DNA from: Betaproteobacteria bacterium
GTDB lineage: Bacteria; Pseudomonadota; Gammaproteobacteria; Burkholderiales; SG8-41
DNA length: 64,000 bases
Assembly (NCBI GenBank): GCA_046339595.1
Contig: JBKDUF010000048.1
Span: forward strand, 4,351-68,350
Direction: 5' to 3'
Shown here: piece by piece, positions 1 through 64,000 of the stretch
Layout: each line of letters opens with the position of its first letter
How positions within the stretch are numbered: the first letter of the stretch is position 1
The notes under the pieces: model-generated
Seen by the model: the letters and a program-made list of their open reading frames with translations, nothing else
What the model was told of the DNA's origin: nothing
Database searches by the model: none
Made by a program: the position numbers and the translations under genes

Positions 1-584
1 TGAAGGCGCGGCTCGCCGGCGGTGAGGCCTGCGACCTGATCATCCTCAGCGCGCAGCTGATCCAGGATCTGGTTTCGGTCGGCATGGTGGTGATTTCCTC
101 GGTCAGCGACATCGGCAAGGTCGGCACCGGGGTGGCAGTGCGCGCCGGTACACCGCTGCCGGAAGTGCGCAACCGTGAAGCGCTGCGCGCCAACATCCTC
201 GCCGCGAAAGTGATTGTCTGCCCCGATCCGGCGACGGCCACCGCGGGCAAGATCGTGATGCGCCTGATGGAGCGTCTCGGCGTGGCCTCGCAGGTCGAGG
301 ACCGCATGCAGTTTTTCCCGAACGGCAACGCGGCGATGCACTGGCTCGCGGCCAGCAGCGGCCACTTTGAAATGGGCATCACCCAGAACACCGAAATCCT
401 GCCGGTGCCGGGCGTGGCCTATGTCGGCCCGCTGCCCGAGGAATTCCAGATGAAAACCGTCTATACCGCGGCGGTCACCGCGCGCGCCGAGCAGCCGCAG
501 CTGGCCGCCGATTTCCTGCGCCGCCTGACTGCGCCGGCGTTCCGGCCGCAACTGCTCGCGGCGGGTTACGAATTCGACGCATGA
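1..584 (+). CDS. periplasmic solute-binding protein, ModA-like PBP2 fold (5' end outside window)
   Basis: The frame of ORF 84..584 stays open back to nt 3 (KARLAGGEACDLIILSAQLIQDLV...), so the start lies upstream of the window. The C-terminal half resembles molybdate/solute-binding proteins. The stop overlaps the next start (ATGA at 581-584). Confidence 0.55.
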   Translation, partial: KARLAGGEACDLIILSAQLIQDLVSVGMVVISSVSDIGKVGTGVAVRAGTPLPEVRNREALRANILAAKVIVCPDPATATAGKIVMRLMERLGVASQVEDRMQFFPNGNAAMHWLAASSGHFEMGITQNTEILPVPGVAYVGPLPEEFQMKTVYTAAVTARAEQPQLAADFLRRLTAPAFRPQLLAAGYEFDA

Positions 585-1063
585 GCGCGGCCTCCGGGCA
601 GGGTCTGCTGGCGAAAGGCGATCTGTGGGCTGGCGCGGCGCTTGCCGCGCTTGGCGGTTTCGTCGTCAATGAGGCCCGGCAGTGGGAATACATGACGGCC
701 GAGGGGCCGGGCCCGGGCTTTTTCCCGCTGTGGTACGGTATCGCGATGGTGGTGCTCTCGCTGCTGCTGATCGTCAGCACGCTGCGCCGGCCGCGGCTGG
801 CGGCGGGCCATGCCAAGACTGACTGGGCCGGCATCGGCCGCGCGCTGCTGTGCTGGGCGGCGTTCGCACTGTCGGTGCTGCTGCTGAAATGGCTGGGCCT
901 GCTGCTGTCGCTGGCGCTGCTGACGCTGTTCATCGCCAAAGTGATGTACGGCAAGCCACTGATGATCTCGCTGGCCACCGCGGCGGGTAACGCGGGGGGC
1001 TTCTATCTGGTGTTCCACCTCGCGCTCGGCGTTGAACTGCCGGTCGGACTGCTCGGGTTCTGA
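581..1063 (+). CDS. tctB: tripartite tricarboxylate transporter small membrane subunit (TctB family)
   Basis: 160-aa hydrophobic protein with about 4 TM segments, immediately upstream of a TctA-like permease and coupled by start/stop overlap. Confidence 0.7.
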   Translation: MSAASGQGLLAKGDLWAGAALAALGGFVVNEARQWEYMTAEGPGPGFFPLWYGIAMVVLSLLLIVSTLRRPRLAAGHAKTDWAGIGRALLCWAAFALSVLLLKWLGLLLSLALLTLFIAKVMYGKPLMISLATAAGNAGGFYLVFHLALGVELPVGLLGF

Positions 1064-1064
1064 C

Positions 1065-2576
1065 ATGGACATCCTGCTCAGCCTGGGTCAGGGTTTCCTG
1101 GTGGCGCTGGAACCGATGAACCTGTTCTGGTGCTTCGTCGGCGTGTTCCTCGGCACGGCGGTGGGCGTGATGCCGGGCCTCGGCCCCGCGGCCACCATCG
1201 CGATGCTGCTGCCGCTCACTTTTCAGATGCCGCCGACGAGCGCGCTGATCATGCTTGCCGGCATCTATTACGGCGCCAAGTATGGCGGCTCGACCACGGC
1301 GATCCTGCTCAACGTGCCCGGCGAGTCGGCCTCGGTGGTGACCTGCCTCGACGGCTACCAGATGGCGCGCAAGGGCAGGGCGGGGGCAGCGCTGGGCATT
1401 GCCGCGATTTCCTCCTTCGTCGCCGGCACCGTTGGCGTCATCGGCCTGATGCTGCTCGCACCGCCGCTGGCGAAAATGGCGCTGTCCTTCAGTTCGCCCG
1501 AGTATTTCGCGCTGATGGTGCTGGGTCTGGCGATGGTGGTGCTGTTGGCCGGCGAGTCCATGGTCAAGGCGCTGCTGGCGATGCTGGTCGGGCTGTGGAT
1601 CGCGGGCATGGGCATTGACCTGTTCAGCGACACCTCGCGCTTCACCTTCGGCCTCTCCGAGCTGCTCGACGGCGTGGATTTCGTGATCGTCGCCATCGGC
1701 GTGTTCGCGCTGGGCGAGGTGCTCGGCAACATGGAGCGCCGCGGTGAAGGCACGCTGCTGCCGGTGCCCAAGGGCCTGCGCAACCTGCTGCCGACGATGG
1801 CCGAACTGAAGGCCTGCCGCTTCGCCTTCCTCAACGGTTCGGTGATCGGCTTCCTGATCGGCGTGCTGCCCGGCCCCGGCTCGACCATCGCCTCGTTCAT
1901 TTCCTACGGCATCGAGAAGGCGGTGTCGAAGCATCCGGAGAAATTCGGCACCGGCGTGCCCGAGGGCGTGGCCGCGCCGGAGGGCGCCAACAATTCCGAA
2001 ACCGGCGGCGCGTTGGTGCCGCTGCTGACGCTGGGCATCCCCGGATCGGGCACCACCGCGATCCTGCTCGCGGCCTTCGTGCTGTGGGGCCTGCGTCCCG
2101 GCCCGCTGATGATCCAGGACAACCCGCAGCTGTTCTGGGGGCTGGTGGCGAGCATGTATGTCGGCAACGTGATGCTGCTGGTGCTCAACCTGCCGCTGAT
2201 TCCGCTATTTGCGCAGATCCTGAAGCTGCGCGAATTCGTGCTGTATCCGGTCATTTTCGGCATCTCGGTGGTCGGCGTGTATGCGGTGTCGAACAGCCTG
2301 TTCGACTGCGGACTGCTCGCCGCCTTTGGCCTGCTGGGTTACCTGATGCAGCGGCTGAAGTTTCCGTCGGCGCCGCTGATCCTGGGGCTGGTGCTGGGTG
2401 ACGCGATGGAGCGCGCGCTGCGCCAGTCGCTGATGATGTCGCAGGGCGACCTCTCGATCCTGGTGTCGCGTCCGATCGCGGCGGGCATGCTGATCGTGGC
2501 CGCCGTGCTGCTGCTGATGCCGCTGTTCCGCCGGCTCAATTCGTGGCGGGTCAAGGCGATTGAAGAGAACGGCTGA
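1065..2576 (+). CDS. tctA: tripartite tricarboxylate transporter large permease (TctA family)
   Basis: ATG at 1065 (MDILLSLGQGF...) lies 2 nt after the tctB stop. It is a ~503-aa polytopic membrane protein with TctA-like motifs (GVMPGLGP, GIYYGAKYGGSTTAILLN). The 1032 start in the track looks like an overextension. Confidence 0.9.
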   Translation: MDILLSLGQGFLVALEPMNLFWCFVGVFLGTAVGVMPGLGPAATIAMLLPLTFQMPPTSALIMLAGIYYGAKYGGSTTAILLNVPGESASVVTCLDGYQMARKGRAGAALGIAAISSFVAGTVGVIGLMLLAPPLAKMALSFSSPEYFALMVLGLAMVVLLAGESMVKALLAMLVGLWIAGMGIDLFSDTSRFTFGLSELLDGVDFVIVAIGVFALGEVLGNMERRGEGTLLPVPKGLRNLLPTMAELKACRFAFLNGSVIGFLIGVLPGPGSTIASFISYGIEKAVSKHPEKFGTGVPEGVAAPEGANNSETGGALVPLLTLGIPGSGTTAILLAAFVLWGLRPGPLMIQDNPQLFWGLVASMYVGNVMLLVLNLPLIPLFAQILKLREFVLYPVIFGISVVGVYAVSNSLFDCGLLAAFGLLGYLMQRLKFPSAPLILGLVLGDAMERALRQSLMMSQGDLSILVSRPIAAGMLIVAAVLLLMPLFRRLNSWRVKAIEENG

Positions 2577-2618
2577 GGTTTCAAGGCCGGTGCAGGTTTA
2601 ACCCGAGGAGACACAATC

Positions 2619-3590
2619 ATGAAACTGCATTACACGATGCTCGCCGCGGCATTTGCGGCGACCCTGGCCGCGCCCGCGCTGGCCGAATTCAAGCCGAGCA
2701 AGCCGGTGGAGATGATCGTCCATACCGGCCCCGGCGGCGGCGCCGACGTGCTGGCGCGTTTCATCGCTCAGGTGATCGAGAAGGAAAATCTGGCGCCGGT
2801 GCGCTTCACCGTCAACAACCGTGATGGCGGCGGCGGCCTGCGCGCGATGGCCTATGTGGTCGAGAAAAAGGGCGATAACCACGCCATCGCGGTGTTCACC
2901 GGCAACTGGCTGACCAACCCGCTGACCCGCGCCGAAGCCAAGGTCACGGTGAAGGACATGACCCCGGTGGTACGGCTGGTGCTGGAGCCGGCGGTGATCG
3001 CGGTGAAAAGCGACGCGCCGTTCAAGACGCTGAAGGACTTCATCGACGCCGCCAAGAAGCAGCCCGGTGCGCTGAAGCAGTCCGGCGGTTCGACCACCAG
3101 CCGCGACAACGTGGTGCGCCAGCTGCTGATGCGCGAAACCGGATCGAACTGGGCCTACATTTCCTTCCCCGGCGGCGGCGAGCGCATTGCCGCGCTGCTC
3201 GGCGGCCACGTCAACATGATGGTGATCGAGCCGCAGGAAGCGGGCGAGCATATCAAGGCCGGCAACATGCGCGTGATCGCGCAGGTCGCTGACCGCCGCC
3301 TGTCGGCGTTCCCCAACGTGCCGACGATCAAGGAGGCGGGCTTTGACATCCCCAATGTGCCCCAGGTGCGCGGCATCCTGATGCCACCCGGTGTTTCGGC
3401 GGATGCGGTGGCCTACTACGAGAACCTGTTCGCGCGCCTGGTGAAGACCCCGACCTGGCGCAAGTATCTGGAAGAACAGCAGTTCGAGGACGGTTTCCAG
3501 CGCTCGGGCGATCTGGCCAAGTTCATGGACAGCTTCACCAGCCAGATGCGCGACATCCTGAACGAAGCCGGCGCCAAGGTGGTGCGCTGA
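2619..3590 (+). CDS. tctC: Bug/TctC family periplasmic tricarboxylate-binding receptor
   Basis: 323 aa with a signal peptide (MKLHYTMLAAAFAATLAAPALA) and the EFKPSKPVEMIV...GPGGGADV motif typical of the Bug family. Confidence 0.9.
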   Translation: MKLHYTMLAAAFAATLAAPALAEFKPSKPVEMIVHTGPGGGADVLARFIAQVIEKENLAPVRFTVNNRDGGGGLRAMAYVVEKKGDNHAIAVFTGNWLTNPLTRAEAKVTVKDMTPVVRLVLEPAVIAVKSDAPFKTLKDFIDAAKKQPGALKQSGGSTTSRDNVVRQLLMRETGSNWAYISFPGGGERIAALLGGHVNMMVIEPQEAGEHIKAGNMRVIAQVADRRLSAFPNVPTIKEAGFDIPNVPQVRGILMPPGVSADAVAYYENLFARLVKTPTWRKYLEEQQFEDGFQRSGDLAKFMDSFTSQMRDILNEAGAKVVR

Positions 3591-3635
3591 ACTGAAGCAG
3601 GCCGCGCGCCTTTCCCTGGATGGCACGCGTTGGCC

Positions 3636-3670
3636 GGGGGCCGGTCAAGACCGGCCCCCGTTGTTTTTTG
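3636..3670 (+). terminator. rho-independent terminator after tctC
   Basis: 9-bp GC stem GGGGGCCGG/CCGGCCCCC with loop TCAAGA, followed by GTTGTTTTTTG. Confidence 0.6.
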
Positions 3671-3703
3671 TTTCGCTGTTTTTTTTGAGTTCATGGAAGA
3701 CCG

Positions 3704-5077
3704 ATGACTGCACAACTGCCCGCGATCACCATTGCCGAACGCCTGGCCGACCAGGCCGCCGCCATTACCGCCGACCGCCTGCCCGCCGAAGTCCGCGCGC
3801 GCGCCGAAGAACTGCTGATCGATGTGGTTGGCCTTTGTGTGGCCGCGCGCCATACCGATTACGTGAAAGCCGTGATTGCCGGCGTGGATGCCGGCGGTCC
3901 CTGCACCGCGATCGGCCACCAGCAGACGTTCTCGGCGGAAGCCGCGGCGCTGATCAACGGCACCGCAACCCATGGCGAGGATTTCGACGACACCTTTGAG
4001 GGCGGCCCGGTGCACTCGAGTACGGTGATCGGACCGGCGGTGCTGGCCGCGGCCGAGCGTTTCGGCTGTGCCGGTCCCGATGTGCTGGCGGGCTTTGTTG
4101 CCGGCGTGGAGACGCTGTGCCGGCTGTCAATGGTGATCCCGAAGGCGATCCACAAGTCGGGTTTCCATCCCACCGCGGTGCTGGGCGCGATGGGCGCAAC
4201 GCTGGCCGTGTCGCGGGCGATGCGGCTCAACAAAAAACAGACCGTGGACGCGCTGGGCATTGCCGGCAGCATGGCCAGCGGCATCATCGAATACCTCGCC
4301 GAGGGCGCCTGGACCAAACGCCTGCACGCGGGCTGGTCGGCGCAGGTCGGCATCCAGGCCGCACGGCTGGGGCAGCAGGGCTTCCTCGGACCGCGCACGG
4401 TGTTCGAGGGCACGCACGGCCTGTATTACGCCTTTGCGCGCTCGGCCGAGGGCAATTACGACGTACTGACCCGTGATTTCGGCAGGGACTGGTACCTGTC
4501 GCGCATCACCTTCAAGCCCTATGCCACGGGCACGATGAACCAGCCGTATGTGGACTGCGCGCTGCGCCTCGCCAGAAAGGGTTTCGCGGCGGAGGATGTC
4601 GCCGACATCCTGTGTGAGACCGCGGAGGGTTATGTGCACCGGTTGTGGGATCCGCTGCAGGCCAAGCAGCGCCCGGCCAATGATTACGCGGCCAAGTTCA
4701 GCGCGCCCTTCAACATCGCGGTGGCCTTTGTCACCGGCGGCGCGGGGCTCGCGGCCTTCACCGAAAAGACCGTGCGCGATGAGCGCATCCTCGCGCTGGC
4801 CGGCAAGGTGAAATACGTGGTCGATCCGAACAACCCGTATCCCAGGGCCTACACCGGCCATGTGCGGATGACGCTGAGGGATGGCCGCGTGTTTGAGGAG
4901 CGCCAGCCGCACATCCGCGGCGGCGCACAGGAGCCGCTGTCGCGTGCCGAGATCGAGCACAAGTTCCGCCTCAACGCGCAGTTCGGTGGCTGGAGCGACG
5001 CGCAGATTGCCGGTTTCCTGAAGACGGTGCCGGGGATGCTGGCCGGCAAGGTCGATCTCTCGGGCTTGCGCAGTTAA
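3704..5077 (+). CDS. MmgE/PrpD family protein (2-methylcitrate dehydratase-like)
   Basis: 457 aa with family-typical segments (LINGTATHGEDFDDT, HPTAVLGAMGA, FKPYATGTMNQP). Confidence 0.85.
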   Translation: MTAQLPAITIAERLADQAAAITADRLPAEVRARAEELLIDVVGLCVAARHTDYVKAVIAGVDAGGPCTAIGHQQTFSAEAAALINGTATHGEDFDDTFEGGPVHSSTVIGPAVLAAAERFGCAGPDVLAGFVAGVETLCRLSMVIPKAIHKSGFHPTAVLGAMGATLAVSRAMRLNKKQTVDALGIAGSMASGIIEYLAEGAWTKRLHAGWSAQVGIQAARLGQQGFLGPRTVFEGTHGLYYAFARSAEGNYDVLTRDFGRDWYLSRITFKPYATGTMNQPYVDCALRLARKGFAAEDVADILCETAEGYVHRLWDPLQAKQRPANDYAAKFSAPFNIAVAFVTGGAGLAAFTEKTVRDERILALAGKVKYVVDPNNPYPRAYTGHVRMTLRDGRVFEERQPHIRGGAQEPLSRAEIEHKFRLNAQFGGWSDAQIAGFLKTVPGMLAGKVDLSGLRS

Positions 5078-5096
5078 GGTGCCTGGATTAAATTAT

Positions 5097-5116
5097 CAAT
5101 AAAAACAAATACTTAT
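5097..5116 (+). repeat. AT-rich intergenic motif, copy A (CAATAAAAACAAATACTTAT)
   Basis: Exact 20-mer shared with copy D and, in reverse orientation, 19/20 with copy C. It lies between the prpD-like stop and the dsbA-like start, flanked by ATTAAAT direct repeats. Confidence 0.8.
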
Positions 5117-5145
5117 TAAATCAATACGATTGAGGGAGCGCCACC

Positions 5146-5793
5146 ATGGCCGAACGCCTGCAGATCGACATCGTTTCCGACGTGGTTTGACCCTGGTGCT
5201 TCATCGGCAAGCGCAAGCTGGAAGCTGCGCTGAAACAGTTCACCGAACTGTATCCCGATGATCCCGAGCCGGCCGTGCGCTGGCTGCCGTTCCAGTTGAA
5301 TCCGGGCCTGCCGCCCGAAGGCATTTCGCGCGCCGACTATATTTTCCGCAAGTTCGGCGACCGCGACAGCTCGCGCTACGACCGCGTGGCAGGCGTCGGC
5401 AAAAGCGTCGGCCTTGACATGGCTTTCGACAAAATCCAGGTGCAGCCGAACACGGTCCGCGCACACCGGCTGATCCACCATGCCGGCGAACTTGGCAGCC
5501 AGGATGCGGTGGCCGAAGCACTGTTCCGCGCCTATTTCTGCGAAGGCGCCAACCTGACCGACATCACGGTGCTGGCGCGCTATGCGGCGCAGGCTGGCCT
5601 TGACCGCGCGGCCACCGAGGCCTTTTTGCGCAGCGACGAGGGCGCGGACCTGATCCGCGCCGCGGATGCCGAGGCGCGCCAGGCCGGCATTGAGGGTGTG
5701 CCGTTTTTCATCGTCAATCGCACCATCGGATTGTCCGGAGCGCAGGACCCCGAGGTGCTGCTGCAGGCCATGCAGCAGGCCCGCGCCGCCTAA
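5146..5793 (+). CDS. DsbA/FrnE-like thiol:disulfide oxidoreductase with in-frame TGA at the redox motif (Sec candidate or nonsense-disrupted)
   Basis: ATG 5146 follows a GAGGGA Shine-Dalgarno. It reads MAERLQIDIVSDVV-TGA(5188..5190)-PWCFIGKRKLEAAL..., in frame with track ORF 5275..5793. The TGA sits where the family has the first Cys of CPWC. The downstream part is DsbA-like (EGVPFFIVN). Confidence 0.7.
5196..5230 (+). promoter_or_regulatory. candidate SECIS-like hairpins downstream of the in-frame TGA
   Basis: There are two alternative hairpins. One is GUGCUU/AAGCGC (5196..5214, loop CAUCGGC). The other is GCGC-A-AGCU/AGCU-GCGC (5211..5230, loop GGA). Their loops lie about 14-32 nt after the UGA. 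They were folded by eye only. Confidence 0.3.
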
Positions 5794-5804
5794 GTCCCGC
5801 AGCC

Positions 5805-7265
5805 ATGAGCCAATCCGCTGGATACCGCCACGCGCTAAAGGCGGGGACCACGCTCAACGAGTACCGCGTGGAGTCGGTGCTCGGCGCCGGCAGTTTCTGC
5901 ATCACCTACCTTGCGAGGGATGTCCACCTCGACAAGCCGGTGGCGATCAATGAGTATCTGCCGCGGGACCTCGCGCTGCGCGCGCTCGACGGCAGCGTGG
6001 CGCCGGTTTCCACCGCTCACCGCTTCGATTACCAGTGGGGGCTCGACCGGTTCATTCAGGAGGCGCGCGCCCTGGCACGCGTCAGCCATCCGCATATCGT
6101 GCGCGTACACCGCTATTTAGAGCTTAACGGCACCGGCTACATGGTGATGGACCATGAGCAAGGCGAGTCGCTGACCCAGTACCTGGAGCGAGTCCCGCTG
6201 CCGCCGGAAGATGAAATACGCCGACTGCTGATGCCACTGCTCGATGGCCTTGCCGCAATACACGCTGAGAACATCCTGCACCGCGATATCAAGCCCGCCA
6301 GTATTTTCATCCGCAGCGATGCGCAGCCCGTGCTGCTGGATTTTGGCGCGGCGCGCGCCGTCGGCAGCGCGACGCGCAGCCTGACCGCTGTGCTGACGCA
6401 GGGTTACGCGCCCCTCGAGCAATACTCGCCCGACGGCAAACCGGGACCATGGTCGGACCTGTATGCCCTGGCGGGGGTGCTCTTCCTCATGGTAACCGGC
6501 CGCAATCCGCCGGACGCCGTGACACGGCTGCAACTCGATACGGTGCCTGCAGCACTGCATGCTGCGCGAGGCCGCTACAGCGCGGTACTGCTGCAGACCA
6601 TCAGCCGAGGGCTGACGGTGAATGCGGGATCACGGCCACAGAGCGTGGCCGGTTGGCGCGCGTTGCTGGAACCCGCGCCAGTGCATGGCCAGGCGGGTAC
6701 TGCCCCGACCACGGCAGTTATCGGTGCGGCCTTGAAGACTGTCGTCAAGAGTCCGGCGGCAGGCGCCCAGACCACGGTGCGCACTGCGGTGTCCGTGCCC
6801 GACCACAGCGAGGCGTGGAAGCGCCTGACCCGGGCGGTTTTCTGGCTGCTCGCCATCAGCATTGGCATCAGCTGGTACGTGAAGCGCGAAACCGATCCGG
6901 CACCAGCACCCGCAATCGCTGCGCCTTCGGCGAAACGCGCGCCGGTGCAAGTCGAGGTTGTGCAGGCCCCGGCTCTCGAGGAGCTTCCGGTGTCACCTGC
7001 GATCGCAGCCCCTCCGGCTGATGTCGTGTTGGTGAAACCGGTCGAACTGTCCCAGGGGCGTGTACCCGAGCGTATGGCCAGCGAATTCCGCGGTGCAGAC
7101 CGTGACGGCGACGGTTATCTTGCGCCCGCTGAAGTGGAGGAACGTTTTCCGCTTATCGCGAAAGAACTCGCTAAAGTCGATCGCGATGGCGACGGCCTAA
7201 TTTCGATCGAAGAATTCGCTGAGTGGCGCCTTCAGCCGGTCGAACGCCGGCCGCTGCGCAAATAG
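5805..7265 (+). CDS. Hanks-type Ser/Thr protein kinase with one TM segment and a C-terminal EF-hand pair
   Basis: Kinase motifs are present (GAGSFCITYLA, HRDIKPASIF, DFGAAR, GYAPLEQ). A TM segment (AVFWLLAISIGISWYV) is followed by a Pro/Ala-rich linker and two DxDxDG loops (DRDGDGYLAPAEVEE, DRDGDGLISIEEF). Confidence 0.85.
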   Translation: MSQSAGYRHALKAGTTLNEYRVESVLGAGSFCITYLARDVHLDKPVAINEYLPRDLALRALDGSVAPVSTAHRFDYQWGLDRFIQEARALARVSHPHIVRVHRYLELNGTGYMVMDHEQGESLTQYLERVPLPPEDEIRRLLMPLLDGLAAIHAENILHRDIKPASIFIRSDAQPVLLDFGAARAVGSATRSLTAVLTQGYAPLEQYSPDGKPGPWSDLYALAGVLFLMVTGRNPPDAVTRLQLDTVPAALHAARGRYSAVLLQTISRGLTVNAGSRPQSVAGWRALLEPAPVHGQAGTAPTTAVIGAALKTVVKSPAAGAQTTVRTAVSVPDHSEAWKRLTRAVFWLLAISIGISWYVKRETDPAPAPAIAAPSAKRAPVQVEVVQAPALEELPVSPAIAAPPADVVLVKPVELSQGRVPERMASEFRGADRDGDGYLAPAEVEERFPLIAKELAKVDRDGDGLISIEEFAEWRLQPVERRPLRK

Positions 7266-7639
7266 CGCCGGGTATCGCAGTCCTCGCTGCGCCCATCAAA
7301 CTGCCGCAAAGTTGACGTGCAAACCTTCATCCTTTGTGACTTTTTGCCATCGGAAAGGTGCTGTAATGACAGCGGGTTGAGCAGGGTAAGCGGGTTGCGT
7401 CGCGCCTCAACGCAACCCGACTGCGCCGCCAGGGCCATGATGTCGCGAAGCTCGCCCGAGCACTGCAAAAGGCCAGGCAGGCGGGATGCAGCCCTCACGT
7501 TATCTGCGCACCGTCCTCCAGCGCCAGTGGAGCCCAGGCTCCGGGCGTATCGCCGAAGTCGCCACGGCTCTGCGCCTTGGTGATCTGGCGTTCGCTCTGC
7601 AGGTTTGGCAGGTATGCGGCGACGGGTATTGCGGACACA

Positions 7640-8494
7640 TCAGCGGTGCAGCAGGAAATCACGAACTGCTGCGATCTGGTCGCTGGCCATGAGGGCGGGC
7701 GCATGTCCCACGCCGGAGAATTCGACCAGCCGTGATCTGGGGCCGCGCAGTGTCATGTCCCTGGCGGTTTCGCGCAGCAACAGGTCGGATTCGGCGCCGC
7801 GCAACAGCAGCGTCGGACAGGTGATTGCGTCGTAAACGTTCCAGAGCAGGATATCCTGCGCTGCGGCCTTGCGGAGGGCTAAGGCGATGTCAGGGTCATA
7901 GATTACCCCCCAGCGACCATCAGGGTGCCTCCGCGCATTGTGCTCGGCGAGGTGGCGCCATTGGGCGTCGTTCAGCGGACCAAAGCTTGCAAATACCCGG
8001 CGAATGTAACGCTCGAAATCCTCGATGCATTCAAAACGCGGATCCTCGCCGACATATCTGCCAATGCGTTCCATCGAGACTTTCGGGATCATCGCGCCGA
8101 CGTCATTCAGCACCAGGCGGCGTATCGGGGTGCCAGGGCGGGCAGCCAGCAGCATGCCGAGCATGCCGCCCATCGAAGTGCCAACCCAGTGAATTTCACG
8201 CGCGCCCTGCGCGGTGACCCGCGCGATCAGCGCGGTCATGTCGTTCATGTATTGCGGATACCCGTAATCCTCGGGCTGGGGCAGCCAGTCGCTGCGGCCG
8301 CGGCCGGCGATGCTGACGCAGACCACGCGCAGGTCATCCTCAAGCGCTTCGGCCAGGGCATCGAAGTCGCGGCAATTGCGCGTCAGGCCATGCACGCAGA
8401 TCAGCACGCGCGGATGATTCATATCTCCCCAATCAGTGTAATGCAGCCGGTGGAAACCGGCGCGGTTCAGGCAGAGCAGTTCACCGTTTCTCAT
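7640..8494 (-). CDS. alpha/beta hydrolase fold protein
   Basis: Start chosen at MRNGELLCLN (ATG 8494). It has the HG oxyanion motif (VHGLTRNCRDF), a nucleophile elbow GTSMGG and a C-terminal GHAP. Confidence 0.8.
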   Translation of the reverse strand: MRNGELLCLNRAGFHRLHYTDWGDMNHPRVLICVHGLTRNCRDFDALAEALEDDLRVVCVSIAGRGRSDWLPQPEDYGYPQYMNDMTALIARVTAQGAREIHWVGTSMGGMLGMLLAARPGTPIRRLVLNDVGAMIPKVSMERIGRYVGEDPRFECIEDFERYIRRVFASFGPLNDAQWRHLAEHNARRHPDGRWGVIYDPDIALALRKAAAQDILLWNVYDAITCPTLLLRGAESDLLLRETARDMTLRGPRSRLVEFSGVGHAPALMASDQIAAVRDFLLHR

Positions 8495-8525
8495 CCGCTT
8501 TTCGATGGCTGTTGTATTTGAAAAA

Positions 8526-9497
8526 TTACCTGAGGCCGAGCAACAACAGCCCCCAGGACCCAAGGCCCAGGAAGGCGATCAGGTGAACCCAGGCCCAGAT
8601 CCGGTAGCGCCGCCCCAGGTTGTCTGGCATCTCATTGGCGAGCAGGAACAGCCGGCGGTCGCGCGGCTTGCGCAACAGGTGCACGCCTTCGGTCTGCGCG
8701 CCAAACTGCTCGTGGTGGCGCTTGCGCACCTCTCCGATAGCGGCCAGCCGCGCCTGCCCCCACTCTTCCAGGCTGATCTTGCCGTCGCGGTCGGCATCAA
8801 AACGCTGCAGCAGCATTTGCGGAGTGTTTTTCCACTCCGTGATCAGCGCGCTGACATCGAAATTCTCGTCGGCGGCGCTCAGCACATTGCCGCTGTGCGT
8901 GGTGAATTCACCGATCGCGTACACCGGGCCTTCGGGCAGCAGCAGCCATTCGGTATAGCGGCGACCGCTCTCCTTCCACTGCTTGCGATGGCTGCTTACC
9001 ACCTCGGCGCCGTCAGGCGAGATTACACAGGCACCGGTGGCGTCCACCAGCAGGAAGTGATCGATGCTGGTGTTCTCTTCAACCGTGCTCCACTTGTTAT
9101 TGCTGTCCTGTTCTTCGACGGTGTAGTGATACCAGCAGCAGGCCCGCAAACTGACTGGTGAGCGTACGGTTGAACCGTCGAGCAGGCGGCCCACGCCGAA
9201 GAGCTCGACATACCCTTGAGCGGCAGAGGCAATATGCGATGTCGGCAGGTCGTGAATGGCACGGTAGCGGCGGGTGTTGCCGATCCAGGCAAAAAAGCTG
9301 ACCACACTCATCGCCAGCAGTGCCCAAGGCCAGCTTTGGGGGTTCTGGTTTTGCAGCGCGATGGCCAGGATGATCGCGTGCAGCCCGCCGGAGAGCAGGA
9401 TCGGCCCGCGGCCGCGGTAACCCGCGAGGCTGAAGGCTGAGGCGTTCAAGTGGAGACGGATTCGGGCAAGATGCGTATCCGGGGGCAGAAAGATCAA
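8526..9497 (-). CDS. membrane protein with GIDE-like domain and an EF-hand loop
   Basis: It has N-terminal TM segments and a GIDE-like core (VELFGVGR...SPVSLRACCWYHYTVEE), then an EF-hand DADRDGKISLEEW and a C-terminal TM. It lies next to lemA, a common pairing. The start is uncertain (TTG at 9497). Confidence 0.55.
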   Translation of the reverse strand: MIFLPPDTHLARIRLHLNASAFSLAGYRGRGPILLSGGLHAIILAIALQNQNPQSWPWALLAMSVVSFFAWIGNTRRYRAIHDLPTSHIASAAQGYVELFGVGRLLDGSTVRSPVSLRACCWYHYTVEEQDSNNKWSTVEENTSIDHFLLVDATGACVISPDGAEVVSSHRKQWKESGRRYTEWLLLPEGPVYAIGEFTTHSGNVLSAADENFDVSALITEWKNTPQMLLQRFDADRDGKISLEEWGQARLAAIGEVRKRHHEQFGAQTEGVHLLRKPRDRRLFLLANEMPDNLGRRYRIWAWVHLIAFLGLGSWGLLLLGLR

Positions 9498-9588
9498 ACC
9501 CCTCTACCCGATCAGCGGGGAGAGGGTTGGGCTCAAGTGACGGCTTGGGCCGGAGCAGAGGGTCGGCTATCAGCCTTCAATTGCGCGA

Positions 9589-10164
9589 TCACGCGCTGAA
9601 TAGCTGCTTGAAATCCACGTCCTTGCGTTCTTCCTCGCTGAACTCGAGCAGTTGCGCGGCCTTGAAGCCGAGCAGGCGGGCGACGATCAGGTCCGGAAAC
9701 TGGTCGATGCGAACGTTGTTGATGTTCACCGACTCGTTGTAGAACTCGCGGCGGTCGGCGATGGAGTTTTCCAGCGCCGAGATGCGCGTCTGCAGCTGCT
9801 GGAAAGTCTGGTTGGCCTTCAGGTCGGGATAGGCCTCGGCCAGCGCGAACAGGCTTCCAAGTGCAGCCCGCAATCCGCCCTCGGCCTGGCCAAGCGCCGG
9901 GATGTTCTGCGTCTCACGGGCGGTAAACACCTTCGAGCGTGCTTCGATCACCCGCGTCAGGGTGTCCTGCTCGAATTTCATGTACTGTTTGCAGGTCTCC
10001 ACCAGCTTGGGCAGCTCGTCGTGGCGCTGCTTGAGCAGAACGTCGATATTGGCCCAGGCCTTTGATACGTTGTGCTTGATCTGCACCAGCGCGTTGTAGA
10101 TGGTGATGCCGTAGACCAGCACGACGACAACGACGGCGAGGCTTAGGATGGTGACAAATTCCAT
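9589..10164 (-). CDS. lemA: LemA family protein
   Basis: 191 aa with an N-terminal TM, then YNALVQIKHNVSKAWANIDVLLKQRHDELPKLV, typical of LemA. Confidence 0.9.
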   Translation of the reverse strand: MEFVTILSLAVVVVVLVYGITIYNALVQIKHNVSKAWANIDVLLKQRHDELPKLVETCKQYMKFEQDTLTRVIEARSKVFTARETQNIPALGQAEGGLRAALGSLFALAEAYPDLKANQTFQQLQTRISALENSIADRREFYNESVNINNVRIDQFPDLIVARLLGFKAAQLLEFSEEERKDVDFKQLFSA

Positions 10165-10243
10165 TCGAGTTCTCCCTGGATGACTTCCGCGGACAATTGT
10201 ATAGCAGCCCCGGGGACTAATTGCACTCCAGCCGGCAACCCCT

Positions 10244-11755
10244 CTACCAGCTGTAGCCGACCGAATAGCGGACGATAGCTTCGGCTCCTGCCGCCACGCT
10301 CACCGGAAACGTCACGGTCCGCGCATCAACCTTGCGGTAGTCGTGACTCTTGCCGGTGATCTGCCAGTGGCTCCAGCGGTAGAGTTGTTCGCGCACCATC
10401 ACGGTGACGGCTTCCTTTTTCTGGTTGCGCACCCTGACTTCGATCTCCTCGGTCATGGTCTTGCGTGTGCTGTCGATGCTGAAATTGACTTGCCGCCGCT
10501 CGCCAACCACATCGAAGGCCGAGCCCATCCGGATCAGCACATTTTCGTTGCGCGGGGTGTGGTCGAGGCTGTCTTCGCCGATGAACTCCAGCGTCTGGTC
10601 GGCGGGGTCGAGCTTGGACACGCGGATGCGGCCGGCGGGCAGGGGCTGGCCGAGGTTCTGTTCCTTGCCGTTCTTGAAGCTGATGAATACATCAACCTTG
10701 CGGTTGCCGGTCTCGCCATGGTTGCGGTCGGTGACCGGGCCGCCATGGCCTCGAAAGCCCGGGGTGCCCTGATAGACCAGGGTTTTCTCGCAGGGCACGC
10801 CGCGCGCCACCGGGAACAGCTCGAGCTGCTGGGTCGAATTGTCGGGCAGCGTCACCGGACGGCCGAGGGTGTAGAGGTGGTATTCGAAGAATTCCTTGTC
10901 CCCGAAACCGGGCGCGGCCTCGGCGGCGAGGCTGGCGCGGGCCATCATGGCTGGCGCGACACGGCCGGGTGGCTGCACGCGGTTGACGTCCCCAGCGACG
11001 AGTTTCAATCGTGCATCATTGTAGCTGGCGCCGGACTTGTTGATGATGCTGACCCAGGCGCCGACATCGAGTTTGCAGGTGCTGGCGTCCGCGCCGTCCT
11101 GGTAGGTCAGGTTGTAATCGGCCCACCAGGTCATGCCGCCGGTCTGGTACGACACGCGGCTGGCCTGGTTGCCACCGCGGCTGGCGTGGAGGTCCCAGAC
11201 CAGTGTCGGCCGCGTGATCAGGCCGCCGGGCAGGTCGGGCAGGCGCACGCCGGCGTTGTGCGGCAGGGTCTGGATGCCGCCGTCGTCGCGCTTGAGCACG
11301 AGGCCGCCGTTGGTGGAGAGCAGTGTGCCGCTGAAGCTTTCGACGCCGCTGCCGCGCACCTGGTCCACGCTGATGCGGCGGTCGAGGTATTTCTCCAGCA
11401 GCTTTTGCGTGTTGACCAGATCGAACTGGAAATTCTGTTCCAGCACGCGGGTGCCGGCGGGGTCGGTCAGCGAATCGAAGCGCACCGTGGTCGGGTCGAT
11501 CAGCGCGGCGACATCGCTGAAGCGCACGCTGTTGTGGCCGCGCTGCAGGGCCAGTTCACGCTGCTGGCGGACGATGGCGTACCCGGGAATCGCGGCGCCG
11601 CTGCCGCCGCCGCGATACAGCTCCGGCGGCAGGGCGCCGGGGCGGGCTGTGCTGTAGATGGTGACGGCCTGACCGCTGCCTTCGCCCTGGGCGGTGGCGG
11701 TGGCGGCAAGCGCGGCGAGGGTCAAGGCAAGCAGCGGGCGGATGGCGGGGTTCAT
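10244..11755 (-). CDS. secreted DUF4139-like (MuiA-like) protein
   Basis: 503 aa with a signal peptide (LALTLAALAATATAQG). Its N-terminal organisation (VTIYS...AIVRQQRELALQRGHNSVRFSDVAALIDPTTVRF) resembles DUF4140/DUF4139 proteins as I recall them. Confidence 0.55.
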   Translation of the reverse strand: MNPAIRPLLALTLAALAATATAQGEGSGQAVTIYSTARPGALPPELYRGGGSGAAIPGYAIVRQQRELALQRGHNSVRFSDVAALIDPTTVRFDSLTDPAGTRVLEQNFQFDLVNTQKLLEKYLDRRISVDQVRGSGVESFSGTLLSTNGGLVLKRDDGGIQTLPHNAGVRLPDLPGGLITRPTLVWDLHASRGGNQASRVSYQTGGMTWWADYNLTYQDGADASTCKLDVGAWVSIINKSGASYNDARLKLVAGDVNRVQPPGRVAPAMMARASLAAEAAPGFGDKEFFEYHLYTLGRPVTLPDNSTQQLELFPVARGVPCEKTLVYQGTPGFRGHGGPVTDRNHGETGNRKVDVFISFKNGKEQNLGQPLPAGRIRVSKLDPADQTLEFIGEDSLDHTPRNENVLIRMGSAFDVVGERRQVNFSIDSTRKTMTEEIEVRVRNQKKEAVTVMVREQLYRWSHWQITGKSHDYRKVDARTVTFPVSVAAGAEAIVRYSVGYSW

Positions 11756-11876
11756 GGAGGAGCTCCTGGGTTGTCCTGCTGTTTAAACGCCGGAACTGGC
11801 CGGATGGGGTTAAGGCCCGCGGTGCCGGCGCGTACAATCCCGGCTGCAAGCGTCATCCACAGAAAACGGGACGGGC

Positions 11877-12455
11877 ATGAACAACATCTGCATTTTTTGC
11901 GGTTCGAACAGCGGTCGCGGCGAGACCTACGCCGAATCAGCGCGGGCGATGGTGGCGGCAATCGGCGAGGCGGAGCTGGGCATCGTCTTCGGCGGTGGCA
12001 ACATCGGGCTGATGGGGGTGATCGCCGAGGCGGCGCTGGCGCAAGGCGTACGTGCGGTGGGTATCACGCCGCGGCGCCTGCTCGAGCGCGAGGTGGTGCA
12101 TACCGGCCTGAATGAGCTGCACGTGGTCGAATCCATGCACGAGCGCAAGGCGCTGATGCGCGCGCAGTCCGATGCCTTCATCGCGTTGCCGGGCGGGCTG
12201 GGCACGCTGGACGAACTGTTTGAAGTCGCGGCGCTGACCCAGCTCGGCGAGCATCACAAGCCCTGCGGCCTGCTCAACACCTCGGGCTATTTCGACGGGC
12301 TGCGCGGTTTTCTGGACCATGCCGTGGCCGAGCGCTTCGTGACCCCGGTGCACCGGGACCTGCTGGTGGTGGAGTCGGACCCGCGGCGGCTGATTGCCGG
12401 ACTGCGTGCCTGGAAACCGGCACAGTCCAGTAAATGGATGGACCGCAAGGCCTAG
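11877..12455 (+). CDS. LOG family (TIGR00730) nucleotide phosphoribohydrolase
   Basis: Carries the motifs ICIFCGSNSG, GIVFGGGNIGLMG and PGGLGTLDELFE. Confidence 0.9.
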   Translation: MNNICIFCGSNSGRGETYAESARAMVAAIGEAELGIVFGGGNIGLMGVIAEAALAQGVRAVGITPRRLLEREVVHTGLNELHVVESMHERKALMRAQSDAFIALPGGLGTLDELFEVAALTQLGEHHKPCGLLNTSGYFDGLRGFLDHAVAERFVTPVHRDLLVVESDPRRLIAGLRAWKPAQSSKWMDRKA

Positions 12456-12547
12456 GTCCTGCCGGTAATGGGGGCATAAGAAATTTTGAGTCTGGCCCCG
12501 TGGTGGCCCCCATAAAATCCGCCAGCCACCATGCACCGGGGAATCCC

Positions 12548-15430
12548 ATGAGCGCCAGCGCCGAGACCGTCGTCCGCAGCGAAACCCGCAACACCACCTG
12601 TTACATGTGCGCCTGCCGCTGCGGCATCCGCGTGCATCTCAAAAACGGTGAAGTCCGTTACATCGAGGGCAATCCCGAGCACCCGCTGAACCAGGGCGTG
12701 ATCTGCGCCAAGGGCGCCTCGGGCATCATGAAGCAGTATTCGCCGGCGCGCCTGACCCAGCCGCTGAAGCGCAAGGCCGGCGCCGAGCGTGGCGCCAACG
12801 CCTTCGAGCCGATCAGCTGGGATGAAGCCTTCCGCATCATGGAGGAACGGCTGCGCAAGATCCGCTCGACCGATCCGCGTAAATTCGCGCTGTTCACCGG
12901 CCGCGACCAGCTGCAGGCCCTGACCGGCCTGTTCGCCCGGCAGTTCGGCACCCCGAACTACGCCGCCCACGGCGGCTTCTGCTCGGTGAACATGGCCGCG
13001 GGCATGATCTACAGCATCGGCGGCAGTTTCTGGGAGTTCGGCGGGCCCGACCTCGACCGCGCGAAGCTGTTCGTGATGATCGGCACCGCTGAGGACCACC
13101 ATTCCAACCCGCTCAAGATCGCAATTTCAAAGTTCAAGCGCAGCGGGGGCAAGTTCATTTCCATCAATCCGGTGCGCACCGGGTACTCGGCGGTGGCCGA
13201 CGAGTGGATCCCGATCCGCCCCGGAACCGACGGCGCGCTGCTGCTGGCGCTGAACCACGAACTGCTGCGCCAGGGCCTCTACGACCGCGACTTCATCGCC
13301 CAGTACAGCAACGCCGGCTATCTGGTGAACCTTGACGAATCCAGCGACCAGTTCGGCATGATCGTCTGCGATGAACAGGCCGAGGAGAAGAACCCGCACC
13401 GCAAGCACCAGCAGCTGTGGTGGGACCGCCATTCCAACCGCGCGGTGATCAACCACACGGCAGGCAGTGACCCGGCACTGACCGGCAGCTACCGCCTGCC
13501 CGACGGCACACCGGTGAAGCCGGCTTTCGAGCTGCTGCGCGAACGCCTGGCCGGCTATACGCCGGAATGGGCCGCCGGCATCACCGGCATTGATGCCGAG
13601 ACGATCCGCCGCCTGGCCAGGGAAATGGGCATCACCGCGCGCGACCAGAAGATCGAACTGCCGATTGCCTGGACCGACAGCTGGGGCCGCAAACACGACA
13701 AGGTCACCGGCAACCCGGTGGCCTTCCATGCGATGCGCGGACTGGCGGCGCATTCCAACGGCTTCCAGACCATCCGCGCGCTGTCGGTGCTGATGTCGCT
13801 GCTCGGCACCATTGACCGGCCGGGTGGCTTCCGCCACAAGGCGCCGTTCCCGCGCAGCACGCCGCCGGTGTATGCGCGCAATCCTAACGATCCGGCGGCC
13901 GTGAAGCCGGACACGCCGCTGGGCGGCGCGCCGCTGGGTTTCCCCGGCGGTCCGGAGGACCTGTTCGTGGACGAACAGGGCGGTCCGGTGCGCATCGACA
14001 AGGCCTTCTCCTGGGAGCATCCGCTGGCGGTGCACGGGATGATGCACAACGTCATCACCAATGCCTGGCGCGGTGACCCGTACCGCATCGACACGCTGCT
14101 GATCTTCATGGCGAACATGGCGTGGAATTCGACCATGAACACGGTCGAGGTGCGCAAGATGCTGAACGACAAGGACGCGTCGGGTGAATACAAGATCCCG
14201 TTCCTGATCGTCTGTGACGCCTTTCAGTCGGAGATGACGGCTTTCGCCGACCTGATCCTGCCCGACACCACCTACCTCGAGCGCCATGACGTGATGTCGA
14301 TGCTCGACCGGCCGATTTCGGAATTCGACGGACCGGTGGATTCGGTGCGGGTGCCGGTGGTGCCGCCCAAGGGCGAGTGCAAACCCTTCCAGGAGGTGCT
14401 GGTGGAGTTGGCGGGGCGGTTGAAGTTTCCGGCCTTCACCAAACCTGACGGTTCGCGCAAGTTCAGGGACTATCCGGATTTCATTGTCAATTTTGAAACC
14501 GAGCCGGGATCGGGGCAGGGCTTCCTGATCGGATGGCGCGGCAAGGATGGCGACAAGGCACTGGTCGGTGAACCCAATCCGAAGCAGTGGGAGATGTACG
14601 CGAACAACAACTGCGTGTTCCACCATGTGATGCCCGAGTCGCACCAATACATGCGGAACTGGAACCTCGGCTATTCCGAGTGGGCGCAGCAGATGAAACT
14701 GCGCCGCTTTGCAGACCCGGTGATCATCCAGCTCTACGCCGAGGTGCTGCAGAAATTCCGCCGCGCCGCCAAAGGCCACGGCAAACGCGTGCCGCCGTCG
14801 CAGCTGCGCGAGCGCATCCTGACCTATTTCGACCCGCTGCCCTTTTATTACACGCCGCTGGAGGTGCAGGCTTCGGACACGGCGACCTATCCGCTGGCGG
14901 CGATCACCCAGCGGCCGATGGCGATGTATCACTCCTGGGATTCGCAGAACGCCTGGCTGCGCCAGATTCATGCGCATAACTATCTGTTTGTAAACGAAAA
15001 AACGGCACTGGCCGAGGGTATCGCCGACGGCGACTGGATCTGGGTGGAGTCCGCCCACGGGCGCGTGCGCTGCCTGTGCCGCCACAGCAACGCGGTGGAG
15101 CCGGGGACGGTGTGGACCTGGAATGCCATCGGTAAGGCGCAGGGCGCCTGGAACCTCGCACCGGAAGCAAACGAGGCCCAGCGCGGCTTTCTCCTCAACC
15201 ACCTGATTACCGAGGAACTGCCGGCAGGCGAGGGACGGACGATTTCGAATTCCGATCCGGTGACCGGACAGGCCGGCTGGTATGACGTGCGGGTACGCAT
15301 CCGCAAGACCGCTGCGGACGAGCCGGCGGAAACCTTCCCGCAGGTCGCGCCGCTGACGCCGCTGCCGGGCATGAATCCGGTGCGCCGGCTGTGGCAGGGC
15401 TTTGTTGCGGGGACAGGTGAATTCAAATGA
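12548..15430 (+). CDS. molybdopterin (bis-MGD) oxidoreductase catalytic subunit without Tat signal, SoeA-like
   Basis: ATG 12548 (MSASAETVV...) precedes the N-terminal Fe-S motif CYMCACRCG...VICAKG. It has a possible Mo-ligand region AHGGFCSVN and is ~960 aa. No RR signal peptide is visible. It is followed by Fe-S and membrane subunit genes. Confidence 0.8.
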   Translation: MSASAETVVRSETRNTTCYMCACRCGIRVHLKNGEVRYIEGNPEHPLNQGVICAKGASGIMKQYSPARLTQPLKRKAGAERGANAFEPISWDEAFRIMEERLRKIRSTDPRKFALFTGRDQLQALTGLFARQFGTPNYAAHGGFCSVNMAAGMIYSIGGSFWEFGGPDLDRAKLFVMIGTAEDHHSNPLKIAISKFKRSGGKFISINPVRTGYSAVADEWIPIRPGTDGALLLALNHELLRQGLYDRDFIAQYSNAGYLVNLDESSDQFGMIVCDEQAEEKNPHRKHQQLWWDRHSNRAVINHTAGSDPALTGSYRLPDGTPVKPAFELLRERLAGYTPEWAAGITGIDAETIRRLAREMGITARDQKIELPIAWTDSWGRKHDKVTGNPVAFHAMRGLAAHSNGFQTIRALSVLMSLLGTIDRPGGFRHKAPFPRSTPPVYARNPNDPAAVKPDTPLGGAPLGFPGGPEDLFVDEQGGPVRIDKAFSWEHPLAVHGMMHNVITNAWRGDPYRIDTLLIFMANMAWNSTMNTVEVRKMLNDKDASGEYKIPFLIVCDAFQSEMTAFADLILPDTTYLERHDVMSMLDRPISEFDGPVDSVRVPVVPPKGECKPFQEVLVELAGRLKFPAFTKPDGSRKFRDYPDFIVNFETEPGSGQGFLIGWRGKDGDKALVGEPNPKQWEMYANNNCVFHHVMPESHQYMRNWNLGYSEWAQQMKLRRFADPVIIQLYAEVLQKFRRAAKGHGKRVPPSQLRERILTYFDPLPFYYTPLEVQASDTATYPLAAITQRPMAMYHSWDSQNAWLRQIHAHNYLFVNEKTALAEGIADGDWIWVESAHGRVRCLCRHSNAVEPGTVWTWNAIGKAQGAWNLAPEANEAQRGFLLNHLITEELPAGEGRTISNSDPVTGQAGWYDVRVRIRKTAADEPAETFPQVAPLTPLPGMNPVRRLWQGFVAGTGEFK

Positions 15431-15458
15431 CGCAATTCGTTGGCAGGGAGTGTGCGCA

Positions 15459-16160
15459 ATGACCCAGCTCGCGTTGGTGATCGATCTGAATGTCTGTGTG
15501 GGCTGCCATGCCTGTGTGACCAGCTGCAAGGAATGGAACACCTCGGGGGAAGCCGGCTTCATGGCCGACGACAACCCCTACGGCCGTGATCCGACCGGGA
15601 CCTTTTTCAACCGGGTGCAGACCTTCGAGGTGGGCGAGTTCCCGGACACGCAGACCGTGCATTTCCCCAAGTCCTGCCTGCATTGCGAGGACCCGCCGTG
15701 CGTGCCGGTGTGTCCGACCGGCGCCAGCTACAAGCGGCCGGAAGACGGCATCGTGCTGGTGGATTACGACAAGTGCATCGGCTGCAAGTACTGCGCCTGG
15801 GCCTGTCCCTACGGCGTGCGCGAACTGGACGAACACCAGAAGGTGATGAAGAAGTGCACGCTGTGCGTGGATCGCATCACTGACCAGAGCCTGCCCGAAG
15901 CCGAACGCAAGCCCGCCTGCGTGCTGGCCTGTCCGACCAACGCCCGGCTCTACGGCGACATCCATGACGAGGAATCGATCGTGTCGAAGGCGATCCGTGA
16001 AGCCGCGGGCTACCAGCTGATGCCCGAGTGGGGCACCAAGCCGGCCAACCATTACCTGCCCCGGCGCGCCCCTGCGCTGCAGACCGCTGGCGTCGGCGCC
16101 ACGGCCAATCCGCTCGATATCGACGGCCCGATGCCGCAGGCCACGGAGGGCCGGCCATGA
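15459..16160 (+). CDS. 4Fe-4S dicluster electron-transfer subunit (DmsB/SoeB-like)
   Basis: Starts MTQLALVIDLNVCVGCHACVTSCKEWN and has further Cys clusters (CLHCEDPPCVPVCP, CIGCKYCAWACP, CTLC...CVLACP). Confidence 0.85.
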   Translation: MTQLALVIDLNVCVGCHACVTSCKEWNTSGEAGFMADDNPYGRDPTGTFFNRVQTFEVGEFPDTQTVHFPKSCLHCEDPPCVPVCPTGASYKRPEDGIVLVDYDKCIGCKYCAWACPYGVRELDEHQKVMKKCTLCVDRITDQSLPEAERKPACVLACPTNARLYGDIHDEESIVSKAIREAAGYQLMPEWGTKPANHYLPRRAPALQTAGVGATANPLDIDGPMPQATEGRP

Positions 16161-17095
16161 ATCCCGCATTCTCGGTGGTGTTCCTGACCACGCTGATCGG
16201 CGCGGGGCAGGGGCTGTTCCTGGCGATGGTGGGCGTGGAGGCGGCGGCTGCCGCGCACTGGCTCGACGCGCCGGGCACGGCGTTTTATGTCACGGGCAGC
16301 GTGCTGTCCGTGCTGCTGCTGGGCTGCGGACTGCTCGCGTCGTTTTTCCACCTCGGCCATCCCGAGCGCGCCTGGCGCGCGATCGCGATGTGGCGGACTT
16401 CCTGGCTGTCGCGCGAGGTGATCGTCCTGCCGGCCTTCATCGCCGCGGTGGCGCTGTACGGGCTGCTGCACCTGCTGGACCACGATGCCACGCTGGCTGT
16501 GGCCGGTCCCGGCGTGCTGCTGTGCCTGCTGCTGTTCTGGTGCACCGGCATGATCTACGCCTGCATCAAATTCCTGCAGGAATGGGCAACGCCGCTGACG
16601 CTGGTGAATTTCACGCTGCTCGGTTCCGCTTCCGGCCTGATGCTCGCCGCCGCGCTGTCCGCACTGCGCGGCGATGGTCATGCCGAGGTGCTGGCGGGCT
16701 GGGCCCTGGGCCTGACCTTCGCCGGCTTTTTCACCCGGGTTGCGGCCTTGCTGCGCAATGACCGGCTGCGTCCGAAATCGACCCTGCAGAGCGCGATCGG
16801 CGTGAACCATCCGCGGGTGGTGCAGAAGTCGCAGGGTTTCACGGGCGGTTCCTTCAACACCCGCGAGTTCTTCCATGGCCGGGGGCCGGGCACGCTGCGT
16901 GCGGTGAAGTGGCTGTTCCTGGTGGCGGGCTTCATCCTGCCCGCGCTGCTGGCGGCGTCCTACCTGGACGGCGGCAGCAACTGGAAGCCGGTGGCGGCCA
17001 CACTGATCCAGTTTGCTGGGCTGGTTGCCGAGCGCTGGTTTTTCTTTGCCCAGGCCAACCATCCGCAGAACCTTTATTATCAGGCGGTCTCCTGA
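16157..17095 (+). CDS. DmsC/NrfD-like integral membrane anchor subunit (SoeC-like)
   Basis: ATG 16157 overlaps the upstream stop (ATGA). It is a ~312-aa protein with multiple TM segments. Confidence 0.75.
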   Translation: MNPAFSVVFLTTLIGAGQGLFLAMVGVEAAAAAHWLDAPGTAFYVTGSVLSVLLLGCGLLASFFHLGHPERAWRAIAMWRTSWLSREVIVLPAFIAAVALYGLLHLLDHDATLAVAGPGVLLCLLLFWCTGMIYACIKFLQEWATPLTLVNFTLLGSASGLMLAAALSALRGDGHAEVLAGWALGLTFAGFFTRVAALLRNDRLRPKSTLQSAIGVNHPRVVQKSQGFTGGSFNTREFFHGRGPGTLRAVKWLFLVAGFILPALLAASYLDGGSNWKPVAATLIQFAGLVAERWFFFAQANHPQNLYYQAVS

Positions 17096-17108
17096 ACGAC
17101 CGCCGGAC

Positions 17109-17429
17109 ATGCCGCTCGACGGATCCCCCCGATTTGCCGCCTTTCGCGCCTACACCTATGTGCGTGAACTGACCCTGCGTGAGAAGCAGCGGCTGATTGC
17201 GGAGATCCAGCAAACCCGCGGCCTGATGCCGATCCTGATGAAACCGCGCAACGGTCAGCGCTGGAGCGCCGACGACCGGGCGCAACTGCGCGATCACCTT
17301 GGCCGGCTGACGCGGCTCAGCCCCTATCTGGTGCTGGTGGTGATGCCCGGCGGTTTTTTCGTGTTGCCGGTATTCGCCTGGTGGCTGGATCGCCGGCGCG
17401 ACCGCAACCGCATCCGTTTCGAGGGCTGA
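17109..17429 (+). CDS. hypothetical small membrane protein
   Basis: ATG 17109; 106 aa with one hydrophobic segment (YLVLVVMPGGFFVLPVFAWW). No family was recognised. Confidence 0.45.
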   Translation: MPLDGSPRFAAFRAYTYVRELTLREKQRLIAEIQQTRGLMPILMKPRNGQRWSADDRAQLRDHLGRLTRLSPYLVLVVMPGGFFVLPVFAWWLDRRRDRNRIRFEG

Positions 17430-17438
17430 GGGCGGTCC

Positions 17439-18029
17439 TTGGTTGCCCTGTGGTATCTGCTGCTGCTCGCCCCCTTTGTTGCACTCGCGGTGCTGTGGCT
17501 GAACTACCGGCGCAAACAGGCGGCGCGTGAACGTGAGTCGATGCAGCGCTGGCAGCGCGTGGTCGAGGCACGGCCTGCAATCAGCGGCGAGCCTTCAGTC
17601 CCTGCGCCAGCCACTGCCGCCCACCGGCTGCGGCCGCGTTTGCTGGAACCCGCCGATACCCTGCTGTTCCGCCTGCTTGCACTGAGCTTGTCGGATCACG
17701 ACGTGTTTGCCGGGGTTTCGGTCGACCAGATCCTGGTGCCAGGGACCTCGCTCACCGGGCTGGAGCGCGAAGCCCGCTTGCGCGCCTGGTCGCGGATGCG
17801 CATTGATTTCCTGGTCTGCGACAAGGGGCTGCAGCCGTGCGTGGCGGTGCTGGTCGATGCCGTTGACGAACGCATGGCCCTGGTCGAGGTCCTGCGGGCT
17901 TCGGGCTTGCGCTATGTGACCCTGACCCGCAGCAGCCTGCCGGGCCGCCACCAGATGCGCGCAGTGGTCCTGGGAGAGGGCACACCGGCGGCCTCCCGTT
18001 CCAGCCCGAATTCCAACCCGGATTCATAA
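17439..18029 (+). CDS. DUF2726-like protein with N-terminal TM segment
   Basis: Has an N-terminal TM segment and a C-terminal region (RIDFLVCDKGLQPCVAVLVD) resembling DUF2726. The start is uncertain (TTG). Confidence 0.45.
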   Translation: MVALWYLLLLAPFVALAVLWLNYRRKQAARERESMQRWQRVVEARPAISGEPSVPAPATAAHRLRPRLLEPADTLLFRLLALSLSDHDVFAGVSVDQILVPGTSLTGLEREARLRAWSRMRIDFLVCDKGLQPCVAVLVDAVDERMALVEVLRASGLRYVTLTRSSLPGRHQMRAVVLGEGTPAASRSSPNSNPDS

Positions 18030-18252
18030 CCGTTTGATTCAAAAAGGGTAATAAATCGGGCAGGGCGCCATAAAGCGCTTGACGGCGACTTTAGGTCCCC
18101 GTATAACGGCAGCGCGTGTTTGGTTTCAAGTGCTTGAAAGTCAGCGGTTTCCGGTGTTTCAGTGGCTGGTGTGCGTGCTTTTGGGGCTGTGAGATTTAAA
18201 TACGATATCCGGCTTGATGCCGGTTTAATCCAACCTCAAAAGGAACAGCAAC

Positions 18253-18459
18253 ATGGCAACTGGTACCGTCAAATGGTTTAACGACGCCAAAGGTTACGGC
18301 TTCATCACCCCCGACGGCGGCGGTGAAGACCTCTTCGCCCACTTCTCGGGCATCAACATGAACGGCTTCAAGACGCTGAAGGAAGGCCAGAAGGTCACCT
18401 TCGACGTGACCCCGGGCAACAAGGGCAAGCAGCAGGCCAGCAACATCCAGGCCGCCTGA
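18253..18459 (+). CDS. cspA: cold-shock protein, CspA family
   Basis: [32 protein letters not shown] carries the RNP1/RNP2 motifs. It has a long 5' leader, as is usual for csp genes. Confidence 0.95.
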
Positions 18460-18480
18460 TCTTCCCGACCCAGGGTTGAA

Positions 18481-18508
18481 AAAACCGGGCCTCGGCCCGG
18501 TTTTTTTT
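18481..18508 (+). terminator. rho-independent terminator after cspA
   Basis: CCGGGCC-TC-GGCCCGG stem followed by T8. Confidence 0.8.
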
Positions 18509-18552
18509 CGCCGCAGACGTGCTGGTCATTGCATGAGTATTCCCGGACCCTG

Positions 18553-19695
18553 ATGAGCTTCGGCGATCAACATTCCGGCTGGGATCTGCATTGCCGCGTC
18601 GTCGACAATTTCGGCGATGCCGGCGTGTGCTGGCGCATCGCGAGGATGCTCGCGAACGAGCATGGCCTGCCGGTGCGGCTGTGGATCGACCGGCCACAGA
18701 CGCTGCAGGCCCTGTTGCCCGGGCTCAATGCCGCTGCCGCGGTGCAGTACATCGACGGCGTCACCGTCTGCGATGTCACGCGCATCGCGCCGCAGCCGCA
18801 GGCTGCCGCGGTGGTGGTCGAGGCTTTCGGCTGCGGCCTGCCCGAGGACTATGTCGTGGCCATGGCGGCGATGCCGCGGCCACCGCAATGGATCGTGCTC
18901 GAATACCTGAGCGCCGAGGACTGGGTGGACGGCCACCATGGGCTGGCCTCGCCGCACCCGCGACTGCCATTGCAGCGCTGGTTTTTCTTTCCGGGATTCG
19001 GCGGCGGCAATGGCGGCCTGCCGCGCGAGCACGATCTGCTGGCACGGCGCGGGGCTTTTGATGCCCCGGCCTTCTGGCGCGAATTTGGATTTGCCCCGCC
19101 ACACAGCGACTGCCTCACAGCTTCGGTTTTCGCCTATCCCGATGCGCCTCTGGCGCCGCTGATCGATGCCTGCGCTGCGGCGCACGAGCCCGCCTTGCTG
19201 GTACTGCCGGAGGGCGCAATGGCCGTGGCGGCGCGCCGGCTGCTTGGGGCGGGTGAAAGCGTCCAGTCCCTGCAGCGCGGCGCGCTCGAACTGCGCTGGT
19301 TGCCGTTCCTGCCGCAGCGCCGCTATGACGAGCTGCTGTGGGCCTGCGATCTCAATTTCGTGCGCGGCGAGGATTCCTTTGTCCGGGCACAGTGGGCGGG
19401 GCGGCCCCTGGTATGGCAGCCCTATCGGCAGGAGGATCAGGCCCACCGGCGGAAGCTCGCCGCGTTTGCCCGGCGCTACGCCGAGGGCATGGACGCCGCT
19501 GCAGCGGCAGCCTGGAACCCGTTGGTTCAGTGCTGGAACGACAGCGACGCCGGGGGTCTGGCCCAGGCCTGGCTGGCCTGGCGTGCGCAGGGCGCCGCGC
19601 TGCAAAAGCATGCGCTGGAATGGTCGGCACGGCTCGCTGCCGGGCCTGAGCTGGTCGCGGCACTGGTCGAGTTTGTCCGCGGCAAGGTAAAATAG
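18553..19695 (+). CDS. earP: EF-P arginine-32 rhamnosyltransferase EarP
   Basis: The N-terminus GWDLHCRVVDNFGDAGVCWRIARMLA matches the EarP (DUF2331) signature. It lies directly upstream of an efp that has Arg at position 32. Confidence 0.8.
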   Translation: MSFGDQHSGWDLHCRVVDNFGDAGVCWRIARMLANEHGLPVRLWIDRPQTLQALLPGLNAAAAVQYIDGVTVCDVTRIAPQPQAAAVVVEAFGCGLPEDYVVAMAAMPRPPQWIVLEYLSAEDWVDGHHGLASPHPRLPLQRWFFFPGFGGGNGGLPREHDLLARRGAFDAPAFWREFGFAPPHSDCLTASVFAYPDAPLAPLIDACAAAHEPALLVLPEGAMAVAARRLLGAGESVQSLQRGALELRWLPFLPQRRYDELLWACDLNFVRGEDSFVRAQWAGRPLVWQPYRQEDQAHRRKLAAFARRYAEGMDAAAAAAWNPLVQCWNDSDAGGLAQAWLAWRAQGAALQKHALEWSARLAAGPELVAALVEFVRGKVK

Positions 19696-19755
19696 CGTGT
19701 TTCGCTTCTGGTGTTTACCCCGCGAATTTATTCAGCTTAATCAAGGATGTAGTTC

Positions 19756-20316
19756 ATGAAAATCGCACAGGAAATCCGCGCCGGCAATGTCATCATGGTC
19801 GGCAAGGACCCGATGGTGGTGCTCAAGGCCGAGTTCAGCAAATCCGGCCGCAATGCCTCCGTGGTCAAAATGAAATTGAAAAACCTGCTCTCCAACGGCG
19901 GCACCGAAACCGTGTACCGTGCCGACGAGAAATTCGATGTGGTGATGCTCGAGCGCAAGGAGGTGACCTACTCCTATTTCGCCGAGCCCTCCTATGTGTT
20001 CATGGATGCCGAGTTCAACCAGTACGAGGTGGACAAGGAAAACATGGGCGACGCCCTGAATTACCTCGAGGACGGCATGCCCTGCGAAGTCACGCTCTAC
20101 GAGGGACGCCCGATTTCGGTCGAGATCCCGCAGACGCTGGTGCGCGAGATCGTCTATACCGAACCCGCGGTGCGCGGCGATACCTCGGGCAAGGTGCTGA
20201 AGCCGGCGAAACTGGCGACCGGTTACGAGATCCAGGTGCCGCTGTTCTGCGCCACCGGGGACAAGATCGAGATCGATACCCGCACCGGCGAATACCGCAG
20301 CCGCACCAAGGGCTGA
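19756..20316 (+). CDS. efp: translation elongation factor P
   Basis: 186 aa, [15 protein letters not shown]...[16 protein letters not shown]. Residue 32 is Arg, the EarP-type modification site. Confidence 0.95.
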
Positions 20317-20332
20317 GTCTCAAAAAATAAAC

Positions 20333-20352
20333 CAATAAAAACAATAAGTTAT
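20333..20352 (+). repeat. AT-rich intergenic motif, copy B (CAATAAAAACAATAAGTTAT)
   Basis: A gapless alignment to the copy A/D 20-mer matches 16/20, with mismatches at positions 14, 16, 17 and 18. It lies between the efp stop and its terminator. Confidence 0.6.
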
Positions 20353-20356
20353 ATGA

Positions 20357-20386
20357 AAACGCCGCAGTGACCCTGCGGCGTTTTTG
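20357..20386 (+). terminator. rho-independent terminator after efp
   Basis: CGCCGCAG/CTGCGGCG stem followed by TTTTT. Confidence 0.8.
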
Positions 20387-20414
20387 CTGGCAGCCGTGAC
20401 CAGCGGCAGGCCGG

Positions 20415-21257
20415 TCATTCCCCGATCAGCCATTCACAGCGCACGCCCCCTTCGCCGGCCGGTGACAGTGCCCGCCACAGCCAGTCGAGCAACTGCGGGG
20501 CTTCAAGGTCCAGACCGAACGGTGGATTGATCACCAGCAGGCCGCTGCCGCGGATGTGTTCGTTCCAGTCCTCGCCATGCACCGCGAGTTCCAGCTGCAG
20601 CGTCTTCGGCAGCCCGGAAGCCTGCACGCTGCGCGCAAAGGCGGCCATGGCCGAGGGCGCCATCAGCGGATACCAGACCGCGATCATGCCGGTGGCGAAG
20701 CGGTTGTGCGCCTCCTTCGCGGTGCGCAGCACGCGGGCGAATTCGTCAGCCTGGTCGAAGGCGGAGTCGATGAAGGTCAGTCCGCGGCGTTCGCGCGGTG
20801 GCAGGAAGGCCTTGATCGAGGTGAAGCCATCCTGGTTGTGGATCGCGGTATGGCGCGCGCCCTGCATCGCCGCCTGCAGCGCCGCGCAGTCGTCGCGGTT
20901 CAGCTCGCACAGCGCGAGCCGGTCGTTTTCGCGTATCAGCCGGCGCGCGATGCGCGGCGAGCCGGGATAGAAACGCAGGCCGCCGCCGGGATTTTCGGCG
21001 CGAACCGCATCGAGGTAGGGCTGCAGTGCCTCTGGGGCATCGCTGCGGTCGAACACGCGGGCGATGCCCTTGCGCCATTCACCGGTTTTTTCCGACCAGG
21101 CGTGATTGAGGTCGTACAGCCCGATCCCGGCATGGGTGTCGAGGACAAAGTACGGCTTGTCCTTGCGTCCAAGCGCAAGCAGCAGCCGGCAGAGCAGGGC
21201 ATGCTTGAATACATCCGACACGTTGCCGGCGTGAAACTGGTGGCGATACGAAAGCAT
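20415..21257 (-). CDS. rlmJ: 23S rRNA (adenine2030-N6)-methyltransferase
   Basis: MLSYRHQFHAGNVSDVFKH..., 280 aa, with the INPPF motif. Confidence 0.9.
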   Translation of the reverse strand: MLSYRHQFHAGNVSDVFKHALLCRLLLALGRKDKPYFVLDTHAGIGLYDLNHAWSEKTGEWRKGIARVFDRSDAPEALQPYLDAVRAENPGGGLRFYPGSPRIARRLIRENDRLALCELNRDDCAALQAAMQGARHTAIHNQDGFTSIKAFLPPRERRGLTFIDSAFDQADEFARVLRTAKEAHNRFATGMIAVWYPLMAPSAMAAFARSVQASGLPKTLQLELAVHGEDWNEHIRGSGLLVINPPFGLDLEAPQLLDWLWRALSPAGEGGVRCEWLIGE

Positions 21258-21326
21258 GGGGCGGATTACATCACAACCGCGGTGCCGGCTGTGTAATCAT
21301 GCGCTTTTTGCGGATGGGAGCCGATC

Positions 21327-21686
21327 ATGGGATTGCAAAGACTGCATGTCGCCGCACGCTACAGCGAGGCGGCGATTTTCAACGGCGTGGTGTACCTGGC
21401 GGGCATGGTGCCGGAGTGCGAGGCGAAGGACATCCGCAGCCAGACTGCGGACGTGCTCCAGCAGATCGACACGCGTCTTGCTGAAGCCGGCAGCCACAAG
21501 GGCCTGATCCTGCGCACGCAGATTTTTCTCGCCGACCTGCAGGACTTCGCCGGCATGAACGAAGTCTGGGACGCCTGGGTCACTCCCGGCACCGCGCCGC
21601 CGCGCGCCACCGTGCAGGCTGCACTGACCAATCCGGACTGGAAGATCGAGATCGTGGTCACCGCGGCGCAGGCGGCGATGGCCTGA
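21327..21686 (+). CDS. RidA/YjgF family protein
   Basis: 119 aa with RATVQAAL near the C-terminus, typical of the YjgF/RidA fold. Confidence 0.85.
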   Translation: MGLQRLHVAARYSEAAIFNGVVYLAGMVPECEAKDIRSQTADVLQQIDTRLAEAGSHKGLILRTQIFLADLQDFAGMNEVWDAWVTPGTAPPRATVQAALTNPDWKIEIVVTAAQAAMA

Positions 21687-22143
21687 AGGAAACGCAGGCT
21701 GTTTTTCCCGGGGCAATAATCCTCAGAAATTCACATTCAAAGACGGCTCTTTCGGCCAGTAACTGCGGCGTGTATTTGCAGTTGCGTGGTGTCAGCCTCA
21801 GGTAATGTGTCAAGGCCATGTCCGCGCGCTGCTTTTTTTATGTTCGCAGATAGGGCGCGATAGCCTTCAGCAATTCCAGGGCTTGGCGGCTGCTGAGTGC
21901 GTAGGTGTGGCTCGGTGCGTGTCTGCTGCTGTAGGCGCGTTTGGCTGTAATCTTGCCAATGCCGGTCAGATCCCTGATGAAATGGAGTAGCGTGGGCTCG
22001 GTGCTGGCTACCGACACTACCAGGCGGCGGTGCTCGCCTTTGTGCTGCGCGGTCAGTGTGATCGTTCCTTCGCCGTCGATGATGCCGGCGATATAAGCAG
22101 TCGCCCAGTCCGGAAGCTGTTTCATGCGAGTGGCATCAGCCAT
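21658..22143 (-). pseudogene. free-standing single-motif LAGLIDADG homing endonuclease gene interrupted by TAA (21838..21840)
   Basis: From ATG 22143 it reads MADATRMKQLPDWATAYIAGIIDGEGTITL...LKAIAPYLRT, then TAA. The same frame then continues open as KKQRADMALTHYLRLTPRNCKYTPQLLAERAVFECEFLRI..., ending at TGA near 21658. The total of ~161 codons is I-CreI-sized. The TAA is one substitution away from Tyr. Confidence 0.6.
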
Positions 22144-22154
22144 GGATCGAGCAT

Positions 22155-22190
22155 AAAACAAAATGGCCGCCGGACGTGAATCCGGCAGCC
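22155..22190 (-). terminator. rho-independent terminator of ssrA
   Basis: On the minus strand, GGCUGCCGGA-UUCACG-UCCGGCGGCC is followed by AUUUUGUUUU, starting 11 nt after the tmRNA CCA. Confidence 0.75.
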
Positions 22191-22217
22191 ATCGGCCAAT
22201 TGGTGGAGGCGGCGGGA

Positions 22218-22486
22218 CAGCTTGTCCATGCCTTTCGGCACGGGCTGGACTATGCCTTCATCCCGGTTGCACGGGATGCGGAGCGTGTTATCCGCTTGCG
22301 CGAATCCTAGTATCTGCCCCCCGGATGCAACCCGGTCGGCAGATCTATGAGTCTCTACAGGGCAGGCCTGAAGTTGGCCCTCTTCCTACCCCTCGGCGTT
22401 GCCATGCCGTCCTTGGCGAGACGGTGCAGGTTTCACCGATGTGAGCTCCGTTTACATTCTGCTCTTGCGAACAGACGCGACCATTG
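22218..22486 (-). mobile_element. group I intron-like insert (269 nt, no ORF) in the tmRNA T-loop
   Basis: The 5' exon ends in U and the insert ends in G. A P1-like helix CGAU/GUCG places a U:G wobble at the junction. A P4-like pairing UCGGUG/CGCCGA and a P5-like hairpin CCGUC/GACGG are present, plus several GNRA-capped hairpins (GCAA, GAAA). The segments CGGUGAAACCU, AUGGCAACGCCGAG and GUAGAGACU resemble the Azoarcus tRNA-Ile IC3 intron as I recall it. Confidence 0.75.
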
Positions 22487-22710
22487 ATCGAACCCGCGTC
22501 CGCAAGCCCTCCACAGTCAGGACTACATGCTTAGCCTGGTTGTTTGGGTTTCGCCTCGCACCCGCCAGCCGGCAGGCTGATGTTTGGCTAGTCGCTTCGA
22601 CGGATCCGCAGGATTAAGCGACCAAACCCTGCAGAGAGGCTGATGTGAATGACGTTGCACCCCTTTCGGGGCCTGACCCATCAGCAGATCAGTGCAACGT
22701 CTAGCCGGTG

Positions 22711-22743
22711 TTAGGCGGCTAGAGAATAACGCTCGTCGTTGGC
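22711..22743 (-). other. tmRNA tag reading frame (ANDERYSLAA, then stop)
   Basis: Read directly from the minus strand. It resembles proteobacterial ANDE..ALAA degradation tags. Confidence 0.8.
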
Positions 22744-22886
22744 GTGTATAGATTTCCAGCGGATTTACAAGGTGACTGGACCTTGGCATGCCCTGTGCTG
22801 CTTTGTGACCCACGTCGAAACCAGGTCGCCCCCAATCTGACGCTTCGACATTATCGCACGGCAGGGGTTCCCTGCCGGATCGAGTG

Positions 22887-23693
22887 TCAGAGACGGCGGT
22901 TCTGCTGCTTGCGCACGGCAATCCGGGAGGACGGGCGCTGCGGGGCCGGTTTTTCGGCCAGGCTCTGGGCGGTTTCGCGTTGGGCGCGCAGCATGTTGGC
23001 AACATCCTGATGCAGCGTAGCCGGCAGATCGAGGCTGGCCAGCCGGTTCATCCGCGACCGGTAGTCGGGCAGGGTATGCAGCCCGAGCATGTAAGTGAGC
23101 AGGTCGTCCGTGGTCGGGGTCGCACCCGTGGTGCGCAGGAAATCGCGCGGGAAACTCGCGCTGACACCATTGGGCGAGGGAAACAGCAGGCGGATCACGA
23201 AATCGCCGCAACTGAGGCAGAAGGGTTGGTCGGGCTCGCGAAAAACGCAATATGGGGTTTCGCTGTCGACCCAGATTGCCACCCGGCGCACGAGATCCTG
23301 GCGCAGTGCCTGCATTTCCCGGGCGGTGCGGAAAGGACGCACGCCATGCAGGTGTTCCACCCGGTAGAGTGTGCCGCCGGCTTCGATCGCGCCCAACTTG
23401 ATGAAAGGGCTGACCATCACGCCAGCGCCGGGGAAGGACCAGGCAATGCGCTGATCTTCCATCTCGATGCCCACCTGGTCTTCGAGCGTGCCATCCGGGT
23501 AGGTGATCACGAAGTAATGCACATAGCCGGCCTGTCCACGGCCCGTGTTGCTGACTGCCAGCGGGCCTGCCGCGCGGTCTGCGGTGGCGTAGATCCTGGA
23601 GCCCGGTTTATGCGGCGCGGCTGCTGCGAGTGCAGGCAGCAGCGCGATCAGTGCGGCTGCAAGCAGGCCGGAAAACTGGGCAAGGTTTGGCAT
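22887..23693 (-). CDS. hypothetical secreted protein
   Basis: ATG 23693 gives a signal peptide (MPNLAQFSGLLAAALIALLPALAAAAP). It is ~268 aa and no family was recognised. Confidence 0.55.
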   Translation of the reverse strand: MPNLAQFSGLLAAALIALLPALAAAAPHKPGSRIYATADRAAGPLAVSNTGRGQAGYVHYFVITYPDGTLEDQVGIEMEDQRIAWSFPGAGVMVSPFIKLGAIEAGGTLYRVEHLHGVRPFRTAREMQALRQDLVRRVAIWVDSETPYCVFREPDQPFCLSCGDFVIRLLFPSPNGVSASFPRDFLRTTGATPTTDDLLTYMLGLHTLPDYRSRMNRLASLDLPATLHQDVANMLRAQRETAQSLAEKPAPQRPSSRIAVRKQQNRRL

Positions 23694-23800
23694 GAAATCG
23701 GGCAGGGAAGGCTGACAGCAAGCAGCTCGGGGAGATGCCCAACTGTAGCGTGCTTGAAAATATCCTGAAAATAACAATTTATGCATTAATAATCAATTGG

Positions 23801-24448
23801 TTATGTAACTAAGCCAAAGATATCGAGCGCGGTGTCGACAACATGGTCGGCCCCCCAATCTTCGGGCTTGCTACCGTTGAGGTAGCCAAAACGCACGGCA
23901 ATGGTGGTCATCCCGGCGGCACGGCCGGCGATGATGTCGCGCTCGTCGTCACCGACATAGGCGCAGCGCGCTGGCGGCACGCCGATGGCGGCTGCTCCGG
24001 CCAGCAACGGTGCCGGGTGTGGTTTCATGTGTGCTGTGGTGTCGCCGCCGATGAGGCAGCCCGCGCGTTCAGCGTAGCCCAGCTGCTGCAGCAGCGGCAG
24101 GGCCAGTTGCTCGGATTTGTTGGTCACGATACCCCAGCACAGGCCGGCGGCTTCGAGGCGGTCAACCAGCTCGGCCATTCCCGGAAACGGGGTGCTGTGG
24201 ATGCAGAGGTTGCGCCGGTAAAGATCCAGGAATTCCTCGCGCATGGCGGGGTAGTCCGGATGATCGGGGCCGATGCCGAAACCGGCGCCGAGCAGTCCGC
24301 GAGCCCCCAGCGAGGTGACGCGCCGGGTTTCGCTGAGGGGCACCGGAGACAGTCCGCGGTCGGCCCGCATGCGGTTGACCGCGGCACCGAGGTCGGGGGC
24401 GGTATCGGCGAAGGTGCCATCGAGGTCAAACAGGACGGCGCCAATCAT
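23801..24448 (-). CDS. gph: phosphoglycolate phosphatase (HAD superfamily)
   Basis: The start [16 protein letters not shown] carries the HAD motif I, and [15 protein letters not shown] is motif III. The start overlaps the ubiG stop (ATGA). Confidence 0.85.
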
Positions 24449-25149
24449 GGTCCGGGCTTGCGTGCGGCAAGGATGTAGTTGACGTCGGTATCGGGCCCGA
24501 GCGCATAGACGCGCGTCAGCGGGTTGTAGGTCATGCCGATCAGGTTCACGGTATCGAGTCCGGCGCGACGGCAATCGGCGGACAGTTCGGAGGGTTTGAT
24601 GAAGCGTGCGTAGTCGTGGGTGCCCCTCGGCAGCAGGCGCAGCACATATTCGGCGCCGATGATTGCGAACAGATAAGACTTCGGATTGCGGTTCAGTGTC
24701 GCGAAAAAGGCATGCCCGCCGGGTTTGAGCAGCATGGCGCAGGCCTTCACCACCGAGGCAGGGTCGGGCACGTGCTCCAGCATTTCCATGCAGGTCACCA
24801 CGTCGAAGCTGGCGGGCCGTTCTGCGGCCAGGTCCTCGACGGCGATGCTGCGGTAATCCACTTTAATTCCGCTTTCCAGCAGGTGCAGCTGGGCCACCTT
24901 CAGCGGTTTTTCGGAAAGATCAATGCCGGTCACCTGGGCGCCGCGGGCGGCCATGGCCTCGGCGAGGATGCCGCCGCCGCAGCCGACATCGAGCACCATC
25001 TTCCCGTTCAGCGACGCGATGCGGTCAATATGTTCAAGCCGCAGCGGATTGATTTCGTGCAAGGGCCGGAATTCGCCGTTGCGATCCCACCAGCGGTGGG
25101 CGAGTTCGCCAAACTTGTCGAGCTCGGCCGGGTCGGCATTGATGCTCAT
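24445..25149 (-). CDS. ubiG: bifunctional 2-polyprenyl-6-hydroxyphenol / 3-demethylubiquinol O-methyltransferase
   Basis: [19 protein letters not shown]...[13 protein letters not shown] is the UbiG signature with its SAM-binding motif. Confidence 0.95.
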
Positions 25150-26459
25150 GCGTTACCTATGCGTTGGCGCCAGCTTTCGGCGCGTTGCTGAAGGGCTTCG
25201 ATGTCGAGGCCTGTGACGCGGCCGGATGTGACCCGGCGCTCGCCATGGACCCAGACATCGCTGACATGCTCGCGCCCCGCGGCATAAACCAGATGCGAAA
25301 GCGGGTCGTAGCACGGAGACAGCTCGGGGGCGTCGAGGTTCACCGCGACGAGGTCGGCCAGCTTGCCGGGCGTGATCGAGCCGATGCGGTCCTGCAGGCC
25401 CAGTGCACGGGCGCCACCCAGCGTGGCCGCCTCCAGCGCGCGCGCCGCGGGAAGCACCGGAGCCGATCCGCTGGCGCCCTTGGCCAGCAGCGCGGCCAGA
25501 CGCATTTCTGCAAACAGGTCGACGCGGTTGTTGCTGGCGGCGCCATCAGTCCCCAGGCCGATGTTGACGCCGGCCGCGAGCAGTGCTGCCACCGGCGCAA
25601 TGCCGCTGCCCAGCTTGAGGTTGGAGCTCGGGCAATGCGCAACCGAGCTGCCATGCCTCGCCAGCGAGAGGATTTCGGCGGCTTCCAGATGCACGGCGTG
25701 CACGGCAATCAGGCCGGGACCCAGCAGGCCCAGGCGCTCCAGTCGCGCCAGGGGGCGCGAACCGTGGCTGGTCAAGCTTTCGGCCACTTCGGTGGCGGTT
25801 TCATGCAGGTGGATATGTACCGGCAGATCGAGTTCGCCGGCATAGGTGGCAATGCGGGAGAAGGTGGCATCGGAAACCGTGAACGGGGCGTGCGGAGCGA
25901 GGCAGAAACTGAGCAGCGGTTCGCCGCGCAGCCGGTCGCGCAAAGCCATGCCTTTGCTCAGGTAGTCCTCGGCATCACTGGCATAAGCCGATCGGAATTC
26001 CAGCGCGATGATCCCGATTGCCGCACGCATTCCCGCTCGAAGGGCGGCGCGTGCGGCGGCTTCGGGGAAAAAATACATGTCGTTGAAGCAGGTGATACCG
26101 CCGCGCAGCATTTCTGCGCAGGCGAGCAGGGTGCCGTCGTAGACGAACTCGTCGCTGACCACGCGGGCCTCGGCCGGCCAGATGTGGTTTTGCAGCCAGT
26201 CCATCAGCGGCAGATCGTCGGCAAGGCCGCGCATCAGGCTCATCGCAGCATGGGTATGCAGGTTGACCAGGCCGGGTATCAGGGCATGGGTCGGCAGTGC
26301 CACGCGGGCTGCGTCCGGATGGCTGGCCCAGGCTTCGGTCAGGGGCTGTACCGCGACAATCCGTTCCTCGCGGATGACGACGGCGTGGTCGCTGAGGATG
26401 ATGCCTGAGGGTTCAGCCGGAATGATCCATCGCGGTTCAATGATCGTGGCCGGTGTCAT
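25146..26459 (-). CDS. TRZ/ATZ family amidohydrolase (MTA/SAH deaminase-like)
   Basis: 437 aa with the metal-binding motif [15 protein letters not shown], and HLHET and GTDGAASNN motifs. It lies upstream of ubiG, as in many betaproteobacteria. Confidence 0.8.
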
Positions 26460-26490
26460 GGCTCAGTTGGTACGTAAGGCATTGGGCATT

Positions 26491-26523
26491 AAAAAAAAAG
26501 CCCTGCCGAAGCAGGGCTTTTTG
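26491..26523 (-). terminator. rho-independent terminator after the ompA-family gene
   Basis: AGCCCUGC-UUCG-GCAGGGCU stem followed by U9 on the minus strand. Confidence 0.8.
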
Positions 26524-26540
26524 GACTTCTTGCTTGCCAA

Positions 26541-27317
26541 TCAGGGCTTGGCGGCCGGCTTGGCTTCCGGCTTCGCTTCCGGCTTGGCTTCGGGTTTCGG
26601 AGCCGGCTTCGGAGTCGGATCGGCCTGGCCGACGATTTCAACCGTAACGCGGCGGTTCGGCGACAGGCACTCGATGAGTTGCTTGCGCTTCATCTTGTTG
26701 TCGCAGAACTTGGTCACGGGGATCGGCTGTTTCGGACCTTTGCCTTCCCAGAAGATCAGTTTCTGGTCGTAGCCCTTGGAGACGATGTAGTCCTTGACCG
26801 TGATCGCACGCTTCTCTGACAGCGCCATGTTGTGCTTCATGCTGCCGATGCGATCGGTGTGGCCGGTAACGATGATCGCGCCGAAGCGGACCGCGCTACG
26901 CTGCTTGTTGGCCTTGCTCAGGACGCCGAGGAAATCGTCAAGATCCTTCTTGTTGTCGGCAGTCATTTCAGCCTTGTTGAATTCCATGCCCTGGAGCTCA
27001 ATTTTCTCTTCGATATTCAGGGGCTGGGGTTTCTTGGGCTTGGCGGCCGGTTTGGCTTCCGGTTTGGCTTCCGGCTTGGCTTCCGGTTTGGCGGCGGGTT
27101 TGGCGGCGGGGGGGGCCGGCTTCTTGACCAGATCCGGATCGCACTCGGCGATCGCGAGAGCCGGGGTCCACTGGCTGGTGCGCACGCACACGCCGGCGCC
27201 AGGAGCGCGCACGACGCTGCCGTCCCCGGTCGTCAGGTAACCGTCTCTGGCCTGCGCGAACGCCAGGGCGGGTATGAACGCCGCAGCGACGACAGTGATG
27301 CTAAGAGCTGAACGCAT
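26541..27317 (-). CDS. OmpA-family (peptidoglycan-associated) protein with two (A/E)KP repeat tracts
   Basis: ATG 27317 follows an AGGAGG Shine-Dalgarno and gives a signal peptide (MRSALSITVVAAAFIPALAFAQ). The OmpA_C core is present (VTGHTDRIGSMKHNMALSEKRA, NRRVTVEI). AKPEAKPEAKP tracts occur both before the OmpA domain and at the extreme C-terminus. Confidence 0.85.
   Translation of the reverse strand: MRSALSITVVAAAFIPALAFAQARDGYLTTGDGSVVRAPGAGVCVRTSQWTPALAIAECDPDLVKKPAPPAAKPAAKPEAKPEAKPEAKPAAKPKKPQPLNIEEKIELQGMEFNKAEMTADNKKDLDDFLGVLSKANKQRSAVRFGAIIVTGHTDRIGSMKHNMALSEKRAITVKDYIVSKGYDQKLIFWEGKGPKQPIPVTKFCDNKMKRKQLIECLSPNRRVTVEIVGQADPTPKPAPKPEAKPEAKPEAKPAAKP
26544..26618 (-). repeat. coding 12-nt periodic repeat (PKPEAKPEAKPEAKPAAKP), C-terminal tract
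   Basis: Visible tandem GGCTTGGCTTCC-type units. It is near-identical to the tract at 27033..27125. Confidence 0.8.
27033..27125 (-). repeat. coding 12-nt periodic repeat (AAKPAAKPEAKPEAKPEAKPAAKPKKP), linker tract
   Basis: Same repeat unit as 26544..26618, in direct orientation about 0.45 kb away. Confidence 0.8.
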
Positions 27318-27810
27318 GTTTTTAATCCTCCTGTTTTGCGAAAAAGTAGGGATGTGTGCCGGACAGCCCGGTAAACCTGAAATCTCCCCGAAGGCCACTA
27401 GATACCACATCCCTGATATCCGAGTAAACCTTACACGGCATAGTAACATGATTTCTCAAAAAAAAGCACGCTTCTGTTGCTCAAAAGCATCACCCTCGAC
27501 CGCCCGATTTCATCTTGTGGAACAACGCTTTTCTGTACTGTCCTGCGCAAGATTCCGGAACTGGGGGCAACGTCTCGCGCAGGCCGAAATACAAGCGATA
27601 TTCGGTGCGGGTCCCACAGCCATGAGGACTGACATTCAGGGCGTCAAGCCGGGGTTTCAGGTGCACTGCATGGCCTCTGCTTGACGGCAGTAGTGAGCGT
27701 CGGGTTGGGCGTGGGCGCAACAATGCCACATGCTAAAATTCCACGCTTTGCAATCATCCCGAGCGGGATTCCGCGCGTGACCCGCGGTCAACCGTTCCAT
27801 AGTGACCTCC

Positions 27811-30357
<2,547 letters not shown>

Positions 30358-30461
30358 GCGCGCTGGATCGCGGACTGCGGAAGGGGATCGAGAGCTTCCC
30401 ATTTGACGCAGCCCTACCAGCCCGCCCCTCAAACCCGATCACTTAATCCTCAATCCTGAAA

Positions 30462-31544
30462 ATGGCCAGAGTATTCAATTTCAGCGCCGGTCCGGCGGTT
30501 TTGCCGGAGCCGGTATTGCAGCAGGCCGCCGCGGAAATGCTCGACTGGCATGGCAGCGGAATGTCGGTGATGGAGATGAGCCACCGCGGCAAGGAATTCA
30601 TCGACATCCACGCCAGGGCGGAAGCCGACCTGCGCGAGCTGATGGCGATCCCGAGGAACTACAAGGTGCTGTTTCTCCAGGGCGGTGCCTCCGCGCAGTT
30701 CGCGCTGATTCCGATGAACCTGCTGCGCGGCAAATCCGGCGCTGATTACGTCAACACCGGGCAGTGGTCGAAAAAAGCCATTGCCGACGCGAAGAAATAC
30801 TGCAAGGTCAACGTCGCGGCGACTTCGGAGCCCGACAGCTACACCCGGGTGCCGAAGCAGTCGGAATGGAGGCTGGATCCGGATGCCGCTTACGTGCATG
30901 TCACCACCAATGAGACCATCGGCGGCGTTGAATTCCACTGGGTGCCGGACACCGGCGCCGTGCCGCTGGTGGCCGACATGTCTTCGCACATCCTGTCGCG
31001 GCCGATGGATGTCTCCCGCTACGGCCTGATCTATGCCGGCGCGCAGAAAAACATCGGCCCCGCAGGGCTGACCATCGTCATCGTGCGTGATGACCTGATC
31101 GGCCAGGCCATGCCGCAGACACCGACCGTGTTCGACTACAAGGTGCAGGCCGACAACGATTCGATGTCGAACACGCCGTCAACCTACGCCATCTACATCG
31201 CCGGACTGGTGTTCGAGTGGCTGATAAAGCAGGGTGGCGTTGCGGCGATGGAGAGGGTCAACCGCGCCAAGGCGGCTCTGCTCTACGATCACCTCGACCG
31301 CACCGAGTTCTACCACTCGCCGGTGGCGCGCGACGACCGTTCCCTGATGAACATCGCGTTCACGCTGCGCAACGAAGCGCTCGACAAGGCCTTCATCCAG
31401 GAGTCGGAGGCCGCCGGGCTGTTCCAGCTCAAAGGGCACCGCTCGGTCGGCGGCATGCGTGCCTCGATCTACAACGCCATGCCGGTCGAGGGCGTGAAGG
31501 CCCTCGTGGGTTTCATGCAGGAATTCGAGCGCAAGCATGGCTGA
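30462..31544 (+). CDS. serC: 3-phosphoserine/phosphohydroxythreonine aminotransferase
   Basis: [23 protein letters not shown]...SHRGKEF, 360 aa. Confidence 0.95.
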
Positions 31545-32724
31545 GCCTTTCCGCATCCTCACGCTGAACTCGATCGCCGCGGTCGGATTGCAGCGTTTTC
31601 CGAAAGACCGCTATGCCGTGGCGGGCGACACCGCCAACCCCGATGCCGTCGTGGTGCGATCCCACGACATGCACAAGATGGAAATACCGGCCAGCGTCAA
31701 GGCCATCGGCCGTGCCGGTGCCGGCACCAACAACATCCCGGTGGACCGGATGAGCCAGCGCGGCGCGCCGGTGTTCAACGCGCCCGGCGCCAATGCCAAT
31801 GCGGTGAAGGAACTGGTGATCGCGGCGCTGCTGATTGCGGCGCGCAACCTGGTGCCTGCAGTGCGCTTTGTCGACGGCCTCAAGGGTGATGACGAAACCC
31901 TGCACAAGCTGGTCGAGGACGGCAAAAAACACTTCGCCGGCGTCGAGTTGCCGGGACGCACGCTTGGGGTGATCGGGCTTGGCAAGATCGGCAGCCTGGT
32001 TGCGGATGCTGCGATCAAGCTCGGCATGGACGTGCTAGGCCATGACCCGGAAATCACCGTCGATGCCGCCTGGAGCCTGCCCTCCCAGGTGAGGAGGGCG
32101 CACTCCATTGAAGAGGTGATGAAGGCCGCGGATTTTGTGACCCTGCACGTGCCGCTGCTCAAGGCGACCCGCGGCCTGATCAACGCCCAGCGCCTGCAGT
32201 TGCTGCACAAGGGCGCCGTGCTGCTCAACTTCTCGCGTGACGGCATCGTGGATGACGACGCGGTGCTGGAGTCGCTGGCGGCGAAGAAGCTCAAGGCCTA
32301 CGTCTGCGACTTCCCGGCGCAGAAACTTTCCGGTCACCCGCAGGTGGTGGCCTTGCCCCATCTCGGCGCCTCGACGCGCGAAGCCGAGGACAATTGCGCG
32401 GTGATGGTGGTCGACCAGGTGCGCGATTTCCTCGAGCACGGCAACATCCGCAACGCGGTCAATTTTGCCGATGCGGTGATGCCGCGCGAGTCCGATTACC
32501 GCGTTGCCATCGCCAACGCCAACGTGCCCAACATGGTGGGCCAGATTTCGACGGCGATGGCGCGTGCGGGACTCAACATCCACAACATGCTCAACAAGTC
32601 GCGCGGCGACATGGCCTATACCCTGGTCGATGTCGACAGCGCGGTGCCTGATGCCCTGATCGCCGAACTGTCCGCCATCCAGGGCGTGCTCGCCGTAAGA
32701 TATCTTCCCGTCAACCGCCCCTGA
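31537..32724 (+). CDS. serA: D-3-phosphoglycerate dehydrogenase (with C-terminal ACT-like domain)
   Basis: Has the 2-hydroxyacid dehydrogenase NAD motif [13 protein letters not shown], the catalytic region HLGASTREA, and an ACT-like tail. It overlaps the serC stop. Confidence 0.8.
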
Positions 32725-32738
32725 GCAGCCCTGCAACG

Positions 32739-33803
32739 ATGGCCGATACCCTCGCCAGCATCCGCAGCAAGATCGACGCGCTCGATGCGCGCCTGGTGAA
32801 GCTGCTGTCGGCACGGGCGAAGCTGGCCCAGCAGGCCTGGCATGCCAAGGGCAATGTCTCCGCCTACAAACCCGAGCGCGAGGCCCAGGTGCTGCGCCGG
32901 GTGCGCGAACTGAACGGGGGGCCGCTATCTGCCGAGGCGCTGACCCGGCTGTTCACCGAAATCATGTCGGCCTGTCGCGCGCTCGAGGAGCAGATGGCCG
33001 TGGCCTACCTCGGCCCCGAAGGCACCTTCAGCCAGGAGGCCGTGATCAAGCATTTCGGATCCGCCACCGGCGGCCTGCCGAAGGCCAGCATCGACGAGGT
33101 GTTCCGCGCGGTGGAGTCCGGTGAATCCGCCTACGGCGTGGTGCCGGTGGAAAATTCCACCGAGGGCGCCGTCGGCCGCACCCTCGACCTGCTGTTGAGC
33201 ACTTCCATGCGCATCTGCGGCGAAGTCAGCCTGCCGGTGCGGCAGAACCTGATGAGCAACGCGGCGGACCGCAAGGCCATCCGTACGGTGTATTCGCACA
33301 CCCAGAGCCTTGCCCAGTGCCAGGGCTGGCTGGCGCGGCAACTGCCCGATGCCGAGCGCGTGGCCGTGGTCAGCAACGCCGAGGCGGCTCGGCTGGCCGC
33401 GAAGGACAAACGTGCGGCAGCCATCGCCAGCCGCACCGCGGCCGGGCTCTACGGCCTCAAGCTGCTGGCGCGCAACATCGAGGACGATCCGAAGAACACC
33501 ACGCGTTTTGCGGTGATCGGCCGCGAGGATGCCGCACCCTCCGGCAACGACAAGACTTCCCTGATCCTGTCCACGCGCAACGTGCCCGGCGCCATCCACG
33601 ACCTGCTGACTCCGCTGGCGCAGCACGGCGTGAGCATGACCCGCCTGGAGTCGCGGCCGGCGCGCACCGGGCGCTGGGAATACGTGTTCTACATCGATAT
33701 CGAGGGCCATCGCACCGAGGCCCGGGTCGCGCAGGCGCTGGCCGCGCTGGAAGCCAGGGCGGCGATGCTCAAGCTGCTCGGTTCCTATCCTGTGGCACGC
33801 TGA
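32739..33803 (+). CDS. pheA: bifunctional chorismate mutase / prephenate dehydratase
   Basis: N-terminal CM domain (LASIRSKIDALDARLVKLLSARAKLA), a PDT domain (VAYLGPEGTFSQEA) and an ACT domain with ESRP. Confidence 0.95.
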   Translation: MADTLASIRSKIDALDARLVKLLSARAKLAQQAWHAKGNVSAYKPEREAQVLRRVRELNGGPLSAEALTRLFTEIMSACRALEEQMAVAYLGPEGTFSQEAVIKHFGSATGGLPKASIDEVFRAVESGESAYGVVPVENSTEGAVGRTLDLLLSTSMRICGEVSLPVRQNLMSNAADRKAIRTVYSHTQSLAQCQGWLARQLPDAERVAVVSNAEAARLAAKDKRAAAIASRTAAGLYGLKLLARNIEDDPKNTTRFAVIGREDAAPSGNDKTSLILSTRNVPGAIHDLLTPLAQHGVSMTRLESRPARTGRWEYVFYIDIEGHRTEARVAQALAALEARAAMLKLLGSYPVAR

Positions 33804-33823
33804 ACCCTGGCGCGCTGATTTTT

Positions 33824-33843
33824 TTAAGTATTTGTTTTTATTG
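33824..33843 (-). repeat. AT-rich intergenic motif, copy C (reverse orientation)
   Basis: The minus strand reads CAATAAAAACAAATACTTAA, 19/20 to copies A and D. It ends 11 nt before the hisC ATG. Confidence 0.75.
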
Positions 33844-33854
33844 AATAATAATTG

Positions 33855-34952
33855 ATGAGTGCCTGCGACCTCGCGCCCGGCTATATCCGTGCCATTGCGC
33901 CCTACCAGCCGGGCAAGCCGACCTCGGAACTGGCGCGTGAACTGGGCCTGGACGAAGCCTCGATCATCAAGCTCGCTTCCAACGAGAATCCGCTCGGTGT
34001 CAGCCCGAAGGCGCTCGCGGCGATGCGCGCGCTGCTCGACGGACTGGCGCGCTATCCCGACGGCAACGGATTCGAACTGAAGCAGGCGCTGTCGCAGCGC
34101 TTCGGTGTCGCGCTGGACCGGATCGTGCTCGGCAACGGTTCCAACGATGTGCTGGAACTCGTGGCGCGGGCCTTCCTCGCGCCGGGCCTGTCCGCGGTGT
34201 ATTCGCAGCATGCGTTTGCGGTCTATCCGCTGGCGGTGCAGGCCGTCGGCGCCAAAGGCATTGAAGTGCCCGCGAGGAATTTCGGTCATGACCTTGATGC
34301 GATGGCGGCGGCGCTGCGCCCCGACACGCGGATCGTGTTTCTCGCCAACCCCAACAATCCCACCGGCACCTTCATGGCGGGCGGGGACGTCGAAAAGTTC
34401 CTGGCGAAGCTGCCGGCTGAAGTGCTGGTGGTGCTGGATGAAGCCTATACCGAATATCTGCGCCCTGATTTCCGCTATGACAGCATCAGCTGGCTGAACA
34501 GCCATCCCAATCTGGTCATCACCCGCACCTTTTCCAAGGTGTATGGCCTCGCCGGACTGCGCGTCGGTTACGCGCTGGCGGCTCCCGCTGTCGCCGACCT
34601 GATGAATCGCGTGCGCCAGCCGTTCAACGTCAACAGCCTGTCGCTGGCCGCGGCGGCGGCGGCGCTGGGCGATGAGGCGTTCATCCGCGACAGTTACGAA
34701 CTTAATTGCCGCGGCATGGACCAGATCGTTGCCGGCCTGGGCAGGCTTGGTCTGCAGCACATACCTTCGTACGGCAATTTCGTGACCTTTGCCGTGCCGA
34801 AGGCGGCTGAAGTGTTCCAGAAACTGCTGCGCCTCGGCGTCATCGTGCGTCCGATCGCCGCGTACGGCATGCCGGGCCATCTGCGCGTGTCGATCGGGCT
34901 GGAAGCCGAGAATGCGCGCTTCCTTGACGCGCTGAAGCAGGCACTGGCCTGA
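33855..34952 (+). CDS. hisC: histidinol-phosphate aminotransferase
   Basis: Carries [21 protein letters not shown] and the PLP-Lys region [15 protein letters not shown]. The ATG at 33855 is preferred over the TTG at 33852. Confidence 0.9.
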
Positions 34953-34957
34953 CGGTC

Positions 34958-35857
34958 ATGACCGCGAAACCGCGCGTTGCCAAAATCAGGTTCAACAAGC
35001 TGGTGGTGATCGGCGTCGGGCTGATCGGCGGGTCCTTCGCGCTGGCGCTGAAAAAAGCAAAGCTGGTGAAGCAGGTGGTCGGCGTCGGCCGCAGCCGCGG
35101 CAACCTGAAGGATGCGCTGCGCCTGGGTGTCATCGATCAGGCCGAAACCGATGCAGCCAAGGCCGTGGCTGGCGCCGACCTGGTGCTGGTCGGCGCGCCG
35201 GTGGGGCAGATGCCGGGTATCTTTGCGCGCATCGCGCCGGCACTGTCGCCGCAAACGGTGGTCACCGATGCCGGCAGCACCAAGCAGGACGTGATTGCCG
35301 CGGCACGGCGCCACCTAGGCGCGCATTTTTCGATGTTCGTGCCCGCGCATCCGATCGCCGGCACCGAGCACAGCGGCGCTGCCGCCGCCTTTCCGGAACT
35401 GTTCCGCGGGCGCAACCTGATCCTGTTGCCGCAGCACGAAACCAGGGCTTCCGCCCTGCGCCTGGTGAAATCGGCCTGGCAGGCCTGCGGCGCGCGCATC
35501 GTATGGCTGGATGCCGCCGAACACGACGAGATATTCGGCGCCGTCAGCCATCTGCCGCATGTGATTGCCTTCGCGCTGATGAACCAGCTGGGCCGCCGTC
35601 GCGACGCGAAACGCCTGCTCGGTTTTTCCGGTGGCGGGCTGCGCGACACCGTGCGCATCGCCGGCAGTTCCCCGGAAATGTGGCGCGACATCTGTATTGC
35701 CAACCGGGAGGCGCTGCTGCCGCTGCTCGATGGCAGCATCGCAGAGCTTGAGGCCGCGCGCGACGCGCTGGCCAATGCCGACGGTGACGCGCTGGAGGCG
35801 ATGGTCCGCGGCGGCCGGGAAGCCCGCGCGCGGTGGCTGCTCAAGAACGCGAAATGA
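34958..35857 (+). CDS. tyrA: prephenate dehydrogenase
   Basis: Rossmann motif [16 protein letters not shown] and the [10 protein letters not shown] motif. Confidence 0.85.
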
Positions 35858-37179
35858 GCGCGGCACGCCGCGAGTTCCTGGACCTCGGACCGCTGCACGA
35901 TGCGCGCGGCACGGTGCGCCTGCCCGGGTCGAAGAGCATTTCCAACCGTACGCTGCTGCTGGCAGCGCTGGCCGAAGGCACGACCGTGCTGCGCGAGGTG
36001 CTCGATTCCGACGACACCCGTCACATGCTGGCGGCCCTGCGCGCGCTGGGCGTGGCTTGCGAGGACGCGGGTCCGCGTGCGATCCGTGTGCACGGCGCTG
36101 GCGGCGCTTTTGCGGTGAAGCAGGCGGAACTGTTCCTTGGCAACGCCGGCACCGCGGTGCGCCCGCTGACCGCCGTGCTTGCACTGTGCGGGGGCGAATA
36201 CCGCATTGACGGCGTGGCGCGCATGCACGAGCGGCCCATCGGCGACCTGGTTGATGCGCTGCGCCAGCTGGGCGCTGCGATCGATTACATCGCAAATGCC
36301 GGCTTCCCGCCGCTGGCCATCCATGCCGGTGCGATCCGCGGGCGCGATGAGGTTTCAATCCGCGGCAATGTCTCCAGCCAGTATCTGACCGGCCTGCTGA
36401 TGGCCCTGCCGCTGCTGCGACGGCGCACGCGGGTGGTGATCGACGGCGAGCTGATTTCCAAGCCCTACGTCGAGATCACGCTCAACGCGATGCGGCAGTT
36501 CGGCGTCATCGTGGAACGCGAGGGCTGGGCCGCATTCACGGTGCCCGGTGACGCCCGCTATGCCAGCCCGGGCGAGCTCTACGTTGAAGGTGATGCCTCG
36601 TCGGCTTCGTATTTCCTGGCCGCGGGTGCGATTGCGGGCCTGCGCGGCGGCGGGCCCGTGCGCGTGGAAGGCGTGGGCCGCGACAGCGCGCAGGGCGACG
36701 TGCGCTTTGCCGATGCGCTGGCGCAGATGGGCGCCGCGGTGCGCATGGGGCCGTACGGGATCGAGGCCGGGGCGGATGCCGCTGCGCGCTCAGCGGGGCG
36801 TTTGCGCGCGATTGATCTTGATTGCAACCATATCCCGGACGCGGCCATGACCCTCGCGGTTGCCGGCCTGTTCGCCGACGGACCGAGCCGTCTGCGCAAC
36901 ATCGCCAGCTGGCGGGTCAAGGAAACCGACCGCATAGACGCCATGGCGAAGGAGCTCGCCAAACTGGGTGCGGAGGTGGAGGCGGGCAGCGATTACCTGG
37001 TGATCACGCCGCCCCGGCAGTGGCGCAGCGCGGCCATCGATACCTATGACGATCACCGCATGGCGATGTGCTTTGCGCTGGCGGCTTTCGGCGGCGTGGC
37101 CCTGCGCATCAATGATCCGGACTGCGTGGCCAAGACCTTCCCCGAGTTTTTCGGGGTGCTGGACGGGATTGCCTGCTGA
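35854..37179 (+). CDS. aroA: 3-phosphoshikimate 1-carboxyvinyltransferase (EPSP synthase)
   Basis: Carries [31 protein letters not shown] and DHRMAMCFA. Its ATG overlaps the tyrA stop (ATGA). Confidence 0.95.
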
Positions 37180-37847
37180 TGGCCATGGCGGGCACCCAGG
37201 TCCCGGTCATCGCCATTGACGGCCCTTCGGCCTCGGGCAAGGGTACCGTGGCAGCGGCCGTGGCGCAGCACCTCGGCTGGCATTACCTCGACAGCGGCGC
37301 GCTGTACCGGATTGTCGGCCTGGCTGCCGGGGATCGCGGACTGGATCTCGACAATGATGCAGAAATATCCCGTATCACATTGAATCTAAACATAAAATTT
37401 GATGATGACCGGGTGCTGCTCGACGGTCTCGATGTCGGCCAGCGGATCCGGGGTGAGGCGGCCGGGGCCGCTGCCTCCCGGGTCGGCGCCTTGCCCGGCG
37501 TGCGCCACGCCTTGCTGGCGCTGCAACAGGGCTTCCGCCGGCCCCCGGGACTGGTCGCCGACGGGCGCGACATGGGGTCAGTGGTGTTCCCCGATGCGGT
37601 GCTCAAAATCTACCTCACCGCAAGCGCGGAAGAGCGGGCCGAGAGACGCTATAAGCAGTTGATCGCAAAGGGAACGGGTGCTAGTATGGCCGCCCTTTTG
37701 CGGGGTATCCGCGAGCGTGATTTTCGCGACATCCATCGCGCTGCGGCCCCTTTGCTGAAGTGTCCTGACGCCGTCGAAATCGATTCCACCGCCATGCCGG
37801 TGGAAGCGGTGGTGGCCCGGGTCCTGCAGTTGTTTCAAAGGCGTTAA
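37179..37847 (+). CDS. cmk: cytidylate kinase
   Basis: IAIDGPSASGKGTVA P-loop and DSGALYR motif. Confidence 0.9.
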   Translation: MAMAGTQVPVIAIDGPSASGKGTVAAAVAQHLGWHYLDSGALYRIVGLAAGDRGLDLDNDAEISRITLNLNIKFDDDRVLLDGLDVGQRIRGEAAGAAASRVGALPGVRHALLALQQGFRRPPGLVADGRDMGSVVFPDAVLKIYLTASAEERAERRYKQLIAKGTGASMAALLRGIRERDFRDIHRAAAPLLKCPDAVEIDSTAMPVEAVVARVLQLFQRR

Positions 37848-37949
37848 ACAGGCGTTGCCTGGCTTCACCGGTGCCGCGGAACACCAAATTCCGCGGTTTG
37901 TTCAACCCACTCCCGTTTCTGCAACGGGTGTGATAACCTGCTGATTCCA

Positions 37950-39674
37950 ATGATGAAAACCTCCCCCCAGGCCGCCCCGGCGGTTGCCACTGAAAGCTTT
38001 GCCGCGCTCTTCGAAGAGAGCCTGTCGCGCAAGGAAATGCGCATCGGCGAAGTGATTACCGCCGAAGTGATCCGCGTCGATGACAATTTCGTCGTCGTCA
38101 ACGCCGGCCTGAAGTCGGAAAGCTATGTCCCGGCTGAAGAATTCCGCAACGACCGCGGTGAAATCGAAGTCAAGTCCGGCGACTTTGTCAGTGTCGCCAT
38201 CGAATCCCTCGAAGACGGCTACGGCGAGACCCGCCTGTCGCGTGACAAGGCCAAGCGTCTTGCCGCCTGGATGGCGCTGGAAGATGCGCTGGAGAAGGGC
38301 AACATCGTCGAAGGCGTCATCACCGGCAAGGTGAAGGGCGGCCTCACCGTGATGATCAACGGCATCCGTGCCTTCCTTCCGGGTTCGCTGGTCGATACCC
38401 GTCCGGTCAAGGACACCACACCGTACGAAAACAAGCAGATGGAGTTCAAGGTCATCAAGCTCGACCGCAAGCGCAATAACGTCGTCGTGTCGCGTCGTGC
38501 CGTGCTTGAAGCCAGCCAGGGTGAAGAGCGCGCCAAGCTGCTCGAGACGCTGCGCGAAGGACTCACCGTCAAGGGCATCGTCAAGAACATCACCGACTAC
38601 GGCGCGTTCGTGGACCTCGGCGGCATTGACGGCCTGCTGCACATCACCGATCTGGCCTGGCGCCGGGTCAAGCATCCGTCCGAGATGCTCAGCGTCGGCG
38701 ACGAGGTCACCGCCAAGGTGCTCAAGTTCGACCAGGAAAAGAACCGCGTCTCGCTGGGCATGAAACAGCTGGGTGAGGATCCCTGGGTCGGCCTGTCGCG
38801 CCGCTATCCGCCCAAGACCCGCCTGTTCGGCAAGGTGTCGAACCTCACCGACTACGGCGCGTTCGTCGAGATCGAGCCGGGCATCGAAGGCCTGGTGCAT
38901 GTCTCGGAGATGGACTGGACCAACAAGAACGTGCATCCCTCCAAGGTCGTTCAGCTGGGCGACGAAGTCGAGGTCATGGTGCTCGAGATCGACGAGGACC
39001 GCCGGCGCATTTCGCTGGGCATGAAGCAGTGCATGGCGAATCCCTGGGAAGAGTTCTCGATGAACTTCAAGAAGGGCGACAAGGTGAAGGGGCAGATCAA
39101 GTCGATCACCGACTTCGGCATCTTCATCGGCCTGGCCGGCGGCATCGACGGCCTGGTGCACCTGTCCGACCTGTCCTGGAACGCGCCCGGCGAGGAGGCC
39201 GTGCGCAACTACAAGAAGGGCGAGGAATTGGAAGCCCAGGTCCTGTCCATCGATGTCGAGCGCGAGCGCATCTCGCTCGGCGTCAAGCAGCTCGAGGGTG
39301 ATCCCTTCTCGAGCTATGTCGGCGGCCACGAGAAAAATACCGTGGTGACCGGCACCGTCAAGGCGATCGATGCCAAGGGCGCCGTGATCGCGCTCGATGG
39401 CGACATGGAAGGCTACCTGCGTGCATCGGAAGTTTCGCGTGACCGCGTGGAAGACATCCGCACCAAGCTGAAAGAGGGTGACTCGGTCACGGCGATGATC
39501 ATCAACATCGACCGCAAGAACCGCACGATCAACCTGTCGATCAAGGCCAAAGACCTCGCGGAGGACACCGAAGCCATGCAGAAACTGGCTTCGGACAAGC
39601 AGGCGAGCACGGGAACGACCAATCTGGGCGCCCTGCTCAAGGCCAAGCTCGACACTGCCAATACTCAACAATAA
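37950..39674 (+). CDS. rpsA: 30S ribosomal protein S1
   Basis: 574 aa with six S1 repeats ([11 protein letters not shown]..., [24 protein letters not shown]...). Confidence 0.95.
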
Positions 39675-39692
39675 GCACCATAAGGGAGCATC

Positions 39693-39977
39693 ATGACCAA
39701 GTCGGAGTTGATCGCGAAACTGGCCGCGCGCTATCCGCAGCTCGTGGCCAAGGACGCCGAACTGGCAGTGAAGATGATTCTGGACGCGATGGGCAAAAGC
39801 CTGTCGCAGGGCCAGCGCATCGAAATCCGCGGCTTTGGCAGTTTCGGACTCAACTACCGACCGCCCCGCACCGGGCGCAACCCGAAGTCGGGTGAACGCG
39901 TGCAGGTGCCGGCAAAGCATGTTCCGCATTTCAAGGCCGGCAAGGAACTGCGCGAGCGCGTCGACATCAAGAAATAA
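39693..39977 (+). CDS. ihfB: integration host factor subunit beta
   Basis: [17 protein letters not shown]...[26 protein letters not shown]. Confidence 0.95.
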
Positions 39978-40000
39978 CGGACGAGGCATCGTTCCCTGGG

Positions 40001-40033
40001 GCGGCATGGCCTATCGGCCATGCCGCTTTTTTG
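40001..40033 (+). terminator. rho-independent terminator after ihfB
   Basis: GCGGCATGGCC-TATC-GGCCATGCCGC stem followed by TTTTTTG. Confidence 0.8.
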
Positions 40034-40112
40034 TGTGCCGTATTTGTGTGCCGTATCCGTCTGCTGCTGTCGACCCGGGCATGGGGCGGCGACATGATAT
40101 TCTCGCCCTGTC

Positions 40113-40400
40113 ATGCGTTACCTGAGCTGGGCCGTCAAAGGCGCGCTGTTCCTGCTGATCCTGTCCTTTGCCGTGGTCAATACCGACCCGGTAACGGTGC
40201 GCTACTACCTCGGCCATCAGTGGCAGGCACCGCTGGTGCTGGTGCTGCTGTTGGCCCTGTGCCTTGGCGCCGCCCTGGGCCTCCTGGTGGGGCTGGTGCA
40301 GACGCTGAGGCTGCGCCGGCGCATCGCCGCGCTGGAGCGCGAACTGCAGGCGCTGCGTCAGCCGCCGTCGCCGCCGCTGCCTCCCTCGGATCTTCTGTGA
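40113..40400 (+). CDS. lapA: lipopolysaccharide assembly protein A (LapA/YciS family)
   Basis: 95 aa with two TM segments, directly upstream of lapB. Confidence 0.7.
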   Translation: MRYLSWAVKGALFLLILSFAVVNTDPVTVRYYLGHQWQAPLVLVLLLALCLGAALGLLVGLVQTLRLRRRIAALERELQALRQPPSPPLPPSDLL

Positions 40401-40413
40401 GCGTGTAGAAGGC

Positions 40414-41589
40414 ATGGACATCGAACTGTGGTGGCTGCTGGCGTTGCCGCTGTTTTTCGCGCTGGGCTGGCTGGCCGCGCGCGTTGACATCCGCCAGCTG
40501 GTGTCCGAGTCGCGCCTGTTGCCGGCCTCCTACTTCAAGGGGCTCAATTTCCTGCTCAACGAGCAGCCCGACAAGGCGATCGAGGCCTTCATCGAGGTTG
40601 CTCGCGTCAACCCGCAGACCATCGAGCTGCATTTCGCCCTGGGCAGCCTGTTCCGCCGCCGTGGCGAGGTCGAGCGCGCCATCCGCATGCACCAGAACCT
40701 TGCCGAGCGCGAGGACCTTGCCCAGGAACAGAAGCTGCAGGCGGTGCTCGAGCTGGCGCAGGATTACCTGAAGGCGGGGCTGCTCGACCGCGCCGAAGAA
40801 CTGTTCCTGCGGCTGGACGGCAGCGCGCATGCCGAGGCCGCCGCGCGTTTCCTGCTCGAGATCTACGAGCAGGAACGGGACTGGCACAAGGCGATCGGCA
40901 CCGCGGAGCGTCTCGAATCGCTGACCGGCCGTTCCTACCAGAAGGAAATTGCCAATTTCGGCTGCGAGCTGGCGGCGCGTGAACTGATGCAGTCGCGACC
41001 AGCCGAGGCGCGGCCGCACCTCTCCGCGGCGCTGGGCCACCACCGGTTGTGCGTGCGCGCCAACATCCTGCTCGGCGACCTGGAGCGCGGCCTTGGCAAC
41101 AGCGCGGCGGCGATCGCCACATGGCAGCGCATCGAATCACAGAGCCCGGCCTATCTGTCGCTGGTTGCCGAGCGCCTGCTCAACGCCTACCGCGACGAAG
41201 GCAGGGCGGAAGAGGGGCTGAACCTGCTGCGCGGCTACCTCGAAAAATATCCCTCGCTGGACCTTCTCGCCATGGTGTATCGCGAGACGCTGGCCTCGGG
41301 CGGCGCTGCGGCCGCCTACCGGCTGGTGCGCGACGAAGTGCGGCGCACGCCGACGCTGCTCGGTCTGGACAAGCTGCTCGAGGCGCAGCTGCTCGAGGCG
41401 CCGCCGGAAAAGCAGCACGACCTGCAGCTGATCAAGCAGCTGATCCACCAGCACACGCGCAGCCTTGCCATGTATAAATGCGAGCACTGCGGATTTCGCG
41501 CGCGGCAGTTCTACTGGCATTGTCCGGCCTGCGGCGAATGGGAAACCTACGCCCCCAAACGTACTGAAGAGAAAGGCATCCCGGCATGA
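40414..41589 (+). CDS. lapB: lipopolysaccharide assembly protein B (LapB/YciM)
   Basis: N-terminal TM, TPR repeats and a C-terminal rubredoxin-like motif YKCEHCGF...WHCPACGEW. Confidence 0.9.
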
Positions 41590-42302
41590 GCGGCAATGCG
41601 GCCCCGCTTCACAACCCGCGCGTGATTGTTGCGCTGGATTACGCCAGCGCGGAACCGGCGCTGGCGCTGGCGGCACGGCTGGATCCGAAGGCCTGCCGCG
41701 TCAAGGTCGGCAAGGAGCTGTTCACCGTTGCAGGGCCTTCGCTGGTGACGCAGCTAGCTGCGCGGGGTTTTGACGTGTTTCTCGATCTCAAATACCACGA
41801 CATCCCGAACACCGTGGCTGCGGCCTGCAAGGCGGCGGCAGGCCTGGGCGCCTGGATGATCAATGTCCACGCCAGCGGCGGCAGCGCGATGATGCGCGCG
41901 GCACGCGAAGCGCTGGCCGTCACGTCGAAGCCGCCGCTGCTGATCGCGGTGACCGTGCTCACCAGCATGGGTGATGAAGACCTGCGCGAGATCGGTCAGC
42001 GGGAATCGGCGCCGCAGCTGGTGGAACGCCTGGCCCGCCTGACACAGGCGAGCGGTCTCGACGGCGTGGTGTGTTCGGCCCAGGAAGCGGCGCTGCTGCG
42101 CAAGGCCTGTGGCGCGGAGTTCAAGCTGGTCACTCCGGGCATCCGCCTCGCCGATGCCGGCAAGGATGACCAGAAACGCATCGTCACGCCGGCGGCGGCC
42201 GTGGCGGCGGGCGCGGATTACCTGGTGGTGGGGCGGCCGATCACCCAGGCGGCCGATCCGCTGGCGGCGCTGGCGCGGATCAATGCGGAAATCGGGGCTT
42301 GA
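41586..42302 (+). CDS. pyrF: orotidine 5'-phosphate decarboxylase
   Basis: Carries [26 protein letters not shown] and VVGRPI motifs. Confidence 0.95.
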
Positions 42303-42316
42303 GATCATCACGCGCC

Positions 42317-43291
42317 ATGAAAAATAAAACAATAAAAACAAATACTTATAAACTTCCGTCGGCGGTGCGCAGGGCGCGCGTGCTGGTGGTTGGCGACGTC
42401 ATGCTCGATCGCTACTGGTTCGGCGAGGTGAGCCGCATTTCACCGGAAGCGCCGGTGCCGATTGTCAAAGTCGACCGCATCGAGGAACGCCCGGGCGGCG
42501 CCGCCAATGTCGCACGCAATGTTTCTGCACTGGGTGCTAAGGCCGCGCTGCTGTCGGTGGTCGGGCGGGATGAAGCCGGGCGCTGCCTGAAGCAGCTGCT
42601 GCAGCAGGAGAAGGTGGCGACCAGCCTGCACACCGACGCTACGATCTCGACCACGGTCAAGCTGCGCGTGATCGGCCGCCAGCAGCAGCTGCTGCGCGCG
42701 GATTTCGAAACCCTGCCCAGCCATGAGGTGCTGGCTTCCAAGCTCAAGGACTACCAGCGTCTGCTGAAGAATGCGGACGTCGTGATCCTGTCCGATTACG
42801 GCAAGGGCGGCCTCGCACACATCGCGAAAATGATCGCGGCCGCGCGCAGCCTTGGCGTGCCGGTGCTGGTCGATCCCAAAGGGGAGGATTATTCGCGTTA
42901 CCGGGGTGCGACGCTGGTCACGCCGAACCGCGCCGAACTGCGCGCCGTTACCGGCGGCTGGACTTCCGAGCGCATGCTCGAAGCCAAGGCCCAGGCGCTG
43001 CGCCAGCGCCTCGGGCTCGGCGGCCTGCTGGTGACGCGCAGCGAAGAAGGGATGACGCTGTACCGCAAGGGCGGCAAGCGCCATGAGCCGGCACAGGCGC
43101 GCGAGGTCTATGACGTCAGCGGCGCTGGCGACACGGTGATCGCCACCATCGGCGTGATGCTGGCTGCAGGGGAGAGCATGGACAGCGCGATCCGCATCGC
43201 CAACCGTGCCGCCGGCATTGTCGTCGGCAAGTTCGGCACGGCGGTGGTGTACCCGCAGGAACTGTTCGCGGCGGCGGAGGGACAATCATGA
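42317..43291 (+). CDS. hldA: D-glycero-beta-D-manno-heptose-7-phosphate kinase (RfaE domain I)
   Basis: [17 protein letters not shown], plus a PfkB-type C-terminus ([11 protein letters not shown]). The start is uncertain: ATG 42317 translates the AT-rich motif ([12 protein letters not shown]), and GTG 42365 is an alternative. Confidence 0.8.
42330..42349 (+). repeat. AT-rich motif, copy D (CAATAAAAACAAATACTTAT)
   Basis: Exact match to copy A. It lies between the pyrF stop and the conserved part of hldA, inside the ATG-42317 N-terminal extension. Confidence 0.8.
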
Positions 43292-44286
43292 TGCATGTGG
43301 TCACCGGAGCGGCCGGATTCATCGGCGCCAACATCGTCCGCGGCCTGAATGCCATGGGTGTGGACCAGATACTGGCGGTGGACGACCTGACCCAGGGCGA
43401 CAAGTTCCGCAACCTGGTGGACTGCCGCATCGCGGACTACCTGGACAAGGACGAGTTTCTCTCGCGGCTGCGCAGCGGCGCCTTCCACGGCAGGATCAGG
43501 GCGCTGTTCCACCAGGGCGCCTGTTCAGACACGACGGCCAGCGACGGCCGCTACGTGATGGAGGTGAACTATGCCTACTCCTGCGCGCTGCTCGAATTCT
43601 GCCTTGCCGAACAGGTGCCGCTGATCTACGCATCGTCGGCGGCGACCTATGGCGCTTCGACCGAATTTCGCGAAGAGCCGGCCTGCGAGGGCCCGCTCAA
43701 TGTCTACGGCTGGTCCAAGCTGCTGTTCGACCAGCGCGTGCGGCGCCTGCCGCCGGGCGGCTCGCAGGTGGTGGGGCTGCGGTATTTCAACGTCTACGGT
43801 GACCGTGAGCAGCACAAGGGGCGCATGGCCTCTGTGGCCTGGCACTTTTTCAACCAGTTCCGTGCCGAGGGTCATGTGCGGCTGTTTGAGGGCAGCGGCG
43901 GCTACGGTGATGGCGAACAGCGCCGCGACTTCATCTCGGTCGAGGATGTCGTCAGGGTCAACCTGCACTTCCTGCGCAATCCGGACTGTTCCGGCATTTT
44001 CAACTGCGGAAGCGGCAAGGCGCAGGCCTTCAACGACGTGGCGGTGGCGGTGATCAACACGCTGCGCGGTAACGAAGGCCGGCCGGCGCTGTCGCTGGCC
44101 GAACTCCAGCAGCAGCAGCTGATCCGCTACATTCCGTTTCCCGGCGACCTGCGCGGCAAATACCAGAGCTACACCCAGGCCGACCTCGGTGCCCTGCGCG
44201 CCGCCGGCTATGGCGAACCCTTCCTGACGGTGGAGCAGGGCGTGTCGCGGTATGTGGCTCAACTGCTGGCGCGGGCAGCCGTCTGA
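43288..44286 (+). CDS. hldD: ADP-L-glycero-D-manno-heptose 6-epimerase
   Basis: [13 protein letters not shown] Rossmann motif, SSAATYG, and YGWSKLLFD (YxxxK). Confidence 0.9.
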
Positions 44287-44288
44287 GC

Positions 44289-45182
44289 ATGGCCAGGGCC
44301 TACCAGGGTCTCGATGCCTGTATCGGCAACACGCCGCTGGTGCGCCTGCAGCGCATTCCGGGTGCCACCTCGAATGTCATCCTTGCCAAGCTCGAGGGCA
44401 ACAACCCGGCCGGCTCGGTGAAAGACCGTCCGGCGCTGTCGATGATCCGCCGCGCGCAGGAGCGCGGCACGATCAAGCCCGGCGACACCCTGATCGAACC
44501 GACCAGCGGCAACACCGGCATCGGCCTTGCCATGGCAGCGGCGATCCTCGGCTACCGCATGGTGCTGATCATGCCGGAAAACCAGTCGCTGGAGCGCCAG
44601 CAGACCATGCGCGCCTTCGGCGCTGAGCTGATCCTGACGCCGAAGGAAGTGAGCATGGAGGGCGCGCGCGACCTCGCCGAGCGCATGGTGCGAGAAGGCA
44701 AGGGCGTCATGCTCGACCAGTTCGCCAATGCCGACAATCCGCTGGCGCATTACGAAGGCACCGGACCGGAAATCTGGCGTGACACCGAAGGCCGGGTCAC
44801 GCATTTCGTCTCCAGCATGGGCACCACCGGCACCATCATGGGCGTCTCGCGCCATCTCAAGGAGAAAAATCCGCGGGTGCAGATCGTCGGCTGCCAGCCG
44901 GCCGCCGGTTCGCAGATTCCGGGGATTCGCAAGTGGCCCCAGGACTATGTGCCCCGGATCTGCGACTGGCAGCGCGTGGACCGCGTGGTCGAAGTCGCGC
45001 AATCCGATGCCGAAGCCATGATGCGGCGCCTGGCACGCGAGGAAGGCATCTTCGCCGGAGTGTCTTCCGGCGGCGCGCTGTGGGCTGCACTGCAGGTTTC
45101 CTCGCAGGTGCAGGATGCGGTGATTGTGTTCATCGTCTGCGATCGTGGCGATCGCTACCTCTCTACTGGCGTTTTCGCGTAA
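44289..45182 (+). CDS. cysM: cysteine synthase B
   Basis: IGNTPLVRL, NPAGSVKDRPA (PLP-Lys) and TSGNTGI motifs; 297 aa. Confidence 0.9.
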   Translation: MARAYQGLDACIGNTPLVRLQRIPGATSNVILAKLEGNNPAGSVKDRPALSMIRRAQERGTIKPGDTLIEPTSGNTGIGLAMAAAILGYRMVLIMPENQSLERQQTMRAFGAELILTPKEVSMEGARDLAERMVREGKGVMLDQFANADNPLAHYEGTGPEIWRDTEGRVTHFVSSMGTTGTIMGVSRHLKEKNPRVQIVGCQPAAGSQIPGIRKWPQDYVPRICDWQRVDRVVEVAQSDAEAMMRRLAREEGIFAGVSSGGALWAALQVSSQVQDAVIVFIVCDRGDRYLSTGVFA

Positions 45183-45197
45183 TCGCGCCAAATGATA

Positions 45198-45217
45198 ATA
45201 AATATTTGTTTTTAAAG
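45198..45217 (-). repeat. AT-rich intergenic motif, copy E (reverse orientation, diverged)
   Basis: The minus strand reads CTTTAAAAACAAATATTTAT, 17/20 to copy A. It ends 8 nt before the GTG start at 45226. Confidence 0.6.
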
Positions 45218-45225
45218 GATAATTT

Positions 45226-46002
45226 GTGTCGCCTGTGCTGGTATTCGATATCGAGACCGTGCCTGATGTGGCGGGCCTGCGCAAACTGCATGGCCTTGAC
45301 GGCAAGCTGTCCGATGCCGAGGTCGCGGAACATGCCTTCCAGCTGCGCCGGCAGAGCCACGGCAGCGATTTCCTGCCGCATTACCTGCAGCGTGTGGTCG
45401 TCATCTCCTGCGCGCTGCACGACCGCGACAGCTTCAAGGTCTGGTCGCTGGGTGCGGACGGCGAATCCGAGGGTGAGATCATCCAGCGTTTTTTCGACGG
45501 CATTGAAAAATACACGCCGCAGATCGTGTCCTGGAACGGCGGCGGCTTCGACCTGCCGGTACTGCATTACCGCGGACTGATCCACGGCGTGAGGGCGGCG
45601 CGCTACTGGGACCAGGGCGAGGACGACCGCGACTTCAAGTGGAACAACTACATCAGCCGCTATCACCAGCGCCACCTGGACCTGATGGATCTGCTGGCGA
45701 TGTCCCAGGGGCGCGCCAACGCGCCGCTGGATGCGCTGGCGCAGCTGATGGGGCTGCCCGGCAAGCTGGGCATGGACGGTTCCGCGGTGTGGGGCGCCTA
45801 CCGGGACGGCAAGCTGGAAGACATCTGGCGCTATTGCGAGACCGACGTGGTCAATACCTATCTCGTCTATCTGCGGTTCCAGCAGATGCGCGGCGTGCTG
45901 ACGCCGCAGCAGCATGAGCATCAGGTTGCGGCAGTGCGTGCTGCGCTCGACAAGCTGAAGCAGCCCCACTGGCAGGAGTTCCTGTCGCGCTGGACTGCGT
46001 GA
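45226..46002 (+). CDS. predicted 3'-5' exonuclease (PolB-exonuclease-like, RNase H fold)
   Basis: The N-terminus VLVFDIETVPD carries an Exo I DxE motif, followed by SWNGGGFDLPVL and CETDVVNTYLVYLRF. This resembles the COG3298 family as I recall it. Confidence 0.7.
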   Translation: MSPVLVFDIETVPDVAGLRKLHGLDGKLSDAEVAEHAFQLRRQSHGSDFLPHYLQRVVVISCALHDRDSFKVWSLGADGESEGEIIQRFFDGIEKYTPQIVSWNGGGFDLPVLHYRGLIHGVRAARYWDQGEDDRDFKWNNYISRYHQRHLDLMDLLAMSQGRANAPLDALAQLMGLPGKLGMDGSAVWGAYRDGKLEDIWRYCETDVVNTYLVYLRFQQMRGVLTPQQHEHQVAAVRAALDKLKQPHWQEFLSRWTA

Positions 46003-46062
46003 TGGTCAGGAATGACTGTTGCCGTCGCGTCGCTGCCCTGCGGCGGCTGCGCAGGCACTGAC

Positions 46063-47394
46063 ATGGGCCGCAGCAACACCCCGCGGACGACCATGGCCGG
46101 TCCGCTGCAGATCGAATCCCTGGACCACGAGGGCAAGGGCATTGCCCGCCATGACGGCAAGGTGATGTTCATCGAGAACGCGCTGCCGGGCGAAACGGTT
46201 GAGGCTGCGATCTACCGCCGCAAGCCGGCCTTCGAGCAGGGCTATGCGACGCGGATCCTCAGGGAAAGTGTTGCGCGCACCGATCCGGGCTGCGATTTTT
46301 TCGGGCTGTGCGGCGGCTGCAGCCTGCAGCACATGGACCTGCGCACCCAGGTCGCGGCGAAACAGCGCGTGCTCGAGGACAACCTGCGCCACATCGGCAA
46401 GGTACAGCCAGAGCAGATCCTGCCGGCGATACATGGCCCCGACTGGGGCTACCGGCACCGCGCGCGGCTGACCGTACGTAACGTGATCAAGAAGGGCACG
46501 GTGCTGGTCGGCTTCCATGAAAAGCGCAGCAGCTATGTTGCCGACATGACCGCCTGCGAAGTGCTGCCGCGGCGACTTTCACTGCTGCTGCCGCGGCTGC
46601 GTGAACTGGTCGGCAGCCTGAGCATCCGCGACCGCCTGCCACAGATCGAAGTGGCACTGGCCGAGGACCAGGACGTACTGGTGCTGCGCATCCTGGAGGC
46701 GCTGACCGCGACGGATGAGCAGAAGCTGCGCGCCTTCGCCGACCAGCATCAGGTATCGATCTGGCTGCAGCCCTCGGGGCCGGAGACCGCGCATCCCTTC
46801 CATCCGGCTGGCGCAGACACCCTGCATTACACGCTGCCGGAGTTCGGCGTGAAGGTGGCGTTCAAGCCGACCGATTTCACCCAGGTCAACCATGCCATCA
46901 ACCGCGTGCTGGTGCGCCGCGCGCTGGGCCTGCTCGATCCGCAGCCGGGTGAGCGCATCGCGGATCTCTTTTGCGGGCTGGGCAATTTCACGCTGCCGAT
47001 CGCACGCAGCGGGGCGATGGTCACCGGCATCGAGGGCAATGCCGGACTGATCCGCCGCGCCTGCGAGAACGCGCGGCTCAACGGCCTTGCCGCGAACACG
47101 CGGTTTTTCACGATGGACCTGTTCAAGATCGACGCCGAGCAGTGGCGGGCGCTGGGCCCCTTCGACAAGCTGCTGATCGATCCGCCGCGCGACGGTGCGA
47201 TGGAACTGGTCAAGCAGATCGGCAACGACGGTCTGAGGCGGATTGTCTACGTGTCGTGCAATCCAGCGACCCTGGCACGGGATGCCGAGGTGCTGGTGGC
47301 GGTGCATGGTTACCGGCTCATGGCGGCGGGCATCGTCAACATGTTCCCGCACACCGCCCATGTCGAGTCGGTGGCGCTATTCGAGAAGCACTAA
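46063..47394 (+). CDS. rlmD: 23S rRNA (uracil1939-C5)-methyltransferase
   Basis: TRAM-like N-terminus ([28 protein letters not shown]), an Fe-S Cys cluster ([14 protein letters not shown]), [12 protein letters not shown] and [11 protein letters not shown]. The start could be 46063 or 46093. Confidence 0.85.
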
Positions 47395-47413
47395 ACGGAG
47401 CCGGAGGGACAAC

Positions 47414-47442
47414 AAAAAAGCGGCCCGCAGGCCGCTTTTTTG
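47414..47442. terminator. bidirectional rho-independent terminator (rlmD / BI-1 gene)
   Basis: A6-AGCGGCC-CGCA-GGCCGCT-T6, lying between convergent genes. Confidence 0.8.
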
Positions 47443-47458
47443 TTGCTTGGCGCCAGGC

Positions 47459-48160
47459 TTACTCGCGGTCGCCGGTCAATCCCAGGATCTGCAGCAGGCT
47501 GCTGAAGATGTTGTAGATGGCCACATACAGCGAGAGCGTTGCCGACACGTAGTTCGTTTCTCCGCCGCGGACAATGGCATTGATCTGCCAGAGGATCACC
47601 GCGGAGGAGAAGATGATGAAGGCGCCGCACAGCACCAACTGCACCAGCGGGCTCTGCATGAAGATCTGCGCCACCACACCCAGCATGATCACCACGAAGC
47701 CGACCAGCAGGAACTTGTTGAGGAAGCTGAAGTCCCGCTTGGCGGTTGCGGCGATGCCGGAGAGCACGAAGAACACGGCCGCAGTGCCGCCGGCAGCCAT
47801 CATCACCATCTGTCCGCCATTGCGCATCGACAGGATGGTTTGGAGCAGCGGCGCCAGCATCAGGCCCATAAACGCGGTGAAACCGAGCAGCAGCACCACG
47901 CCAAGGCCGCTATTGCGGTTTTTCTCGATCATGAAAATCCAGCCGTAGAACGCCGCGAGCATGATGACGACCGACAGGATCGGGCTCGAGCGCATGAAGC
48001 TGAAGTTGATGAAATTGGTGCCGATGGCCGCGCCAAGCACGGTCGGAATGAGCGAAACAGCCAGCAGCAGGTAGGTGTTGCGCAACACCTTGTTCTGCTG
48101 GGCGGCAATGTCGGCAGAGCCGGCCGAGTAAACGGTTTCAGTGCGCAGTTCGGGTTGCAT
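47459..48160 (-). CDS. Bax inhibitor-1/YccA family membrane protein
   Basis: 233 aa with 7 TM segments. Has NTYLLLAVSLIPT near the N-terminus and the C-terminal LYVAIYNIFSSLLQILG. Confidence 0.9.
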   Translation of the reverse strand: MQPELRTETVYSAGSADIAAQQNKVLRNTYLLLAVSLIPTVLGAAIGTNFINFSFMRSSPILSVVIMLAAFYGWIFMIEKNRNSGLGVVLLLGFTAFMGLMLAPLLQTILSMRNGGQMVMMAAGGTAAVFFVLSGIAATAKRDFSFLNKFLLVGFVVIMLGVVAQIFMQSPLVQLVLCGAFIIFSSAVILWQINAIVRGGETNYVSATLSLYVAIYNIFSSLLQILGLTGDRE

Positions 48161-48505
48161 GACGCAGGTCCTCCAAAGTTGACCAAATCAGTTCCCCCTA
48201 AGACTACTGAAGCACATCGAAAGTTGCAATGAAAACAGGGCTCCACAGCACCCGATGAGACTGAGGCAAGCCCTTGATTGAAAGTGATATTATGATTCGC
48301 AATGTTATGGATTAACCCCCAGATCGCGCATGGGCGTTTGCGGATGCGGATACAATGCCGCCGCTTTGCATGTGCACCCGATCCGGCTCTGGGCCGGTTT
48401 GGCGCGCGAAGTTGGCGCGCTGGCGAGGCTAACCGGCTGCAAGGCCGGTTAAGCGCCGCAGGCGTGGCCGGAGCCAAAACCGGCAGTTGGAACAGACAGA
48501 ACAAC

Positions 48506-48595
48506 GGAGAGTTGGCAGAGTGGTTGAATGCACCGGTCTTGAAAACCGGCAGGGCCTCGCGGTCCTCGTGAGTTCGAATCTCACACTCTCCGCCA
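48506..48595 (+). tRNA. tRNA-Ser (anticodon UGA)
   Basis: GGAGAGU/ACUCUCC acceptor stem, a long variable arm, a GGTTCGAATC-type T-arm (GAGTTCGAATCTC), anticodon loop CTTGAAA, and an encoded CCA. Confidence 0.95.
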
Positions 48596-48596
48596 T

Positions 48597-49046
48597 TCAG
48601 CGGTTCTGTCGCACCGCATCCGCCCAGCAATTCGGCGTTTCGTATAGCCGGAGCTGCTCCAGGCGCAGGTCGCTACCGTAACGACCCCGATAAAGCGGGT
48701 CGAGTATGGCAAATGCGGTCTGTGCCAGGTGCTCGGCAGTGGGGGGGGCATCGAACAGCACGGTCTTGTGCCCCTCCAGGCCGGACAGGAAGGCGGTGAC
48801 CTCGCTGTCGCCCCGCCAGGCCAGGAAGGCGTGATCCCAGGGCTCGACCACGTGCTTTGCAGCAATGGCCTTGACCTCGGAAAAATCCATCACCATGCCC
48901 TCGTCGGCTGCGCCGGTTGCGGCCACGACGGCGCCGCTCAGTGTGACTTCCAGGGCGTAGCGGTGCCCATGGAGGTGGCGGCACTGGCTGCCGTGGTTGG
49001 GAATGCGGTGGCCGGCGTCGAATTCCAGCCTGCGGGTGATTTTCAT
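48597..49046 (-). CDS. queD: 6-carboxy-5,6,7,8-tetrahydropterin synthase
   Basis: MKITRRLEFDAGHRIPNHGSQCRHLHGHRY... carries the PTPS/QueD His/Cys motifs. Confidence 0.9.
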   Translation of the reverse strand: MKITRRLEFDAGHRIPNHGSQCRHLHGHRYALEVTLSGAVVAATGAADEGMVMDFSEVKAIAAKHVVEPWDHAFLAWRGDSEVTAFLSGLEGHKTVLFDAPPTAEHLAQTAFAILDPLYRGRYGSDLRLEQLRLYETPNCWADAVRQNR

Positions 49047-49142
49047 GGGCCGCGATTATACCGCCAGGGTGCAGCCGACCTCGTTTTTCCCCTGAAAATC
49101 CAATAAAATACAGCCCTTTTTGGTCATGCATTTCCCAGCCCC

Positions 49143-50369
49143 ATGGCTTTGATTGTTCAGAAATACGGCGGCACTTCGGTCGGCAGTCCGGAGCGCATCA
49201 AGAACGTAGCCCGGCGCGTGGCGCGCTGGAAGTCCCAGGGCCATGACGTGGTGGTCGTGGTCTCGGCGATGTCGGGCGAGACCAACCGCCTGATCGCGCT
49301 GGCCAAGGAGATCCAGTCGCAGCCCGACCCGCGCGAACTCGACGTGATGGTCTCTACCGGTGAGCAGGTGACGATCGCACTGCTGGCCATGGCGCTGGCG
49401 GAAATCGGCGTGCCGGCCCTCAGCTATACCGGCGGCCAGGTGCGCATCCTGACCGACAGCGCCTATACCAAGGCGCGCATCCTCAGCATCGACGAGCACA
49501 ACATGCGTGCCGACCTCAAGGCCGGGCGTGTTGTGGTCGTGGCGGGCTTCCAGGGCGTTGACGAGGCGGGCAGCATCACCACGCTGGGCCGCGGCGGCTC
49601 TGACACCACCGGCGTGGCCCTTGCCGCGGCGCTGAAGGCCGACGAGTGCCAGATCTACACCGATGTGGATGGCGTTTACACCACCGATCCGCGCATCGTG
49701 CCCGAAGCCCGCCGCCTGAAGACCGTCACCTTCGAGGAAATGCTCGAAATGGCGAGCCTCGGCTCCAAGGTGCTGCAGATCCGCTCGGTCGAATTCGCCG
49801 GCAAATACAAAGTGCGCCTGCGCGTGCTCTCCAGCTTTGAGGACGAGGGCGAAGGCACGCTGATCACTTTCGAGGAAGACAAGGACATGGAAAAAGCCGT
49901 CATTTCCGGCATCGCGTTCAACCGCGACGAAGCCAAGATTACCGTGCTCGGCGTGCCCGACCGTCCCGGTATTGCCTACCAGATCCTAGGCCCGGTGGGC
50001 GAGGCCAACATCGACGTCGATATGATCGTGCAGAACGTCGGCCACGACGGCCTGACCGATTTTTCTTTCACGGTGCACCGCAATGATTACCAGAAGACCC
50101 TGAAGGTGCTGGAGCCGGTGCTCGAGCACACCAAGGCTCGCGGCATGCAGGGCGGGGACAAGATCGCCAAGGTATCGGTGGTCGGCGTCGGCATGCGCTC
50201 CCACGCCGTCATCGCCAGCACCATGTTCCGCACGCTGGCCGAGGAGTGCATCAAGATCGAGATGATCTCCTCTTCTGAAATCAAGATTTCCGTGGTGATC
50301 GACGAGAAATACACCGAACTCGCGGTTCGTGTGCTGCACAAGGCTTTCGGGCTTGATCAGCCAGTCTGA
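49143..50369 (+). CDS. lysC: aspartate kinase
   Basis: [19 protein letters not shown], with C-terminal ACT domains; 408 aa. Confidence 0.95.
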
Positions 50370-50456
50370 CCGCCGGATTGGCGGGCAGGGGTGCTGTGGT
50401 AACCTTGACGCCAAAGCAGCAACAGTTTTTTGAAGTTTATGCCGCAAAAGAGTTCC

Positions 50457-50549
50457 GGAGAGATGGCCGAGTGGTCGAAGGCGCGCCCCTGCTAAGGGCG
50501 TATGGGGACAAAATCTCCATCGAGGGTTCGAATCCCTCTCTCTCCGCCA
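50457..50549 (+). tRNA. tRNA-Ser (anticodon GCU)
   Basis: GGAGAGA/UCUCUCC acceptor stem, anticodon loop CTGCTAA, a long variable arm, GGTTCGAATCC T-arm and CCA. Confidence 0.95.
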
Positions 50550-50686
50550 ATAATAAGTTCTAAGAAGTCCAGAGAAGTCCAAAAAAACCCATTACCTATC
50601 TGATAGATAACGGGTTTTTTGTTTTTTAACGTCTAGGGACGTGCTTTGACAGCCGTTACATATTGGGGGCATCCTTGGGGGCATCC

Positions 50687-50774
50687 GCCTGTAACACGAC
50701 GGGGCAATCTGCAAGACCCTGCAGATCGGCTCGACCCCGTAGGCATCCCGGTAGCGGTCTATGTAAGCCTTCAA
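50687..50774 (-). pseudogene. IS3-family transposase OrfB, 5' fragment only
   Basis: Reads [30 protein letters not shown] and then unrelated sequence. The DDE domain is absent. Confidence 0.7.
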
Positions 50775-51094
50775 GACTTGAGTCGGCGGTCGAGCTCCGC
50801 CTGGGCAAAAAACGCGCTGGCCGTCTTGAGGATCTCGTTGGCCCGACGCAGTTCCTTGACCTCGCGTTCCAATGCCTTGATGCGCTCTCGCTCGCTGGTG
50901 GTCAGACCATCACGCTGGCCGCTGTCGACCTCATCAAGCTTGACCCATTCCAGCAAGGTCTGGGGCACGCAGCCGATCTTGGGCGCAATGGATTCAACGG
51001 CAGCCCACAGAGATGGATACTCGCCCCGGTGCTCCTGCACCAGGCGCACCGCACGCTCACGGACCTCGGGGGAAAACTTGTTCGTCTTGTTCAT
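50771..51094 (-). CDS. IS3-family transposase OrfA (HTH)
   Basis: [52 protein letters not shown]..., followed by a leucine-zipper-like tail. Confidence 0.9.
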
Positions 51095-51144
51095 GGCTCC
51101 ATTCTCTCAAAGGTTGGAGCCTCCTCAATTCCCGGGGCGATTCA

Positions 51145-51335
51145 CGCCGGCACAACTTGCCCTCGCATGGCTGCTCCATCAAGGCAATGACATATTCCCC
51201 ATACCGGGGACTCGGAGAGTCTCTCGCGTTGACGAGAATGCGGGCGCATCAGAGCTTAGGCTCAGTGCGGAGCAGCTCATGTTGATCGATCAAGCTGCTC
51301 CTGCAGGAGTTGCCGAAGGGTCGACGCTTGTTTGA
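51145..51335 (+). pseudogene. aldo/keto reductase, C-terminal fragment truncated by the IS
   Basis: AQLALAWLLHQGNDIFPIPGTRRVSRVDENAGASELRLSAEQL is an AKR C-terminus. It begins exactly at the IS end. Confidence 0.7.
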
Positions 51336-51470
51336 TCTATACAAACGCTTTTTGTTTCAAAGCCATTGGTCGGGGTGATCGAAAAATTCGCCTTTTAGCG
51401 CCGTACCGAATAGCCAAGCAGTGAGTTGCTGCTGGTACCGATCAAAATCATGTTGGCTTCGTGGCAACCA

Positions 51471-52538
51471 TCACGTTTGCCTGCTGGTGAACCGATCTAG
51501 GAGATCTTTGTGGCGATAGGCCCATTGAGACAGGTCTTGCTGCACTTCATAGGCATCCGTCGGCGCAACAGGATTAGTCCTCACTGCCGGCTGAGCAGTC
51601 ATGCTTTCCGTGTTGGCCGGGGGATACCCGAAATACAGCGAGCGACGCAGGAAGATCGTGCAAAGTTCCTCGGTGGCGGCTTTGATACGGGCACTGGTCT
51701 CTGGTCCGCTGCGCGTGGTGCGGTCGGTGAAGATGCTGTGCCCGCCTGTGTTGTACACCGCCAGCGTTCTGGGCGATTGGGTCATGGCGTCAAAGATGGC
51801 GATGCGGTCTTCGATCGTACTTCGGTAGCCGGGCAGGTTGATGGTGTCCTCCAGACTGGTGATGTGCAGCGTTGGCAAGTTCACTGCGCCAAGCACCTGA
51901 CGCGCAGGTCCCTGTCCGATCAATGGCGGTGCCGAAATGAGGATGGCGGCCTTGATCCGCCGGTCCTGAAGGTCGGTTAAGTTTGGATTGCCGGTTTTCA
52001 CCTGGGCGCCGGCAACCAGCATGGCCGTATTCGCGCCATACGAGTGACCGGCAACTGCGATGCTTGAGGCATTAAACAGCTGACCCTGATCTGAGGCGAG
52101 GACATGGTTCAGGGCAAAACGCAAATCTAGCACCCTGGCCAGGGCTTCGGACTCGTGCGCCGCTGTCTGCAAGCGCTGTAGCAATTCCAACGGATTGCCT
52201 CGCCACACGCTGTTGTCACTGCCGACATGTTGCGGATGGAGGCTGGCCAAGCCGGCATTGGCCCAATGGCGGGCGAGGTAGCTGTAGCCCATGCGCGAGC
52301 CGCCAAGGCCGTGCGAGAAGACGACCAGAGGCACCGGAGATTCAGCACTGGCCTGTTGGGGGAAGTAAAGGCGCACAGGCACTAGCCTTTGACGGGCGGT
52401 GTCAAACAGTTCCAAGTCCAGGATGCGGTGACCCTGGGCAGGAGATGCCATCGCCCTACCGTCCGGACCTGCTGCGACGAGGCCGACTGCACCCGTCGCA
52501 AAACCCAGAGAACGGGTGAGAAATTCGCGGCGTTTCAT
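51471..52538 (-). CDS. Tat-exported alpha/beta hydrolase (dienelactone hydrolase / PAF-acetylhydrolase-like)
   Basis: ATG 52538 gives MKRREFLTRSLGFATGAVG, a twin-arginine signal. It has an HGLGG oxyanion region and the nucleophile elbow GHSYG. Confidence 0.7.
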   Translation of the reverse strand: MKRREFLTRSLGFATGAVGLVAAGPDGRAMASPAQGHRILDLELFDTARQRLVPVRLYFPQQASAESPVPLVVFSHGLGGSRMGYSYLARHWANAGLASLHPQHVGSDNSVWRGNPLELLQRLQTAAHESEALARVLDLRFALNHVLASDQGQLFNASSIAVAGHSYGANTAMLVAGAQVKTGNPNLTDLQDRRIKAAILISAPPLIGQGPARQVLGAVNLPTLHITSLEDTINLPGYRSTIEDRIAIFDAMTQSPRTLAVYNTGGHSIFTDRTTRSGPETSARIKAATEELCTIFLRRSLYFGYPPANTESMTAQPAVRTNPVAPTDAYEVQQDLSQWAYRHKDLLDRFTSRQT

Positions 52539-52744
52539 GGGCTCTTGGTATCGGCTGCGCGCCCGGACAACCACGGTCGGATCCACATGAGCAGGCCCGC
52601 ACCGGCTACCACTGGAAACACACCCCACTGAACGATGGCTACAAAAGTTGCATTCTCCCGCAAGGGGCTTGCATACACGAAGGCACCCAGGACAGGCGTG
52701 GTGGCCAGATGCAAATTGCGAAGCAGGCGATGAGGCAGTTTCAT
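52535..52744 (-). CDS. small hydrophobic protein (hypothetical)
   Basis: 69 aa with 2 predicted TM segments. Its stop overlaps the downstream ATG (ATGA), suggesting translational coupling. Confidence 0.4.
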   Translation of the reverse strand: MKLPHRLLRNLHLATTPVLGAFVYASPLRENATFVAIVQWGVFPVVAGAGLLMWIRPWLSGRAADTKSP

Positions 52745-52813
52745 GGCAATACCTTGTAAATCAATTCATCCTTGTAAGCGGATTGGACAGGCGGAGAGAT
52801 GAGGAACGTGAGA

Positions 52814-53629
52814 TCAAGTCATGGTGGACTTCACGGGTGCAAGCCGGAGCATGCGCTTGGTGATTGCAGCGACCATCGCCCTTGGAACAAGACGGTTGCC
52901 CAAAATCATGAGTCTGTTGGTCGTGCCAACGACGTGCGTCAAACCGCCACGAACCATCAGATCAACGCCTGCTTGCGCAACTTTACGAGGATCGGTACGA
53001 CTCTCCTGGCGGAAAAAATGACCCCCGTCGATTCGTTGAGGGTCAACGCTATTGAAGAAAGCTGTATCGGTGGGTCCAGGGGCAAGACAACGCACACGGA
53101 CGCCGTAGTCTTCCATTTCTTTCGCAAGTGCTTCGGAGAAATTCAGGACGAACGCCTTAGATGCGCCATAGGCTGCAAAATAGGGTGTTGGCTGGAAAGC
53201 CGCCGTTGAGGCGACGTTCAGAATGCGGCCTGCACGCCTTTGCTTCATGGATTCCCCATAAAGGCGACAAAGTTCGGCGACGGCAACGACATTGAGCTGC
53301 AACATGCGGTAAATCTGCGCAGGTTCGATTTCGATGTGTGTGTCGACGATGCCAAACCCCGCGTTGTTGATCAGAGTGTCAATTTGGAACCCATGTTTTT
53401 CGGTATGCTCGAAAAGCCGGTGTGCAGCCCCGGGTTCAGACAGATCGATGGAGTGCACGTGAACCTCGGTTCCGTGAGCTGCGCGTAGTTCGTTCGCTGC
53501 TGTCTGAAGTCGCACTGCATCCCGTCCAACCAGGATGAGACTGTGTTCGCGTGAGGCCAGTAGCCTGGCCACCTCCAGGCCGATACCGCCGCCGCCACCT
53601 GTGATGAGGATAGATTTTGCCGAACTCAT
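52814..53629 (-). CDS. SDR family oxidoreductase
   Basis: ILITGGGGGIGLEVA cofactor motif, NNAG, and YGASKAF (YxxxK). Confidence 0.9.
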   Translation of the reverse strand: MSSAKSILITGGGGGIGLEVARLLASREHSLILVGRDAVRLQTAANELRAAHGTEVHVHSIDLSEPGAAHRLFEHTEKHGFQIDTLINNAGFGIVDTHIEIEPAQIYRMLQLNVVAVAELCRLYGESMKQRRAGRILNVASTAAFQPTPYFAAYGASKAFVLNFSEALAKEMEDYGVRVRCLAPGPTDTAFFNSVDPQRIDGGHFFRQESRTDPRKVAQAGVDLMVRGGLTHVVGTTNRLMILGNRLVPRAMVAAITKRMLRLAPVKSTMT

Positions 53630-54546
53630 AACGGGCGCTCCCCTGAGAAATCAATGTGGCGCTGAAGGAAATCATCAATCCGTGCAGTGACACTCACTGG
53701 GTCATCGACGACCGAAATATGGGCCGTGTCGAGCACCTCAAAATGACCATTGGGCAGCGCTTCAGATGCACACTTGAGGGCGTCAACCGGGTACATCGAA
53801 TCTTGGCGACCAGCCACGAAGAGTGTGGGTGCCTTGATCCCGTTCATGCGATCAGCCAGCGGTTCACGATCGATCAGCACCGATCGAACCGCCTGTGAGA
53901 GTGCAGCACCATCGGCCTGACGCAGATGTTGGTGAAATTCCTCTTGAGTGACACCTCCACGCTCGATGGTGGCAGGCAGGAAGAAAGCTTTCGCGACGCC
54001 GTTTCTGTAAGCCGCTGTGGAGTGGATCCAGCGTGCCCCCCAGACGACAAACCGGTCACTCAGGCTGGGGCCGTCGCGAGCCTTGATGACCGGTGTATTG
54101 AGCATGACCACAGCCAGGGTTCGCTTTGGTTGTAACAGCGCAAATTCCCCTGCGACCAGACCACCCCACGATGTTCCAACCACCACCACCGGTTCGGAGA
54201 GGGTCAATGCATCGAGTATCTCACCGAGTGCTTGGCCACAGTCATTCATTGAGAAAGCACCCGGGGGCCGGCCACTATCCCCGTGACCTGGCCCATCAAT
54301 GGCGATGATTCGGTGCCTGCCACGCCAGACTTCAATTGGGTGGCGGTAAATCCTGTAGTCGGCAAGGATTGAAGGCCACAAGACGATCGTTTGATCAGGA
54401 GGATCTGTCGGTCCTGTGTCACGAACAGCGAGTGCGCCGACACGCGTTAAGACTTGGTTGCATGGCGGCAGCAGTGATGACGGCGCTTCTGCAGTTCTGT
54501 CTTGTTTCAGGGTCACTGTGGTGCTCGTCATGGTGTGTGAATTCAA
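53626..54546 (-). CDS. alpha/beta hydrolase
   Basis: DGPGHGDS and a GTSWGG nucleophile elbow, with a His near the C-terminus. It overlaps the SDR start. Confidence 0.85.
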   Translation of the reverse strand: MNSHTMTSTTVTLKQDRTAEAPSSLLPPCNQVLTRVGALAVRDTGPTDPPDQTIVLWPSILADYRIYRHPIEVWRGRHRIIAIDGPGHGDSGRPPGAFSMNDCGQALGEILDALTLSEPVVVVGTSWGGLVAGEFALLQPKRTLAVVMLNTPVIKARDGPSLSDRFVVWGARWIHSTAAYRNGVAKAFFLPATIERGGVTQEEFHQHLRQADGAALSQAVRSVLIDREPLADRMNGIKAPTLFVAGRQDSMYPVDALKCASEALPNGHFEVLDTAHISVVDDPVSVTARIDDFLQRHIDFSGERPL

Positions 54547-54617
54547 GATTCCTGGCGGGACGTCCAGCAGATTTTGCCGGTATTGCCGATTAATGTAAAC
54601 AGCGATAACATGCCCTC

Positions 54618-55271
54618 ATGCAAAACAATGAATTGCCTAGAGCCACTTCTTGCAGAAGTACAGCCAAACCACGACCGCGAAGCTTTCACCACGGCAATCT
54701 CCGGCAAGGACTGATCGACGCCGCGCTGGCTGCACCTGAGATCGAGGGACTCTCTTTGCGACAGCTCGCCGCGAGTCTTGGAGTGACGGCAGCGGCCGCG
54801 TATCGCCACTTCGACAGCCGTGAAGGCCTGTTGTTCGAAGTTGCCCGTATTGGGTTCAATCGCCTTAGGCAGCGGTTTGCTTCTGCTTTTGATATCAAAG
54901 CCCCGCCATCGGACGTTGAAGAGGCTCGGCTCCGTCTGAGCCGCCTGGCGCAGGCCTATTTGCAATTCGCCGATGACGAGCCAGCCCTGTGGCGGCTGAT
55001 CTTTGGCGCACAGGCTGAGGCTTACCGTAAAACGATCGATTCAGGAGGTGACCCCGACAGCTACGAATATCTTCCCGCGGCTTTGTTAGGCTTGTATTTG
55101 ACGGGAGTTGTTTCCACTCAGCCGAGTGAGCGTGATGCGCTGTTCGCGTGGAGTGCAGTCCACGGCGCAGCCACCTTGCGCAGCGGACGCGTCCCGGGAG
55201 CTCTCATTTCCATCCCGGAACTCGCCCACGAGGTGGCTGAACGTGTGATCCTGGCCATGAAGCACGAATGA
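54618..55271 (+). CDS. TetR/AcrR family transcriptional regulator
   Basis: HTH region LSLRQLAASLGVTAAAAYRHFDSREGL. It is divergent from the hydrolase/SDR operon. Confidence 0.9.
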   Translation: MQNNELPRATSCRSTAKPRPRSFHHGNLRQGLIDAALAAPEIEGLSLRQLAASLGVTAAAAYRHFDSREGLLFEVARIGFNRLRQRFASAFDIKAPPSDVEEARLRLSRLAQAYLQFADDEPALWRLIFGAQAEAYRKTIDSGGDPDSYEYLPAALLGLYLTGVVSTQPSERDALFAWSAVHGAATLRSGRVPGALISIPELAHEVAERVILAMKHE

Positions 55272-55298
55272 CTGAAACACCGAACAGGAGATCTTCAC

Positions 55299-55800
55299 AT
55301 GATTCTTCACGACCTAAGCGCTGGCATGCACCCACGACGCGTGCGTATCTTCATGGCTGAAAAAGGCATTTCGATCGAGCGACGCGAGGTGGATGCCGCG
55401 GGTGGGGCCAATGCCCTGCCGGACTTCCTCCGGCTCAATCCACTGGGTAAGTTGCCTGTGCTCGAACTCGACGATGGCAGCGCCATTGCCGAGTCCCTGG
55501 CGATTTGTCGTTATTTGGAGGCCTTGCACCTGCAGCCACCATTGATGGGGCAGACACCTCAGGTCTCGGCCCAAACCGACATGTGGACGTTGCGCATGGA
55601 TCACGAACTGTCACAGCCGATCGCGCTGGCATTTGTGCACAGCAGCGACTTCTACCGCGGGCGCGTCGAGCAGGTGCCCGAAGTCGCCGGCTGGGCCCGC
55701 AATCGGGCGCTGCAGACCTTGGCGTGGCTGGATGGCGAGTTGGCTGAGCGCAGCCACATCGCTGGCGATGACTACACCCTGGCCGACATCGTCGCGCGGC
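55299..55800 (+). pseudogene. glutathione S-transferase, C-terminally truncated
   Basis: The N-terminal GST fold (RVRIFMAEKGI..., LNPLGKLPVLELDDGSAIAESLAICRYLE) and part of the C-domain (YTLADIVA) are present. After that the frame runs into unrelated sequence. Confidence 0.65.
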
Positions 55801-55809
55801 AGTGCATCG

Positions 55810-56511
55810 GCCGATCCTCTATTCGCCCAGATCGTGCTCCGGCACACGCGCAAGACCGCCTACGCCAGCGATCGCACGCTGCCTGACAATCTCGTGCGCA
55901 GTTGGGCAGATTCGGCCAGCCGCTTCGGCCTGCGCAGCGGGTTGGCGACTGGCGCAGCGGCCATGGATCCGATCCGCCGCATCACGCGAGAGGCCTACGA
56001 GATCGAGGTCACCACGGCCCGTACGTGGCTTGAATCAGCCCGCCTGATGCGAATCGGACCCGGCGCCATCGCCGCCAACCCCGATGGCATCAGCATGAAC
56101 AGCCCGATGGTGCGGTTATTACATAGGATCGGACTCTTTGACCCGATGGAGGTGCCCGCAAAGGGCAGCAGTTCCCTGCAGCGGGTGATGGAGCACTGGA
56201 TGCCCTTGGAGACCGCCAGCGGCTTCCTTTGGCTGGCCAGCCCGGACAACACTCGCTCGATGCAGGTGGCCTCAGGCCGCGCCTACGTGCGCGCACACTT
56301 GCTGGCCACGGCCGCGGGCGTTGACATGCATCCATTGTCCCAGGCCCTGCAGGAGTTCCCGGAGATGCGCGGACCGCGCGAAGCGCTCTACCAAACCCTG
56401 GACCTTGGTGCAGCGGATCAAACGCTGCAGATGCTCTCGCGCGTGGGATTCGCGACCGAAGCCCTTGGACCGAGTCCCCGCCGCAGTCTCGACTCGCTGT
56501 TGCGGATCTGA
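55810..56511 (+). pseudogene. nitroreductase-like (Acg/FMN-binding family) protein, N-terminally truncated fragment
   Basis: The frame of ORF 55633..56511 becomes protein-like from ...PLFAQIVLRHTRKTAYASDR onward. No plausible N-terminal domain or start precedes it. It shares a junction with the truncated GST. Confidence 0.5.
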
Positions 56512-56700
56512 GGCATCAGGCTCTGTCTTCACCGCTGCCGTTGACTGGGCTCGCGGGAGCAGTTGTTTCAGTGGAGATTTGTCGTTGAGTGATATCCGGC
56601 TTAACGACCAACTCACTTGCATGCGGATCAGCCAAGTTGACGGGGCAATTGACGATGCTCTCGCGCTCGTAGCGCTCGACCAGCGCACGGGACGACTCCT

Positions 56701-57942
56701 TCAGACCGCGCGGCGCACGCAGCGGACATGGTTATGCCCGCGAATGTCGTCACCCTGCGGCCCGAAGCCCTGCGGCCACTTCCCAGGCTGGGCAGTCTTC
56801 GGGTCGCTCCGCTGCGCACCGGCACCATGCGCGTCCACCCAGCGCCAAGTGCCAGAGCCTGGCGGCACCTCCATCCGGCCGAGCGCCGCACCGAACGCGA
56901 AATACACCGCCAATTCGCCAACGACGGTGAAAGGGCGCGGCTGGCCTTCCGGCGGCGGACTTTCGAGATGCGTCGTGGATGCCCAAACATAGGCAGTGGG
57001 GTCCACGAGCCGAAACACCGGGTCAATCGCCGGGATCCGCCCGTAATCCACGATGCTATGAAGCTCCTTCGCATCCGGCAGCCGCCAGTCGGCATGGCCG
57101 CCGAGCCGAAGCGCCGCGCAATGCGATAACCCAGCCTGCCAAGACCGAGCAACGCCATCGTCAGCGCGCTGCCACTCCAGGCCCGTGGCAGCGTCCAGCA
57201 CGGTTTCCGCCGTCGCGCGGAAATCATTGATCCCATAGGGCGGCCCGCGCACCAGCCGCACCGCCAGCCGGTTCGGTGTGCGCATCCGGTTTGCAGGATC
57301 CATCAGCGGGTAGCCCTTGATGCGGCCATCGGCGAAGTTCACCCCAAATACCGTCTCCGACCCGCCAACCGTCCGGCCCTGGTAGCGCGTTGCCGTCCAT
57401 TCCTGGGCATCAATCGACCGCCGCCCGGCTGAGGCGTCGCCAAGCCCTACACCGCCGCCATAGGCGAAGCGAAACACCGAGGTGTTGATGTAAGGGCGGG
57501 AGGTTGCCGGATCGCCGGTGAAGCCGCCACGGAAATCCATCAGCGAATACAGCTCTCGGATGGACGGCACCGGCCAATCGCCGTGGCCACCGAGGCGGCT
57601 GTCGGTGGCAAGCCGCTCCGCCTCCTCGAGGGTGACGGGCGCGCTCGGTGTCTCGGCCCAGGTCAAGCCCGTGATCAGATCAGTGACCGTGCCATCGCCA
57701 TTTGCGTGATAGGCCATGGGTCGAAGCGGGGGAGCGCCATCGGCGCCGGCGAAGGGAGCGCCCGGTGGCGGGCAGGCGATCTGCACGGTTGCACCAAAGC
57801 AGCGATCCTGCCCAGTGCCGGGGAGGGTGTAGGACAGCGTTTGCGCCGCGGCAGGGGCAGCGGCGACTGCCAAACCGAACGATCCCAGAAGCATCGCAGC
57901 CAGATGACGGAGCTTCAAGGTCATGGCGACAACTTTTTTCAT
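56701..57942 (-). CDS. DUF1566 (Lcl C-terminal domain-like) secreted protein
   Basis: Signal peptide (LRHLAAMLLGSFGLAVAAAPAAAQ) and repeated DUF1566-type motifs (GHGDWPVPSIRELYSLMD, GHADWRLPDAKELHSIVDY). The start could be 57942 or 57924. Confidence 0.7.
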   Translation of the reverse strand: MKKVVAMTLKLRHLAAMLLGSFGLAVAAAPAAAQTLSYTLPGTGQDRCFGATVQIACPPPGAPFAGADGAPPLRPMAYHANGDGTVTDLITGLTWAETPSAPVTLEEAERLATDSRLGGHGDWPVPSIRELYSLMDFRGGFTGDPATSRPYINTSVFRFAYGGGVGLGDASAGRRSIDAQEWTATRYQGRTVGGSETVFGVNFADGRIKGYPLMDPANRMRTPNRLAVRLVRGPPYGINDFRATAETVLDAATGLEWQRADDGVARSWQAGLSHCAALRLGGHADWRLPDAKELHSIVDYGRIPAIDPVFRLVDPTAYVWASTTHLESPPPEGQPRPFTVVGELAVYFAFGAALGRMEVPPGSGTWRWVDAHGAGAQRSDPKTAQPGKWPQGFGPQGDDIRGHNHVRCVRRAV

Positions 57943-58375
57943 AATGAATCGTAAATCATCCATGTCGGCTCATCCAGGCATTGCTGAGGTCGAGCGCGGG
58001 GAGGGCCCCCCGTGCATTGAGGACGGCGATACGCTCACGGCGGAACCCAGATCTGGCGTGGGGGTACCGGCGTCGGTCGCAAGGCGATCGCGGATCCGGT
58101 GCCGCGCGTGGCGGTCCTGGAGTAACCGGTCTGGGCTGGAACTGGACTTCATTGCTGGGCGGATTTCTGCGTTGAATCGCGCATTAGGTTCCGGGGAACA
58201 ACTTCGCCCGGGTTTCCCGGGTTCTTGACGCCTCGCGCTGTCTGCCGCGACTCATGGTTGACGAGAAAAAATGTGCGGCCCCTGCCCGCGACCTGTCTGG
58301 TGACTTCGAACGGCCATCTCGCAGCGGATGAACCGTCGCTGGCGCGATTACCTGTGTCTTGAACGAGGCGCCGCG

Positions 58376-59698
58376 CTACTTCTTCGGTTCTTTTTTCGTC
58401 CCGAACAGCCCTTCGGCCCAGGTGCCGACCCTGGCGCCCGCGGCAGTGCCGACGCCGGGCAGGATTGCAGTGCCCAAGGCTGCACCGGTGGGCAGGGCCA
58501 TCGGTGAATCCAGTGTGCCGCTGAGTTTGAGGGGAACCACCAAAGCCCCCGCAACCTGCACGTTGACGCGTCCGGACAGCGATTGCCCCGGTGAGATCGT
58601 GACATTGCCATCGGCGCTCAGTGATCCTGATGCCACCTTGAACTGGGTGATGTGCTGGGTGCCACGGTCCATCGCATAATGGCCGTTCAGGGTGTCGAAA
58701 CGGGTTTCGCCGCCCCTTTCGCGCTTAATTAGCTGGGTTGCCGCACGCTGCAGGTCGATGCCCTGCAGCACGCCGCCGCGGATGTCGAACGGAGTTTCCA
58801 GGCGCAGGGCCGAGGCGATCTGCTCGGGTTTTGCGCTGGACCCCGAAAACACCGGTTTTGCGGTAAGACGCCCGCTGATTTTGGCGGACGGGGAAAACAG
58901 CGGTACCAGGTCGCGCAGTTCCACGGCATCGACCGCCAGCTGGCCTTTCAGGCTCAGGCCTTTCTGCCAGCCGACTTCCATCACGCCATTGATCTTTCCC
59001 TGGTAAAGCTTGGATTCGACCTGGCGCAGGTCGAGACTGGAAGGCGTGGCAAAGCCGCTGACCTGCAGTTCGTCGAATTTCATCGGCGGGCCCAGCGGCA
59101 GCGTCCAGTCTCGGGCATCGACATTCAGGCGCAGCCGGCCCTGGTCGGCAGGCAGCAGCGTGGCTTTCAGCCTGCCGTCGCGGGCGCTCAACAGCGCGCG
59201 CTGCGGCAATCCGTCGGAGCCGATGGCGACCTCGGCATCGAAGGGGCCGAGTTTTTTCTGCTGCAGCTGCAGTGATGCATCGTTGAGGCGGATTTCGCGC
59301 ACCTCGACCTTGAAAGCAGCGGGGGGCGCCTTGGGGTCGGTTTTGGTCCACTGCGGAATCTTGTCGAGCGCGCGCTGGTTGATGAGCAAGCCGCTGATCT
59401 CGATGCTGCGGATGACCTTGGTTGCCGTCAGCAGTGAAAGCAGGCCGGGCGTCACCGCGACCGTGCCGACCTTGAGGTCGCCGGCCTTGCCGACTTCGAT
59501 GCCTTCGATCACGACATGGGGCAGGGGCAATACGTGCAGGGAGAGCTTGCGCAGGGTGACCGGTTCCTTCAGCTTGTCCGAAACCATGGCCTCGACCTGT
59601 GGCCTGAATCTGTCCAGTGAAATCAGCAGCGGCAGCAGTGCCACGGCAGCCAGAGGCAGCAAAAAGACCAGAAATGGGCGTTTAATCCACTGCATCAT
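58376..59698 (-). CDS. AsmA family protein
   Basis: MMQWIKRPFLVFLLPLAAVALL... is an N-terminal anchor, followed by the AsmA-like LDRFRPQVEAMVSDKLKEPVTLRKLSLHVLPLP. Confidence 0.75.
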   Translation of the reverse strand: MMQWIKRPFLVFLLPLAAVALLPLLISLDRFRPQVEAMVSDKLKEPVTLRKLSLHVLPLPHVVIEGIEVGKAGDLKVGTVAVTPGLLSLLTATKVIRSIEISGLLINQRALDKIPQWTKTDPKAPPAAFKVEVREIRLNDASLQLQQKKLGPFDAEVAIGSDGLPQRALLSARDGRLKATLLPADQGRLRLNVDARDWTLPLGPPMKFDELQVSGFATPSSLDLRQVESKLYQGKINGVMEVGWQKGLSLKGQLAVDAVELRDLVPLFSPSAKISGRLTAKPVFSGSSAKPEQIASALRLETPFDIRGGVLQGIDLQRAATQLIKRERGGETRFDTLNGHYAMDRGTQHITQFKVASGSLSADGNVTISPGQSLSGRVNVQVAGALVVPLKLSGTLDSPMALPTGAALGTAILPGVGTAAGARVGTWAEGLFGTKKEPKK

Positions 59699-59785
59699 GG
59701 CAGAATCCCGCGTTGACCGGCATGGCACCGGAAGCTAGAATATGCCCCTCGCTGAAGGGCTAACAACCCGATTTATAAGCGAAAT

Positions 59786-59861
59786 TCCCCGATAGCTCAG
59801 TCGGTAGAGCGACGGACTGTTAATCCGCAGGTCCCTGGTTCGAGCCCAGGTCGGGGAGCCA
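59786..59861 (+). tRNA. tRNA-Asn (anticodon GUU)
   Basis: UCCCCGA/UCGGGGA acceptor stem, AGCTCAGTCGGTAGAGC D-arm, anticodon loop CTGTTAA, GGTTCGAGCCC T-arm and CCA. Confidence 0.95.
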
Positions 59862-59871
59862 GACACAGCAC

Positions 59872-59900
59872 AAAAAAGCCCGCTTGCGCGGGCTTTTTTG
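59872..59900. terminator. bidirectional rho-independent terminator (tRNA-Asn / aminotransferase)
   Basis: A6-GCCCGC-TTGC-GCGGGC-T6. Confidence 0.8.
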
Positions 59901-59926
59901 TTGGACAAAATTTCCCCGGGCAAAAC

Positions 59927-61138
59927 TCAGGCGCTGGTCAGCACGTCTGCAATGGCTTTGGCGACGTAGTCAATGTTGTTCGAATTCAGCGCCGCAACGC
60001 AGATGCGGCCGCTGTCCAGCGCATAGATCGAATAGTTCTCGCGCAGTTTGGCGACCTGGGCCTTGGTCAGGCCTGAATAGGAGAACATGCCGCGCTGGTC
60101 AACGATGAATCCGAAATCGAAGTCAGAGCGCTGCTCGCGCACCTTGTCCACCAGCGCTTTGCGCATGACCTTGATGCGGTCGCGCATCGCGCCGAGTTCC
60201 TGTTCCCACAGCGCGCGCAGCTCGGGGTTGGTCAGCACCATCGCCACTGTCTGCCCGCCATGGGTTGGCGGGTTCGAGTAGTTGGTGCGGATCACGCGTT
60301 TGAGCTGGCTCAGCGTGCGCGCGGCCTCATCCTTGTCCCGGGTGACGATGCTCAGCGCGCCAACACGTTCCCCGTAGAGCGACATGGATTTCGAATATGA
60401 GCTCGACACGAACACCGCAGGCAGTGCGGCAGCGAATTTGCGCACCACCGCTGCATCGGCATCGAGGCCGTCGGCGAAACCCTGGTAGGCGAGGTCGAGG
60501 AAGGGCACCAGCTCGCGCTGCTTGACCGCGGCGAGCACTTTTTCCCATTGCGCCGGCGTGAGGTCGATCCCGGTCGGGTTGTGACAGCAGGCGTGCAGCA
60601 CGACCACGCTGCCCTTGGGCATCGCGTTCAGCGCGGCGAGCATGTCGTCGAACTTCACGCCATTGGTGGCGGCATCGTAGTAGGGGTAGGTCTTGACGGT
60701 GAAGCCGGCGTACTCAAACAGCGCACGGTGGTTTTCCCAGCTCGGGTCGCTGATGTAGAGTTCGGCGCCGGGGTTGAAGCGGCGCAGGAAGTCGCCGCCG
60801 ACCTTGAGGCCGCCGGTGCCACCGAGGGTCTGCACCGTGACCACGCGACCGGATTTGACCGGCTCGGAATCGGCGCCAAACAGCGCCTGCTGGGTGGCCT
60901 TGTCATAGGCTGCGATGCCGTCGATCGGCAGGTAGCCGCGCGGCATCGCGGTTTCGGCCAGCTTCTGTTCGGCCTTGCGCACGCACTGCAGCACCGGCAC
61001 CTTGCTGTCATCGTCCGTGTAGATGCCGACCCCGAGATTGACTTTTTTCGGGTTGGTATCGGCTACATAGGCTTCGGTCACGCCAAGGATGGGATCCTTC
61101 GGCGCCATTTCAATTTTGTCGAGGACGGAACTGGTCAT
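59927..61138 (-). CDS. tyrB: aromatic/aspartate aminotransferase (class I)
   Basis: Starts at ATG 61138 (MTSSVLDKIEMAPKDPILGVTEAY...NLGVGIY) and carries SYSKSMSLYGERVG (PLP-Lys). Confidence 0.9.
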   Translation of the reverse strand: MTSSVLDKIEMAPKDPILGVTEAYVADTNPKKVNLGVGIYTDDDSKVPVLQCVRKAEQKLAETAMPRGYLPIDGIAAYDKATQQALFGADSEPVKSGRVVTVQTLGGTGGLKVGGDFLRRFNPGAELYISDPSWENHRALFEYAGFTVKTYPYYDAATNGVKFDDMLAALNAMPKGSVVVLHACCHNPTGIDLTPAQWEKVLAAVKQRELVPFLDLAYQGFADGLDADAAVVRKFAAALPAVFVSSSYSKSMSLYGERVGALSIVTRDKDEAARTLSQLKRVIRTNYSNPPTHGGQTVAMVLTNPELRALWEQELGAMRDRIKVMRKALVDKVREQRSDFDFGFIVDQRGMFSYSGLTKAQVAKLRENYSIYALDSGRICVAALNSNNIDYVAKAIADVLTSA

Positions 61139-61293
61139 GGCAGGCTTGGGGGCATCGGGAACGGGTGTCAGCAAAACCCGGATTTTAGCCCTCTTTTTGC
61201 ACTGCACCCAAACTGTGCCGGGCGGGACGCCGTGGCGGCAGGTCGCTGACCGGTCCGCAAACCCGTTACCATCAGCGCTTTTGCCTGCCACGC

Positions 61294-63318
61294 ATGGACA
61301 TCGTCACTTTCCCCGACAGCCCGTACCGACTGCACCAGAGTTTCGCGCCGGCGGGCGACCAGCCGGAAGCCATCGCGAAGCTGGTAGAGGGCGTCCGCGA
61401 CGGGCTGTCATTCCAGACACTGCTCGGCGTCACCGGCTCGGGCAAGACCTACACCATGGCCCATGTCATCGCCCGGCTGGGCGTGCCGGCGCTGGTGATG
61501 GCGCCCAACAAGACGCTGGCCGCCCAGCTCTATGCCGAGTTCCGCGAGTTTTTTCCGGAAAACTCGGTCGAGTACTTCGTCTCCTACTACGACTATTACC
61601 AGCCCGAAGCCTATGTGCCCTCGAAGGACCTGTTCATCGAGAAGGACTCGAGCATCAATGAGCACATCGAGCAGATGCGGCTGTCGGCGACCAAGGCCCT
61701 GCTGGAGAGGCGGGACAGCATCATCGTCGCCACCGTTTCGGCGATCTATGGCATCGGGGATCCTTCCGACTACCACAACATGATCCTGCACCTGCGCGAA
61801 GGGGAAAAACTGCCGCAGCGTGAAGCCATCGGTCGCCTGATTTCGATGCAGTACGAGCGCAACGAAATCGAGTTCAGGCGGGGAGTGTTCCGGGTCCGCG
61901 GCGACGTGATCGACATCTTTCCGGCAGAAAACTCGGAGACTGCAGTACGCGTTTCGCTGTTCGACGACGAGGTGGAAAGCATCCATGTCTTCGATCCGCT
62001 GACCGGGCACATCCTGCAGCGGCTGCCGCGATTTACGGTCTATCCGTCCAGCCACTACGTCACACCCCGGGAGACCACGCTGCGCGCAATCGAGGCGATC
62101 AAGCTCGAGCTGCGCGAACGGATCGAGTATTTCCAGAAGCACAACAAGCTGGTGGAGTGCCAGCGCATCGAGCAGCGCACCCGTTTCGACCTCGAGATGC
62201 TCAATGAAATGGGCTTCTGCAAGGGCATTGAAAACTACTCGCGCCACCTCTCGGGCCGCGCCCCCGGAGAGCCGCCGCCGACGCTGATCGACTACCTGCC
62301 GCCCGGTGCGGTGATGTTCCTCGACGAGAGCCACGTCACCATACCCCAGGTGGGCGGCATGTACAAGGGCGACCGCGCCCGCAAGGAGAACCTGGTTGAA
62401 TACGGCTTCCGCCTGCCTTCCGCCCTGGACAACCGCCCGCTGCGCTTCGACGAATTCGAGAAATTCATGCGCCGGGTGGTGTTCGTTTCTGCGACGCCTG
62501 CCAATTACGAGCGCGAGCACCAGGGCCAGGTGGTAGAGCAGGTTGTACGCCCCACCGGACTGGTCGACCCGAAGATCGAGGTGCGTCCGGCCTCCAGCCA
62601 GGTGGACGACCTGCTGTCCGAAGCCAACGCGCGCATCCGGGCCGGCGAGCGCGTGCTCGTGACCACACTGACCAAGCGCATGGCCGAGGATCTGACCGAC
62701 TATCTTTCCGAGCACGGCATCAAGGTGCGCTACCTGCATTCGGACGTGGATACCGTCGAGCGGGTCGAGATCATCCGCGACCTGCGGCTCGGCGAGTTCG
62801 ATGTGCTGGTGGGCATCAACCTGTTGCGTGAGGGGCTGGACCTGCCCGAGGTGTCGCTGGTGGCCATCCTCGATGCGGACAAGGAGGGTTTCCTGCGCTC
62901 CGAGCGTTCGCTGATCCAGACCATAGGCCGCGCCGCGCGCCACCTCAACGGCACCGCTATTCTCTATGCCGACCGCACCACGGACTCGATGAAACGCGCC
63001 ATCGGCGAAACCGAACGCCGCCGTTCGAAGCAGATCGCCCACAACATTGGGCACGGCATCACGCCGGTCGGCGTGACCAAGCGCATCAAGGACATCATCG
63101 AAGGCATTTATGACGGCGACAGCGCACGCCTGGAGCAGAAAGCGGCACGGAACCAGGCGCGTTATGACGAAATGGGTGAGAAGGAGATGACCCGGGAAAT
63201 CAAGCGCGTGGAGAAGGAGATGCTAGATGCGGCGCGCAACCTTGAATTCGAAAAGGCCGCCAGGCTGCGCGATGAGCTGCAGTTGCTGAAAAAAAGGCTG
63301 TTCATCGACGCGGCATGA
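61294..63318 (+). CDS. uvrB: excinuclease ABC subunit B
   Basis: [15 protein letters not shown] (Walker A), the beta-hairpin region [10 protein letters not shown], and the C-terminal UVR domain ([12 protein letters not shown]). Confidence 0.97.
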
Positions 63319-63395
63319 GCGTTGGCCAGTCTTGCGGCGGCATGCCCGCGCCGCTAAGCTCGTTATCCTGACTTTTTACCTGGTTCGTATCCATC

Positions 63396-64000
63396 GTGTC
63401 CATTCAAAACCTTGCCGAGCTTGGGGCTGCCGAGCAGTCCCGGCTGATCGCAGGCAAATTGATATCGCCGGTTGAGCTGGTGCAGGCCTGTCTCGGGCGT
63501 ATCGAGCGCTGGAATCCGTTGCTGAGTGCCTACATCACGGTCTGCGCCGATGCAGCGCTTGCTGCGGCAAAGCTTGCCGAGCGCGAGATCATGGCCGGCA
63601 AGTGGCGCGGTCCGCTGCACGGTCTGCCTTTCGGTGTCAAAGACCAGCTCAATACCGCGGGCATTCGCACCACGCTGGGCTCGAAAGTGTTACGCGACCA
63701 CGTGCCGGATCACGATGCCACGGTGATTGCGCGGCTGAAGGCCGCTGGCGCGATCCTCATCGGCAAGGAAAACCTGCACGAATTCGGCAAGGGCGGCACC
63801 GTCGAATTTCCGTACGGGCAACCGCGCAACCCCTGGAATCCCGCGCACAATCCGGCGGGCTCCTCCAGCGGTTCCGGCATTGCGGTGGCCGCCGGCATGA
63901 GTTCGGGCTCCCTGGGCGAGGATACCGGTGGCTCGGTACGCAGTCCGGCCGCAGCCAACGGCATTGTCGGTCTGCGTCCCACATTCGGCCGCGTCAGCCG
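63396..64000 (+). CDS. amidase (amidase-signature family), 3' end outside window
   Basis: Not in the supplied track because no stop lies in the window. From GTG 63396 it reads VSIQNLAELGAAEQSRLIAGKLISPVELV...GLPFGVKDQ...GSSSGSGIAVAAG...GEDTGGSVRSPAA (AS signature). Confidence 0.85.
   Translation, partial: MSIQNLAELGAAEQSRLIAGKLISPVELVQACLGRIERWNPLLSAYITVCADAALAAAKLAEREIMAGKWRGPLHGLPFGVKDQLNTAGIRTTLGSKVLRDHVPDHDATVIARLKAAGAILIGKENLHEFGKGGTVEFPYGQPRNPWNPAHNPAGSSSGSGIAVAAGMSSGSLGEDTGGSVRSPAAANGIVGLRPTFGRVS

Follow-up and report, generated by a model that had tools for sequence, protein, structure and literature searches.

Motif copies and related features in the window

Five copies of an AT-rich 20-mer were located in the window, by which the whole analysed stretch of 64 kb is meant. 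The match search placed them on the coordinates and strands that an earlier note had given, with exact matches at 5097 (+) and 42330 (+), one mismatch at 33824 (-) and three mismatches each at 20333 (+) and 45198 (-); the identity of the copy after efp, put there at 16/20, was actually 17/20. The 20-mer was not matched in 100 dinucleotide-preserving shuffles, which set its chance expectation at zero. The neighbouring genes had also been named in agreement with Pfam (PrpD-like, DSBA-like, EF-P, PheA, class I/II aminotransferase, PyrF, PfkB kinase, PALP enzyme and exonuclease).

Copy A (5087..5123, +) was a full-strength copy of 53.6 bits in the spacer between the PrpD-like and DSBA-like genes, and the same spacer was occupied in G024, G003, G009 and G045. 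Copy B (20323..20359, +; 57.5 bits) lay between the efp stop codon and the efp terminator hairpin; it occurred in only 3 of 27 species (G000, G045 and G021), the others having an unrelated GC-rich spacer. Copy C (33817..33853, -; 56.1 bits) filled the pheA–hisC spacer, and its A-tract end adjoined the hisC ATG. Copy D (42320..42356, +; 55.7 bits) reached over the start of the PfkB/HldA-like kinase gene and made up its first ~12 codons, so that, contrary to the earlier placement in a spacer, it is not strictly intergenic. Copy D was found in this species only among the species compared; in G003 these codons were GC-rich (MTANKTDTTYSL), and in G009 the N-terminus was different. Copy E (45191..45227, -; 49.1 bits), between the cysM-like and exonuclease genes, was kept in G003 and G009.

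Weaker and degenerate sites were also present. A look-alike suspected at about 23761–23800 was a genuine weak copy at 23773–23812 (+; 30.3 bits; 37-bp block at 23775..23811), with 49 bits at the equivalent place in G003, while nothing in a second suspected stretch, 49100–49125, reached 12 bits. A weak copy of 22.4 bits (37364..37403, -) was located in AT-rich codons of the cytidylate kinase gene cmk, the product of which had a Pfam match over its full length; scores at the equivalent place were 39 bits (G003) and 32 bits (G009). The decayed copy at 18018..18057 (-; 17.3 bits) retained AATCAA-ACGG-TTAT and had lost its AT-rich left half, and copies of 39–61 bits were found at the equivalent place in G024, G003, G009, G045 and G010. 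The spacer at 8495..8525 held a degenerate remnant of similar length to the full copies of its relatives (45–57 bits in G003, G009 and G045), G000 and G024 both having substituted sequence of equal length. The window also contains ihfB (39693..39977, +), which encodes IHF beta; IHF is the proposed reader protein, and the gene for its alpha subunit, ihfA, is on contig C15.

Structure of the element

The 20-mer was the centre of an AT-rich block of ~37 bp with sharp edges, which ran from 10 bases 5' of the 20-mer to 7 bases 3' of it, and the similar flanks reported earlier are real as part of this block. The family consensus of the block was AAAAAWWATT-CAATWAAAWCAA-N4-TTAT-RAAWAW. Each copy had a three-part layout, which comprised an A-tract (AAAAAWWA), about one AT-rich helical turn (TTCAATAA) and an IHF core, W-A-[T/A]-C-A-A-N4-T-T-R. 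In the logo of the genome's copies, positions 6–18 were A-A-[A 68% / T 31%]-C-A-A-N4-T-T-[A 96% / G 4%], and three of the four N positions carried the lowest information in the core. The A-rich block occupied positions -10 to -3, and a CAAT that was near-invariant at positions 0–3 lay outside the classical IHF consensus.

No dyad or inverted symmetry was evident in the 37-bp consensus, and the logo of copies with flanks contained no conserved sequence beyond the block. RNA folding was absent at the copies and their immediate flanks (about 50–56 nt; fold z-scores -0.7 to +1.5), and Rfam gave no match at any copy, which speaks against an intrinsic terminator or a structured RNA. Terminator-like hairpins were not enriched adjacent to copies.

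Genome-wide number and placement

The host is a freshwater bacterium with a genome of 3.3 Mb and 64.6% GC. About 389 copies were found in the genome at a cut-off of at least 30 bits, and the reversed matrix, used as the control, gave 9; the recurrence first noticed in the window is therefore far above the expectation for AT-rich spacers. Of 233 AT-rich islands in the genome, with a median length of 37 bp, 225 (97%) were motif copies. The density was one copy per ~7.5–8.5 kb, and the copies were spaced more evenly along the chromosome than chance. Called ORFs contained the centres of only 82 of the 389, and half of these 82 lay no more than 60 nt from an ORF end. Copies in coding sequence persisted despite a GC3 of ~85%, which points to selection.

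The copies were balanced between the strands (198 + and 191 -). Within co-directional spacers, 94 of 199 were oriented as the genes, and divergent, convergent and co-directional spacers carried copies at equal rates. The earlier argument that mixed orientation speaks against a simple promoter thus holds throughout the genome. A transcription or translation element (a promoter, an UP-like element, an AU-rich translation enhancer or a leader) would account for the many copies adjoining start codons. Some copies extend over the first codons of genes, the starts of six or seven Bug/TctC genes fall within the motif, and the hisC ATG lies 10–11 nt from the core without a Shine-Dalgarno sequence. A promoter-like hexamer pair had also been pointed out in copy A. 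However, the best hexamer pair that could be placed by eye in the consensus was ~13 bp apart, not the 17 of sigma-70 geometry, RNA structure was absent, and neither the lack of orientation bias nor the equal frequency in convergent spacers, where no promoter is needed, is in line with such a role. Moreover, copies between stop codon and terminator cannot serve a downstream gene, as is the case for the efp copy because of exactly this position. An element of this kind is highly improbable.

Three roles had been offered in the earlier note with no choice among them: a site bound by a nucleoid protein or a global regulator, an uptake or recognition sequence, and the footprint of a miniature mobile element. 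The first is favoured by the present results and the other two are not. A sequence that serves DNA uptake or self-recognition in natural transformation would be short, conserved, over-represented and lineage-specific, as the motif is, but ~390 copies amount to about one per 8.5 kb, and almost all of them lie outside coding sequence, whereas uptake sequences are expected at about one per kb and often within genes. In addition, the unit is 37 bp long, AT-rich and degenerate at N4; families that are unrelated also contain it, and the IHF sites of phage lambda match it closely. The motif can hardly be a sequence of this type.

Conservation and turnover among relatives

Some copies were kept at orthologous spacers, and others were gained or had decayed by point substitution. 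In about 25 species (L001–L024 and L032), copy C lay at the same place and in the same orientation, and the distance from ATTG to ATG was fixed at 10–11 nt in nearly all of these orthologues. The positions conserved among them were those conserved among the genome's own copies, with N4 free, which likewise points to selection. Where copies were lost, the spacer kept its length and its bases were substituted; empty sites were substituted spacers of similar length with no clean excision. One gain resembled AT-enriching substitutions in homologous codons.

These patterns bear on the proposal of a miniature mobile or selfish repeat (MITE- or REP-like), or remnants of one, that spread by transposition. 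High copy number, sharp edges, location between genes and the different sites occupied in different species would all suit a repeat of this kind. On the other hand, neither terminal inverted repeats nor target duplications were found at the copies, their flanks are not conserved, sites kept in about 25 species are constrained at functional positions only, and both decay and gain of copies proceed in place through substitutions. The even spacing is also the opposite of clustered insertion. Spread by transposition is therefore very unlikely.

Across the order, the same 20-mer was found at 0–5 per genome (~146 matches in all, against ~24 for the reversed control), and large copy numbers were confined to three genera, which fall into two taxonomic families; the motif family was present in g1, g19 and f8. 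The large families in two separate lineages shared one common consensus, with the third core base mostly T in family f8 and A in 68% in this genus. The motif family was absent in g18 and g20 despite nearly identical IHF. In G085 there were 0 copies in 188 kb, and in G327 there was one strong match (42 bits) in 400 kb; IHF was almost identical in both.

IHF and HU proteins

The two PF00216 genes of the genome best matched E. coli IHF alpha and beta (E 3.6e-40 and 1.2e-32), with HU at about 1e-17, and the best PDB match of ihfB was E. coli IHF beta (1ihf_B, E 1.2e-32). The DNA-binding arm sequences of both subunits were almost unchanged, and that of ihfB included the conserved RTGRNP. A canonical HU gene was found neither in this genome nor in any family-bearing genome checked. 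HU loss alone is not sufficient for the family, because G085, G078 and others are without HU and carry no copies. IHF alone does not explain the expansion either, since relatives with almost identical IHF are without the family.

Fit to IHF sites and the phage lambda scan

The IHF consensus, WATCARNNNNTTR, and the sequence of the lambda H' site were taken from the literature (PMC2709558). The family has the core WATCAA-N4-TTR with a variable N4, an upstream A-tract and an asymmetric block of 37 bp against the ~30–35 bp of an IHF site, and both IHF subunits, alpha and beta, are encoded in the host genome with their arms conserved. A matrix trained only on this genome's copies was scanned over all 48.5 kb of lambda. 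The full matrix ranked cosB I1 (65–104) second, attP H2 eighth and attP H' fourteenth, and a core-only scan placed H1 at rank 8. The A6 tract of H' aligned to matrix positions -8 to -3, on the A-tract of the family. Ranks 1, 4 and 5 were located upstream of pL and cII, at putative IHF sites. The cosB I1 site lies between R3 and R2 (PMC4669245).

The core, the A-tract, the block length, the recovery of the lambda sites and the canonical IHF of the host point to the regulator site among the roles first proposed. As judged from sequence, the motif copies are probably IHF sites of high affinity that serve as fixed bends in the DNA. Several observations weigh against this assignment. At the third core base, 68% of the copies have A, whereas the classical consensus has T. 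The information in the motif is far above the need for ~400 sites and above that of E. coli IHF sites. Relatives with almost identical IHF, and some genomes without HU, have no such family.

This excess, CAAT included, could reflect a second or different reader. A different DNA-binding protein, clade-restricted or unrecognised, might bind the motif alone or with IHF, the likeness to IHF sites being partial or coincidental. The near-invariant CAAT outside the classical consensus would suit such a protein, and so would the patchy distribution of the family, which is present in g1, g19 and f8 and missing from g18 and g20 despite nearly identical IHF. However, the full matrix, with its CAAT region, brought cosB I1 and further IHF sites of lambda to the top of the ranking, and the 20-mer occurs at low copy number in many families of the order. 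The common consensus in two separate lineages fits a shared reader, whereas a private one needs horizontal transfer. No candidate protein was found, short of a proteome-wide search. A different reader is thus unlikely.

Proposed mechanism and significance

IHF reads its sites mostly via the minor groove and kinks DNA at two steps 9 bp apart, by which the DNA is made to turn through over 160 degrees in a U shape. By analogy with IHF–DNA complexes, IHF would fold each copy in the same way, through minor-groove reading, two kinks and a U-turn. The ~390 sites would then place fixed sharp bends at gene boundaries, which would act at the DNA level regardless of gene direction. Their downstream role may lie in nucleoid architecture, in supercoil-domain barriers or in local effects on neighbouring genes.

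The even spread of the copies, together with the loss of HU in the lineage, makes a sequence-encoded chromosome scaffold possible. In HU-less lineages, this tentative and rather doubtful arrangement would consist of ~400 near-optimal predicted IHF sites, ~7.5 kb apart with short-range repulsion, that form hairpin bends or supercoil-domain barriers. It may have originated independently in two families. If the scaffold exists, nucleoid domain boundaries would be genetically specified and readable from sequence.

If the copies do bind IHF, they would offer a natural system for the role of fixed DNA bends in chromosome organisation, in which it could be asked whether specific IHF sites offset the loss of non-specific HU, and the positions of the architectural sites would be directly readable from sequence. 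The motif is also of practical use in the uncultured freshwater Burkholderiales that carry it, as a marker of gene boundaries and of some true start codons.

Comparison with known systems

IHF sites themselves are textbook knowledge. What stands out is the combination: a full-length IHF-type site that makes up 97% of the AT-rich islands, ~390 near-identical free-standing copies, even spacing, codon usage overridden, and a large family only in HU-less lineages. To our knowledge, no described genome has all these features together. The lambda sites attP H' and cosB I1 resemble the family in their A-tract, about one helical turn and WATCAA-N4-TTR, over ~35 bp with no dyad symmetry; the sequence of cosB I1 is AAATAAAAACATTAAGTTATG, and that of the family consensus is CAATAAAAACAATAAGTTATG. 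In lambda, each site has a single purpose within a recombination or packaging complex, whereas the family consists of free-standing chromosomal copies, with the extra conservation of CAAT and often A where T is canonical.

The RIP/RIB elements of E. coli, in which an IHF site lies in BIME/REP palindromes, are likewise repeated extragenic sites at gene boundaries. Their IHF sites are flanked by REP palindromes, whereas the family has no conserved flanks or hairpins and a copy number per Mb several times higher. The Correia elements of Neisseria are also abundant intergenic repeats with an IHF-type site in Betaproteobacteria. They are MITE-like, ~100–155 bp long, with terminal inverted repeats and a TA target duplication, whereas the family is a bare 37-bp site that lacks both and evolves in place. 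The ChIP-defined IHF sites of E. coli and Salmonella share the core consensus, the location mostly between genes and the reader that is proposed here. These enterobacterial sites vary among themselves, show weak conservation and coexist with HU, whereas the members of the present family are near-identical, dominate the AT-rich islands at even intervals and reach large numbers only in lineages without HU.

An AT-rich element in the window and the genome

The GC content of the window was 57–68%, and the earlier note had described five copies of an AT-rich 20-mer in it: in the PrpD-like/DSBA-like spacer (copy A), after efp (copy B), between pheA and hisC (copy C), between pyrF and the conserved part of hldA (copy D) and in the cysM-like/exonuclease spacer (copy E). 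A search with CAATAAAAACAAATACTTAT at ≤3 mismatches returned exactly these places and strands, and the search found nothing in 100 dinucleotide-preserving shuffles. The likeness of the aligned copies ran past the 20-mer into the AT-rich flanks and ended abruptly. The genome-wide pattern search that had been proposed was carried out on the assembly (3.31 Mb, 142 contigs, 64.6% GC), in which the window corresponds to C48:4351–68350; the 20-mer occurred 6 times exactly, 96 times at ≤3 mismatches and 240 times at ≤5 mismatches. The logo of the 96 copies was a discrete block from -10 to +26, AAAAAWWATT CAATWAAAWCAA WNAS TTAT RAAWAW, and background composition was regained within 2 bases on each side.

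A matrix of 40 columns was built in three iterations, and 30 bits was taken as the cut-off for a copy. The scores were clearly bimodal: 389 copies scored at least 30 bits, compared with 9 for the reversed matrix, which gave none above 40 bits. Moreover, 225 of the 233 AT-rich stretches (≥26 A+T per 30 bases; median length 37 bp) were copies, and an AT-rich island in this genome was practically always this element. The matrix scan of the window added a weak sixth copy at 23773–23812 (30 bits) and decayed or weak matches at 18018–18057 (17 bits) and 37364–37403 (22 bits). A further look-alike suspected near 49100 scored below 12 bits and was not upheld. The motif is a real feature of the genome, well beyond chance expectation.

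Placement relative to genes and spacing along the chromosome

Genes were called with a crude GC3-based ORF picker (2,996 ORFs, 88% of the genome), which placed 41 copies deep inside ORFs; the individually checked cases were cmk and hldA. One rival explanation of the element is a transcription or translation signal. The strands of the copies were 198 plus and 191 minus, and the orientation of the genes was shared by 94 of the 199 copies in co-directional spacers. Another 47 copies lay in divergent and 43 in convergent spacers, and the share of spacers with a copy was 9.6% (co-directional), 12% (divergent) and 10.9% (convergent). These statistics on orientation and spacer type led us to reject the promoter reading. 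No enrichment of terminator-like hairpins was found beside the copies (25% vs. 38% in convergent and 10% vs. 14% in co-directional spacers), and the copies showed neither an RNA fold nor an Rfam family. The metatranscriptome runs containing the sequence of the organism covered only rpsA–ihfB and yielded no readable transcript end at any of the copies. Because the copies were orientation-free, neutral to spacer type and non-folding, the element, if active, would act on double-stranded DNA irrespective of gene direction. The copy-bearing spacers barely exceeded the element itself (median 87 nt co-directional, 49 nt convergent), and where the A-tract end faced the 3' end of a gene, the stop codon was usually within the edge of the element.

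Some copies reach into coding sequence. The GC3 of the genome was approximately 85%, so AT-rich codons were conspicuous. Six or seven paralogues of approximately 320 aa, with a protein identity of only 40–54%, started with ATGAATAAAATCAAATACTT and had motif-encoded MNKIKYL-like residues (C11:14555, C11:9420, C12:23902, C65:14301, C100:5546, C44:308 and C41, genome contigs). These proteins resemble Bug/TctC binding proteins, with which they presumably belong; the motif formed their Shine–Dalgarno spacer, start codon and charged signal-peptide start. A weak copy inside cmk was common to three species. In more distant metagenome genomes (L025–L040), copies at ~500–670 were kept over the acidic C-terminus and stop of a gene (...DDEEDQEKLF-TAA), which, judged by its position, is presumably gyrA, and copies at ~5960–6090 lay inside a downstream gene, encoding DKYINEIKYL.

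Along a contig, copies followed one another more regularly than at random. The coefficient of variation of the distances between neighbours was 0.67, compared with 0.93 for random gene boundaries and 1.0 for uniform placement. Only 16% of neighbours were less than 3 kb apart (null 35–38%, z -7.6 to -9.1), and the median distance was 6.4 kb (null 4.3–4.5 kb). This regularity stood at 25, 30 and 40 bits. The orientations of neighbouring copies were not coupled (125 of 275 pairs alike).

Conservation and turnover across relatives

The organism is an uncultured freshwater member of Burkholderiales, whose DNA was detected in lake and river metagenomes and whose nearest public records are metagenome-assembled genomes. 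Each of the 24 other sampled species of the genus had 42–228 matches to the 20-mer pattern, compared with 0–1 for the reversed control. The check at orthologous spacers, also suggested earlier, was run for copy C, which was kept at an identical place and orientation in approximately 25 species (PheA 77–91% identical). ATTG lay 10–11 nt from the hisC ATG in nearly all of them, and the pheA stop lay at a variable distance. The conserved positions of these orthologues, CAATWAAAWCAA-N4-CTTA with N4 free, matched those conserved among the genome's own copies.

A mobile repeat is a second rival, according to which the copies would have been inserted. In a synteny comparison with five species (76–84% DNA identity), copies A, C and E were conserved, and no clean insertion or target duplication was found at the compared sites. 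Of 27 species, only 3 had copy B, which there separates the efp stop codon from the terminator hairpin; its site in the remaining species was unrelated GC-rich sequence. At ~8510 and ~18060, relatives had strong copies that are here decayed through substitution, with the spacer length unchanged. The gene of the PfkB/HldA-like kinase begins with copy D, which supplies its first 12 codons, and another genome (G003) had apparently the same codons there in a GC-rich version (MTANKTDTTYSL). Copies thus appear to be gained and lost in place, through point substitution, and a mobile element was rejected because of this in-place decay and gain together with the anatomy of the element.

Several other features were observed in the window and in relatives. 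Two relatives (L014 and L018) had an extra insert of ~60 nt with a hairpin (GACAAAAACAGGCCTCTGGCGAGGCTGTCATGTTTTT) between the pheA–hisC element and the hisC start, and a third (L015) had a larger insert there, carrying two further copies. In G009, another genome, AT-rich sequence extended over at least ~115 nt directly behind a tRNA 3' end (C22 ~1400–1500, corresponding to ~48600 in the window); it is absent from the window, included a palindromic pair of motif-like halves and may be an integrated element. At 50700–50816 (-), Rfam reported an ALIL pseudoknot, which is known as the frameshift element in insertion sequences of the IS3 type. Its surroundings (50–56 kb) had a lower GC content of 57–60% and adjoined tRNA genes at 48506–48592 and 50457–50546, and this stretch is probably an insertion sequence or small island. 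A full-length tmRNA model was matched at 22485–22825 (-) with 139 bits. The DSBA-like gene directly after copy A, 5146–5793 (+), carried a TGA in frame where the first Cys of the CxxC motif would be (DVV-TGA-PWCF). When this codon was translated as Sec or Cys, the product matched PF01323 over its full length (E 1.9e-40), and it is likely a selenoprotein.

Similarity to IHF sites

Positions 6–18 of the logo fitted the IHF consensus WATCAA-N4-TTR (PMC2709558). Three of the four N positions had the lowest information in the core, the last base was always a purine, and an A-tract lay upstream. As an independent check, the whole phage lambda genome was then scanned with the matrix trained on this bacterium only, with uniform background and non-overlapping ranks. 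Places upstream of pL ranked first (35743–35782) and fourth (35642–35681), cosB I1 second (65–104), a place just upstream of cII fifth (38319–38358), and H2 and H' of attP eighth and fourteenth; H1 ranked eighth when the core was used alone. The pL and cII places are probably IHF sites that had been described earlier (Giladi and Oppenheim; Craig and Nash). The A6 tract of H' aligned onto the A-tract of the family. In cosB, the IHF site I1 is flanked by R3 and R2 (PMC4669245), and PMC2709558 gives the H' site with its sequence.

The only two genes of the PF00216 family (shared by IHF and HU) in the genome matched E. coli IHF alpha and beta (1ihf) with E values of 3.6e-40 and 1.2e-32, compared with ~1e-17 for HU, and the IHF arm sequences were almost unchanged. 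These sequence comparisons lead us to conclude that the element represents a near-optimal IHF-type site of full length, which IHF would be expected to bind. The first role proposed in the earlier note, sites of a nucleoid or global regulator protein, was right and can be made specific as IHF through the consensus fit, the lambda ranks and the canonical IHF genes. Further rival explanations are a second or different reader protein and an uptake sequence.

Distribution of the family and absence of HU

The order was surveyed in 301 genomes (61 families, 141 genera). The motif family was abundant only in the home genus g1, in g19 of the same taxonomic family (261 matches) and in g8, a genus of another family, f8 (57–142). 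All other surveyed genomes had 0–5 matches each, in total ~146 compared with ~24 for the reversed control (hand-summed from the table). The motif family was missing from two further genera of the home family, represented by G085 and G327: no copy and no AT island was found in 188 kb of G085, and 400 kb of G327 held five islands with one strong match (42 bits). In a single-gene RpsA tree, the motif-less G085 fell within the g19 and g1 clade, and f8 stood elsewhere beside a motif-less family with moderate support. Hence, the motif family either had two origins or underwent repeated loss. The common consensus in separate lineages and the low-level presence across the order would fit a reader common to all.

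A changed specificity of IHF was also considered and was rejected, since no IHF residue was consistently restricted to family-bearing lineages. IHF beta of the motif-less G085 and G327 was almost identical to that of the source genome, and an Asp-to-Ile/Val change in the IHF alpha arm was present in g19 and f8, not in g1. Family-bearing and family-lacking relatives were not separable by IHF sequence.

A search of 25 g1 species, including the source genome, yielded ihfA and ihfB but no canonical HU gene. Every family-bearing genome examined had IHF alpha and beta only, with canonical HU absent; the apparent exceptions were a second IHF-beta-like gene (G016), one unclassified extra gene (G098) and a divergent, HU-like gene that lay on a contig of 2.2 kb in a genome with 8% contamination (G012). 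All 15 family-lacking families of the first sample had 3–5 PF00216 genes, and the best-scoring one was canonical HU in all 11 of the 15 whose best match was read. The rule that absence of HU entails the motif was ruled out by genomes that were HU-less yet motif-less (G085, G078, G051, G195/G233, G247 and G280/G316), which, like f8, had two PF00216 genes only. The link between HU loss and the motif is one-way. Moreover, shared ancestry reduces the cases to two or three independent lineages, and HU absence is only suggestively associated with the motif family.

Proposed working and comparison with known IHF sites

Approximately 390 near-optimal IHF-type sites lie at the gene boundaries of this genome, evenly spaced, under selection and with no preferred orientation, and IHF is its sole DNABII protein. 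IHF would occupy the copies and fold the DNA at each of them into a U-turn, which would make them fixed architectural bends, perhaps the boundaries of loops or supercoil domains, and those overlapping 5' ends (hisC, hldA and the Bug genes) may affect these genes locally.

The lambda I1 site (AAATAAAAACATTAAGTTATG) is nearly the consensus of the family, including its upstream part. IHF sites are known; what is new is a clade-restricted, genome-filling and evenly spaced family of them in an HU-less background.

Follow-up and report, generated by a model that had tools for sequence, protein, structure and literature searches.

A DsbA-like protein (COG2761) with a UxxC motif was predicted as a new selenoprotein family from the Sargasso Sea metagenome by Zhang, Fomenko and Gladyshev in 2005 (PMC1088965). 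Tables 1 and 3 of that report define the family by the PF01323 DSBA domain with selenocysteine (Sec) as the first residue of UxxC. In 2006, the DsbA-like selenoprotein was found in a few genomes, and those given for the family in Table 3 are anaerobes (Anaeromyxobacter, Desulfovibrio and Desulfotomaculum) (PMC1794560). A survey in 2016 reported it in 41 organisms (PMC5029168), and a 2026 review lists "DsbA-like protein form 1, PF01323, UxxC" (PMC13188914). The first-pass annotation of the DNA analyzed here had mentioned that DsbA-like selenoproteins were already described, and these reports agree with it (PMC1088965, PMC5029168, PMC13188914).

The gene that we analyzed lies on the plus strand, as do all of its features given below, in a stretch of 64,000 nucleotides, which is called the window. 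It fits the definition of DsbA-like form 1, with a PF01323 domain and the Sec position as the first residue of UxxC. When the window was compared with contig JBKDLO010000148.1 (GCA_046344275.1), 12 mismatches were found in 12.7 kb, and a JGI contig also matches.

Two further types of protein and one RNA element serve for comparison. Periplasmic DsbA has a CPHC motif, acts as an oxidant and is re-oxidized by DsbB. The SECIS of Escherichia coli fdhF is a hairpin that begins about 11 nt after the UGA and is about 40 nt long. SECIS elements of this type have a small apical loop that carries conserved G/U and a bulged U. FrnE from Deinococcus radiodurans (DR_0659; PDB 5CNW and 5CP1; cd03024) shows activity as a disulfide isomerase and in the reduction of insulin and is reduced through thioredoxin reductase (PMC8945050). 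Sensitivity to cadmium and diamide was reported for its mutant (PMC8945050).

From the comparisons described below, we conclude that positions 5146-5793 of the window are most probably (a probability of roughly 0.87) one intact gene for an FrnE-type oxidoreductase, in which the nucleophilic residue of the CxxC motif would be Sec encoded by the UGA at 5188-5190. The frame starts with the ATG at 5146. Reading the letters directly, a Shine-Dalgarno sequence, GAGGGAG, is present at 5132-5138, 7 nt 5' of the start codon. The 30 nt upstream of the gene showed no differences among six independent contigs. In translation, the ATG is followed by the rest of 14 codons (MAERLQIDIVSDVV), the TGA at 5188-5190 and then PWCFIGKRKLEAAL. 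Between this TGA and the TAA at 5791-5793, there are zero further in-frame stops. The complete predicted selenoprotein gene (5146-5793) consists of 215 codons with Sec at codon 15, plus the TAA. The 3' portion of this frame is also listed as a 172-aa ORF with a GTG start (5275-5793). This ORF is the gene-caller version, and it is devoid of strand beta1 and the active site. Thus, the first-pass annotation was correct both in starting the gene at ATG 5146 with a good Shine-Dalgarno sequence and in running the TGA frame into the ORF at 5275-5793, as GAGGGAG at 5132-5138 and the translation to the TAA ending at 5793 confirm. The AT-rich spacer at 5078-5145 was scanned for a sigma-70 promoter, and no plus-strand consensus was found there.

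With Cys substituted for the stop, the Pfam DSBA profile (PF01323) matched residues 6-210 over its full length (1-191 of 191) with 139 bits. The closest solved structure was D. radiodurans FrnE (5CNW/5CP1), which matched residues 2-212 with an E-value of 2.7e-44. NCBIfam gave no specific model for the protein; its sole match was far below the cutoff. In the alignment with 5CNW/5CP1 and Cys homologues, the redox motif U-P-W-C (5188-5199) corresponds to C22-P-W-C25 of D. radiodurans FrnE. Since the DSBA match covers the full profile and the two motifs are aligned, the TGA occupies the first residue of the CxxC redox motif. This is exactly the redox-active Cys at which the first-pass annotation had placed it.

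No signal peptide was recognized in the sequence by eye. The protein opens with MAERLQIDIVSDVV, which forms strand beta1; the strand starts at residue 5, and the active site follows 14 residues after the protein start. A cytoplasmic location is predicted from the lack of a signal peptide, and the gene product is, by its sequence, a cytoplasmic FrnE-type (COG2761/PF01323, cd03024) DsbA-like oxidoreductase. Like periplasmic DsbA of E. coli, the window protein combines a thioredoxin fold with an inserted helical domain, and its CxxC-type site lies at the N-terminus of helix 1. However, periplasmic DsbA is secreted, whereas the window protein is devoid of a signal peptide and clusters with FrnE rather than with DsbA proper.

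D. radiodurans FrnE is likewise cytoplasmic and without a signal peptide. It differs from the window protein in the motif (CPWC versus UPWC), having Cys at the first position where Sec is predicted in the window protein. Furthermore, its C-terminal tail (C239xxxxC244) helps to regenerate the active site, whereas the window protein stops at residue 215 with the sequence QAMQQARAA and has no C-terminal Cys pair. Many FrnE proteins, though not all, have such a CxxxxC tail. Its lack does not conflict with membership in FrnE, since FrnE of S. roseofulvus and the homologue in D. maricopensis are also without the motif (PMC8945050). As the tail is missing, the reductant or the regeneration route of the window protein must differ from that of D. 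radiodurans FrnE. By analogy with the latter, the product most likely reduces or reshuffles disulfides of cytoplasmic proteins under oxidative or thiol stress.

We compared the codon at the TGA position among the homologues. Within the genome collection, the nearest four loci (L001-L004; 73-78% amino acid identity) possess TGA at the same codon. These loci belong to four separate GTDB species, all of them Burkholderiales/Betaproteobacteria MAGs, and their N-terminus M....IDIVSDVV is intact. The other 76 loci (L005-L080; at most 59% identity) have TGC or TGT instead. Metagenome contigs were searched with a degenerate pattern in which all synonymous positions were free. TGA at the same codon was detected in at least 120 contigs, and nearly all the complete ones continue into an ORF of about 200 aa. 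The exact 172-aa ORF of the window was found on 13 contigs from different sequencing runs. Six of the 13 (L201-L206, from different runs and projects) were fetched, and they carry the same 648 nt, TGA included. In the Sec-form sequences, the base next to the UGA is always C, as in the window (UGA-C).

The best 120 homologues in the protein database (71-97% identity) contain 110 entries that are truncated at the N-terminus to 169-200 aa, and several of these begin a few codons past the TGA position. Full-length proteins, and likewise Cys forms, were encountered only at 62% identity or less. Thus, the TGA of the window is not a lone case. The nearest orthologues all have TGA, and the orthologues split into TGA forms among the close relatives and Cys forms (TGC/TGT) at the 76 distant loci, which is the pattern that the first-pass annotation had suggested looking for. 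The idea that the organism uses a code lacking UGA stops was dismissed, since TGA terminates 38 of the 56 long ORFs in the window, where it is the commonest stop.

The RNA following the UGA was analyzed with several SECIS models. Positions in the RNA element are numbered from the U of the UGA as 1. A generic bacterial SECIS scan (a single hairpin with a 3-14 nt loop containing G, 16-37 nt from the UGA) was rejected as a discriminator, since the Cys forms gave -11.5 kcal/mol versus -6.2 kcal/mol for the Sec forms. With relaxed criteria, Cys and Sec forms were equal (-15.6 versus -15.1 kcal/mol). The codons for K-R-R-L-E-A-A-L are self-complementary, and therefore hairpins form here regardless of Sec. 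Since the generic hairpins are as strong or stronger in the Cys homologues, the presence of a hairpin alone is not evidence for Sec at this locus. RNAalifold on all 70 Sec forms returned a trivial 5-bp hairpin at nt 7-19, formed by the Trp/Cys/Phe/Ile codons; it was discarded as too near the UGA and possible in the Cys forms. A long hairpin in a fixed register (nt 24-63), derived from one subclade, was also discarded, as 56% of the cells were paired over the clade and covariation was weak. The subclade of the window itself does not fit this hairpin, and thus the subclades differ in the inner region of the structure. Rfam families gave no match to the SECIS-like element.

In the window, the SECIS-like RNA structure (5201-5261) is about 60 nt long and consists of a closing stem around two hairpins. 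The 5' arm of the closing stem, UCAUCGG (5201-5207; nt 14-20), starts 10-11 nt past the UGA, and the 3' arm, CCGAUGA (5255-5261), is formed by the codons CCC-GAU-GA. Inner hairpin b, AGCGCAAGCU-GGA-AGCUGCGCU (5210-5231), has a folding energy of -10.8 kcal/mol, and its GGA loop (5220-5222) lies 29 nt after the UGA. Inner hairpin c, ACAGUUC-ACC-GAACUGU (5235-5251), has -6.0 kcal/mol and a z-score of -4.3. The fold of 5200-5262 reached -27.8 kcal/mol (z -4.97), and none of 200 shuffled sequences was as stable. Hairpin c is kept in all 10 of the 10 members of the window's subclade. The full stem of hairpin b occurs only in the window and L165, and close relatives retain just its GCGC/GCGC base. 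In this folding model, hairpin b is a candidate for the SelB-binding hairpin in the window sequence.

The first-pass annotation had drawn two alternative hairpins downstream of the UGA. One of them (5211-5230) is real; with the flanking pair 5210-5231, it is the hairpin of -10.8 kcal/mol with the GGA loop. The other (5196-5214) is weak (-4.7 kcal/mol, z -1.4), and it says nothing about Sec because the same kind of hairpin forms in the Cys homologues. Both are parts of the larger 5201-5261 structure, which had not been noticed in the first pass.

To separate the RNA signal from the protein sequence, synonymous resampling was performed, in which the protein was fixed and the codons were drawn from each gene's own usage. 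For nt 13-75, the Sec forms showed a mean z of -2.54, and 91% of them were below -1. Z-scores of -0.71, +0.15 and -0.29 were obtained for three regions of these genes that served as controls. For nt 13-72, the mean z was -1.93 in the Sec forms versus -0.37 in the Cys forms, and the window itself gave -3.15.

The closing stem shows a codon signature. Nt 15-20 (CAUCGG) and nt 68-73 (CCGAUG) are paired in 96-100% of 70 Sec sequences, whereas pairing is only 17-84% in Cys homologues with the same residues; the Sec-form sequences are phylogenetically related, and such counts are not numbers of independent events. In the Sec forms, the 5' arm is made of the F/Y-I-G codons and the 3' arm of the P-D-E/D/G/A codons. 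The Pro site of the 3' arm is CCC in 64 of 65 sequences, and the Asp site is GAU in 63 of 64; in the rest of the Sec-form genes, these codons make up 30% and 34%, respectively. In the Cys homologues with the same H/R-P-D residues, CCG, CCC and CCT as well as GAC and GAT are mixed. The closing stem formed in the MFE structures of 66 of 70 Sec forms versus 3 of 76 Cys forms. Three changes were observed in the 5' arm, each preserving a wobble pair. No full compensatory double change in the closing stem was detected among the 70 Sec sequences.

A distant Sec clade (MKVEIWSDIVUPWCYIGKRRFETALERFDHRADV...), whose sequence is close to Deinococcus FrnE, was also analyzed. This clade, which served as an independent check, forms the same stem in the same location, where ACAUCGGC at nt 14-21 pairs with GCCGAUGU at nt 64-71. 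The 3' arm of the stem is encoded there by A-D-V, versus P-D-E in the clade of the window. Inside the closing stem, the structure is less uniform. In most other subclades, one long irregular hairpin replaces the two inner hairpins, with its apical loop about 38 nt from the UGA; such a hairpin was found in 37 of 70 Sec forms versus 9 of 76 Cys forms. The apical part varies by subclade, with the loops GGA, GCU, AUUGA and others placed 29-38 nt from the UGA. These results show that the RNA structure is conserved and specific to the Sec forms, and that it is kept through the choice of synonymous codons. Thus, a conserved structure, which the first-pass annotation had proposed to seek in the TGA orthologues, is present there and absent from the Cys forms, and it is larger than the two hairpins drawn at first. 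The closed CAUCGG/CCGAUG structure may be a family-specific SECIS architecture that standard bacterial models miss.

We also searched for the Sec machinery. In the 64-kb window, tRNA-Sec, selA, selB and selD were not found with ARAGORN, Rfam and Pfam. Pfam assigned the window's ORFs of SelA-, SelB- or SelD-like length to UvrB, PheA and a TRAM-domain protein of the tRNA (uracil-5-)-methyltransferase family, and these ORFs were set aside. ARAGORN found no tRNA-Sec in 48 orthologue flanks, and tblastn with approximate E. coli queries gave no match for SelD and SelA in 1.9 Mb of fetched DNA. Since linkage of the sel genes to the selenoprotein gene is not expected, these negative searches are uninformative. 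The Sec trait itself is present in Burkholderiales according to entries in supplement 3 of the 2016 survey (PMC5029168).

The negative searches in the window, the 48 flanks and the 1.9 Mb are one point in favor of the strongest alternative, in which the UGA is recoded without Sec. Here, the structure and a leaky UGA-C context would favor read-through, with a near-cognate tRNA (Trp, Cys or Arg) decoding the UGA, or else the Sec machinery would be lacking from the lineage altogether. The invariable C after the UGA and the poor fit of the structure to the textbook small SECIS are also compatible with this explanation. However, the nucleophilic Cys of CxxC is precisely the residue that this codon replaces, which is the classic Sec/Cys pair, and existing lists of selenoprotein families include the DsbA-like proteins (PMC1088965, PMC13188914). 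The active site would be ruined by Trp or Arg at this position, and for Cys a direct codon is available, such as the 76 relatives use. In addition, the stem 11 nt after the UGA matches the spacing of the E. coli fdhF SECIS. We therefore consider recoding without Sec unlikely. A particular form of it, that these aerobic Burkholderiales decode the UGA without SelA, SelB, SelC and SelD and that the 60-nt structure is a Sec-independent stimulator of read-through by which Cys or another residue is inserted, is likewise improbable, and we give it slightly less weight.

A second alternative is that the gene is a pseudogene, in which a TGY-to-TGA nonsense mutation interrupted a Cys-type FrnE, leaving nothing functional or only the 172-aa fragment from GTG 5275. 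Gene callers do give only 5275-5793, and no Sec machinery was seen within the window. To evaluate the selection on the peptide before the TGA, the eight codons upstream of it were compared across 70 different sequences from the clade of the window. This gave a pS of 0.51 and a pN of 0.061, and hence a pN/pS of 0.12, in which pN is somewhat lowered since three of the eight codons are partly fixed by the search pattern. An ATG 14-16 codons before the TGA is kept in most of the 70 clade sequences. The low pN/pS and the retained ATG indicate that translation includes the peptide before the TGA and makes it part of the protein. Such purifying selection is at odds with a pseudogene, as is the retention of the start codon and the Shine-Dalgarno sequence. 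The TGA is kept across sequences that are 71-97% identical in protein, at a pS of about 0.5, and the codon is followed by the Sec-specific RNA structure. Moreover, the 172-aa fragment would be without strand beta1 and the entire active site. Thus, the simple nonsense mutation, which the first-pass annotation had kept as its alternative, did not hold against the conserved TGA and the upstream pN/pS, and the pseudogene is effectively excluded. An error in sequencing or assembly, or a polymorphism confined to one strain, is still less probable and effectively excluded as well. One base (TGC/TGT to TGA) would suffice for it, but it is contradicted by the identical sequence of six contigs from different runs and projects and by at least 120 related contigs with TGA at the same codon.

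For the intact selenoprotein gene, we propose the following mechanism. Ribosomes would start at ATG 5146. When the UGA at 5188-5190 enters the A site, the structure at 5201-5261, 10-11 nt downstream, would recruit the SelB-GTP-Sec-tRNA(Sec) complex, so that Sec would be inserted at this codon in place of termination. The predicted product of 215 aa, with U15-P-W-C18 as its active site, would cycle between the selenol/thiol and selenenylsulfide states. It may reduce or isomerize cytoplasmic disulfides like the Cys-type FrnE of Deinococcus, with a more reactive center. Both the inserted Sec and the binding of SelB to the structure are deduced from comparison, and the substrates and the redox direction are predicted in the same manner.

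On this basis, an uncultured lineage of Burkholderiales very probably uses Sec in a cytoplasmic FrnE-type disulfide oxidoreductase. Of the cultured Burkholderiales compared here from the supplement of the 2016 survey, most have a single selenoprotein (PMC5029168). The truncated database entries represent a systematic annotation error; 110 of the best 120, including NCBI entries named "DsbA family oxidoreductase", are without the active site. Furthermore, the selection of synonymous codons in a stem found only in Sec forms offers a sharper SECIS test for the DsbA-like family than generic hairpin criteria. Since DsbA-like selenoproteins have already been published, the finding is sound but not new in kind. 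It does not change the knowledge of selenoproteins in kind, and a clean, well-supported assignment of this sort will not surprise specialists. Two aspects are modestly new: the extent of the mis-annotation, and the closed SECIS-like architecture of about 60 nt with its codon signature, common to two distant clades. In the literature on the DsbA-like selenoprotein family, we found no description of this closed structure.

Compared with the E. coli fdhF SECIS, the element of the window is also a stem-loop within the coding sequence, with its stem about 11 nt after the UGA. Among its inner hairpins, one bears an apical loop with G (GGA), which is placed 29 nt from the UGA. In contrast, the element is about 60 nt long with a closing stem and two hairpins, whereas the fdhF SECIS is about 40 nt. 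In most relatives, the apical loop is about 38 nt from the UGA, which reaches or exceeds the largest distance allowed in the usual bacterial SECIS search model. The DsbA-like form 1 family and the window gene have the same Pfam domain, the UxxC motif, widespread Cys homologues and a stem-loop directly 3' of the UGA. They differ in their carriers: the genomes reported in 2006 were those of anaerobes (PMC1794560), whereas the window gene belongs to a large clade from uncultured Burkholderiales/Betaproteobacteria in metagenomes of soil, freshwater and groundwater.

The gene calls of the Sec-form homologues were inspected for shortening at the Sec codon in the closest database proteins (P0001-P0120), the TGA-carrying loci of four GTDB species (L001-L004) and the TGA-containing metagenome contigs (L081-L200). 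Among the closest database proteins, 110 of 120 were shortened to 169-200 aa and lacked the active site. The gene calls from NCBI, JGI, ENA and Logan cut the Sec-form gene at the Sec codon, and the NCBI "DsbA family oxidoreductase" entries begin at MGKRKLE, five codons past the TGA.

The bases flanking the UGA were analyzed in the Sec-form alignment (window 5187-5191). The base on the 5′ side was U in 55% and C in 42% of the Sec forms; the base preceding TGY in the Cys forms was C in 68%. On the 3′ side, the Sec forms always possess C, the first base of a Pro codon. The resulting UGA-C is a weak termination context.

A Ser/Thr protein kinase of 486 aa with C-terminal EF-hand motifs is encoded at 5805-7265 (+), and its gene begins 11 nt past the stop codon of the selenoprotein gene. 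The gene order TctC - MmgE/PrpD - DSBA - kinase was unchanged in the six contigs identical to the window gene (L201-L206). The selenoprotein and kinase genes may be co-transcribed. The 68-nt spacer upstream of the selenoprotein gene (5078-5145) is strikingly AT-rich against the GC-rich genome, and a consensus scan of this spacer found no plus-strand sigma-70 promoter.

Elsewhere in the window, a molybdopterin oxidoreductase of 998 aa (12434-15430, +) is followed by a 4Fe-4S subunit (15402-16160, +). For the 998-aa protein, PhsA and other models of the DMSO-reductase family gave the best matches, none of which reached its curated cutoff. Since the ORF of this protein is uninterrupted, we rejected a Sec-containing formate dehydrogenase as its product. 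A tmRNA gene was detected at 22485-22825 (-) by Rfam (RF00023, 139 bits) and was absent from the ARAGORN output for the window. An ALIL pseudoknot (RF01497, 112 bits) at 50700-50816 (-) adjoins a tRNA-Ser gene at 50457-50549 (+). We take RF01497 to be the frameshift element of IS3-family transposases; thus, an insertion sequence would adjoin the tRNA-Ser gene.

Among the matches listed, about 30 more TGA-containing homologues lack the closing stem (for example, ITIDIVSDTIUPWCYIGKRRLESALA). These include L084-L086, L092, L104, L108, L120, L122, L136, L141, L142, L144, L146, L156 and L166, and may derive from marine eukaryote (algal) transcripts with a 3′-UTR SECIS.

A second clade with Sec (MKVEIWSDIVUPWCYIGKRRFETALERFDHRADV) was also present among the listed metagenome matches, namely L110, L129, L137, L143, L150, L153, L155, L169, L175, L177 and L187. 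On one of these contigs (L150), ARAGORN called a "tRNA-Pyl (cta)" at 9011-9092 (+), which is probably a mis-call. The RNA around the TGA in this clade forms a single long hairpin (about -40 kcal/mol). Its closing stem is again ACAUCGGC/GCCGAUGU, and an additional hairpin lies immediately 3′ of it. In sequence, the second Sec clade is nearer to Deinococcus FrnE.

Follow-up and report, generated by a model that had tools for sequence, protein, structure and literature searches.

The open reading frame (ORF) immediately downstream of the intron-bearing ssrA gene in the window (the whole 64,000-nt stretch of DNA analysed here) belongs to a large clade of free-standing, single-motif LAGLIDADG genes of the I-CreI/I-MsoI type, which are located just downstream of bacterial tmRNA genes. 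Together with the neighbouring group I intron, it is likely to represent a collaborative (trans) homing pair, with target cleavage, immunity and co-conversion as its presumed steps. Across the loci surveyed, these endonuclease genes are linked to ssrA introns, and the two elements show presence/absence polymorphism. The window copy itself is an ordinary pseudogene, and its worth is that of an entry point to the family.

The tmRNA gene, its intron and the adjoining endonuclease gene

The ssrA gene is encoded on the minus strand. Its 5' exon (22487..22833) extends from GGGGGCG to the T-loop sequence ...GGGTTCGAU and was assigned by a match to the Rfam tmRNA model RF00023 (22825..22486; 139 bits), which is cut in the T-loop, and by comparison with a relative, L085, whose uninterrupted tmRNA is 94% identical to this exon. 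ARAGORN, run on the interrupted tmRNA, did not detect ssrA. The exon is followed by a 269-nt group I intron (22218..22486, minus strand) between T-loop nucleotides 6 and 7, i.e., at T-loop position 7, which was identified by Rfam, covariation and its absence from L085. The Rfam Intron_gpI match is under the gathering score (22.4 bits, E 0.0012), and homologues of the intron are present at more than 60 loci. Its predicted structure is backed by covariation: the RNAalifold consensus contains 58 pairs, 36 of them with compensatory changes, and the splice-site U.G pair, formed by U at -1 and a G in P1, is found in 56 of 56 sequences. The intron ends in a G, and its junctions read GGGTTCGAT/caatgg...aagctg/TCCCGCC, so that removal restores the T-arm exactly as in L085. 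It contains no endonuclease ORF, as the sole endonuclease homologue at the locus begins past the CCA end. The 3' exon tcccgccgcctccacca (22201..22217, minus strand), read from the sequence, comprises the 3' strands of the T-stem and the acceptor stem and ACCA, and is identical to positions 3004-3020 of L085.

The endonuclease ORF, also on the minus strand, starts at ATG 22143 (ATG 22125 and TTG 22161 are other possible starts), 58 nt beyond the CCA end of ssrA, 74 nt from the 3' splice site and outside the intron. A preliminary description of this DNA had placed it in the same way, and all of its coordinates are right. The N-terminal 101 codons (21841..22143) encode a LAGLIDADG helix and an alpha-beta-beta-alpha-beta-beta-alpha core, as supported by Pfam, homologues, alignment and a structure model, with a single LAGLIDADG motif, YIAGIIDGEGTI. 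Directly after ...IAPYLRT, a TAA at 21840..21838 (codon 102) interrupts the frame, which then stays open for 59 further sense codons up to a TGA at 21660..21658, giving 161 codons in total; re-reading the sequence reproduced the motif, the stop and this reconstruction as first described. The first account had also assigned the whole post-stop frame to C-terminal helices. This holds for codons 103-153 (21687..21837), which by alignment, codon comparison and modelled helices specify two C-terminal helices followed by a short tail, and which carry G122C, R137C and G150C. The last eight codons (RPSPPAPR, 21684..21661) are instead host DNA: the end of the open frame, including the TGA (21658..21686), is antisense to the 3' end of a convergent RidA gene (21327..21686, plus strand), and RPSPPAPR is not endonuclease sequence because homology to L085 restarts exactly at 21686; the structure model has low confidence in this tail.

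L085 represents an empty site: its ssrA is uninterrupted, with a 3' region that reads ...GGACGCGGGTTCGATTCCCGCCGCCTCCACCA..., and the locus lacks an endonuclease gene. The proposed arrangement of an ORF-less intron beside a free-standing endonuclease gene is present in the window, with both elements absent from this relative. BLAST of the window against L085 delimits a 514-nt segment (21687..22200, minus strand) that contains a terminator and the endonuclease gene and stands where L085 has a 49-nt ssrA-RidA spacer. Three further contigs found via RlmJ (L083, L084 and L086) have no tmRNA within 3.5 kb and could not serve as additional empty sites because they carry island genes or another context there. 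The terminator, recognized by a terminator scan in the ssrA/endonuclease spacer (22162..22193, minus strand), is an intrinsic hairpin of 14 pairs followed by TTGTTTT and shares no homology with the L085 terminator. A spacer of about 60 nt with a terminator is the norm in the family (median 63 nt to the ATG across 66 loci). The missing Shine-Dalgarno sequence had been taken as a sign of decay; such a sequence precedes just 26% of 66 homologues, most of them intact, and its absence is no evidence of degeneration because it is typical of the family. A scan of 21600-23000 for sigma-70-like promoters yielded no site, and it is uninformative on expression because the region upstream of ssrA gave none either. 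As a point against our preferred explanation, with a terminator upstream and, as a rule, no Shine-Dalgarno sequence, expression of the gene is left unexplained.

The read-through translation matches a profile HMM of 120 homologues across the stop (212.8 bits, E 9.5e-68, profile positions 1-144). The database contains 505 homologues, and the two best (95 and 81% identical) are both intact. Pfam matches, anticipated in the preliminary description, are marginal for the window and clear for the family: LAGLIDADG_3 scores 22.7 bits with the first 101 residues (cut-off 22.5) and 21.4 bits with the read-through, and LAGLIDADG_1 scores 21.1 bits (cut-off 23.1), whereas 112 and 97 of the 120 family members, respectively, match these models at E<=0.001. 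Within the window motif YIAGIIDGEG, residues D23, G24 and G26 show no variation in either a 17-sequence alignment or the 120-homologue alignment, and the catalytic acidic residue E25 is invariant in the former and conserved in at least 90% of the latter. For an AF2 model of the intact, 95%-identical orthologue P0001 (pLDDT 91.1, pTM 0.82), the top 40 Foldseek matches are I-CreI, I-MsoI and I-CvuI (TM 0.65-0.72 over ~145 residues); its helices 96-111 and 120-135 correspond to the post-stop part of the window gene. The second-best PDB match by sequence is the bI3 maturase. Sequence comparison and the predicted structure together establish the endonuclease identity and fold class of the family, whose enzymes are presumably homodimeric.

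In the public records examined, genes of this clade are often unnamed or misnamed; phage records label them 'HNH endonuclease' or 'DNA methyltransferase'. Some gene calls also have N-terminal extensions, which are translated tmRNA 3' exon.

Linkage to ssrA introns and the homing model

The co-occurrence of intron and endonuclease gene at ssrA, suggested by the single locus, proved strong in both directions. Among loci selected by the endonuclease, 66 of 73 assessable species-level loci have an ssrA with the same T-loop intron ~60 nt upstream. At 72 of the 73 assessable genome loci, the endonuclease gene adjoins a complete or partial tmRNA gene. In metagenome contigs picked only for the presence of the intron, an endonuclease gene was found downstream at 55 of 82 assessable loci (39 with an intact-looking gene, ~11 with a disrupted one, 4 where the contig end cuts it off and 2 where it is encoded on the other strand). 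At the other 27 intron-bearing loci, a six-frame profile HMM search for remnants returned nothing at E<0.05; as about one third of intron-bearing ssrA loci are without the gene, the intron persists in its absence, a point against our preferred explanation. The arrangement is present in at least 336 species-level genomes, and carriers come from, among others, Gamma- and Betaproteobacteria, Nitrospira, Anaerolineae, Fraserbacteria and candidate-phyla-radiation (CPR) bacteria. Thioalkalivibrio denitrificans ALJD, Methylophaga sulfidovorans DSM 11578 and Seongchinamella unica GH4-78 are examples of carriers in culture. At one locus, L063, an endonuclease of the same clade is located inside the intron. 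No endonuclease homologue was found in a plasmid collection. Between pairs of loci, the identities of tmRNA, intron and endonuclease sequences correlate weakly (Spearman 0.19 for tmRNA versus endonuclease), and the closest endonuclease pairs always come from related hosts; judged from the taxon range, transfer across phyla is plausible.

In the collaborative homing model, the enzyme of intact relatives would cut intron-less ssrA in or near the DNA for the T-arm, and we infer from the sequence comparisons that the cut is made at the intron site. The enzyme's own genome would be protected since the ORF-less intron splits the target, with T-arm substitutions as a rare alternative form of protection. 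Repair of the break from a donor carrying both elements would co-convert the intron, the 17-nt 3' exon, the terminator and the endonuclease gene ~60 nt further on. In some lineages, a displaced intron-less ssrA 3' end after the gene could additionally provide right-hand homology for genomes with unrelated flanks.

Such displaced 3' ends occur within 110 nt past the endonuclease stop codon at 16 of 78 loci, and each of them scores above all 200 shuffles. They begin within the T-arm, which places the recombination junctions at the intron site or ahead of it rather than past the CCA. In the window, local alignment and comparison with L085 revealed no displaced ssrA 3' exon, which counts against our preferred explanation. 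A decayed copy had been suspected in the tail ttcaggccatcgccgcctgcgcc (~21690-21668) and was rejected, both by its alignment score (9, p = 0.37 versus shuffles) and by the empty-site allele, which identifies this stretch as the antisense of the RidA C-terminus.

The main competitor of this model is intronless homing, in which the enzyme would target the ssrA 3' end or the downstream flank and the intron would be an independent hitch-hiker in the same gene. It would account for endonuclease genes beside intron-less tmRNA genes, which were found at L056 and L057, at the CPR loci L027, L033 and L060, and in phage Lacusarx. These alleles are rare, however, and all of them have non-canonical T-arms: those of L056 and L057 are altered (GCCGG TTCGAGA CCGGC and GCGAG...CTCGC, respectively), each with a canonical-like displaced copy after the endonuclease gene. 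In Sphingobium phage Lacusarx, the best phage relative of the endonuclease adjoins a permuted tmRNA gene with an atypical T-loop (AGCGTTA). Phage relatives are found beside a phage tmRNA gene and between duplicated tRNA-Ser genes, contexts that hint at a broader clade, possibly targeting tRNA-like genes. Intronless homing would further fit loci of the Steroidobacteraceae type, where intron-only and intron-plus-endonuclease alleles have a post-CCA hairpin in common and differ by a clean indel downstream of it; for collaborative homing, these alleles add to the presence/absence polymorphism. It would also fit L008, where a perfectly canonical 29-nt intron-less copy of T-arm and acceptor is tolerated 4 nt past an endonuclease gene that looks intact. 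With a site of simply ~11 bp on each side of the intron position, this copy should be cut, which counts against collaborative homing. Even-centred pseudo-palindromic targets are often seen for homodimeric enzymes; the best 22-bp even-centred pseudo-palindrome at the intron-less junction reached 5 of 11 positions, below shuffled sequence. Intronless homing nevertheless appears unlikely, given that about 90% of endonuclease loci have the intron, that about two thirds of intron loci have the endonuclease gene, whereas an internal one is reported for 4% of tmRNA introns, and that displaced copies start within the T-arm.

Collaborative homing could be extended to a widespread and hitherto unrecognised bacterial mobile cassette, composed of the T-loop intron, a replacement 3' exon with terminator, the free-standing LAGLIDADG gene and sometimes a displaced 3' end. 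In this cassette the intron, or rarely a mutated T-arm, would be the immunity device and the displaced copy a portable right-hand homology arm. We put this extension forward tentatively, as a possibility somewhat short of even. If true, the cassette could spread as a whole unit by homing between the tmRNA genes of unrelated bacteria. Collaborative-homing elements would then have a first large natural population on the chromosomes of cells, and the rarity of endonuclease genes encoded within tmRNA introns would be explained.

Decay of the window copy

The window gene was recently inactivated by a TAT to TAA change at codon 102, which takes off the two C-terminal helices. Two orthologous contigs have sense codons at this position (TAT in L081 and TAC in L082). 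L081, which is 98.3% identical to the window and has an intact gene, bears out the earlier remark that the stop is one substitution away from Tyr. Tyr occupies the column in all homologues of the 17-sequence alignment except one (His) and in at least 90% of the 120 homologues, and none of the aligned homologues ends at ...YLRT. The reading of the stop as part of a degeneration phase gained support from the rest of the gene. In the window lineage, an invariant Gly has been replaced by Cys (PRNGKY to PRNCKY), together with two more Cys substitutions, and the endonuclease gene is the segment with the highest mismatch density against L081 (3.1%; the ssrA 5' exon has 0% and RidA 0.3%). Derived changes amount to six non-synonymous and one polarised synonymous, compared with 26:45 for the intact pair L081-L082 (Fisher test, p 0.017; p 0.18 when ambiguous sites are assigned against decay). 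In-frame stops arose independently in two other members (L016 and L023), and pseudogenes are therefore common in this family. The window shows a state in which the element is fixed and endonuclease decay has begun, with non-conservative substitutions after the stop and with tmRNA and intron intact.

It is very unlikely that the gene is still functional here, with the TAA being an assembly or sequencing error, being read through or leaving an active 101-residue product. There is only one stop and no frameshift, and the open downstream frame is 95% identical to the intact orthologue, as such a reading would predict. It does not account for the three additional non-conservative Cys substitutions, one of them at the invariant Gly, or for the gene being the most diverged segment relative to L081, and the stops in L016 and L023 show how commonly the family degenerates. 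Furthermore, truncation removes two confidently modelled helices, and the corresponding C-terminal region of I-CreI is, according to the title of PDB entry 2o7m, essential for binding and cleavage.

Over the ~12% nucleotide divergence between L081 and L082, the endonuclease gene has been under purifying selection, which is not obviously expected for a purely selfish, already fixed element and counts against our preferred explanation. The same 26 non-synonymous versus 45 synonymous codon differences, the consistent position beside the intron and the existence of LAGLIDADG maturases, including bI3, would suit a trans-acting maturase or other host-beneficial splicing factor for the ssrA intron that is kept by host-level selection. 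This option is highly improbable, as there is no trace of the gene at 27 of the 82 ssrA loci that contain the intron, ~11 further loci and the window have disrupted copies with intact tmRNA and intron, the catalytic acidic residue is conserved, and the nearest folds are the endonucleases I-CreI and I-MsoI rather than maturases.

Comparison with known systems

In fungal mitochondrial genes, such as Allomyces atp6, free-standing endonuclease insertions at the 3' end bring a replacement 3' end. As at the 16 of 78 ssrA loci, the element's own 3' end displaces the resident copy downstream; the mitochondrial cases differ in that they affect protein-coding genes, involve no intron and often use other endonuclease families. 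Genomic islands that integrases insert at the tmRNA gene (Williams 2003, as cited in PMC11915505) occupy the same gene region and likewise leave a displaced, attR-like direct repeat of the tmRNA 3' end, and L083 and L084 appear to carry integrase-type islands at the locus of the window. In contrast to these islands, the element described here has no integrase, its inserted segment is ~0.8 kb, and its mobility gene is a homing endonuclease.

The homodimeric enzymes I-CreI, I-MsoI and I-CvuI of algal rRNA introns share the fold (TM ~0.7), the size of ~150 residues, the single motif, the conserved acidic residue and an alignable PYLR(T/I)xKKQ segment with the ssrA family. Sequence identity is ~20-25%, the ssrA enzyme is free-standing and not intron-encoded, and the family has Tyr where I-MsoI has the aligned Lys of PYLRIKKKQ. 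Enzymes of the clade may supply new I-CreI-like specificities against a very conserved sequence.

T-loop group I introns of tmRNA genes are known from 21 phyla (Williams 2002; 2025 database expansion, PMC11915505), and ours agrees with them in the gene, the T-loop position 7, the U at -1 and the terminal G. LAGLIDADG genes have been recorded only inside 36 of 883 such introns (4.1%), where they lie in P7.1 or follow P9; flanking genes are unmentioned (PMC11915505). Here, the gene lies outside the intron, past the CCA and a terminator, in about two thirds of the intron subfamily. The tmRNA literature has a gap here, as the endonuclease partner of this subfamily sits just outside the annotated gene. 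A full-text literature search, with subscription journals outside its coverage, returned no paper on a LAGLIDADG gene downstream of ssrA. We found intact and disrupted genes (the latter including the window), loci where the gene was lost and the intron retained, empty sites and, at L063, a single copy within the intron; with all these stages at hand, the homing cycle and the move of an endonuclease into an intron are open to comparative study.

The closest parallel is collaborative homing in phages, where the endonuclease gene likewise lies near but outside the intron. Apart from F-CphI, the phage cases use HNH enzymes. F-CphI, an Endo VII-like enzyme (PMC6083498), acts with the psbA intron of cyanophage S-PM2; another example is the T7-like phage DNA-polymerase intron of Bonocora and Shub (PMC3984707), and mobE with I-TevIII in T4 is a related case (PMC2790892). 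A 2014 review described collaborative homing as known from work in two phages and as a proposed route to mobile introns (PMC3984707). The partnership of an intron with a neighbouring nuclease has so far been described in phages only, and we found no prior description of the bacterial ssrA version. Unlike the phage pairs, the putative ssrA pair resides on bacterial chromosomes of several phyla, has an RNA host gene (tmRNA) and a LAGLIDADG enzyme, and in some cassettes includes a duplicated 3' exon.

The endonuclease frame and its interrupted ssrA

On the minus strand of the window, the Rfam tmRNA match (22825..22486, 139 bits) is cut within the T-loop after GGGTTCGAU, and the ssrA 3' exon tcccgccgcctccacca begins at 22217 (22217..22201), which together define a 269-nt interruption (22486..22218); the interrupted gene was missed by ARAGORN. 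A U precedes the 5' junction and the last base of the interruption is G. In an alignment of 56 introns, compensatory changes support 36 of the 58 consensus pairs, and all 56 have the splice-site U.G pair. Rfam Intron_gpI aligns P3–P9 of the window sequence at 22.4 bits, which is under threshold. From the comparative evidence, the identification of the interruption as an intron is well supported. A 14-bp terminator hairpin (22193..22162, minus strand) separates the CCA end from the endonuclease ORF, which starts at ATG 22143, encodes MADATRMKQLPDWATAYIAGIIDGEGTI through to IAPYLRT, and is closed by a premature TAA (21840..21838). The same frame stays open for 59 further sense codons (KKQRADMALTHYLRLTPRNCKYTPQLLAERAVFECEFLRIIAPGKTACVSFRPSPPAPR) up to a TGA (21660..21658). 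Rereading the sequence bore out the ORF coordinates as given in the preliminary description, along with the distances from the ATG to the CCA (58 nt) and to the splice site (74 nt), the post-stop codon count, and the total of 161 codons.

The frame overlaps the convergent RidA gene (21327..21686, plus strand; Pfam Ribonuc_L-PSP, E 7e-29) by 29 nt (21658..21686). The same overlap is found in L081, a syntenic contig 98.3% identical over 2,358 nt, and in the more distant orthologous contig L082 (87.9% identical), which dates the loss of the native endonuclease stop codon to before the divergence of these lineages. An empty site was located via the neighbouring RlmJ gene in L085, whose RlmJ is 82% identical to that of the window. 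Here, the tmRNA is uninterrupted (197 bits); the spacer after it is 49 nt long, contains a terminator unlike that of the window, and leads to the stop codon of RidA. Since homology between L085 and the window is limited to three blocks (5' exon, 94%; 17-nt 3' exon, 100%; from the RidA stop at 21686 onward, 85%), the window carries the 269-nt intron, and 514 nt (22200..21687), comprising a new terminator and the endonuclease gene, stand where L085 has the spacer. The comparison also showed that the open frame ends in eight codons of RidA antisense, outside the endonuclease sequence, which rules out that these codons are a tmRNA remnant. In two other relatives, L083 (1214–3060; RlmJ 90% identical) and L084 (645–3072; 86%), island-type genes stand beside RidA where the window has ssrA (Fic/DUF4172 with an HTH_17 excisionase-like gene, or AbiEii with DUF6088), and a remnant consisting of CCACCCCACCACCA plus terminator borders RidA. 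Both loci probably represent islands of the integrase type at the tmRNA gene, the remnant being an attR-like fragment.

Identity and decay of the endonuclease gene

The window ORF nearly certainly belongs, as a decayed copy, to the I-CreI-like class of LAGLIDADG enzymes. A database search with the read-through translation returned 505 proteins at E<=0.001, the best of which, P0001 from L081 (155 aa, 95% identical) and P0002 from L082 (161 aa, 81%), are both intact. Against a profile of 120 homologues, the read-through scores 212.8 bits and is unbroken over positions 1–144. The Pfam check that had been proposed gave marginal matches for the window sequence itself, but LAGLIDADG_3 matches 112 of 120 family members and LAGLIDADG_1 matches 97. 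I-MsoI ranks first in PDB sequence searches, with an alignment spanning PYLR(T/I)xKKQ. The AlphaFold2 model of P0001 (pLDDT 91.1, pTM 0.82) has an alpha-beta-beta-alpha-beta-beta-alpha core, C-terminal helices at 96–111 and 120–135, and a disordered tail; its top Foldseek matches are I-CreI, I-MsoI, and I-CvuI (TM ~0.7 over ~145 residues).

In this model, the window stop is located just ahead of the two C-terminal helices, and residues far beyond it (Y114, T118, P119, R120, N121, Y124, R132, and F135) are invariant in a 17-sequence alignment. The post-stop frame represents the endonuclease C-terminus, as had been suggested, except for its last eight codons. The title of PDB entry 2o7m describes the I-CreI C-terminal loop as essential for binding and cleavage. 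The expected tyrosine at the TAA position was found in all of the 17 sequences' homologues but one (His) and in at least 90% of the 120; codon 102 is TAT in L081 and TAC in L082. A sequencing error is conceivable as the source of the TAA. The proposed decay is also seen beyond this codon: with L082 used for polarisation, six non-synonymous changes are derived in the window lineage (A15T, V70A, Y102stop, G122C, R137C, and G150C), of which G122C hits an invariant Gly, as against one clearly derived synonymous change. Between the intact L081 and L082 genes, 26 non-synonymous and 45 synonymous codon differences indicate that all 161 codons of the frame have been under purifying selection. The contrast between the two sets has a Fisher p of 0.017, weakening to 0.18 if three synonymous sites of ambiguous polarity are counted as window changes. 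Compared with L081, the endonuclease gene is the fastest-diverging segment (3.1%), followed by the intron (2.2%), RidA (0.3%), and the ssrA 5' exon (0%). The window gene is best read as a young pseudogene, its decay being nearly certain. Other family members (L016, L023) have acquired in-frame stops independently.

Association with intron-bearing ssrA genes

With each GTDB species represented by one genome, relatives were detected in 336 genomes; the best 80 loci were retrieved, and 73 had sufficient upstream sequence. An intron-containing ssrA lies immediately upstream in 66 of the 73 (3' exon at a median of 63 nt ahead of the start codon). The others have an intron-less ssrA upstream (L056, L057), a tail-to-tail arrangement with an intron-less tmRNA in candidate-phyla-radiation bacteria (L027, L060), a partial ssrA that retains the intron and 3' exon and lacks the 5' exon (L065), no detected tmRNA (L014), or the endonuclease gene within the intron (L063). 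The tail-to-tail layout recurs in L033, whose upstream flank is short. In L063 (region 2465–3202), from a Candidatus Fraserbacteria MAG, the gene belongs to the same endonuclease clade, starts ~25 nt past the 5' splice site, and extends into the intron core; tmRNA introns have been reported to host such genes at other positions, in P7.1 or after P9.

In a reverse survey seeded by the intron alone, metagenome contigs were scanned for the core motif (J8/7-P7 junction) TGAAGGMATAGTCCRGCC. At least 120 stretches match, and among the matches listed, 94 continue into a tmRNA 3' exon. Of these 94, 82 had enough downstream sequence and 55 of the 82 carry the endonuclease gene (39 intact-looking, about 11 disrupted, 4 running off the contig, 2 on the opposite strand), so that the suggested co-occurrence of intron and ORF at ssrA holds from both directions. 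In the remaining 27, ordinary host genes lie near the CCA end and no endonuclease remnant was detected with a profile HMM. Steroidobacteraceae-type intron alleles with and without the gene share a post-CCA hairpin and a downstream amidase gene. In two metagenome contigs (L138, L194), the sequence ~90 nt past the motif is no tmRNA 3' exon but resembles the T-arm of a tRNA (GTCGGTTCGATTCCGAC), so a tRNA gene may be the host of a related intron here.

Some family ORFs are called with an upstream extension that crosses the terminator and reaches the tmRNA 3' exon and intron end, such as P0025 (Casimicrobiaceae MAG, 205 aa; window stretch concerned, 22122..22241), and P0070 is a related case with the JGI name 'O-phosphoseryl-tRNA(Cys) synthetase'. 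The extended N-terminus MDKLSRRLHH is the translation of sequence ending in atggacaagctg joined to tcccgccgcctccacca; these extensions are an annotation artefact.

Putative target and comparison with known systems

In 16 of 78 loci, the 110 nt past the endonuclease stop codon contain a displaced, intron-less copy of the 3' end of ssrA, each beating all 200 shuffles. About half of these copies retain the whole T-arm, mostly with at least one mismatch, and the others start at the T-loop; the inserted unit thus brought its own 3' exon, with a junction at or before the intron site. L056 and L057 have altered T-arms (GCCGG TTCGAGA CCGGC and GCGAG...CTCGC) in their intron-less ssrA, and in each a displaced copy of near-canonical sequence follows downstream. 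Among phage relatives, the best match (37% identity, 92% coverage) comes from Sphingobium phage Lacusarx, where it abuts a permuted tmRNA gene with the T-loop AGCGTTA instead of TTCGATT (T-arm CGGGG AGCGTTA CCCCG). Together, these features point to the T-arm DNA as the likely target, for which the intron, or rarely T-arm substitutions, would confer immunity.

The Lacusarx ORF (L208, NC_041927.1, within region 2447–3335) overlaps the start of the tmRNA gene, has a tRNA-like 3' end directly upstream, and is misnamed 'HNH endonuclease'. In Gordonia phage WilliamBoone (L209, MK376956.1, 1867–2507), one of nineteen matching Gordonia phage records, a 37%-identical relative lies between two tRNA-Ser genes of a tRNA cluster and overlaps the second, a layout resembling the gene, endonuclease, duplicated gene end order at ssrA. 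The family may thus be part of a broader group of LAGLIDADG enzymes directed at tRNA-like genes. L019 contains a third intron-less tmRNA 3' piece (4433–4553; 121 nt, 88% identical) ~1.5 kb past the endonuclease gene, suggesting an extra island insertion, or a remnant, at the same ssrA.

Several observations count against a simple homing model. In L008, a fully canonical 29-nt intron-less T-arm and acceptor copy (CGCGGGTTCGATTCCCGCCGCCTCCACCA; within 2927–2958) lies 4 nt past an intact-looking endonuclease gene, which is hard to reconcile with a target limited to ~11 bp on each side of the intron site. No even-centred palindrome was found at the intron-less junction. A Shine–Dalgarno sequence precedes only 26% of family genes and a T-run lies in the spacer of 62%, which leaves endonuclease expression unexplained; the missing Shine–Dalgarno of the window gene is therefore no sign of decay, contrary to the preliminary description, whose interpretation is otherwise supported. 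The purifying selection in L081 and L082 also counts against the simple model. Homing seems the probable mechanism.

T-loop introns at position 7 of tmRNA are known from 21 phyla; the 2025 tmRNA database paper remarks on the low share of introns with internal LAGLIDADG genes (36 of 883) and does not discuss flanking genes (PMC11915505). Collaborative homing, in which an endonuclease encoded outside an ORF-less intron cuts intron-less alleles and both are co-converted, was revealed via two different phages, according to a 2014 review (PMC3984707), and T4 provides a related trans-homing case (PMC2790892). The window copy itself is an ordinary pseudogene, whose value lies in revealing a conserved intron–endonuclease partnership. 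As a full-text literature search found no description of a LAGLIDADG gene downstream of ssrA, we assign the arrangement to collaborative homing as a probable new variant, one that is chromosomal and based on a LAGLIDADG enzyme. In some lineages it also has a duplicated 3' exon, in which it resembles endonuclease insertions of fungal mitochondria as well as tmRNA islands.

Follow-up and report, generated by a model that had tools for sequence, protein, structure and literature searches.

The minus strand of the 64,000-nt stretch of DNA analysed here (the window) carries a tmRNA gene, ssrA, which is split within its T-loop by a group I intron and is closely followed by the decayed gene of a LAGLIDADG homing endonuclease. 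Read as a whole, the locus is very probably a functional-looking ssrA in a known intron form, present in a Burkholderiales-type betaproteobacterium, together with an adjoining endonuclease gene that has likely spread jointly with the intron. The assignment to Burkholderiales or betaproteobacteria follows the labels of the nearest MAG loci and of protein hits. The 269 nt of the insert form a genuine group I intron, and the gene form itself is already known; the intron is one more betaproteobacterial example of it. The features of the locus are as follows.

22487..22833, minus strand: tmRNA exon 1, 347 nt (RF00023, 139.2 bits; ARAGORN on the spliced sequence), holding the 5' acceptor strand GGGGGCG, the tag reading frame, the pseudoknots and the 5' half of the T-arm, GCGGG-UUCGAU
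22711..22743, minus strand: tag reading frame, GCC AAC GAC GAG CGT TAT TCT CTA GCC GCC TAA, which reads ANDERYSLAA and a stop
22218..22486, minus strand: group I intron, 269 nt, at T-loop position 7, without an open reading frame
22201..22217, minus strand: tmRNA exon 2, 17 nt, made up of U-CCCGC (nucleotide 7 of the T-loop and the 3' strand of the T-stem), CGCCUCC (the 3' acceptor strand) and the ACCA end
22162..22193, minus strand: GC-rich hairpin resembling a terminator, with UUGUUUU after it, in the spacer that separates the tmRNA from the endonuclease gene (terminator scan)
21658..22143, minus strand: free-standing, single-motif LAGLIDADG homing-endonuclease gene, a pseudogene, with its ATG at 22143

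The gene has the parts of a tmRNA of the standard one-piece form, namely an acceptor stem with the G3:U pair, a T-arm, a CCA end, a tag reading frame with a resume alanine, and pseudoknots. By direct reading, its 5' end GGGGGCG lies at 22833 and gives the G3:U pairing with CGCCUCC. The tmRNA model RF00023 matches 22825..22485 (minus strand) with 139.2 bits (E=2e-54; gathering score 47), and the alignment ends within the T-loop, the 3' strands of the T-stem and of the acceptor stem being absent from the match. At the unspliced locus, no tmRNA is called by ARAGORN. After the removal of 22218..22486, the same program returns a 364-nt tmRNA with the tag ANDERYSLAA and a stop, encoded by nucleotides 91-123 of the spliced product, and with a 3' tRNA domain ending in ...gcgggttcgattcccgccgcctccacca. 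The insert interrupts the loop after UUCGAU and before its last U, that is, at position 7; exon 1 ends in U (22487), the insert ends in G (22218), and taking the insert out rebuilds the 7-nt loop and the 5-bp stem. A match to the permuted tmRNA model (RF04321, 37.5 bits, below the gathering score) was set aside as a cross-match, the gene order being standard here.

The original prediction had described a minus-strand tmRNA with a G3:U acceptor stem and the tag ANDERYSLAA, and had claimed that cutting 22218..22486 out of its split T-loop leaves a tmRNA of 364 nt. RF00023, ARAGORN and direct reading agree with the former, and the latter is what ARAGORN finds. The ARAGORN check proposed with it failed on the unspliced locus and succeeded once the 269 nt were deleted. 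The further proposal, that related genomes should be compared for intron-less alleles, also proved right. In close relatives, the syntenic locus has an uninterrupted allele whose sequence equals that predicted for the ligated exons: joining exon 1 to exon 2 reproduces, letter for letter, the T-arm and acceptor sequence found in L201 and L203, both uninterrupted, and the junction of the uninterrupted allele, GGGTTCGAT joined to TCCCGCC, is identical to the predicted ligated one. With RF00023, the uninterrupted relatives score 198-200 bits as against 139 bits here. L203 and L206-208, relatives without the intron, encode the tag ANDERYSLAA as well. In a sister contig that is 98% identical (L200), exon 1 shows 0 changes in 347 nt, while the intron and the endonuclease gene vary. 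The intron-less ssrA site in its synthetic form is GGACGCGGGTTCGATTCCCGCCGCCTCCACCA plus flank, and L203 represents a natural intron-less allele.

The fold of the intron was drawn by hand, with helices P1-P9, the P7 pseudoknot, the U·G pair at the 5' splice site and the terminal G. In what follows, position i of the intron corresponds to window coordinate 22487 - i. The elements of the fold are given below.

Exon 22490-22487 with 22481-22478, minus strand: P1
22475-22458, minus strand: P2, loop GCAA
22450-22445 with 22284-22279, minus strand: P3
22439-22359, minus strand: P4-P6 domain
22355-22350 with 22251-22247, minus strand: P7
22290..22344, minus strand: P7.1 (with the inner P7.1a) and P7.2 (loop GCAA), peripheral hairpins between the 5' strand of P7 and P3'
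22276-22261, minus strand: P8
22246-22219, minus strand: P9.0/P9, loop GAAA
22218, minus strand: terminal G (omega-G)

This fold is supported by covariation. Across 120 aligned sequences (119 of them homologues), 91.2% of the cells are paired, as against 36-45% in slid controls, and the observed score was reached by 0 of 500 shuffles. Compensatory double changes occur at 59 of the 78 proposed pairs in the same 120 sequences. Every variable helix is supported in this manner, and P1 and P7 are invariant. None of 119 sequences departs from the U·G pair that P1 has at the 5' splice site, and a single one of the 120 lacks the terminal G in front of UCCCGCC. The minimum-free-energy fold of the intron agrees in its helices, with z = -4.87 relative to 200 shuffled sequences. 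The insert thus has the group I core, with helices P3-P9, the P4-P6 and P3-P8 domains and the P3/P7 pseudoknot. A group I intron splitting the T-loop had been predicted, with a P1 of CGAU and GUCG bearing the U·G wobble, a P4 of UCGGUG and CGCCGA, GNRA loops and a terminal G; covariation and the concordant minimum-free-energy fold uphold the intron, and each of these elements is conserved or covarying among the homologues. The first fold considered for P6a, a hairpin of GGCC with GGCC, was rejected, and covariation places P6a at 100-102/121-123 and P6b at 105-108/114-117 (intron numbering).

The search with the group I model RF00028, also proposed at the outset, gave a mixed result. No match was returned in the 64-kb window at gathering thresholds, nor in a 951-nt search of 22000-22950 at E<=10. 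On the intron alone, the model matched over its full length with 21.1 bits (E=0.002), below the gathering score of 50. The seed of RF00028 is without bacterial introns, and the tFind pipeline uses a working cut-off of 20 bits. The low score on the intron alone is a point against the group I reading. The miss in the larger searches is attributed to filters and to the sensitivity of the model, and is not taken as evidence against the intron.

As for the course of splicing, the precursor transcript would be 633 nt long, and the 269-nt ribozyme within it would fold into P1-P9 with P7.1 and P7.2 of the IA type. The last four nucleotides of the exon, CGAU, would pair with GUCG of the intron to form P1, with the splice site marked by a U·G wobble. 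P7 would bind an exogenous guanosine that attacks after U22487, and the terminal G (22218) would take the place of this guanosine before the exons are ligated. The predicted spliced junction would read GGUUCGAU joined to UCCCGC or, in the longer form, GGUUCGAU joined to UCCCGCCGCCUCCACCA. With the exons joined, the T-loop would again read UUCGAUU above a 5-bp T-stem, allowing the acceptor stem to form and the RNA to be charged with alanine. Since the T-arm and the acceptor stem are rebuilt only on splicing, mature tmRNA would depend on splicing if this is the sole ssrA copy. The intron is presumably spliced out in vivo, and GTP-dependent self-splicing is predicted by analogy with the tmRNA intron of C. 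botulinum.

Two other readings of the split gene have to be weighed here. The first holds that this ssrA is a dead copy, destroyed by the insertion of unrelated DNA, while a working tmRNA is encoded elsewhere. The locus goes unrecognised by ARAGORN and loses its 3' end in the RF00023 match, as such a copy might, and the view is that of the window and not of the whole genome. The chance of this is nevertheless minute, because the insert is bounded to the nucleotide, its removal restores the T-arm and the acceptor stem, the ribozyme fold is supported by covariation, exon 1 is 100% conserved against L200 while the neighbouring DNA varies, and considerably more than a hundred species retain the arrangement. 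The second concerns the subgroup. The original prediction assigned the intron to IC3, which would make it kin to the tRNA introns of Azoarcus and cyanobacteria and a new arrival in a tmRNA gene. Its core strings in P4, J5/4-P4' and P7 presumably resemble those of the Azoarcus intron and count in favour of IC3, as do the GAAA loop of L9 and a motif in P5, CCUGCA...CAUGG, close to the shape of a tetraloop receptor. Like the intron of Azoarcus pre-tRNA-Ile, the present one is small, bacterial and housed in a tRNA-like RNA, with a GNRA loop and receptor-style peripheral contacts. Shared core sequence is, however, general among group I introns, and the Azoarcus intron sits in an anticodon loop instead of a T-loop, uses another P1 substrate and lacks both P7.1 and P7.2. 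Here, these two hairpins make up a 63-nt insertion relative to RF00028 between the 5' strand of P7 and P3', with compensatory changes on both sides at 11 of 11 pairs in P7.1 and 6 of 6 in P7.2; in IC3 introns, P7 is almost directly joined to P3'. By published classification criteria, P7.1 and P7.2 in this place are the hallmark of subgroup IA (PMC3984707). Their covariation therefore indicates a periphery of the IA type, and the intron shares both its insertion site and its P1 substrate, CGAU, with the established lineage of tmRNA introns. An IC3 origin is accordingly very unlikely. The IA introns of phage T4 td and phage Twort likewise carry P7.1 and P7.2 between P7 and P3' on a compact core with P2, P9 and P9.0, but their hosts are phage protein genes, whereas here the host is a stable RNA. 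The first description of a tmRNA intron, in C. botulinum, is reportedly that of Williams in 2002, where it is said to have been called IA3.

The original prediction took introns in tmRNA to be very rare, with one case known, and this does not hold. The 2025 tmRNA database lists 883 unique intron-form tmRNAs from 21 phyla, most of them interrupted at T-loop position 7 (PMC11915505). Within Pseudomonadota, it counts 159 among 176,648 tmRNA genes, or about 0.1%. A scan for the same insert at the same site found it in at least 119 species-representative genomes. The catalogued genes likewise encode one-piece tmRNAs interrupted at inter-nucleotide position 7 of the T-loop, with the -1 U paired with G in P1, the P1 substrate CGAU, a terminal G, a P7.1 region and an intron without an open reading frame. 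The intron described here, at 269 nt, is near their reported mean of 293 nt, and in itself shows no essential difference from them. The 287-nt intron of the C. botulinum tmRNA has the same CGAU substrate, and its self-splicing is reported as previously shown (PMC2729099). When a viral collection was scanned for the exon-intron-exon pattern, 2 matches were obtained, one of which (L209) is a chance match in a phage structural gene; the scan of this collection gave no evidence of a phage vector for the intron.

The endonuclease gene starts 57 nt past the end of the tmRNA, outside the intron and on the same strand. It does not figure among the observations of the original prediction. Its product matches the Pfam family LAGLIDADG_3 (PF14528) with E=1.4e-4 and 22.5 bits, which equals the cut-off of the family. 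In a PDB sequence search, it falls with the I-MsoI/I-CreI family (I-MsoI, E=7e-7), and the second-best match is the LAGLIDADG 'mRNA maturase' 2ab5 (E=0.001). The motif reads YIAGIIDGEG, with the acidic residue retained. The product is thus of the single-domain homing-endonuclease kind, although its frame is not intact in the window. An in-frame TAA lies at 21840-21838, where L200 has TAT (Tyr) and the aligned intact homologues also have Tyr; in addition, an invariant Gly of the TPRNGKY motif is changed to Cys. The frame runs on as far as a TGA (21660-21658) and there overlaps a convergent RidA gene at its 3' end. These two changes mark a pseudogene or truncated gene in the window and, to judge from the sequence, the gene is freshly inactivated by a nonsense mutation. 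The sister contig L200 retains an intact reading frame of 155 aa (P0001), and intact relatives are mostly about 140-170 aa long. The homodimeric enzymes I-CreI and I-MsoI likewise have one LAGLIDADG motif, but they are encoded inside organellar rRNA introns, whereas the present gene stands on its own next to a bacterial tmRNA gene and is truncated by a stop. A second copy of the 3' exon was sought on the 3' side of the endonuclease gene, allowing up to 3 mismatches, and none was found; exon 2 occurs once in the window. The idea that the endonuclease gene lies inside a longer intron is therefore rejected.

The intron and the endonuclease gene are clearly associated. Among 100 assessable intron-bearing genomes, an endonuclease gene in the same place was intact-like in 34, disrupted in 22 and without trace in 44. 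Starting from the endonuclease, 71 of the 77 informative metagenome loci (about 92%) show, immediately upstream and in the same orientation, the intron together with the 17-nt exon. In five syntenic relatives without the intron, the endonuclease gene is missing as well, and an equivalent of the terminator-like hairpin occurs in the spacer at almost all related loci. When the distance matrices of exon, intron and endonuclease were compared over 69 loci, near neighbours agreed (median rank 2), the overall correlation was weak (Spearman 0.13-0.20) and the endonucleases were not split by the two intron subfamilies. A published survey counted endonuclease genes only inside the introns, at 36 of 883, and genes downstream of the tmRNA go unmentioned in it (PMC11915505).

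Joint mobility of the intron and the endonuclease gene is likely, as judged from these loci. Against it stand the weak overall correlation of the distance matrices, the 44 intron-bearing loci with no trace of the gene, and homologues of the gene next to tmRNA genes that have no intron. Collaborative homing, in which a free-standing endonuclease cuts the site of an intron without an open reading frame, is known from the cyanophage psbA intron with F-CphI and from T4-type phages (PMC3984707). The same anatomy is seen here, with an intron lacking a reading frame and a free-standing endonuclease gene adjoining the interrupted gene; as in those systems, the two elements co-occur far above chance and are both absent from empty alleles. 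The known cases belong to phages, whereas the present one concerns bacterial chromosomes, a stable-RNA gene and a LAGLIDADG enzyme; moreover, just the 17-nt exon and the terminator separate the elements, and the likeness is one of gene layout. It is tentatively proposed, with somewhat less than an even chance of being right, that many Proteobacteria harbour a composite mobile unit made up of the intron without a reading frame, the 17-nt exon, the ssrA terminator and the free-standing LAGLIDADG gene, the product of which cuts the empty T-arm, and that the gene is copied along and later decays. The activity and the target of the endonuclease are predictions. The enzyme would cut the pseudo-palindromic T-arm DNA of an empty ssrA at or near the site of intron insertion, and this natural pseudo-palindrome would suit a homodimeric enzyme. 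Repair of the cut empty alleles would then copy in the intron, the 17-nt exon and the endonuclease gene together, and the decay of the gene seen here would be the expected late stage of such a homing cycle.

It could instead be argued that the LAGLIDADG gene is an independent selfish gene which homes to the 3' flank of ssrA, and is thus a frequent neighbour of the intron and not its partner in mobility. Such independence would account for the homologues that in other phyla adjoin tmRNA genes without an intron and are oriented opposite to them (L160, L161 and L163), for one that is convergent to an intron-form gene (L153) and for one with no tmRNA nearby (L140); the weak congruence of intron and endonuclease phylogenies at depth and the terminator standing between the endonuclease gene and ssrA speak for it as well. 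It is rather unlikely all the same, as some 92% of the informative endonuclease loci carry an intron whose base rate in the phylum is about 0.1%, the syntenic intron-less relatives are without both, and the 17-nt exon and the spacer are so short that a repair tract copying one element would almost always copy the other. A further suggestion, that the protein is a trans-acting maturase required for splicing, as in fungal mitochondria, may draw on the match to 2ab5 and on the tight linkage of the gene to the intron. This is most improbable, for the intron core has stayed intact here although the gene has become a pseudogene, the 22 disrupted and 44 absent genes of the 100 intron-bearing loci point the same way, and the related C. 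botulinum intron has been reported as self-splicing (PMC2729099).

The intron alone changes little, because the gene form is catalogued. For annotation, ARAGORN and Rfam at gathering thresholds leave the tmRNA missing or truncated and the intron unreported, and such genomes may be mistaken for ones without a complete ssrA. The endonuclease gene beside the tmRNA is the fresher point and a more useful lead than the intron. If mobilisation in trans is true, these loci would offer hundreds of natural snapshots of a homing cycle on bacterial chromosomes, in a gene whose 3' exon is tiny: the empty site, the intron with an intact endonuclease, the intron with a decaying endonuclease, and the intron alone. 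The pathway from a free-standing endonuclease to a mobile intron would then be directly testable, and a family of small homodimeric LAGLIDADG enzymes, probably targeting a very conserved site, would come into view. It would also explain why an endonuclease is found in just about 4% of tmRNA introns, the gene being placed outside the intron and beyond the scope of the survey (PMC11915505). Collaborative homing would, in that case, be widespread on bacterial chromosomes.

The minus strand at 22201-22833 encodes a tmRNA. The Rfam tmRNA model RF00023 matches 22825..22485 (139.2 bits, E=2e-54), and its alignment ends after GCGGGUUCGAU, the 3′ T-stem and acceptor strands being absent from it. No tmRNA was found by ARAGORN in the whole window, nor on the unspliced locus; once 22218..22486 is deleted, it returns a 364-nt tmRNA whose tag is ANDERYSLAA* and whose 3′ tRNA-like domain is complete. 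By direct reading, G3 of the acceptor stem pairs with the U in CGCCUCC. A second copy of the 3′ exon was searched for across the window and none was found. The original prediction, a tmRNA gene split in its T-loop, is correct in all its sequence statements.

Landmarks of the split gene, read from the sequence
22833, minus strand: tmRNA 5′ end, GGGGGCG
22487, minus strand: last nucleotide of exon 1, U
22218, minus strand: last nucleotide of the insert, G
22201, minus strand: tmRNA 3′ end, CCGCCUCCACCA

The insert proves to be a group I intron. RF00028, the Rfam group I model that had also been proposed as a check, gave no match at window scale or in 951 nt searched at E<=10; against the intron alone it gave a full-length alignment (positions 1-253) whose 21.1 bits (E=0.002) fall short of the gathering score, 50. 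The RF00028 seed, as the tFind preprint states, consists of 12 sequences, none a bacterial intron, and the working cut-off of that pipeline is 20 bits. Since the model result was marginal, the fold was drawn by hand and tested on homologues.

Hand-drawn fold (intron position i = window 22487 - i)
P1: exon CGAU with intron 6-9
P2: 12-18/23-29, loop GCAA
P3: 37-42/203-208
P4: 48-53/89-94
P5 and P5a
P6, P6a, P6b: 95-128
P7: 132,134-137/236-240, A133 bulged
P7.1 and P7.1a: 143-175
P7.2: 182-197, loop GCAA
P8: 211-226
P9.0: 241-243/266-268
P9: 244-261, loop GAAA
Terminal G: 269

Homologues were sought with the pattern GGGTTCGAT, 115-145 nt, AGAGACT, 117-147 nt, TCCCGCC, and at least 119 loci in species-representative genomes match this exon-intron-exon arrangement. 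Covariation was evaluated on A1, a MAFFT alignment of the window with 119 loci among the matches listed. Standard pairs occupy 91.2% of its pair cells; in controls with partners shifted by 1-3 columns, the figure is 36-45%. Of the 78 hand-fold pairs, 59 change on both sides, and the covariation score of 0.478 compares with 0.07-0.15 in the shifted controls, with 0/500 shuffles reaching the observed values. P1 and P7 are invariant, as expected of a substrate helix (P1) and a guanosine-binding one (P7). Folding only the window intron by minimum free energy (z = -4.87) recovers P2, P3, P4, P5, P5a, P6-P6b, P7.1, P7.2, P8 and P9. Both the covariation and this fold uphold the group I intron that had been proposed for the T-loop.

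The proteobacterial T-loop introns of A1 fall into two sequence subfamilies (e.g. ...CGGGGCUCACAUCGG... and ...AGAGGGCUCAU-ACGG...), with compensatory differences in P2, P3, P4, P6 and P8. The fit of two loci, L008 and L073, to the intron family is poor. Now and then the search pattern matches by chance, as it does within a phage structural gene of a viral-collection sequence (L209, 1672-1945).

The subtype originally suggested, IC3, is not supported. IC3 introns such as that of Azoarcus are not known to have P7.1 and P7.2, whereas the window intron has both, and the core strings common to the two are general group I features. In the intron-alone alignment, RF00028 opens a 63-nt insertion between the P7 5′ strand and P3′; this stretch forms the hairpins P7.1 and P7.2, with covarying pairs in 11/11 and 6/6 cases. 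In 2002, Williams reportedly assigned the tmRNA intron of C. botulinum to IA3. The IC3 call is unsupported because extra P7.1 and P7.2 helices, here covarying, are a criterion of subgroup IA (classification summary, PMC3984707).

The statement that such introns are very rare, with one case known, is outdated, since intron-form tmRNA, one of three recognised gene forms, has been catalogued in 883 unique sequences across 21 phyla, mostly at inter-nucleotide position 7 (PMC11915505), which is also the site in the window, between UUCGAU and U. The founding intron sequences have a mean length of 293 nt, and Pseudomonadota hold 159 position-7 instances among 176,648 tmRNA genes (PMC11915505, Supplementary Table 2). 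In C. botulinum, the tmRNA intron has 287 nt and the same P1 substrate as the window intron, CGAU; its self-splicing is reported as shown earlier (PMC2729099). The ssrA gene of the window is one more member of a catalogued gene form.

Among the matches listed, the nearest loci come from MAGs with the label beta proteobacterium or Burkholderiales; they are ~78-84% identical over ssrA plus intron and share the ubiG-side synteny. Syntenic contigs were fetched via the conserved hypothetical protein encoded directly upstream of ssrA (22887-23786, minus strand). This protein has no Pfam match and is syntenic across Burkholderiales-type contigs, between an HAD hydrolase/ubiG cluster and ssrA; its homologues have 260-290 aa, and the start of the listed 299-aa ORF is probably too early. 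One contig, L200, shares 98% identity with the window across 1301 nt, with the intron present and exon 1 matching at 100%. Five others, L201, L203 (NCBI assembly GCA_001464815.1) and L206-L208, whose upstream neighbour protein is 64-82% identical to that of the window, carry uninterrupted 365-nt tmRNA genes (RF00023, 198-200 bits) with tags ANDERYSLAA or ANDERYALAA. L201 and L203 read GCGGGTTCGATTCCCGCCGCCTCCACCA, the exact predicted ligated exons; intron-less alleles, which the original prediction had proposed to look for, are thus found. The comparison shows a presence/absence polymorphism at the locus among relatives, and the exons are strongly constrained. A dead ssrA gene at this locus is disfavoured by both observations.

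The DNA directly after ssrA in L201 and L203 is unrelated to that of the window: an AbiEi/AbiEii pair (L201, 4033-5579) and phage-like genes (Peptidase_M15_3; L203, 3869-5873), both typical of islands that insert at tmRNA genes. Elsewhere in the window, a full-length ALIL pseudoknot (RF01497, 112 bits; 50700-50816, minus strand) lies ~150 nt downstream of a tRNA-Ser (50457-50549, plus strand). IS3-family insertion sequences use ALIL as their frameshift element, so that an IS copy probably lies there.

Downstream of ssrA lies a gene that the original prediction did not include.

Features downstream of ssrA
22193-22162, minus strand: terminator-like hairpin between the tmRNA 3′ end and the endonuclease gene
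21658-22143, minus strand: free-standing single-motif LAGLIDADG homing-endonuclease gene (Pfam, PDB matches)

The ORF starts at ATG 22143, on the ssrA strand, 57 nt past the CCA end and outside the intron. It carries the motif YIAGIIDGEG and matches Pfam LAGLIDADG_3 (E=1.4e-4) and, in the PDB, I-MsoI/I-CreI (E=7e-7). A TAA (21840-21838) stops it after 101 codons, and the frame is open and conserved on to 21658. Aligned intact homologues have Tyr at the stop position and keep an invariant Gly in TPRNGKY where the window has Cys. Because the L200 gene is intact (155 aa, P0001) with TAT at that position, and the window frame is conserved past the TAA, the window copy is a very recent pseudogene, inactivated by the TAT-to-TAA change and by the Gly-to-Cys change in an otherwise invariant motif.

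The gene recurs with the intron. Of the 119 intron loci listed, 116 were parsed and 100 had enough flank to be assessed; among these 100, 34 have an intact-like homologue on the same strand, starting ~20-140 nt after the CCA end, 22 a disrupted or partial one, and 44 none downstream. In a protein-centred metagenome scan, the best 80 of 458 confirmed endonuclease loci gave 77 informative ones, and in 71 of these the intron (nhmmer intron profile) and 17-nt exon lie directly upstream on the same strand. Against an intron-form base rate of ~0.1% of tmRNA genes in Pseudomonadota, this association is far beyond chance. Six of the 77 depart from it. In L160 (2501-3547), the identical L161 (176-1222) and L163 (196-1002), homologous LAGLIDADG genes converge on tmRNA genes that lack the intron and belong to other phyla (tags AKNKSTGGVASPYFGERSFAFAYA and ANKVAFAPAYA); in L153 the convergent partner is an intron-form tmRNA gene. 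In L189 (2000-2500), the endonuclease gene has the 17-nt tmRNA 3′ exon upstream of it, and the AT-rich, intron-like insert before this exon goes unrecognised by the intron profile and may be a divergent intron; L140 has a homologue and no tmRNA within 2.5 kb. Within the 248-nt gap of L160 and L161 are short fragments, in both orientations, that resemble tmRNA 3′ ends.

The endonuclease gene is absent, too, from the five syntenic intron-less relatives (L201, L203, L206-L208). A GC-rich terminator-type hairpin separates the CCA end from the endonuclease start in nearly all loci, and the downstream endonucleases do not divide along the two A1 intron subfamilies. A 2025 survey counted endonuclease genes inside introns only (36/883 = 4.1%) and never mentions the region downstream of the tmRNA gene (PMC11915505). 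No description of an intron-form ssrA with a downstream endonuclease was found in the full-text literature searched, a limited collection in which this is absence of evidence.

The best-supported reading of the DNA, held tentatively, is joint mobility, in which intron and neighbouring endonuclease gene would spread together into empty ssrA alleles, a proposed counterpart of collaborative homing as known from phage introns (PMC3984707). With no more than the 17-nt exon and a short spacer between the two elements, both would be copied in one repair tract, and a single-motif homodimeric enzyme would suit the naturally pseudo-palindromic T-arm DNA. The endonuclease copies are intact, broken or missing, and this mix, with the fresh nonsense mutation in the window, fits the decay phase of a homing cycle. 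A caveat on joint mobility is that exon, intron and endonuclease distances agree among near neighbours only, the overall correlation being weak. Since homologues also lie next to tmRNA genes that lack the intron, the family is able to occupy the ssrA 3′ flank on its own; that the gene is an independent flank-homing element is rather unlikely, and that its product is a maturase for the intron is highly improbable.

Thus, the observation is confirmed and its interpretation partly supported: a group I intron in the T-loop, neither IC3 nor rare. What deserves follow-up is the LAGLIDADG gene that recurs outside the ssrA gene, the tmRNA intron itself being of modest interest. To go by the structure and the tested C. 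botulinum relative, canonical group I splicing would restore the T-arm, so that a mature, chargeable tmRNA would depend on the ribozyme.
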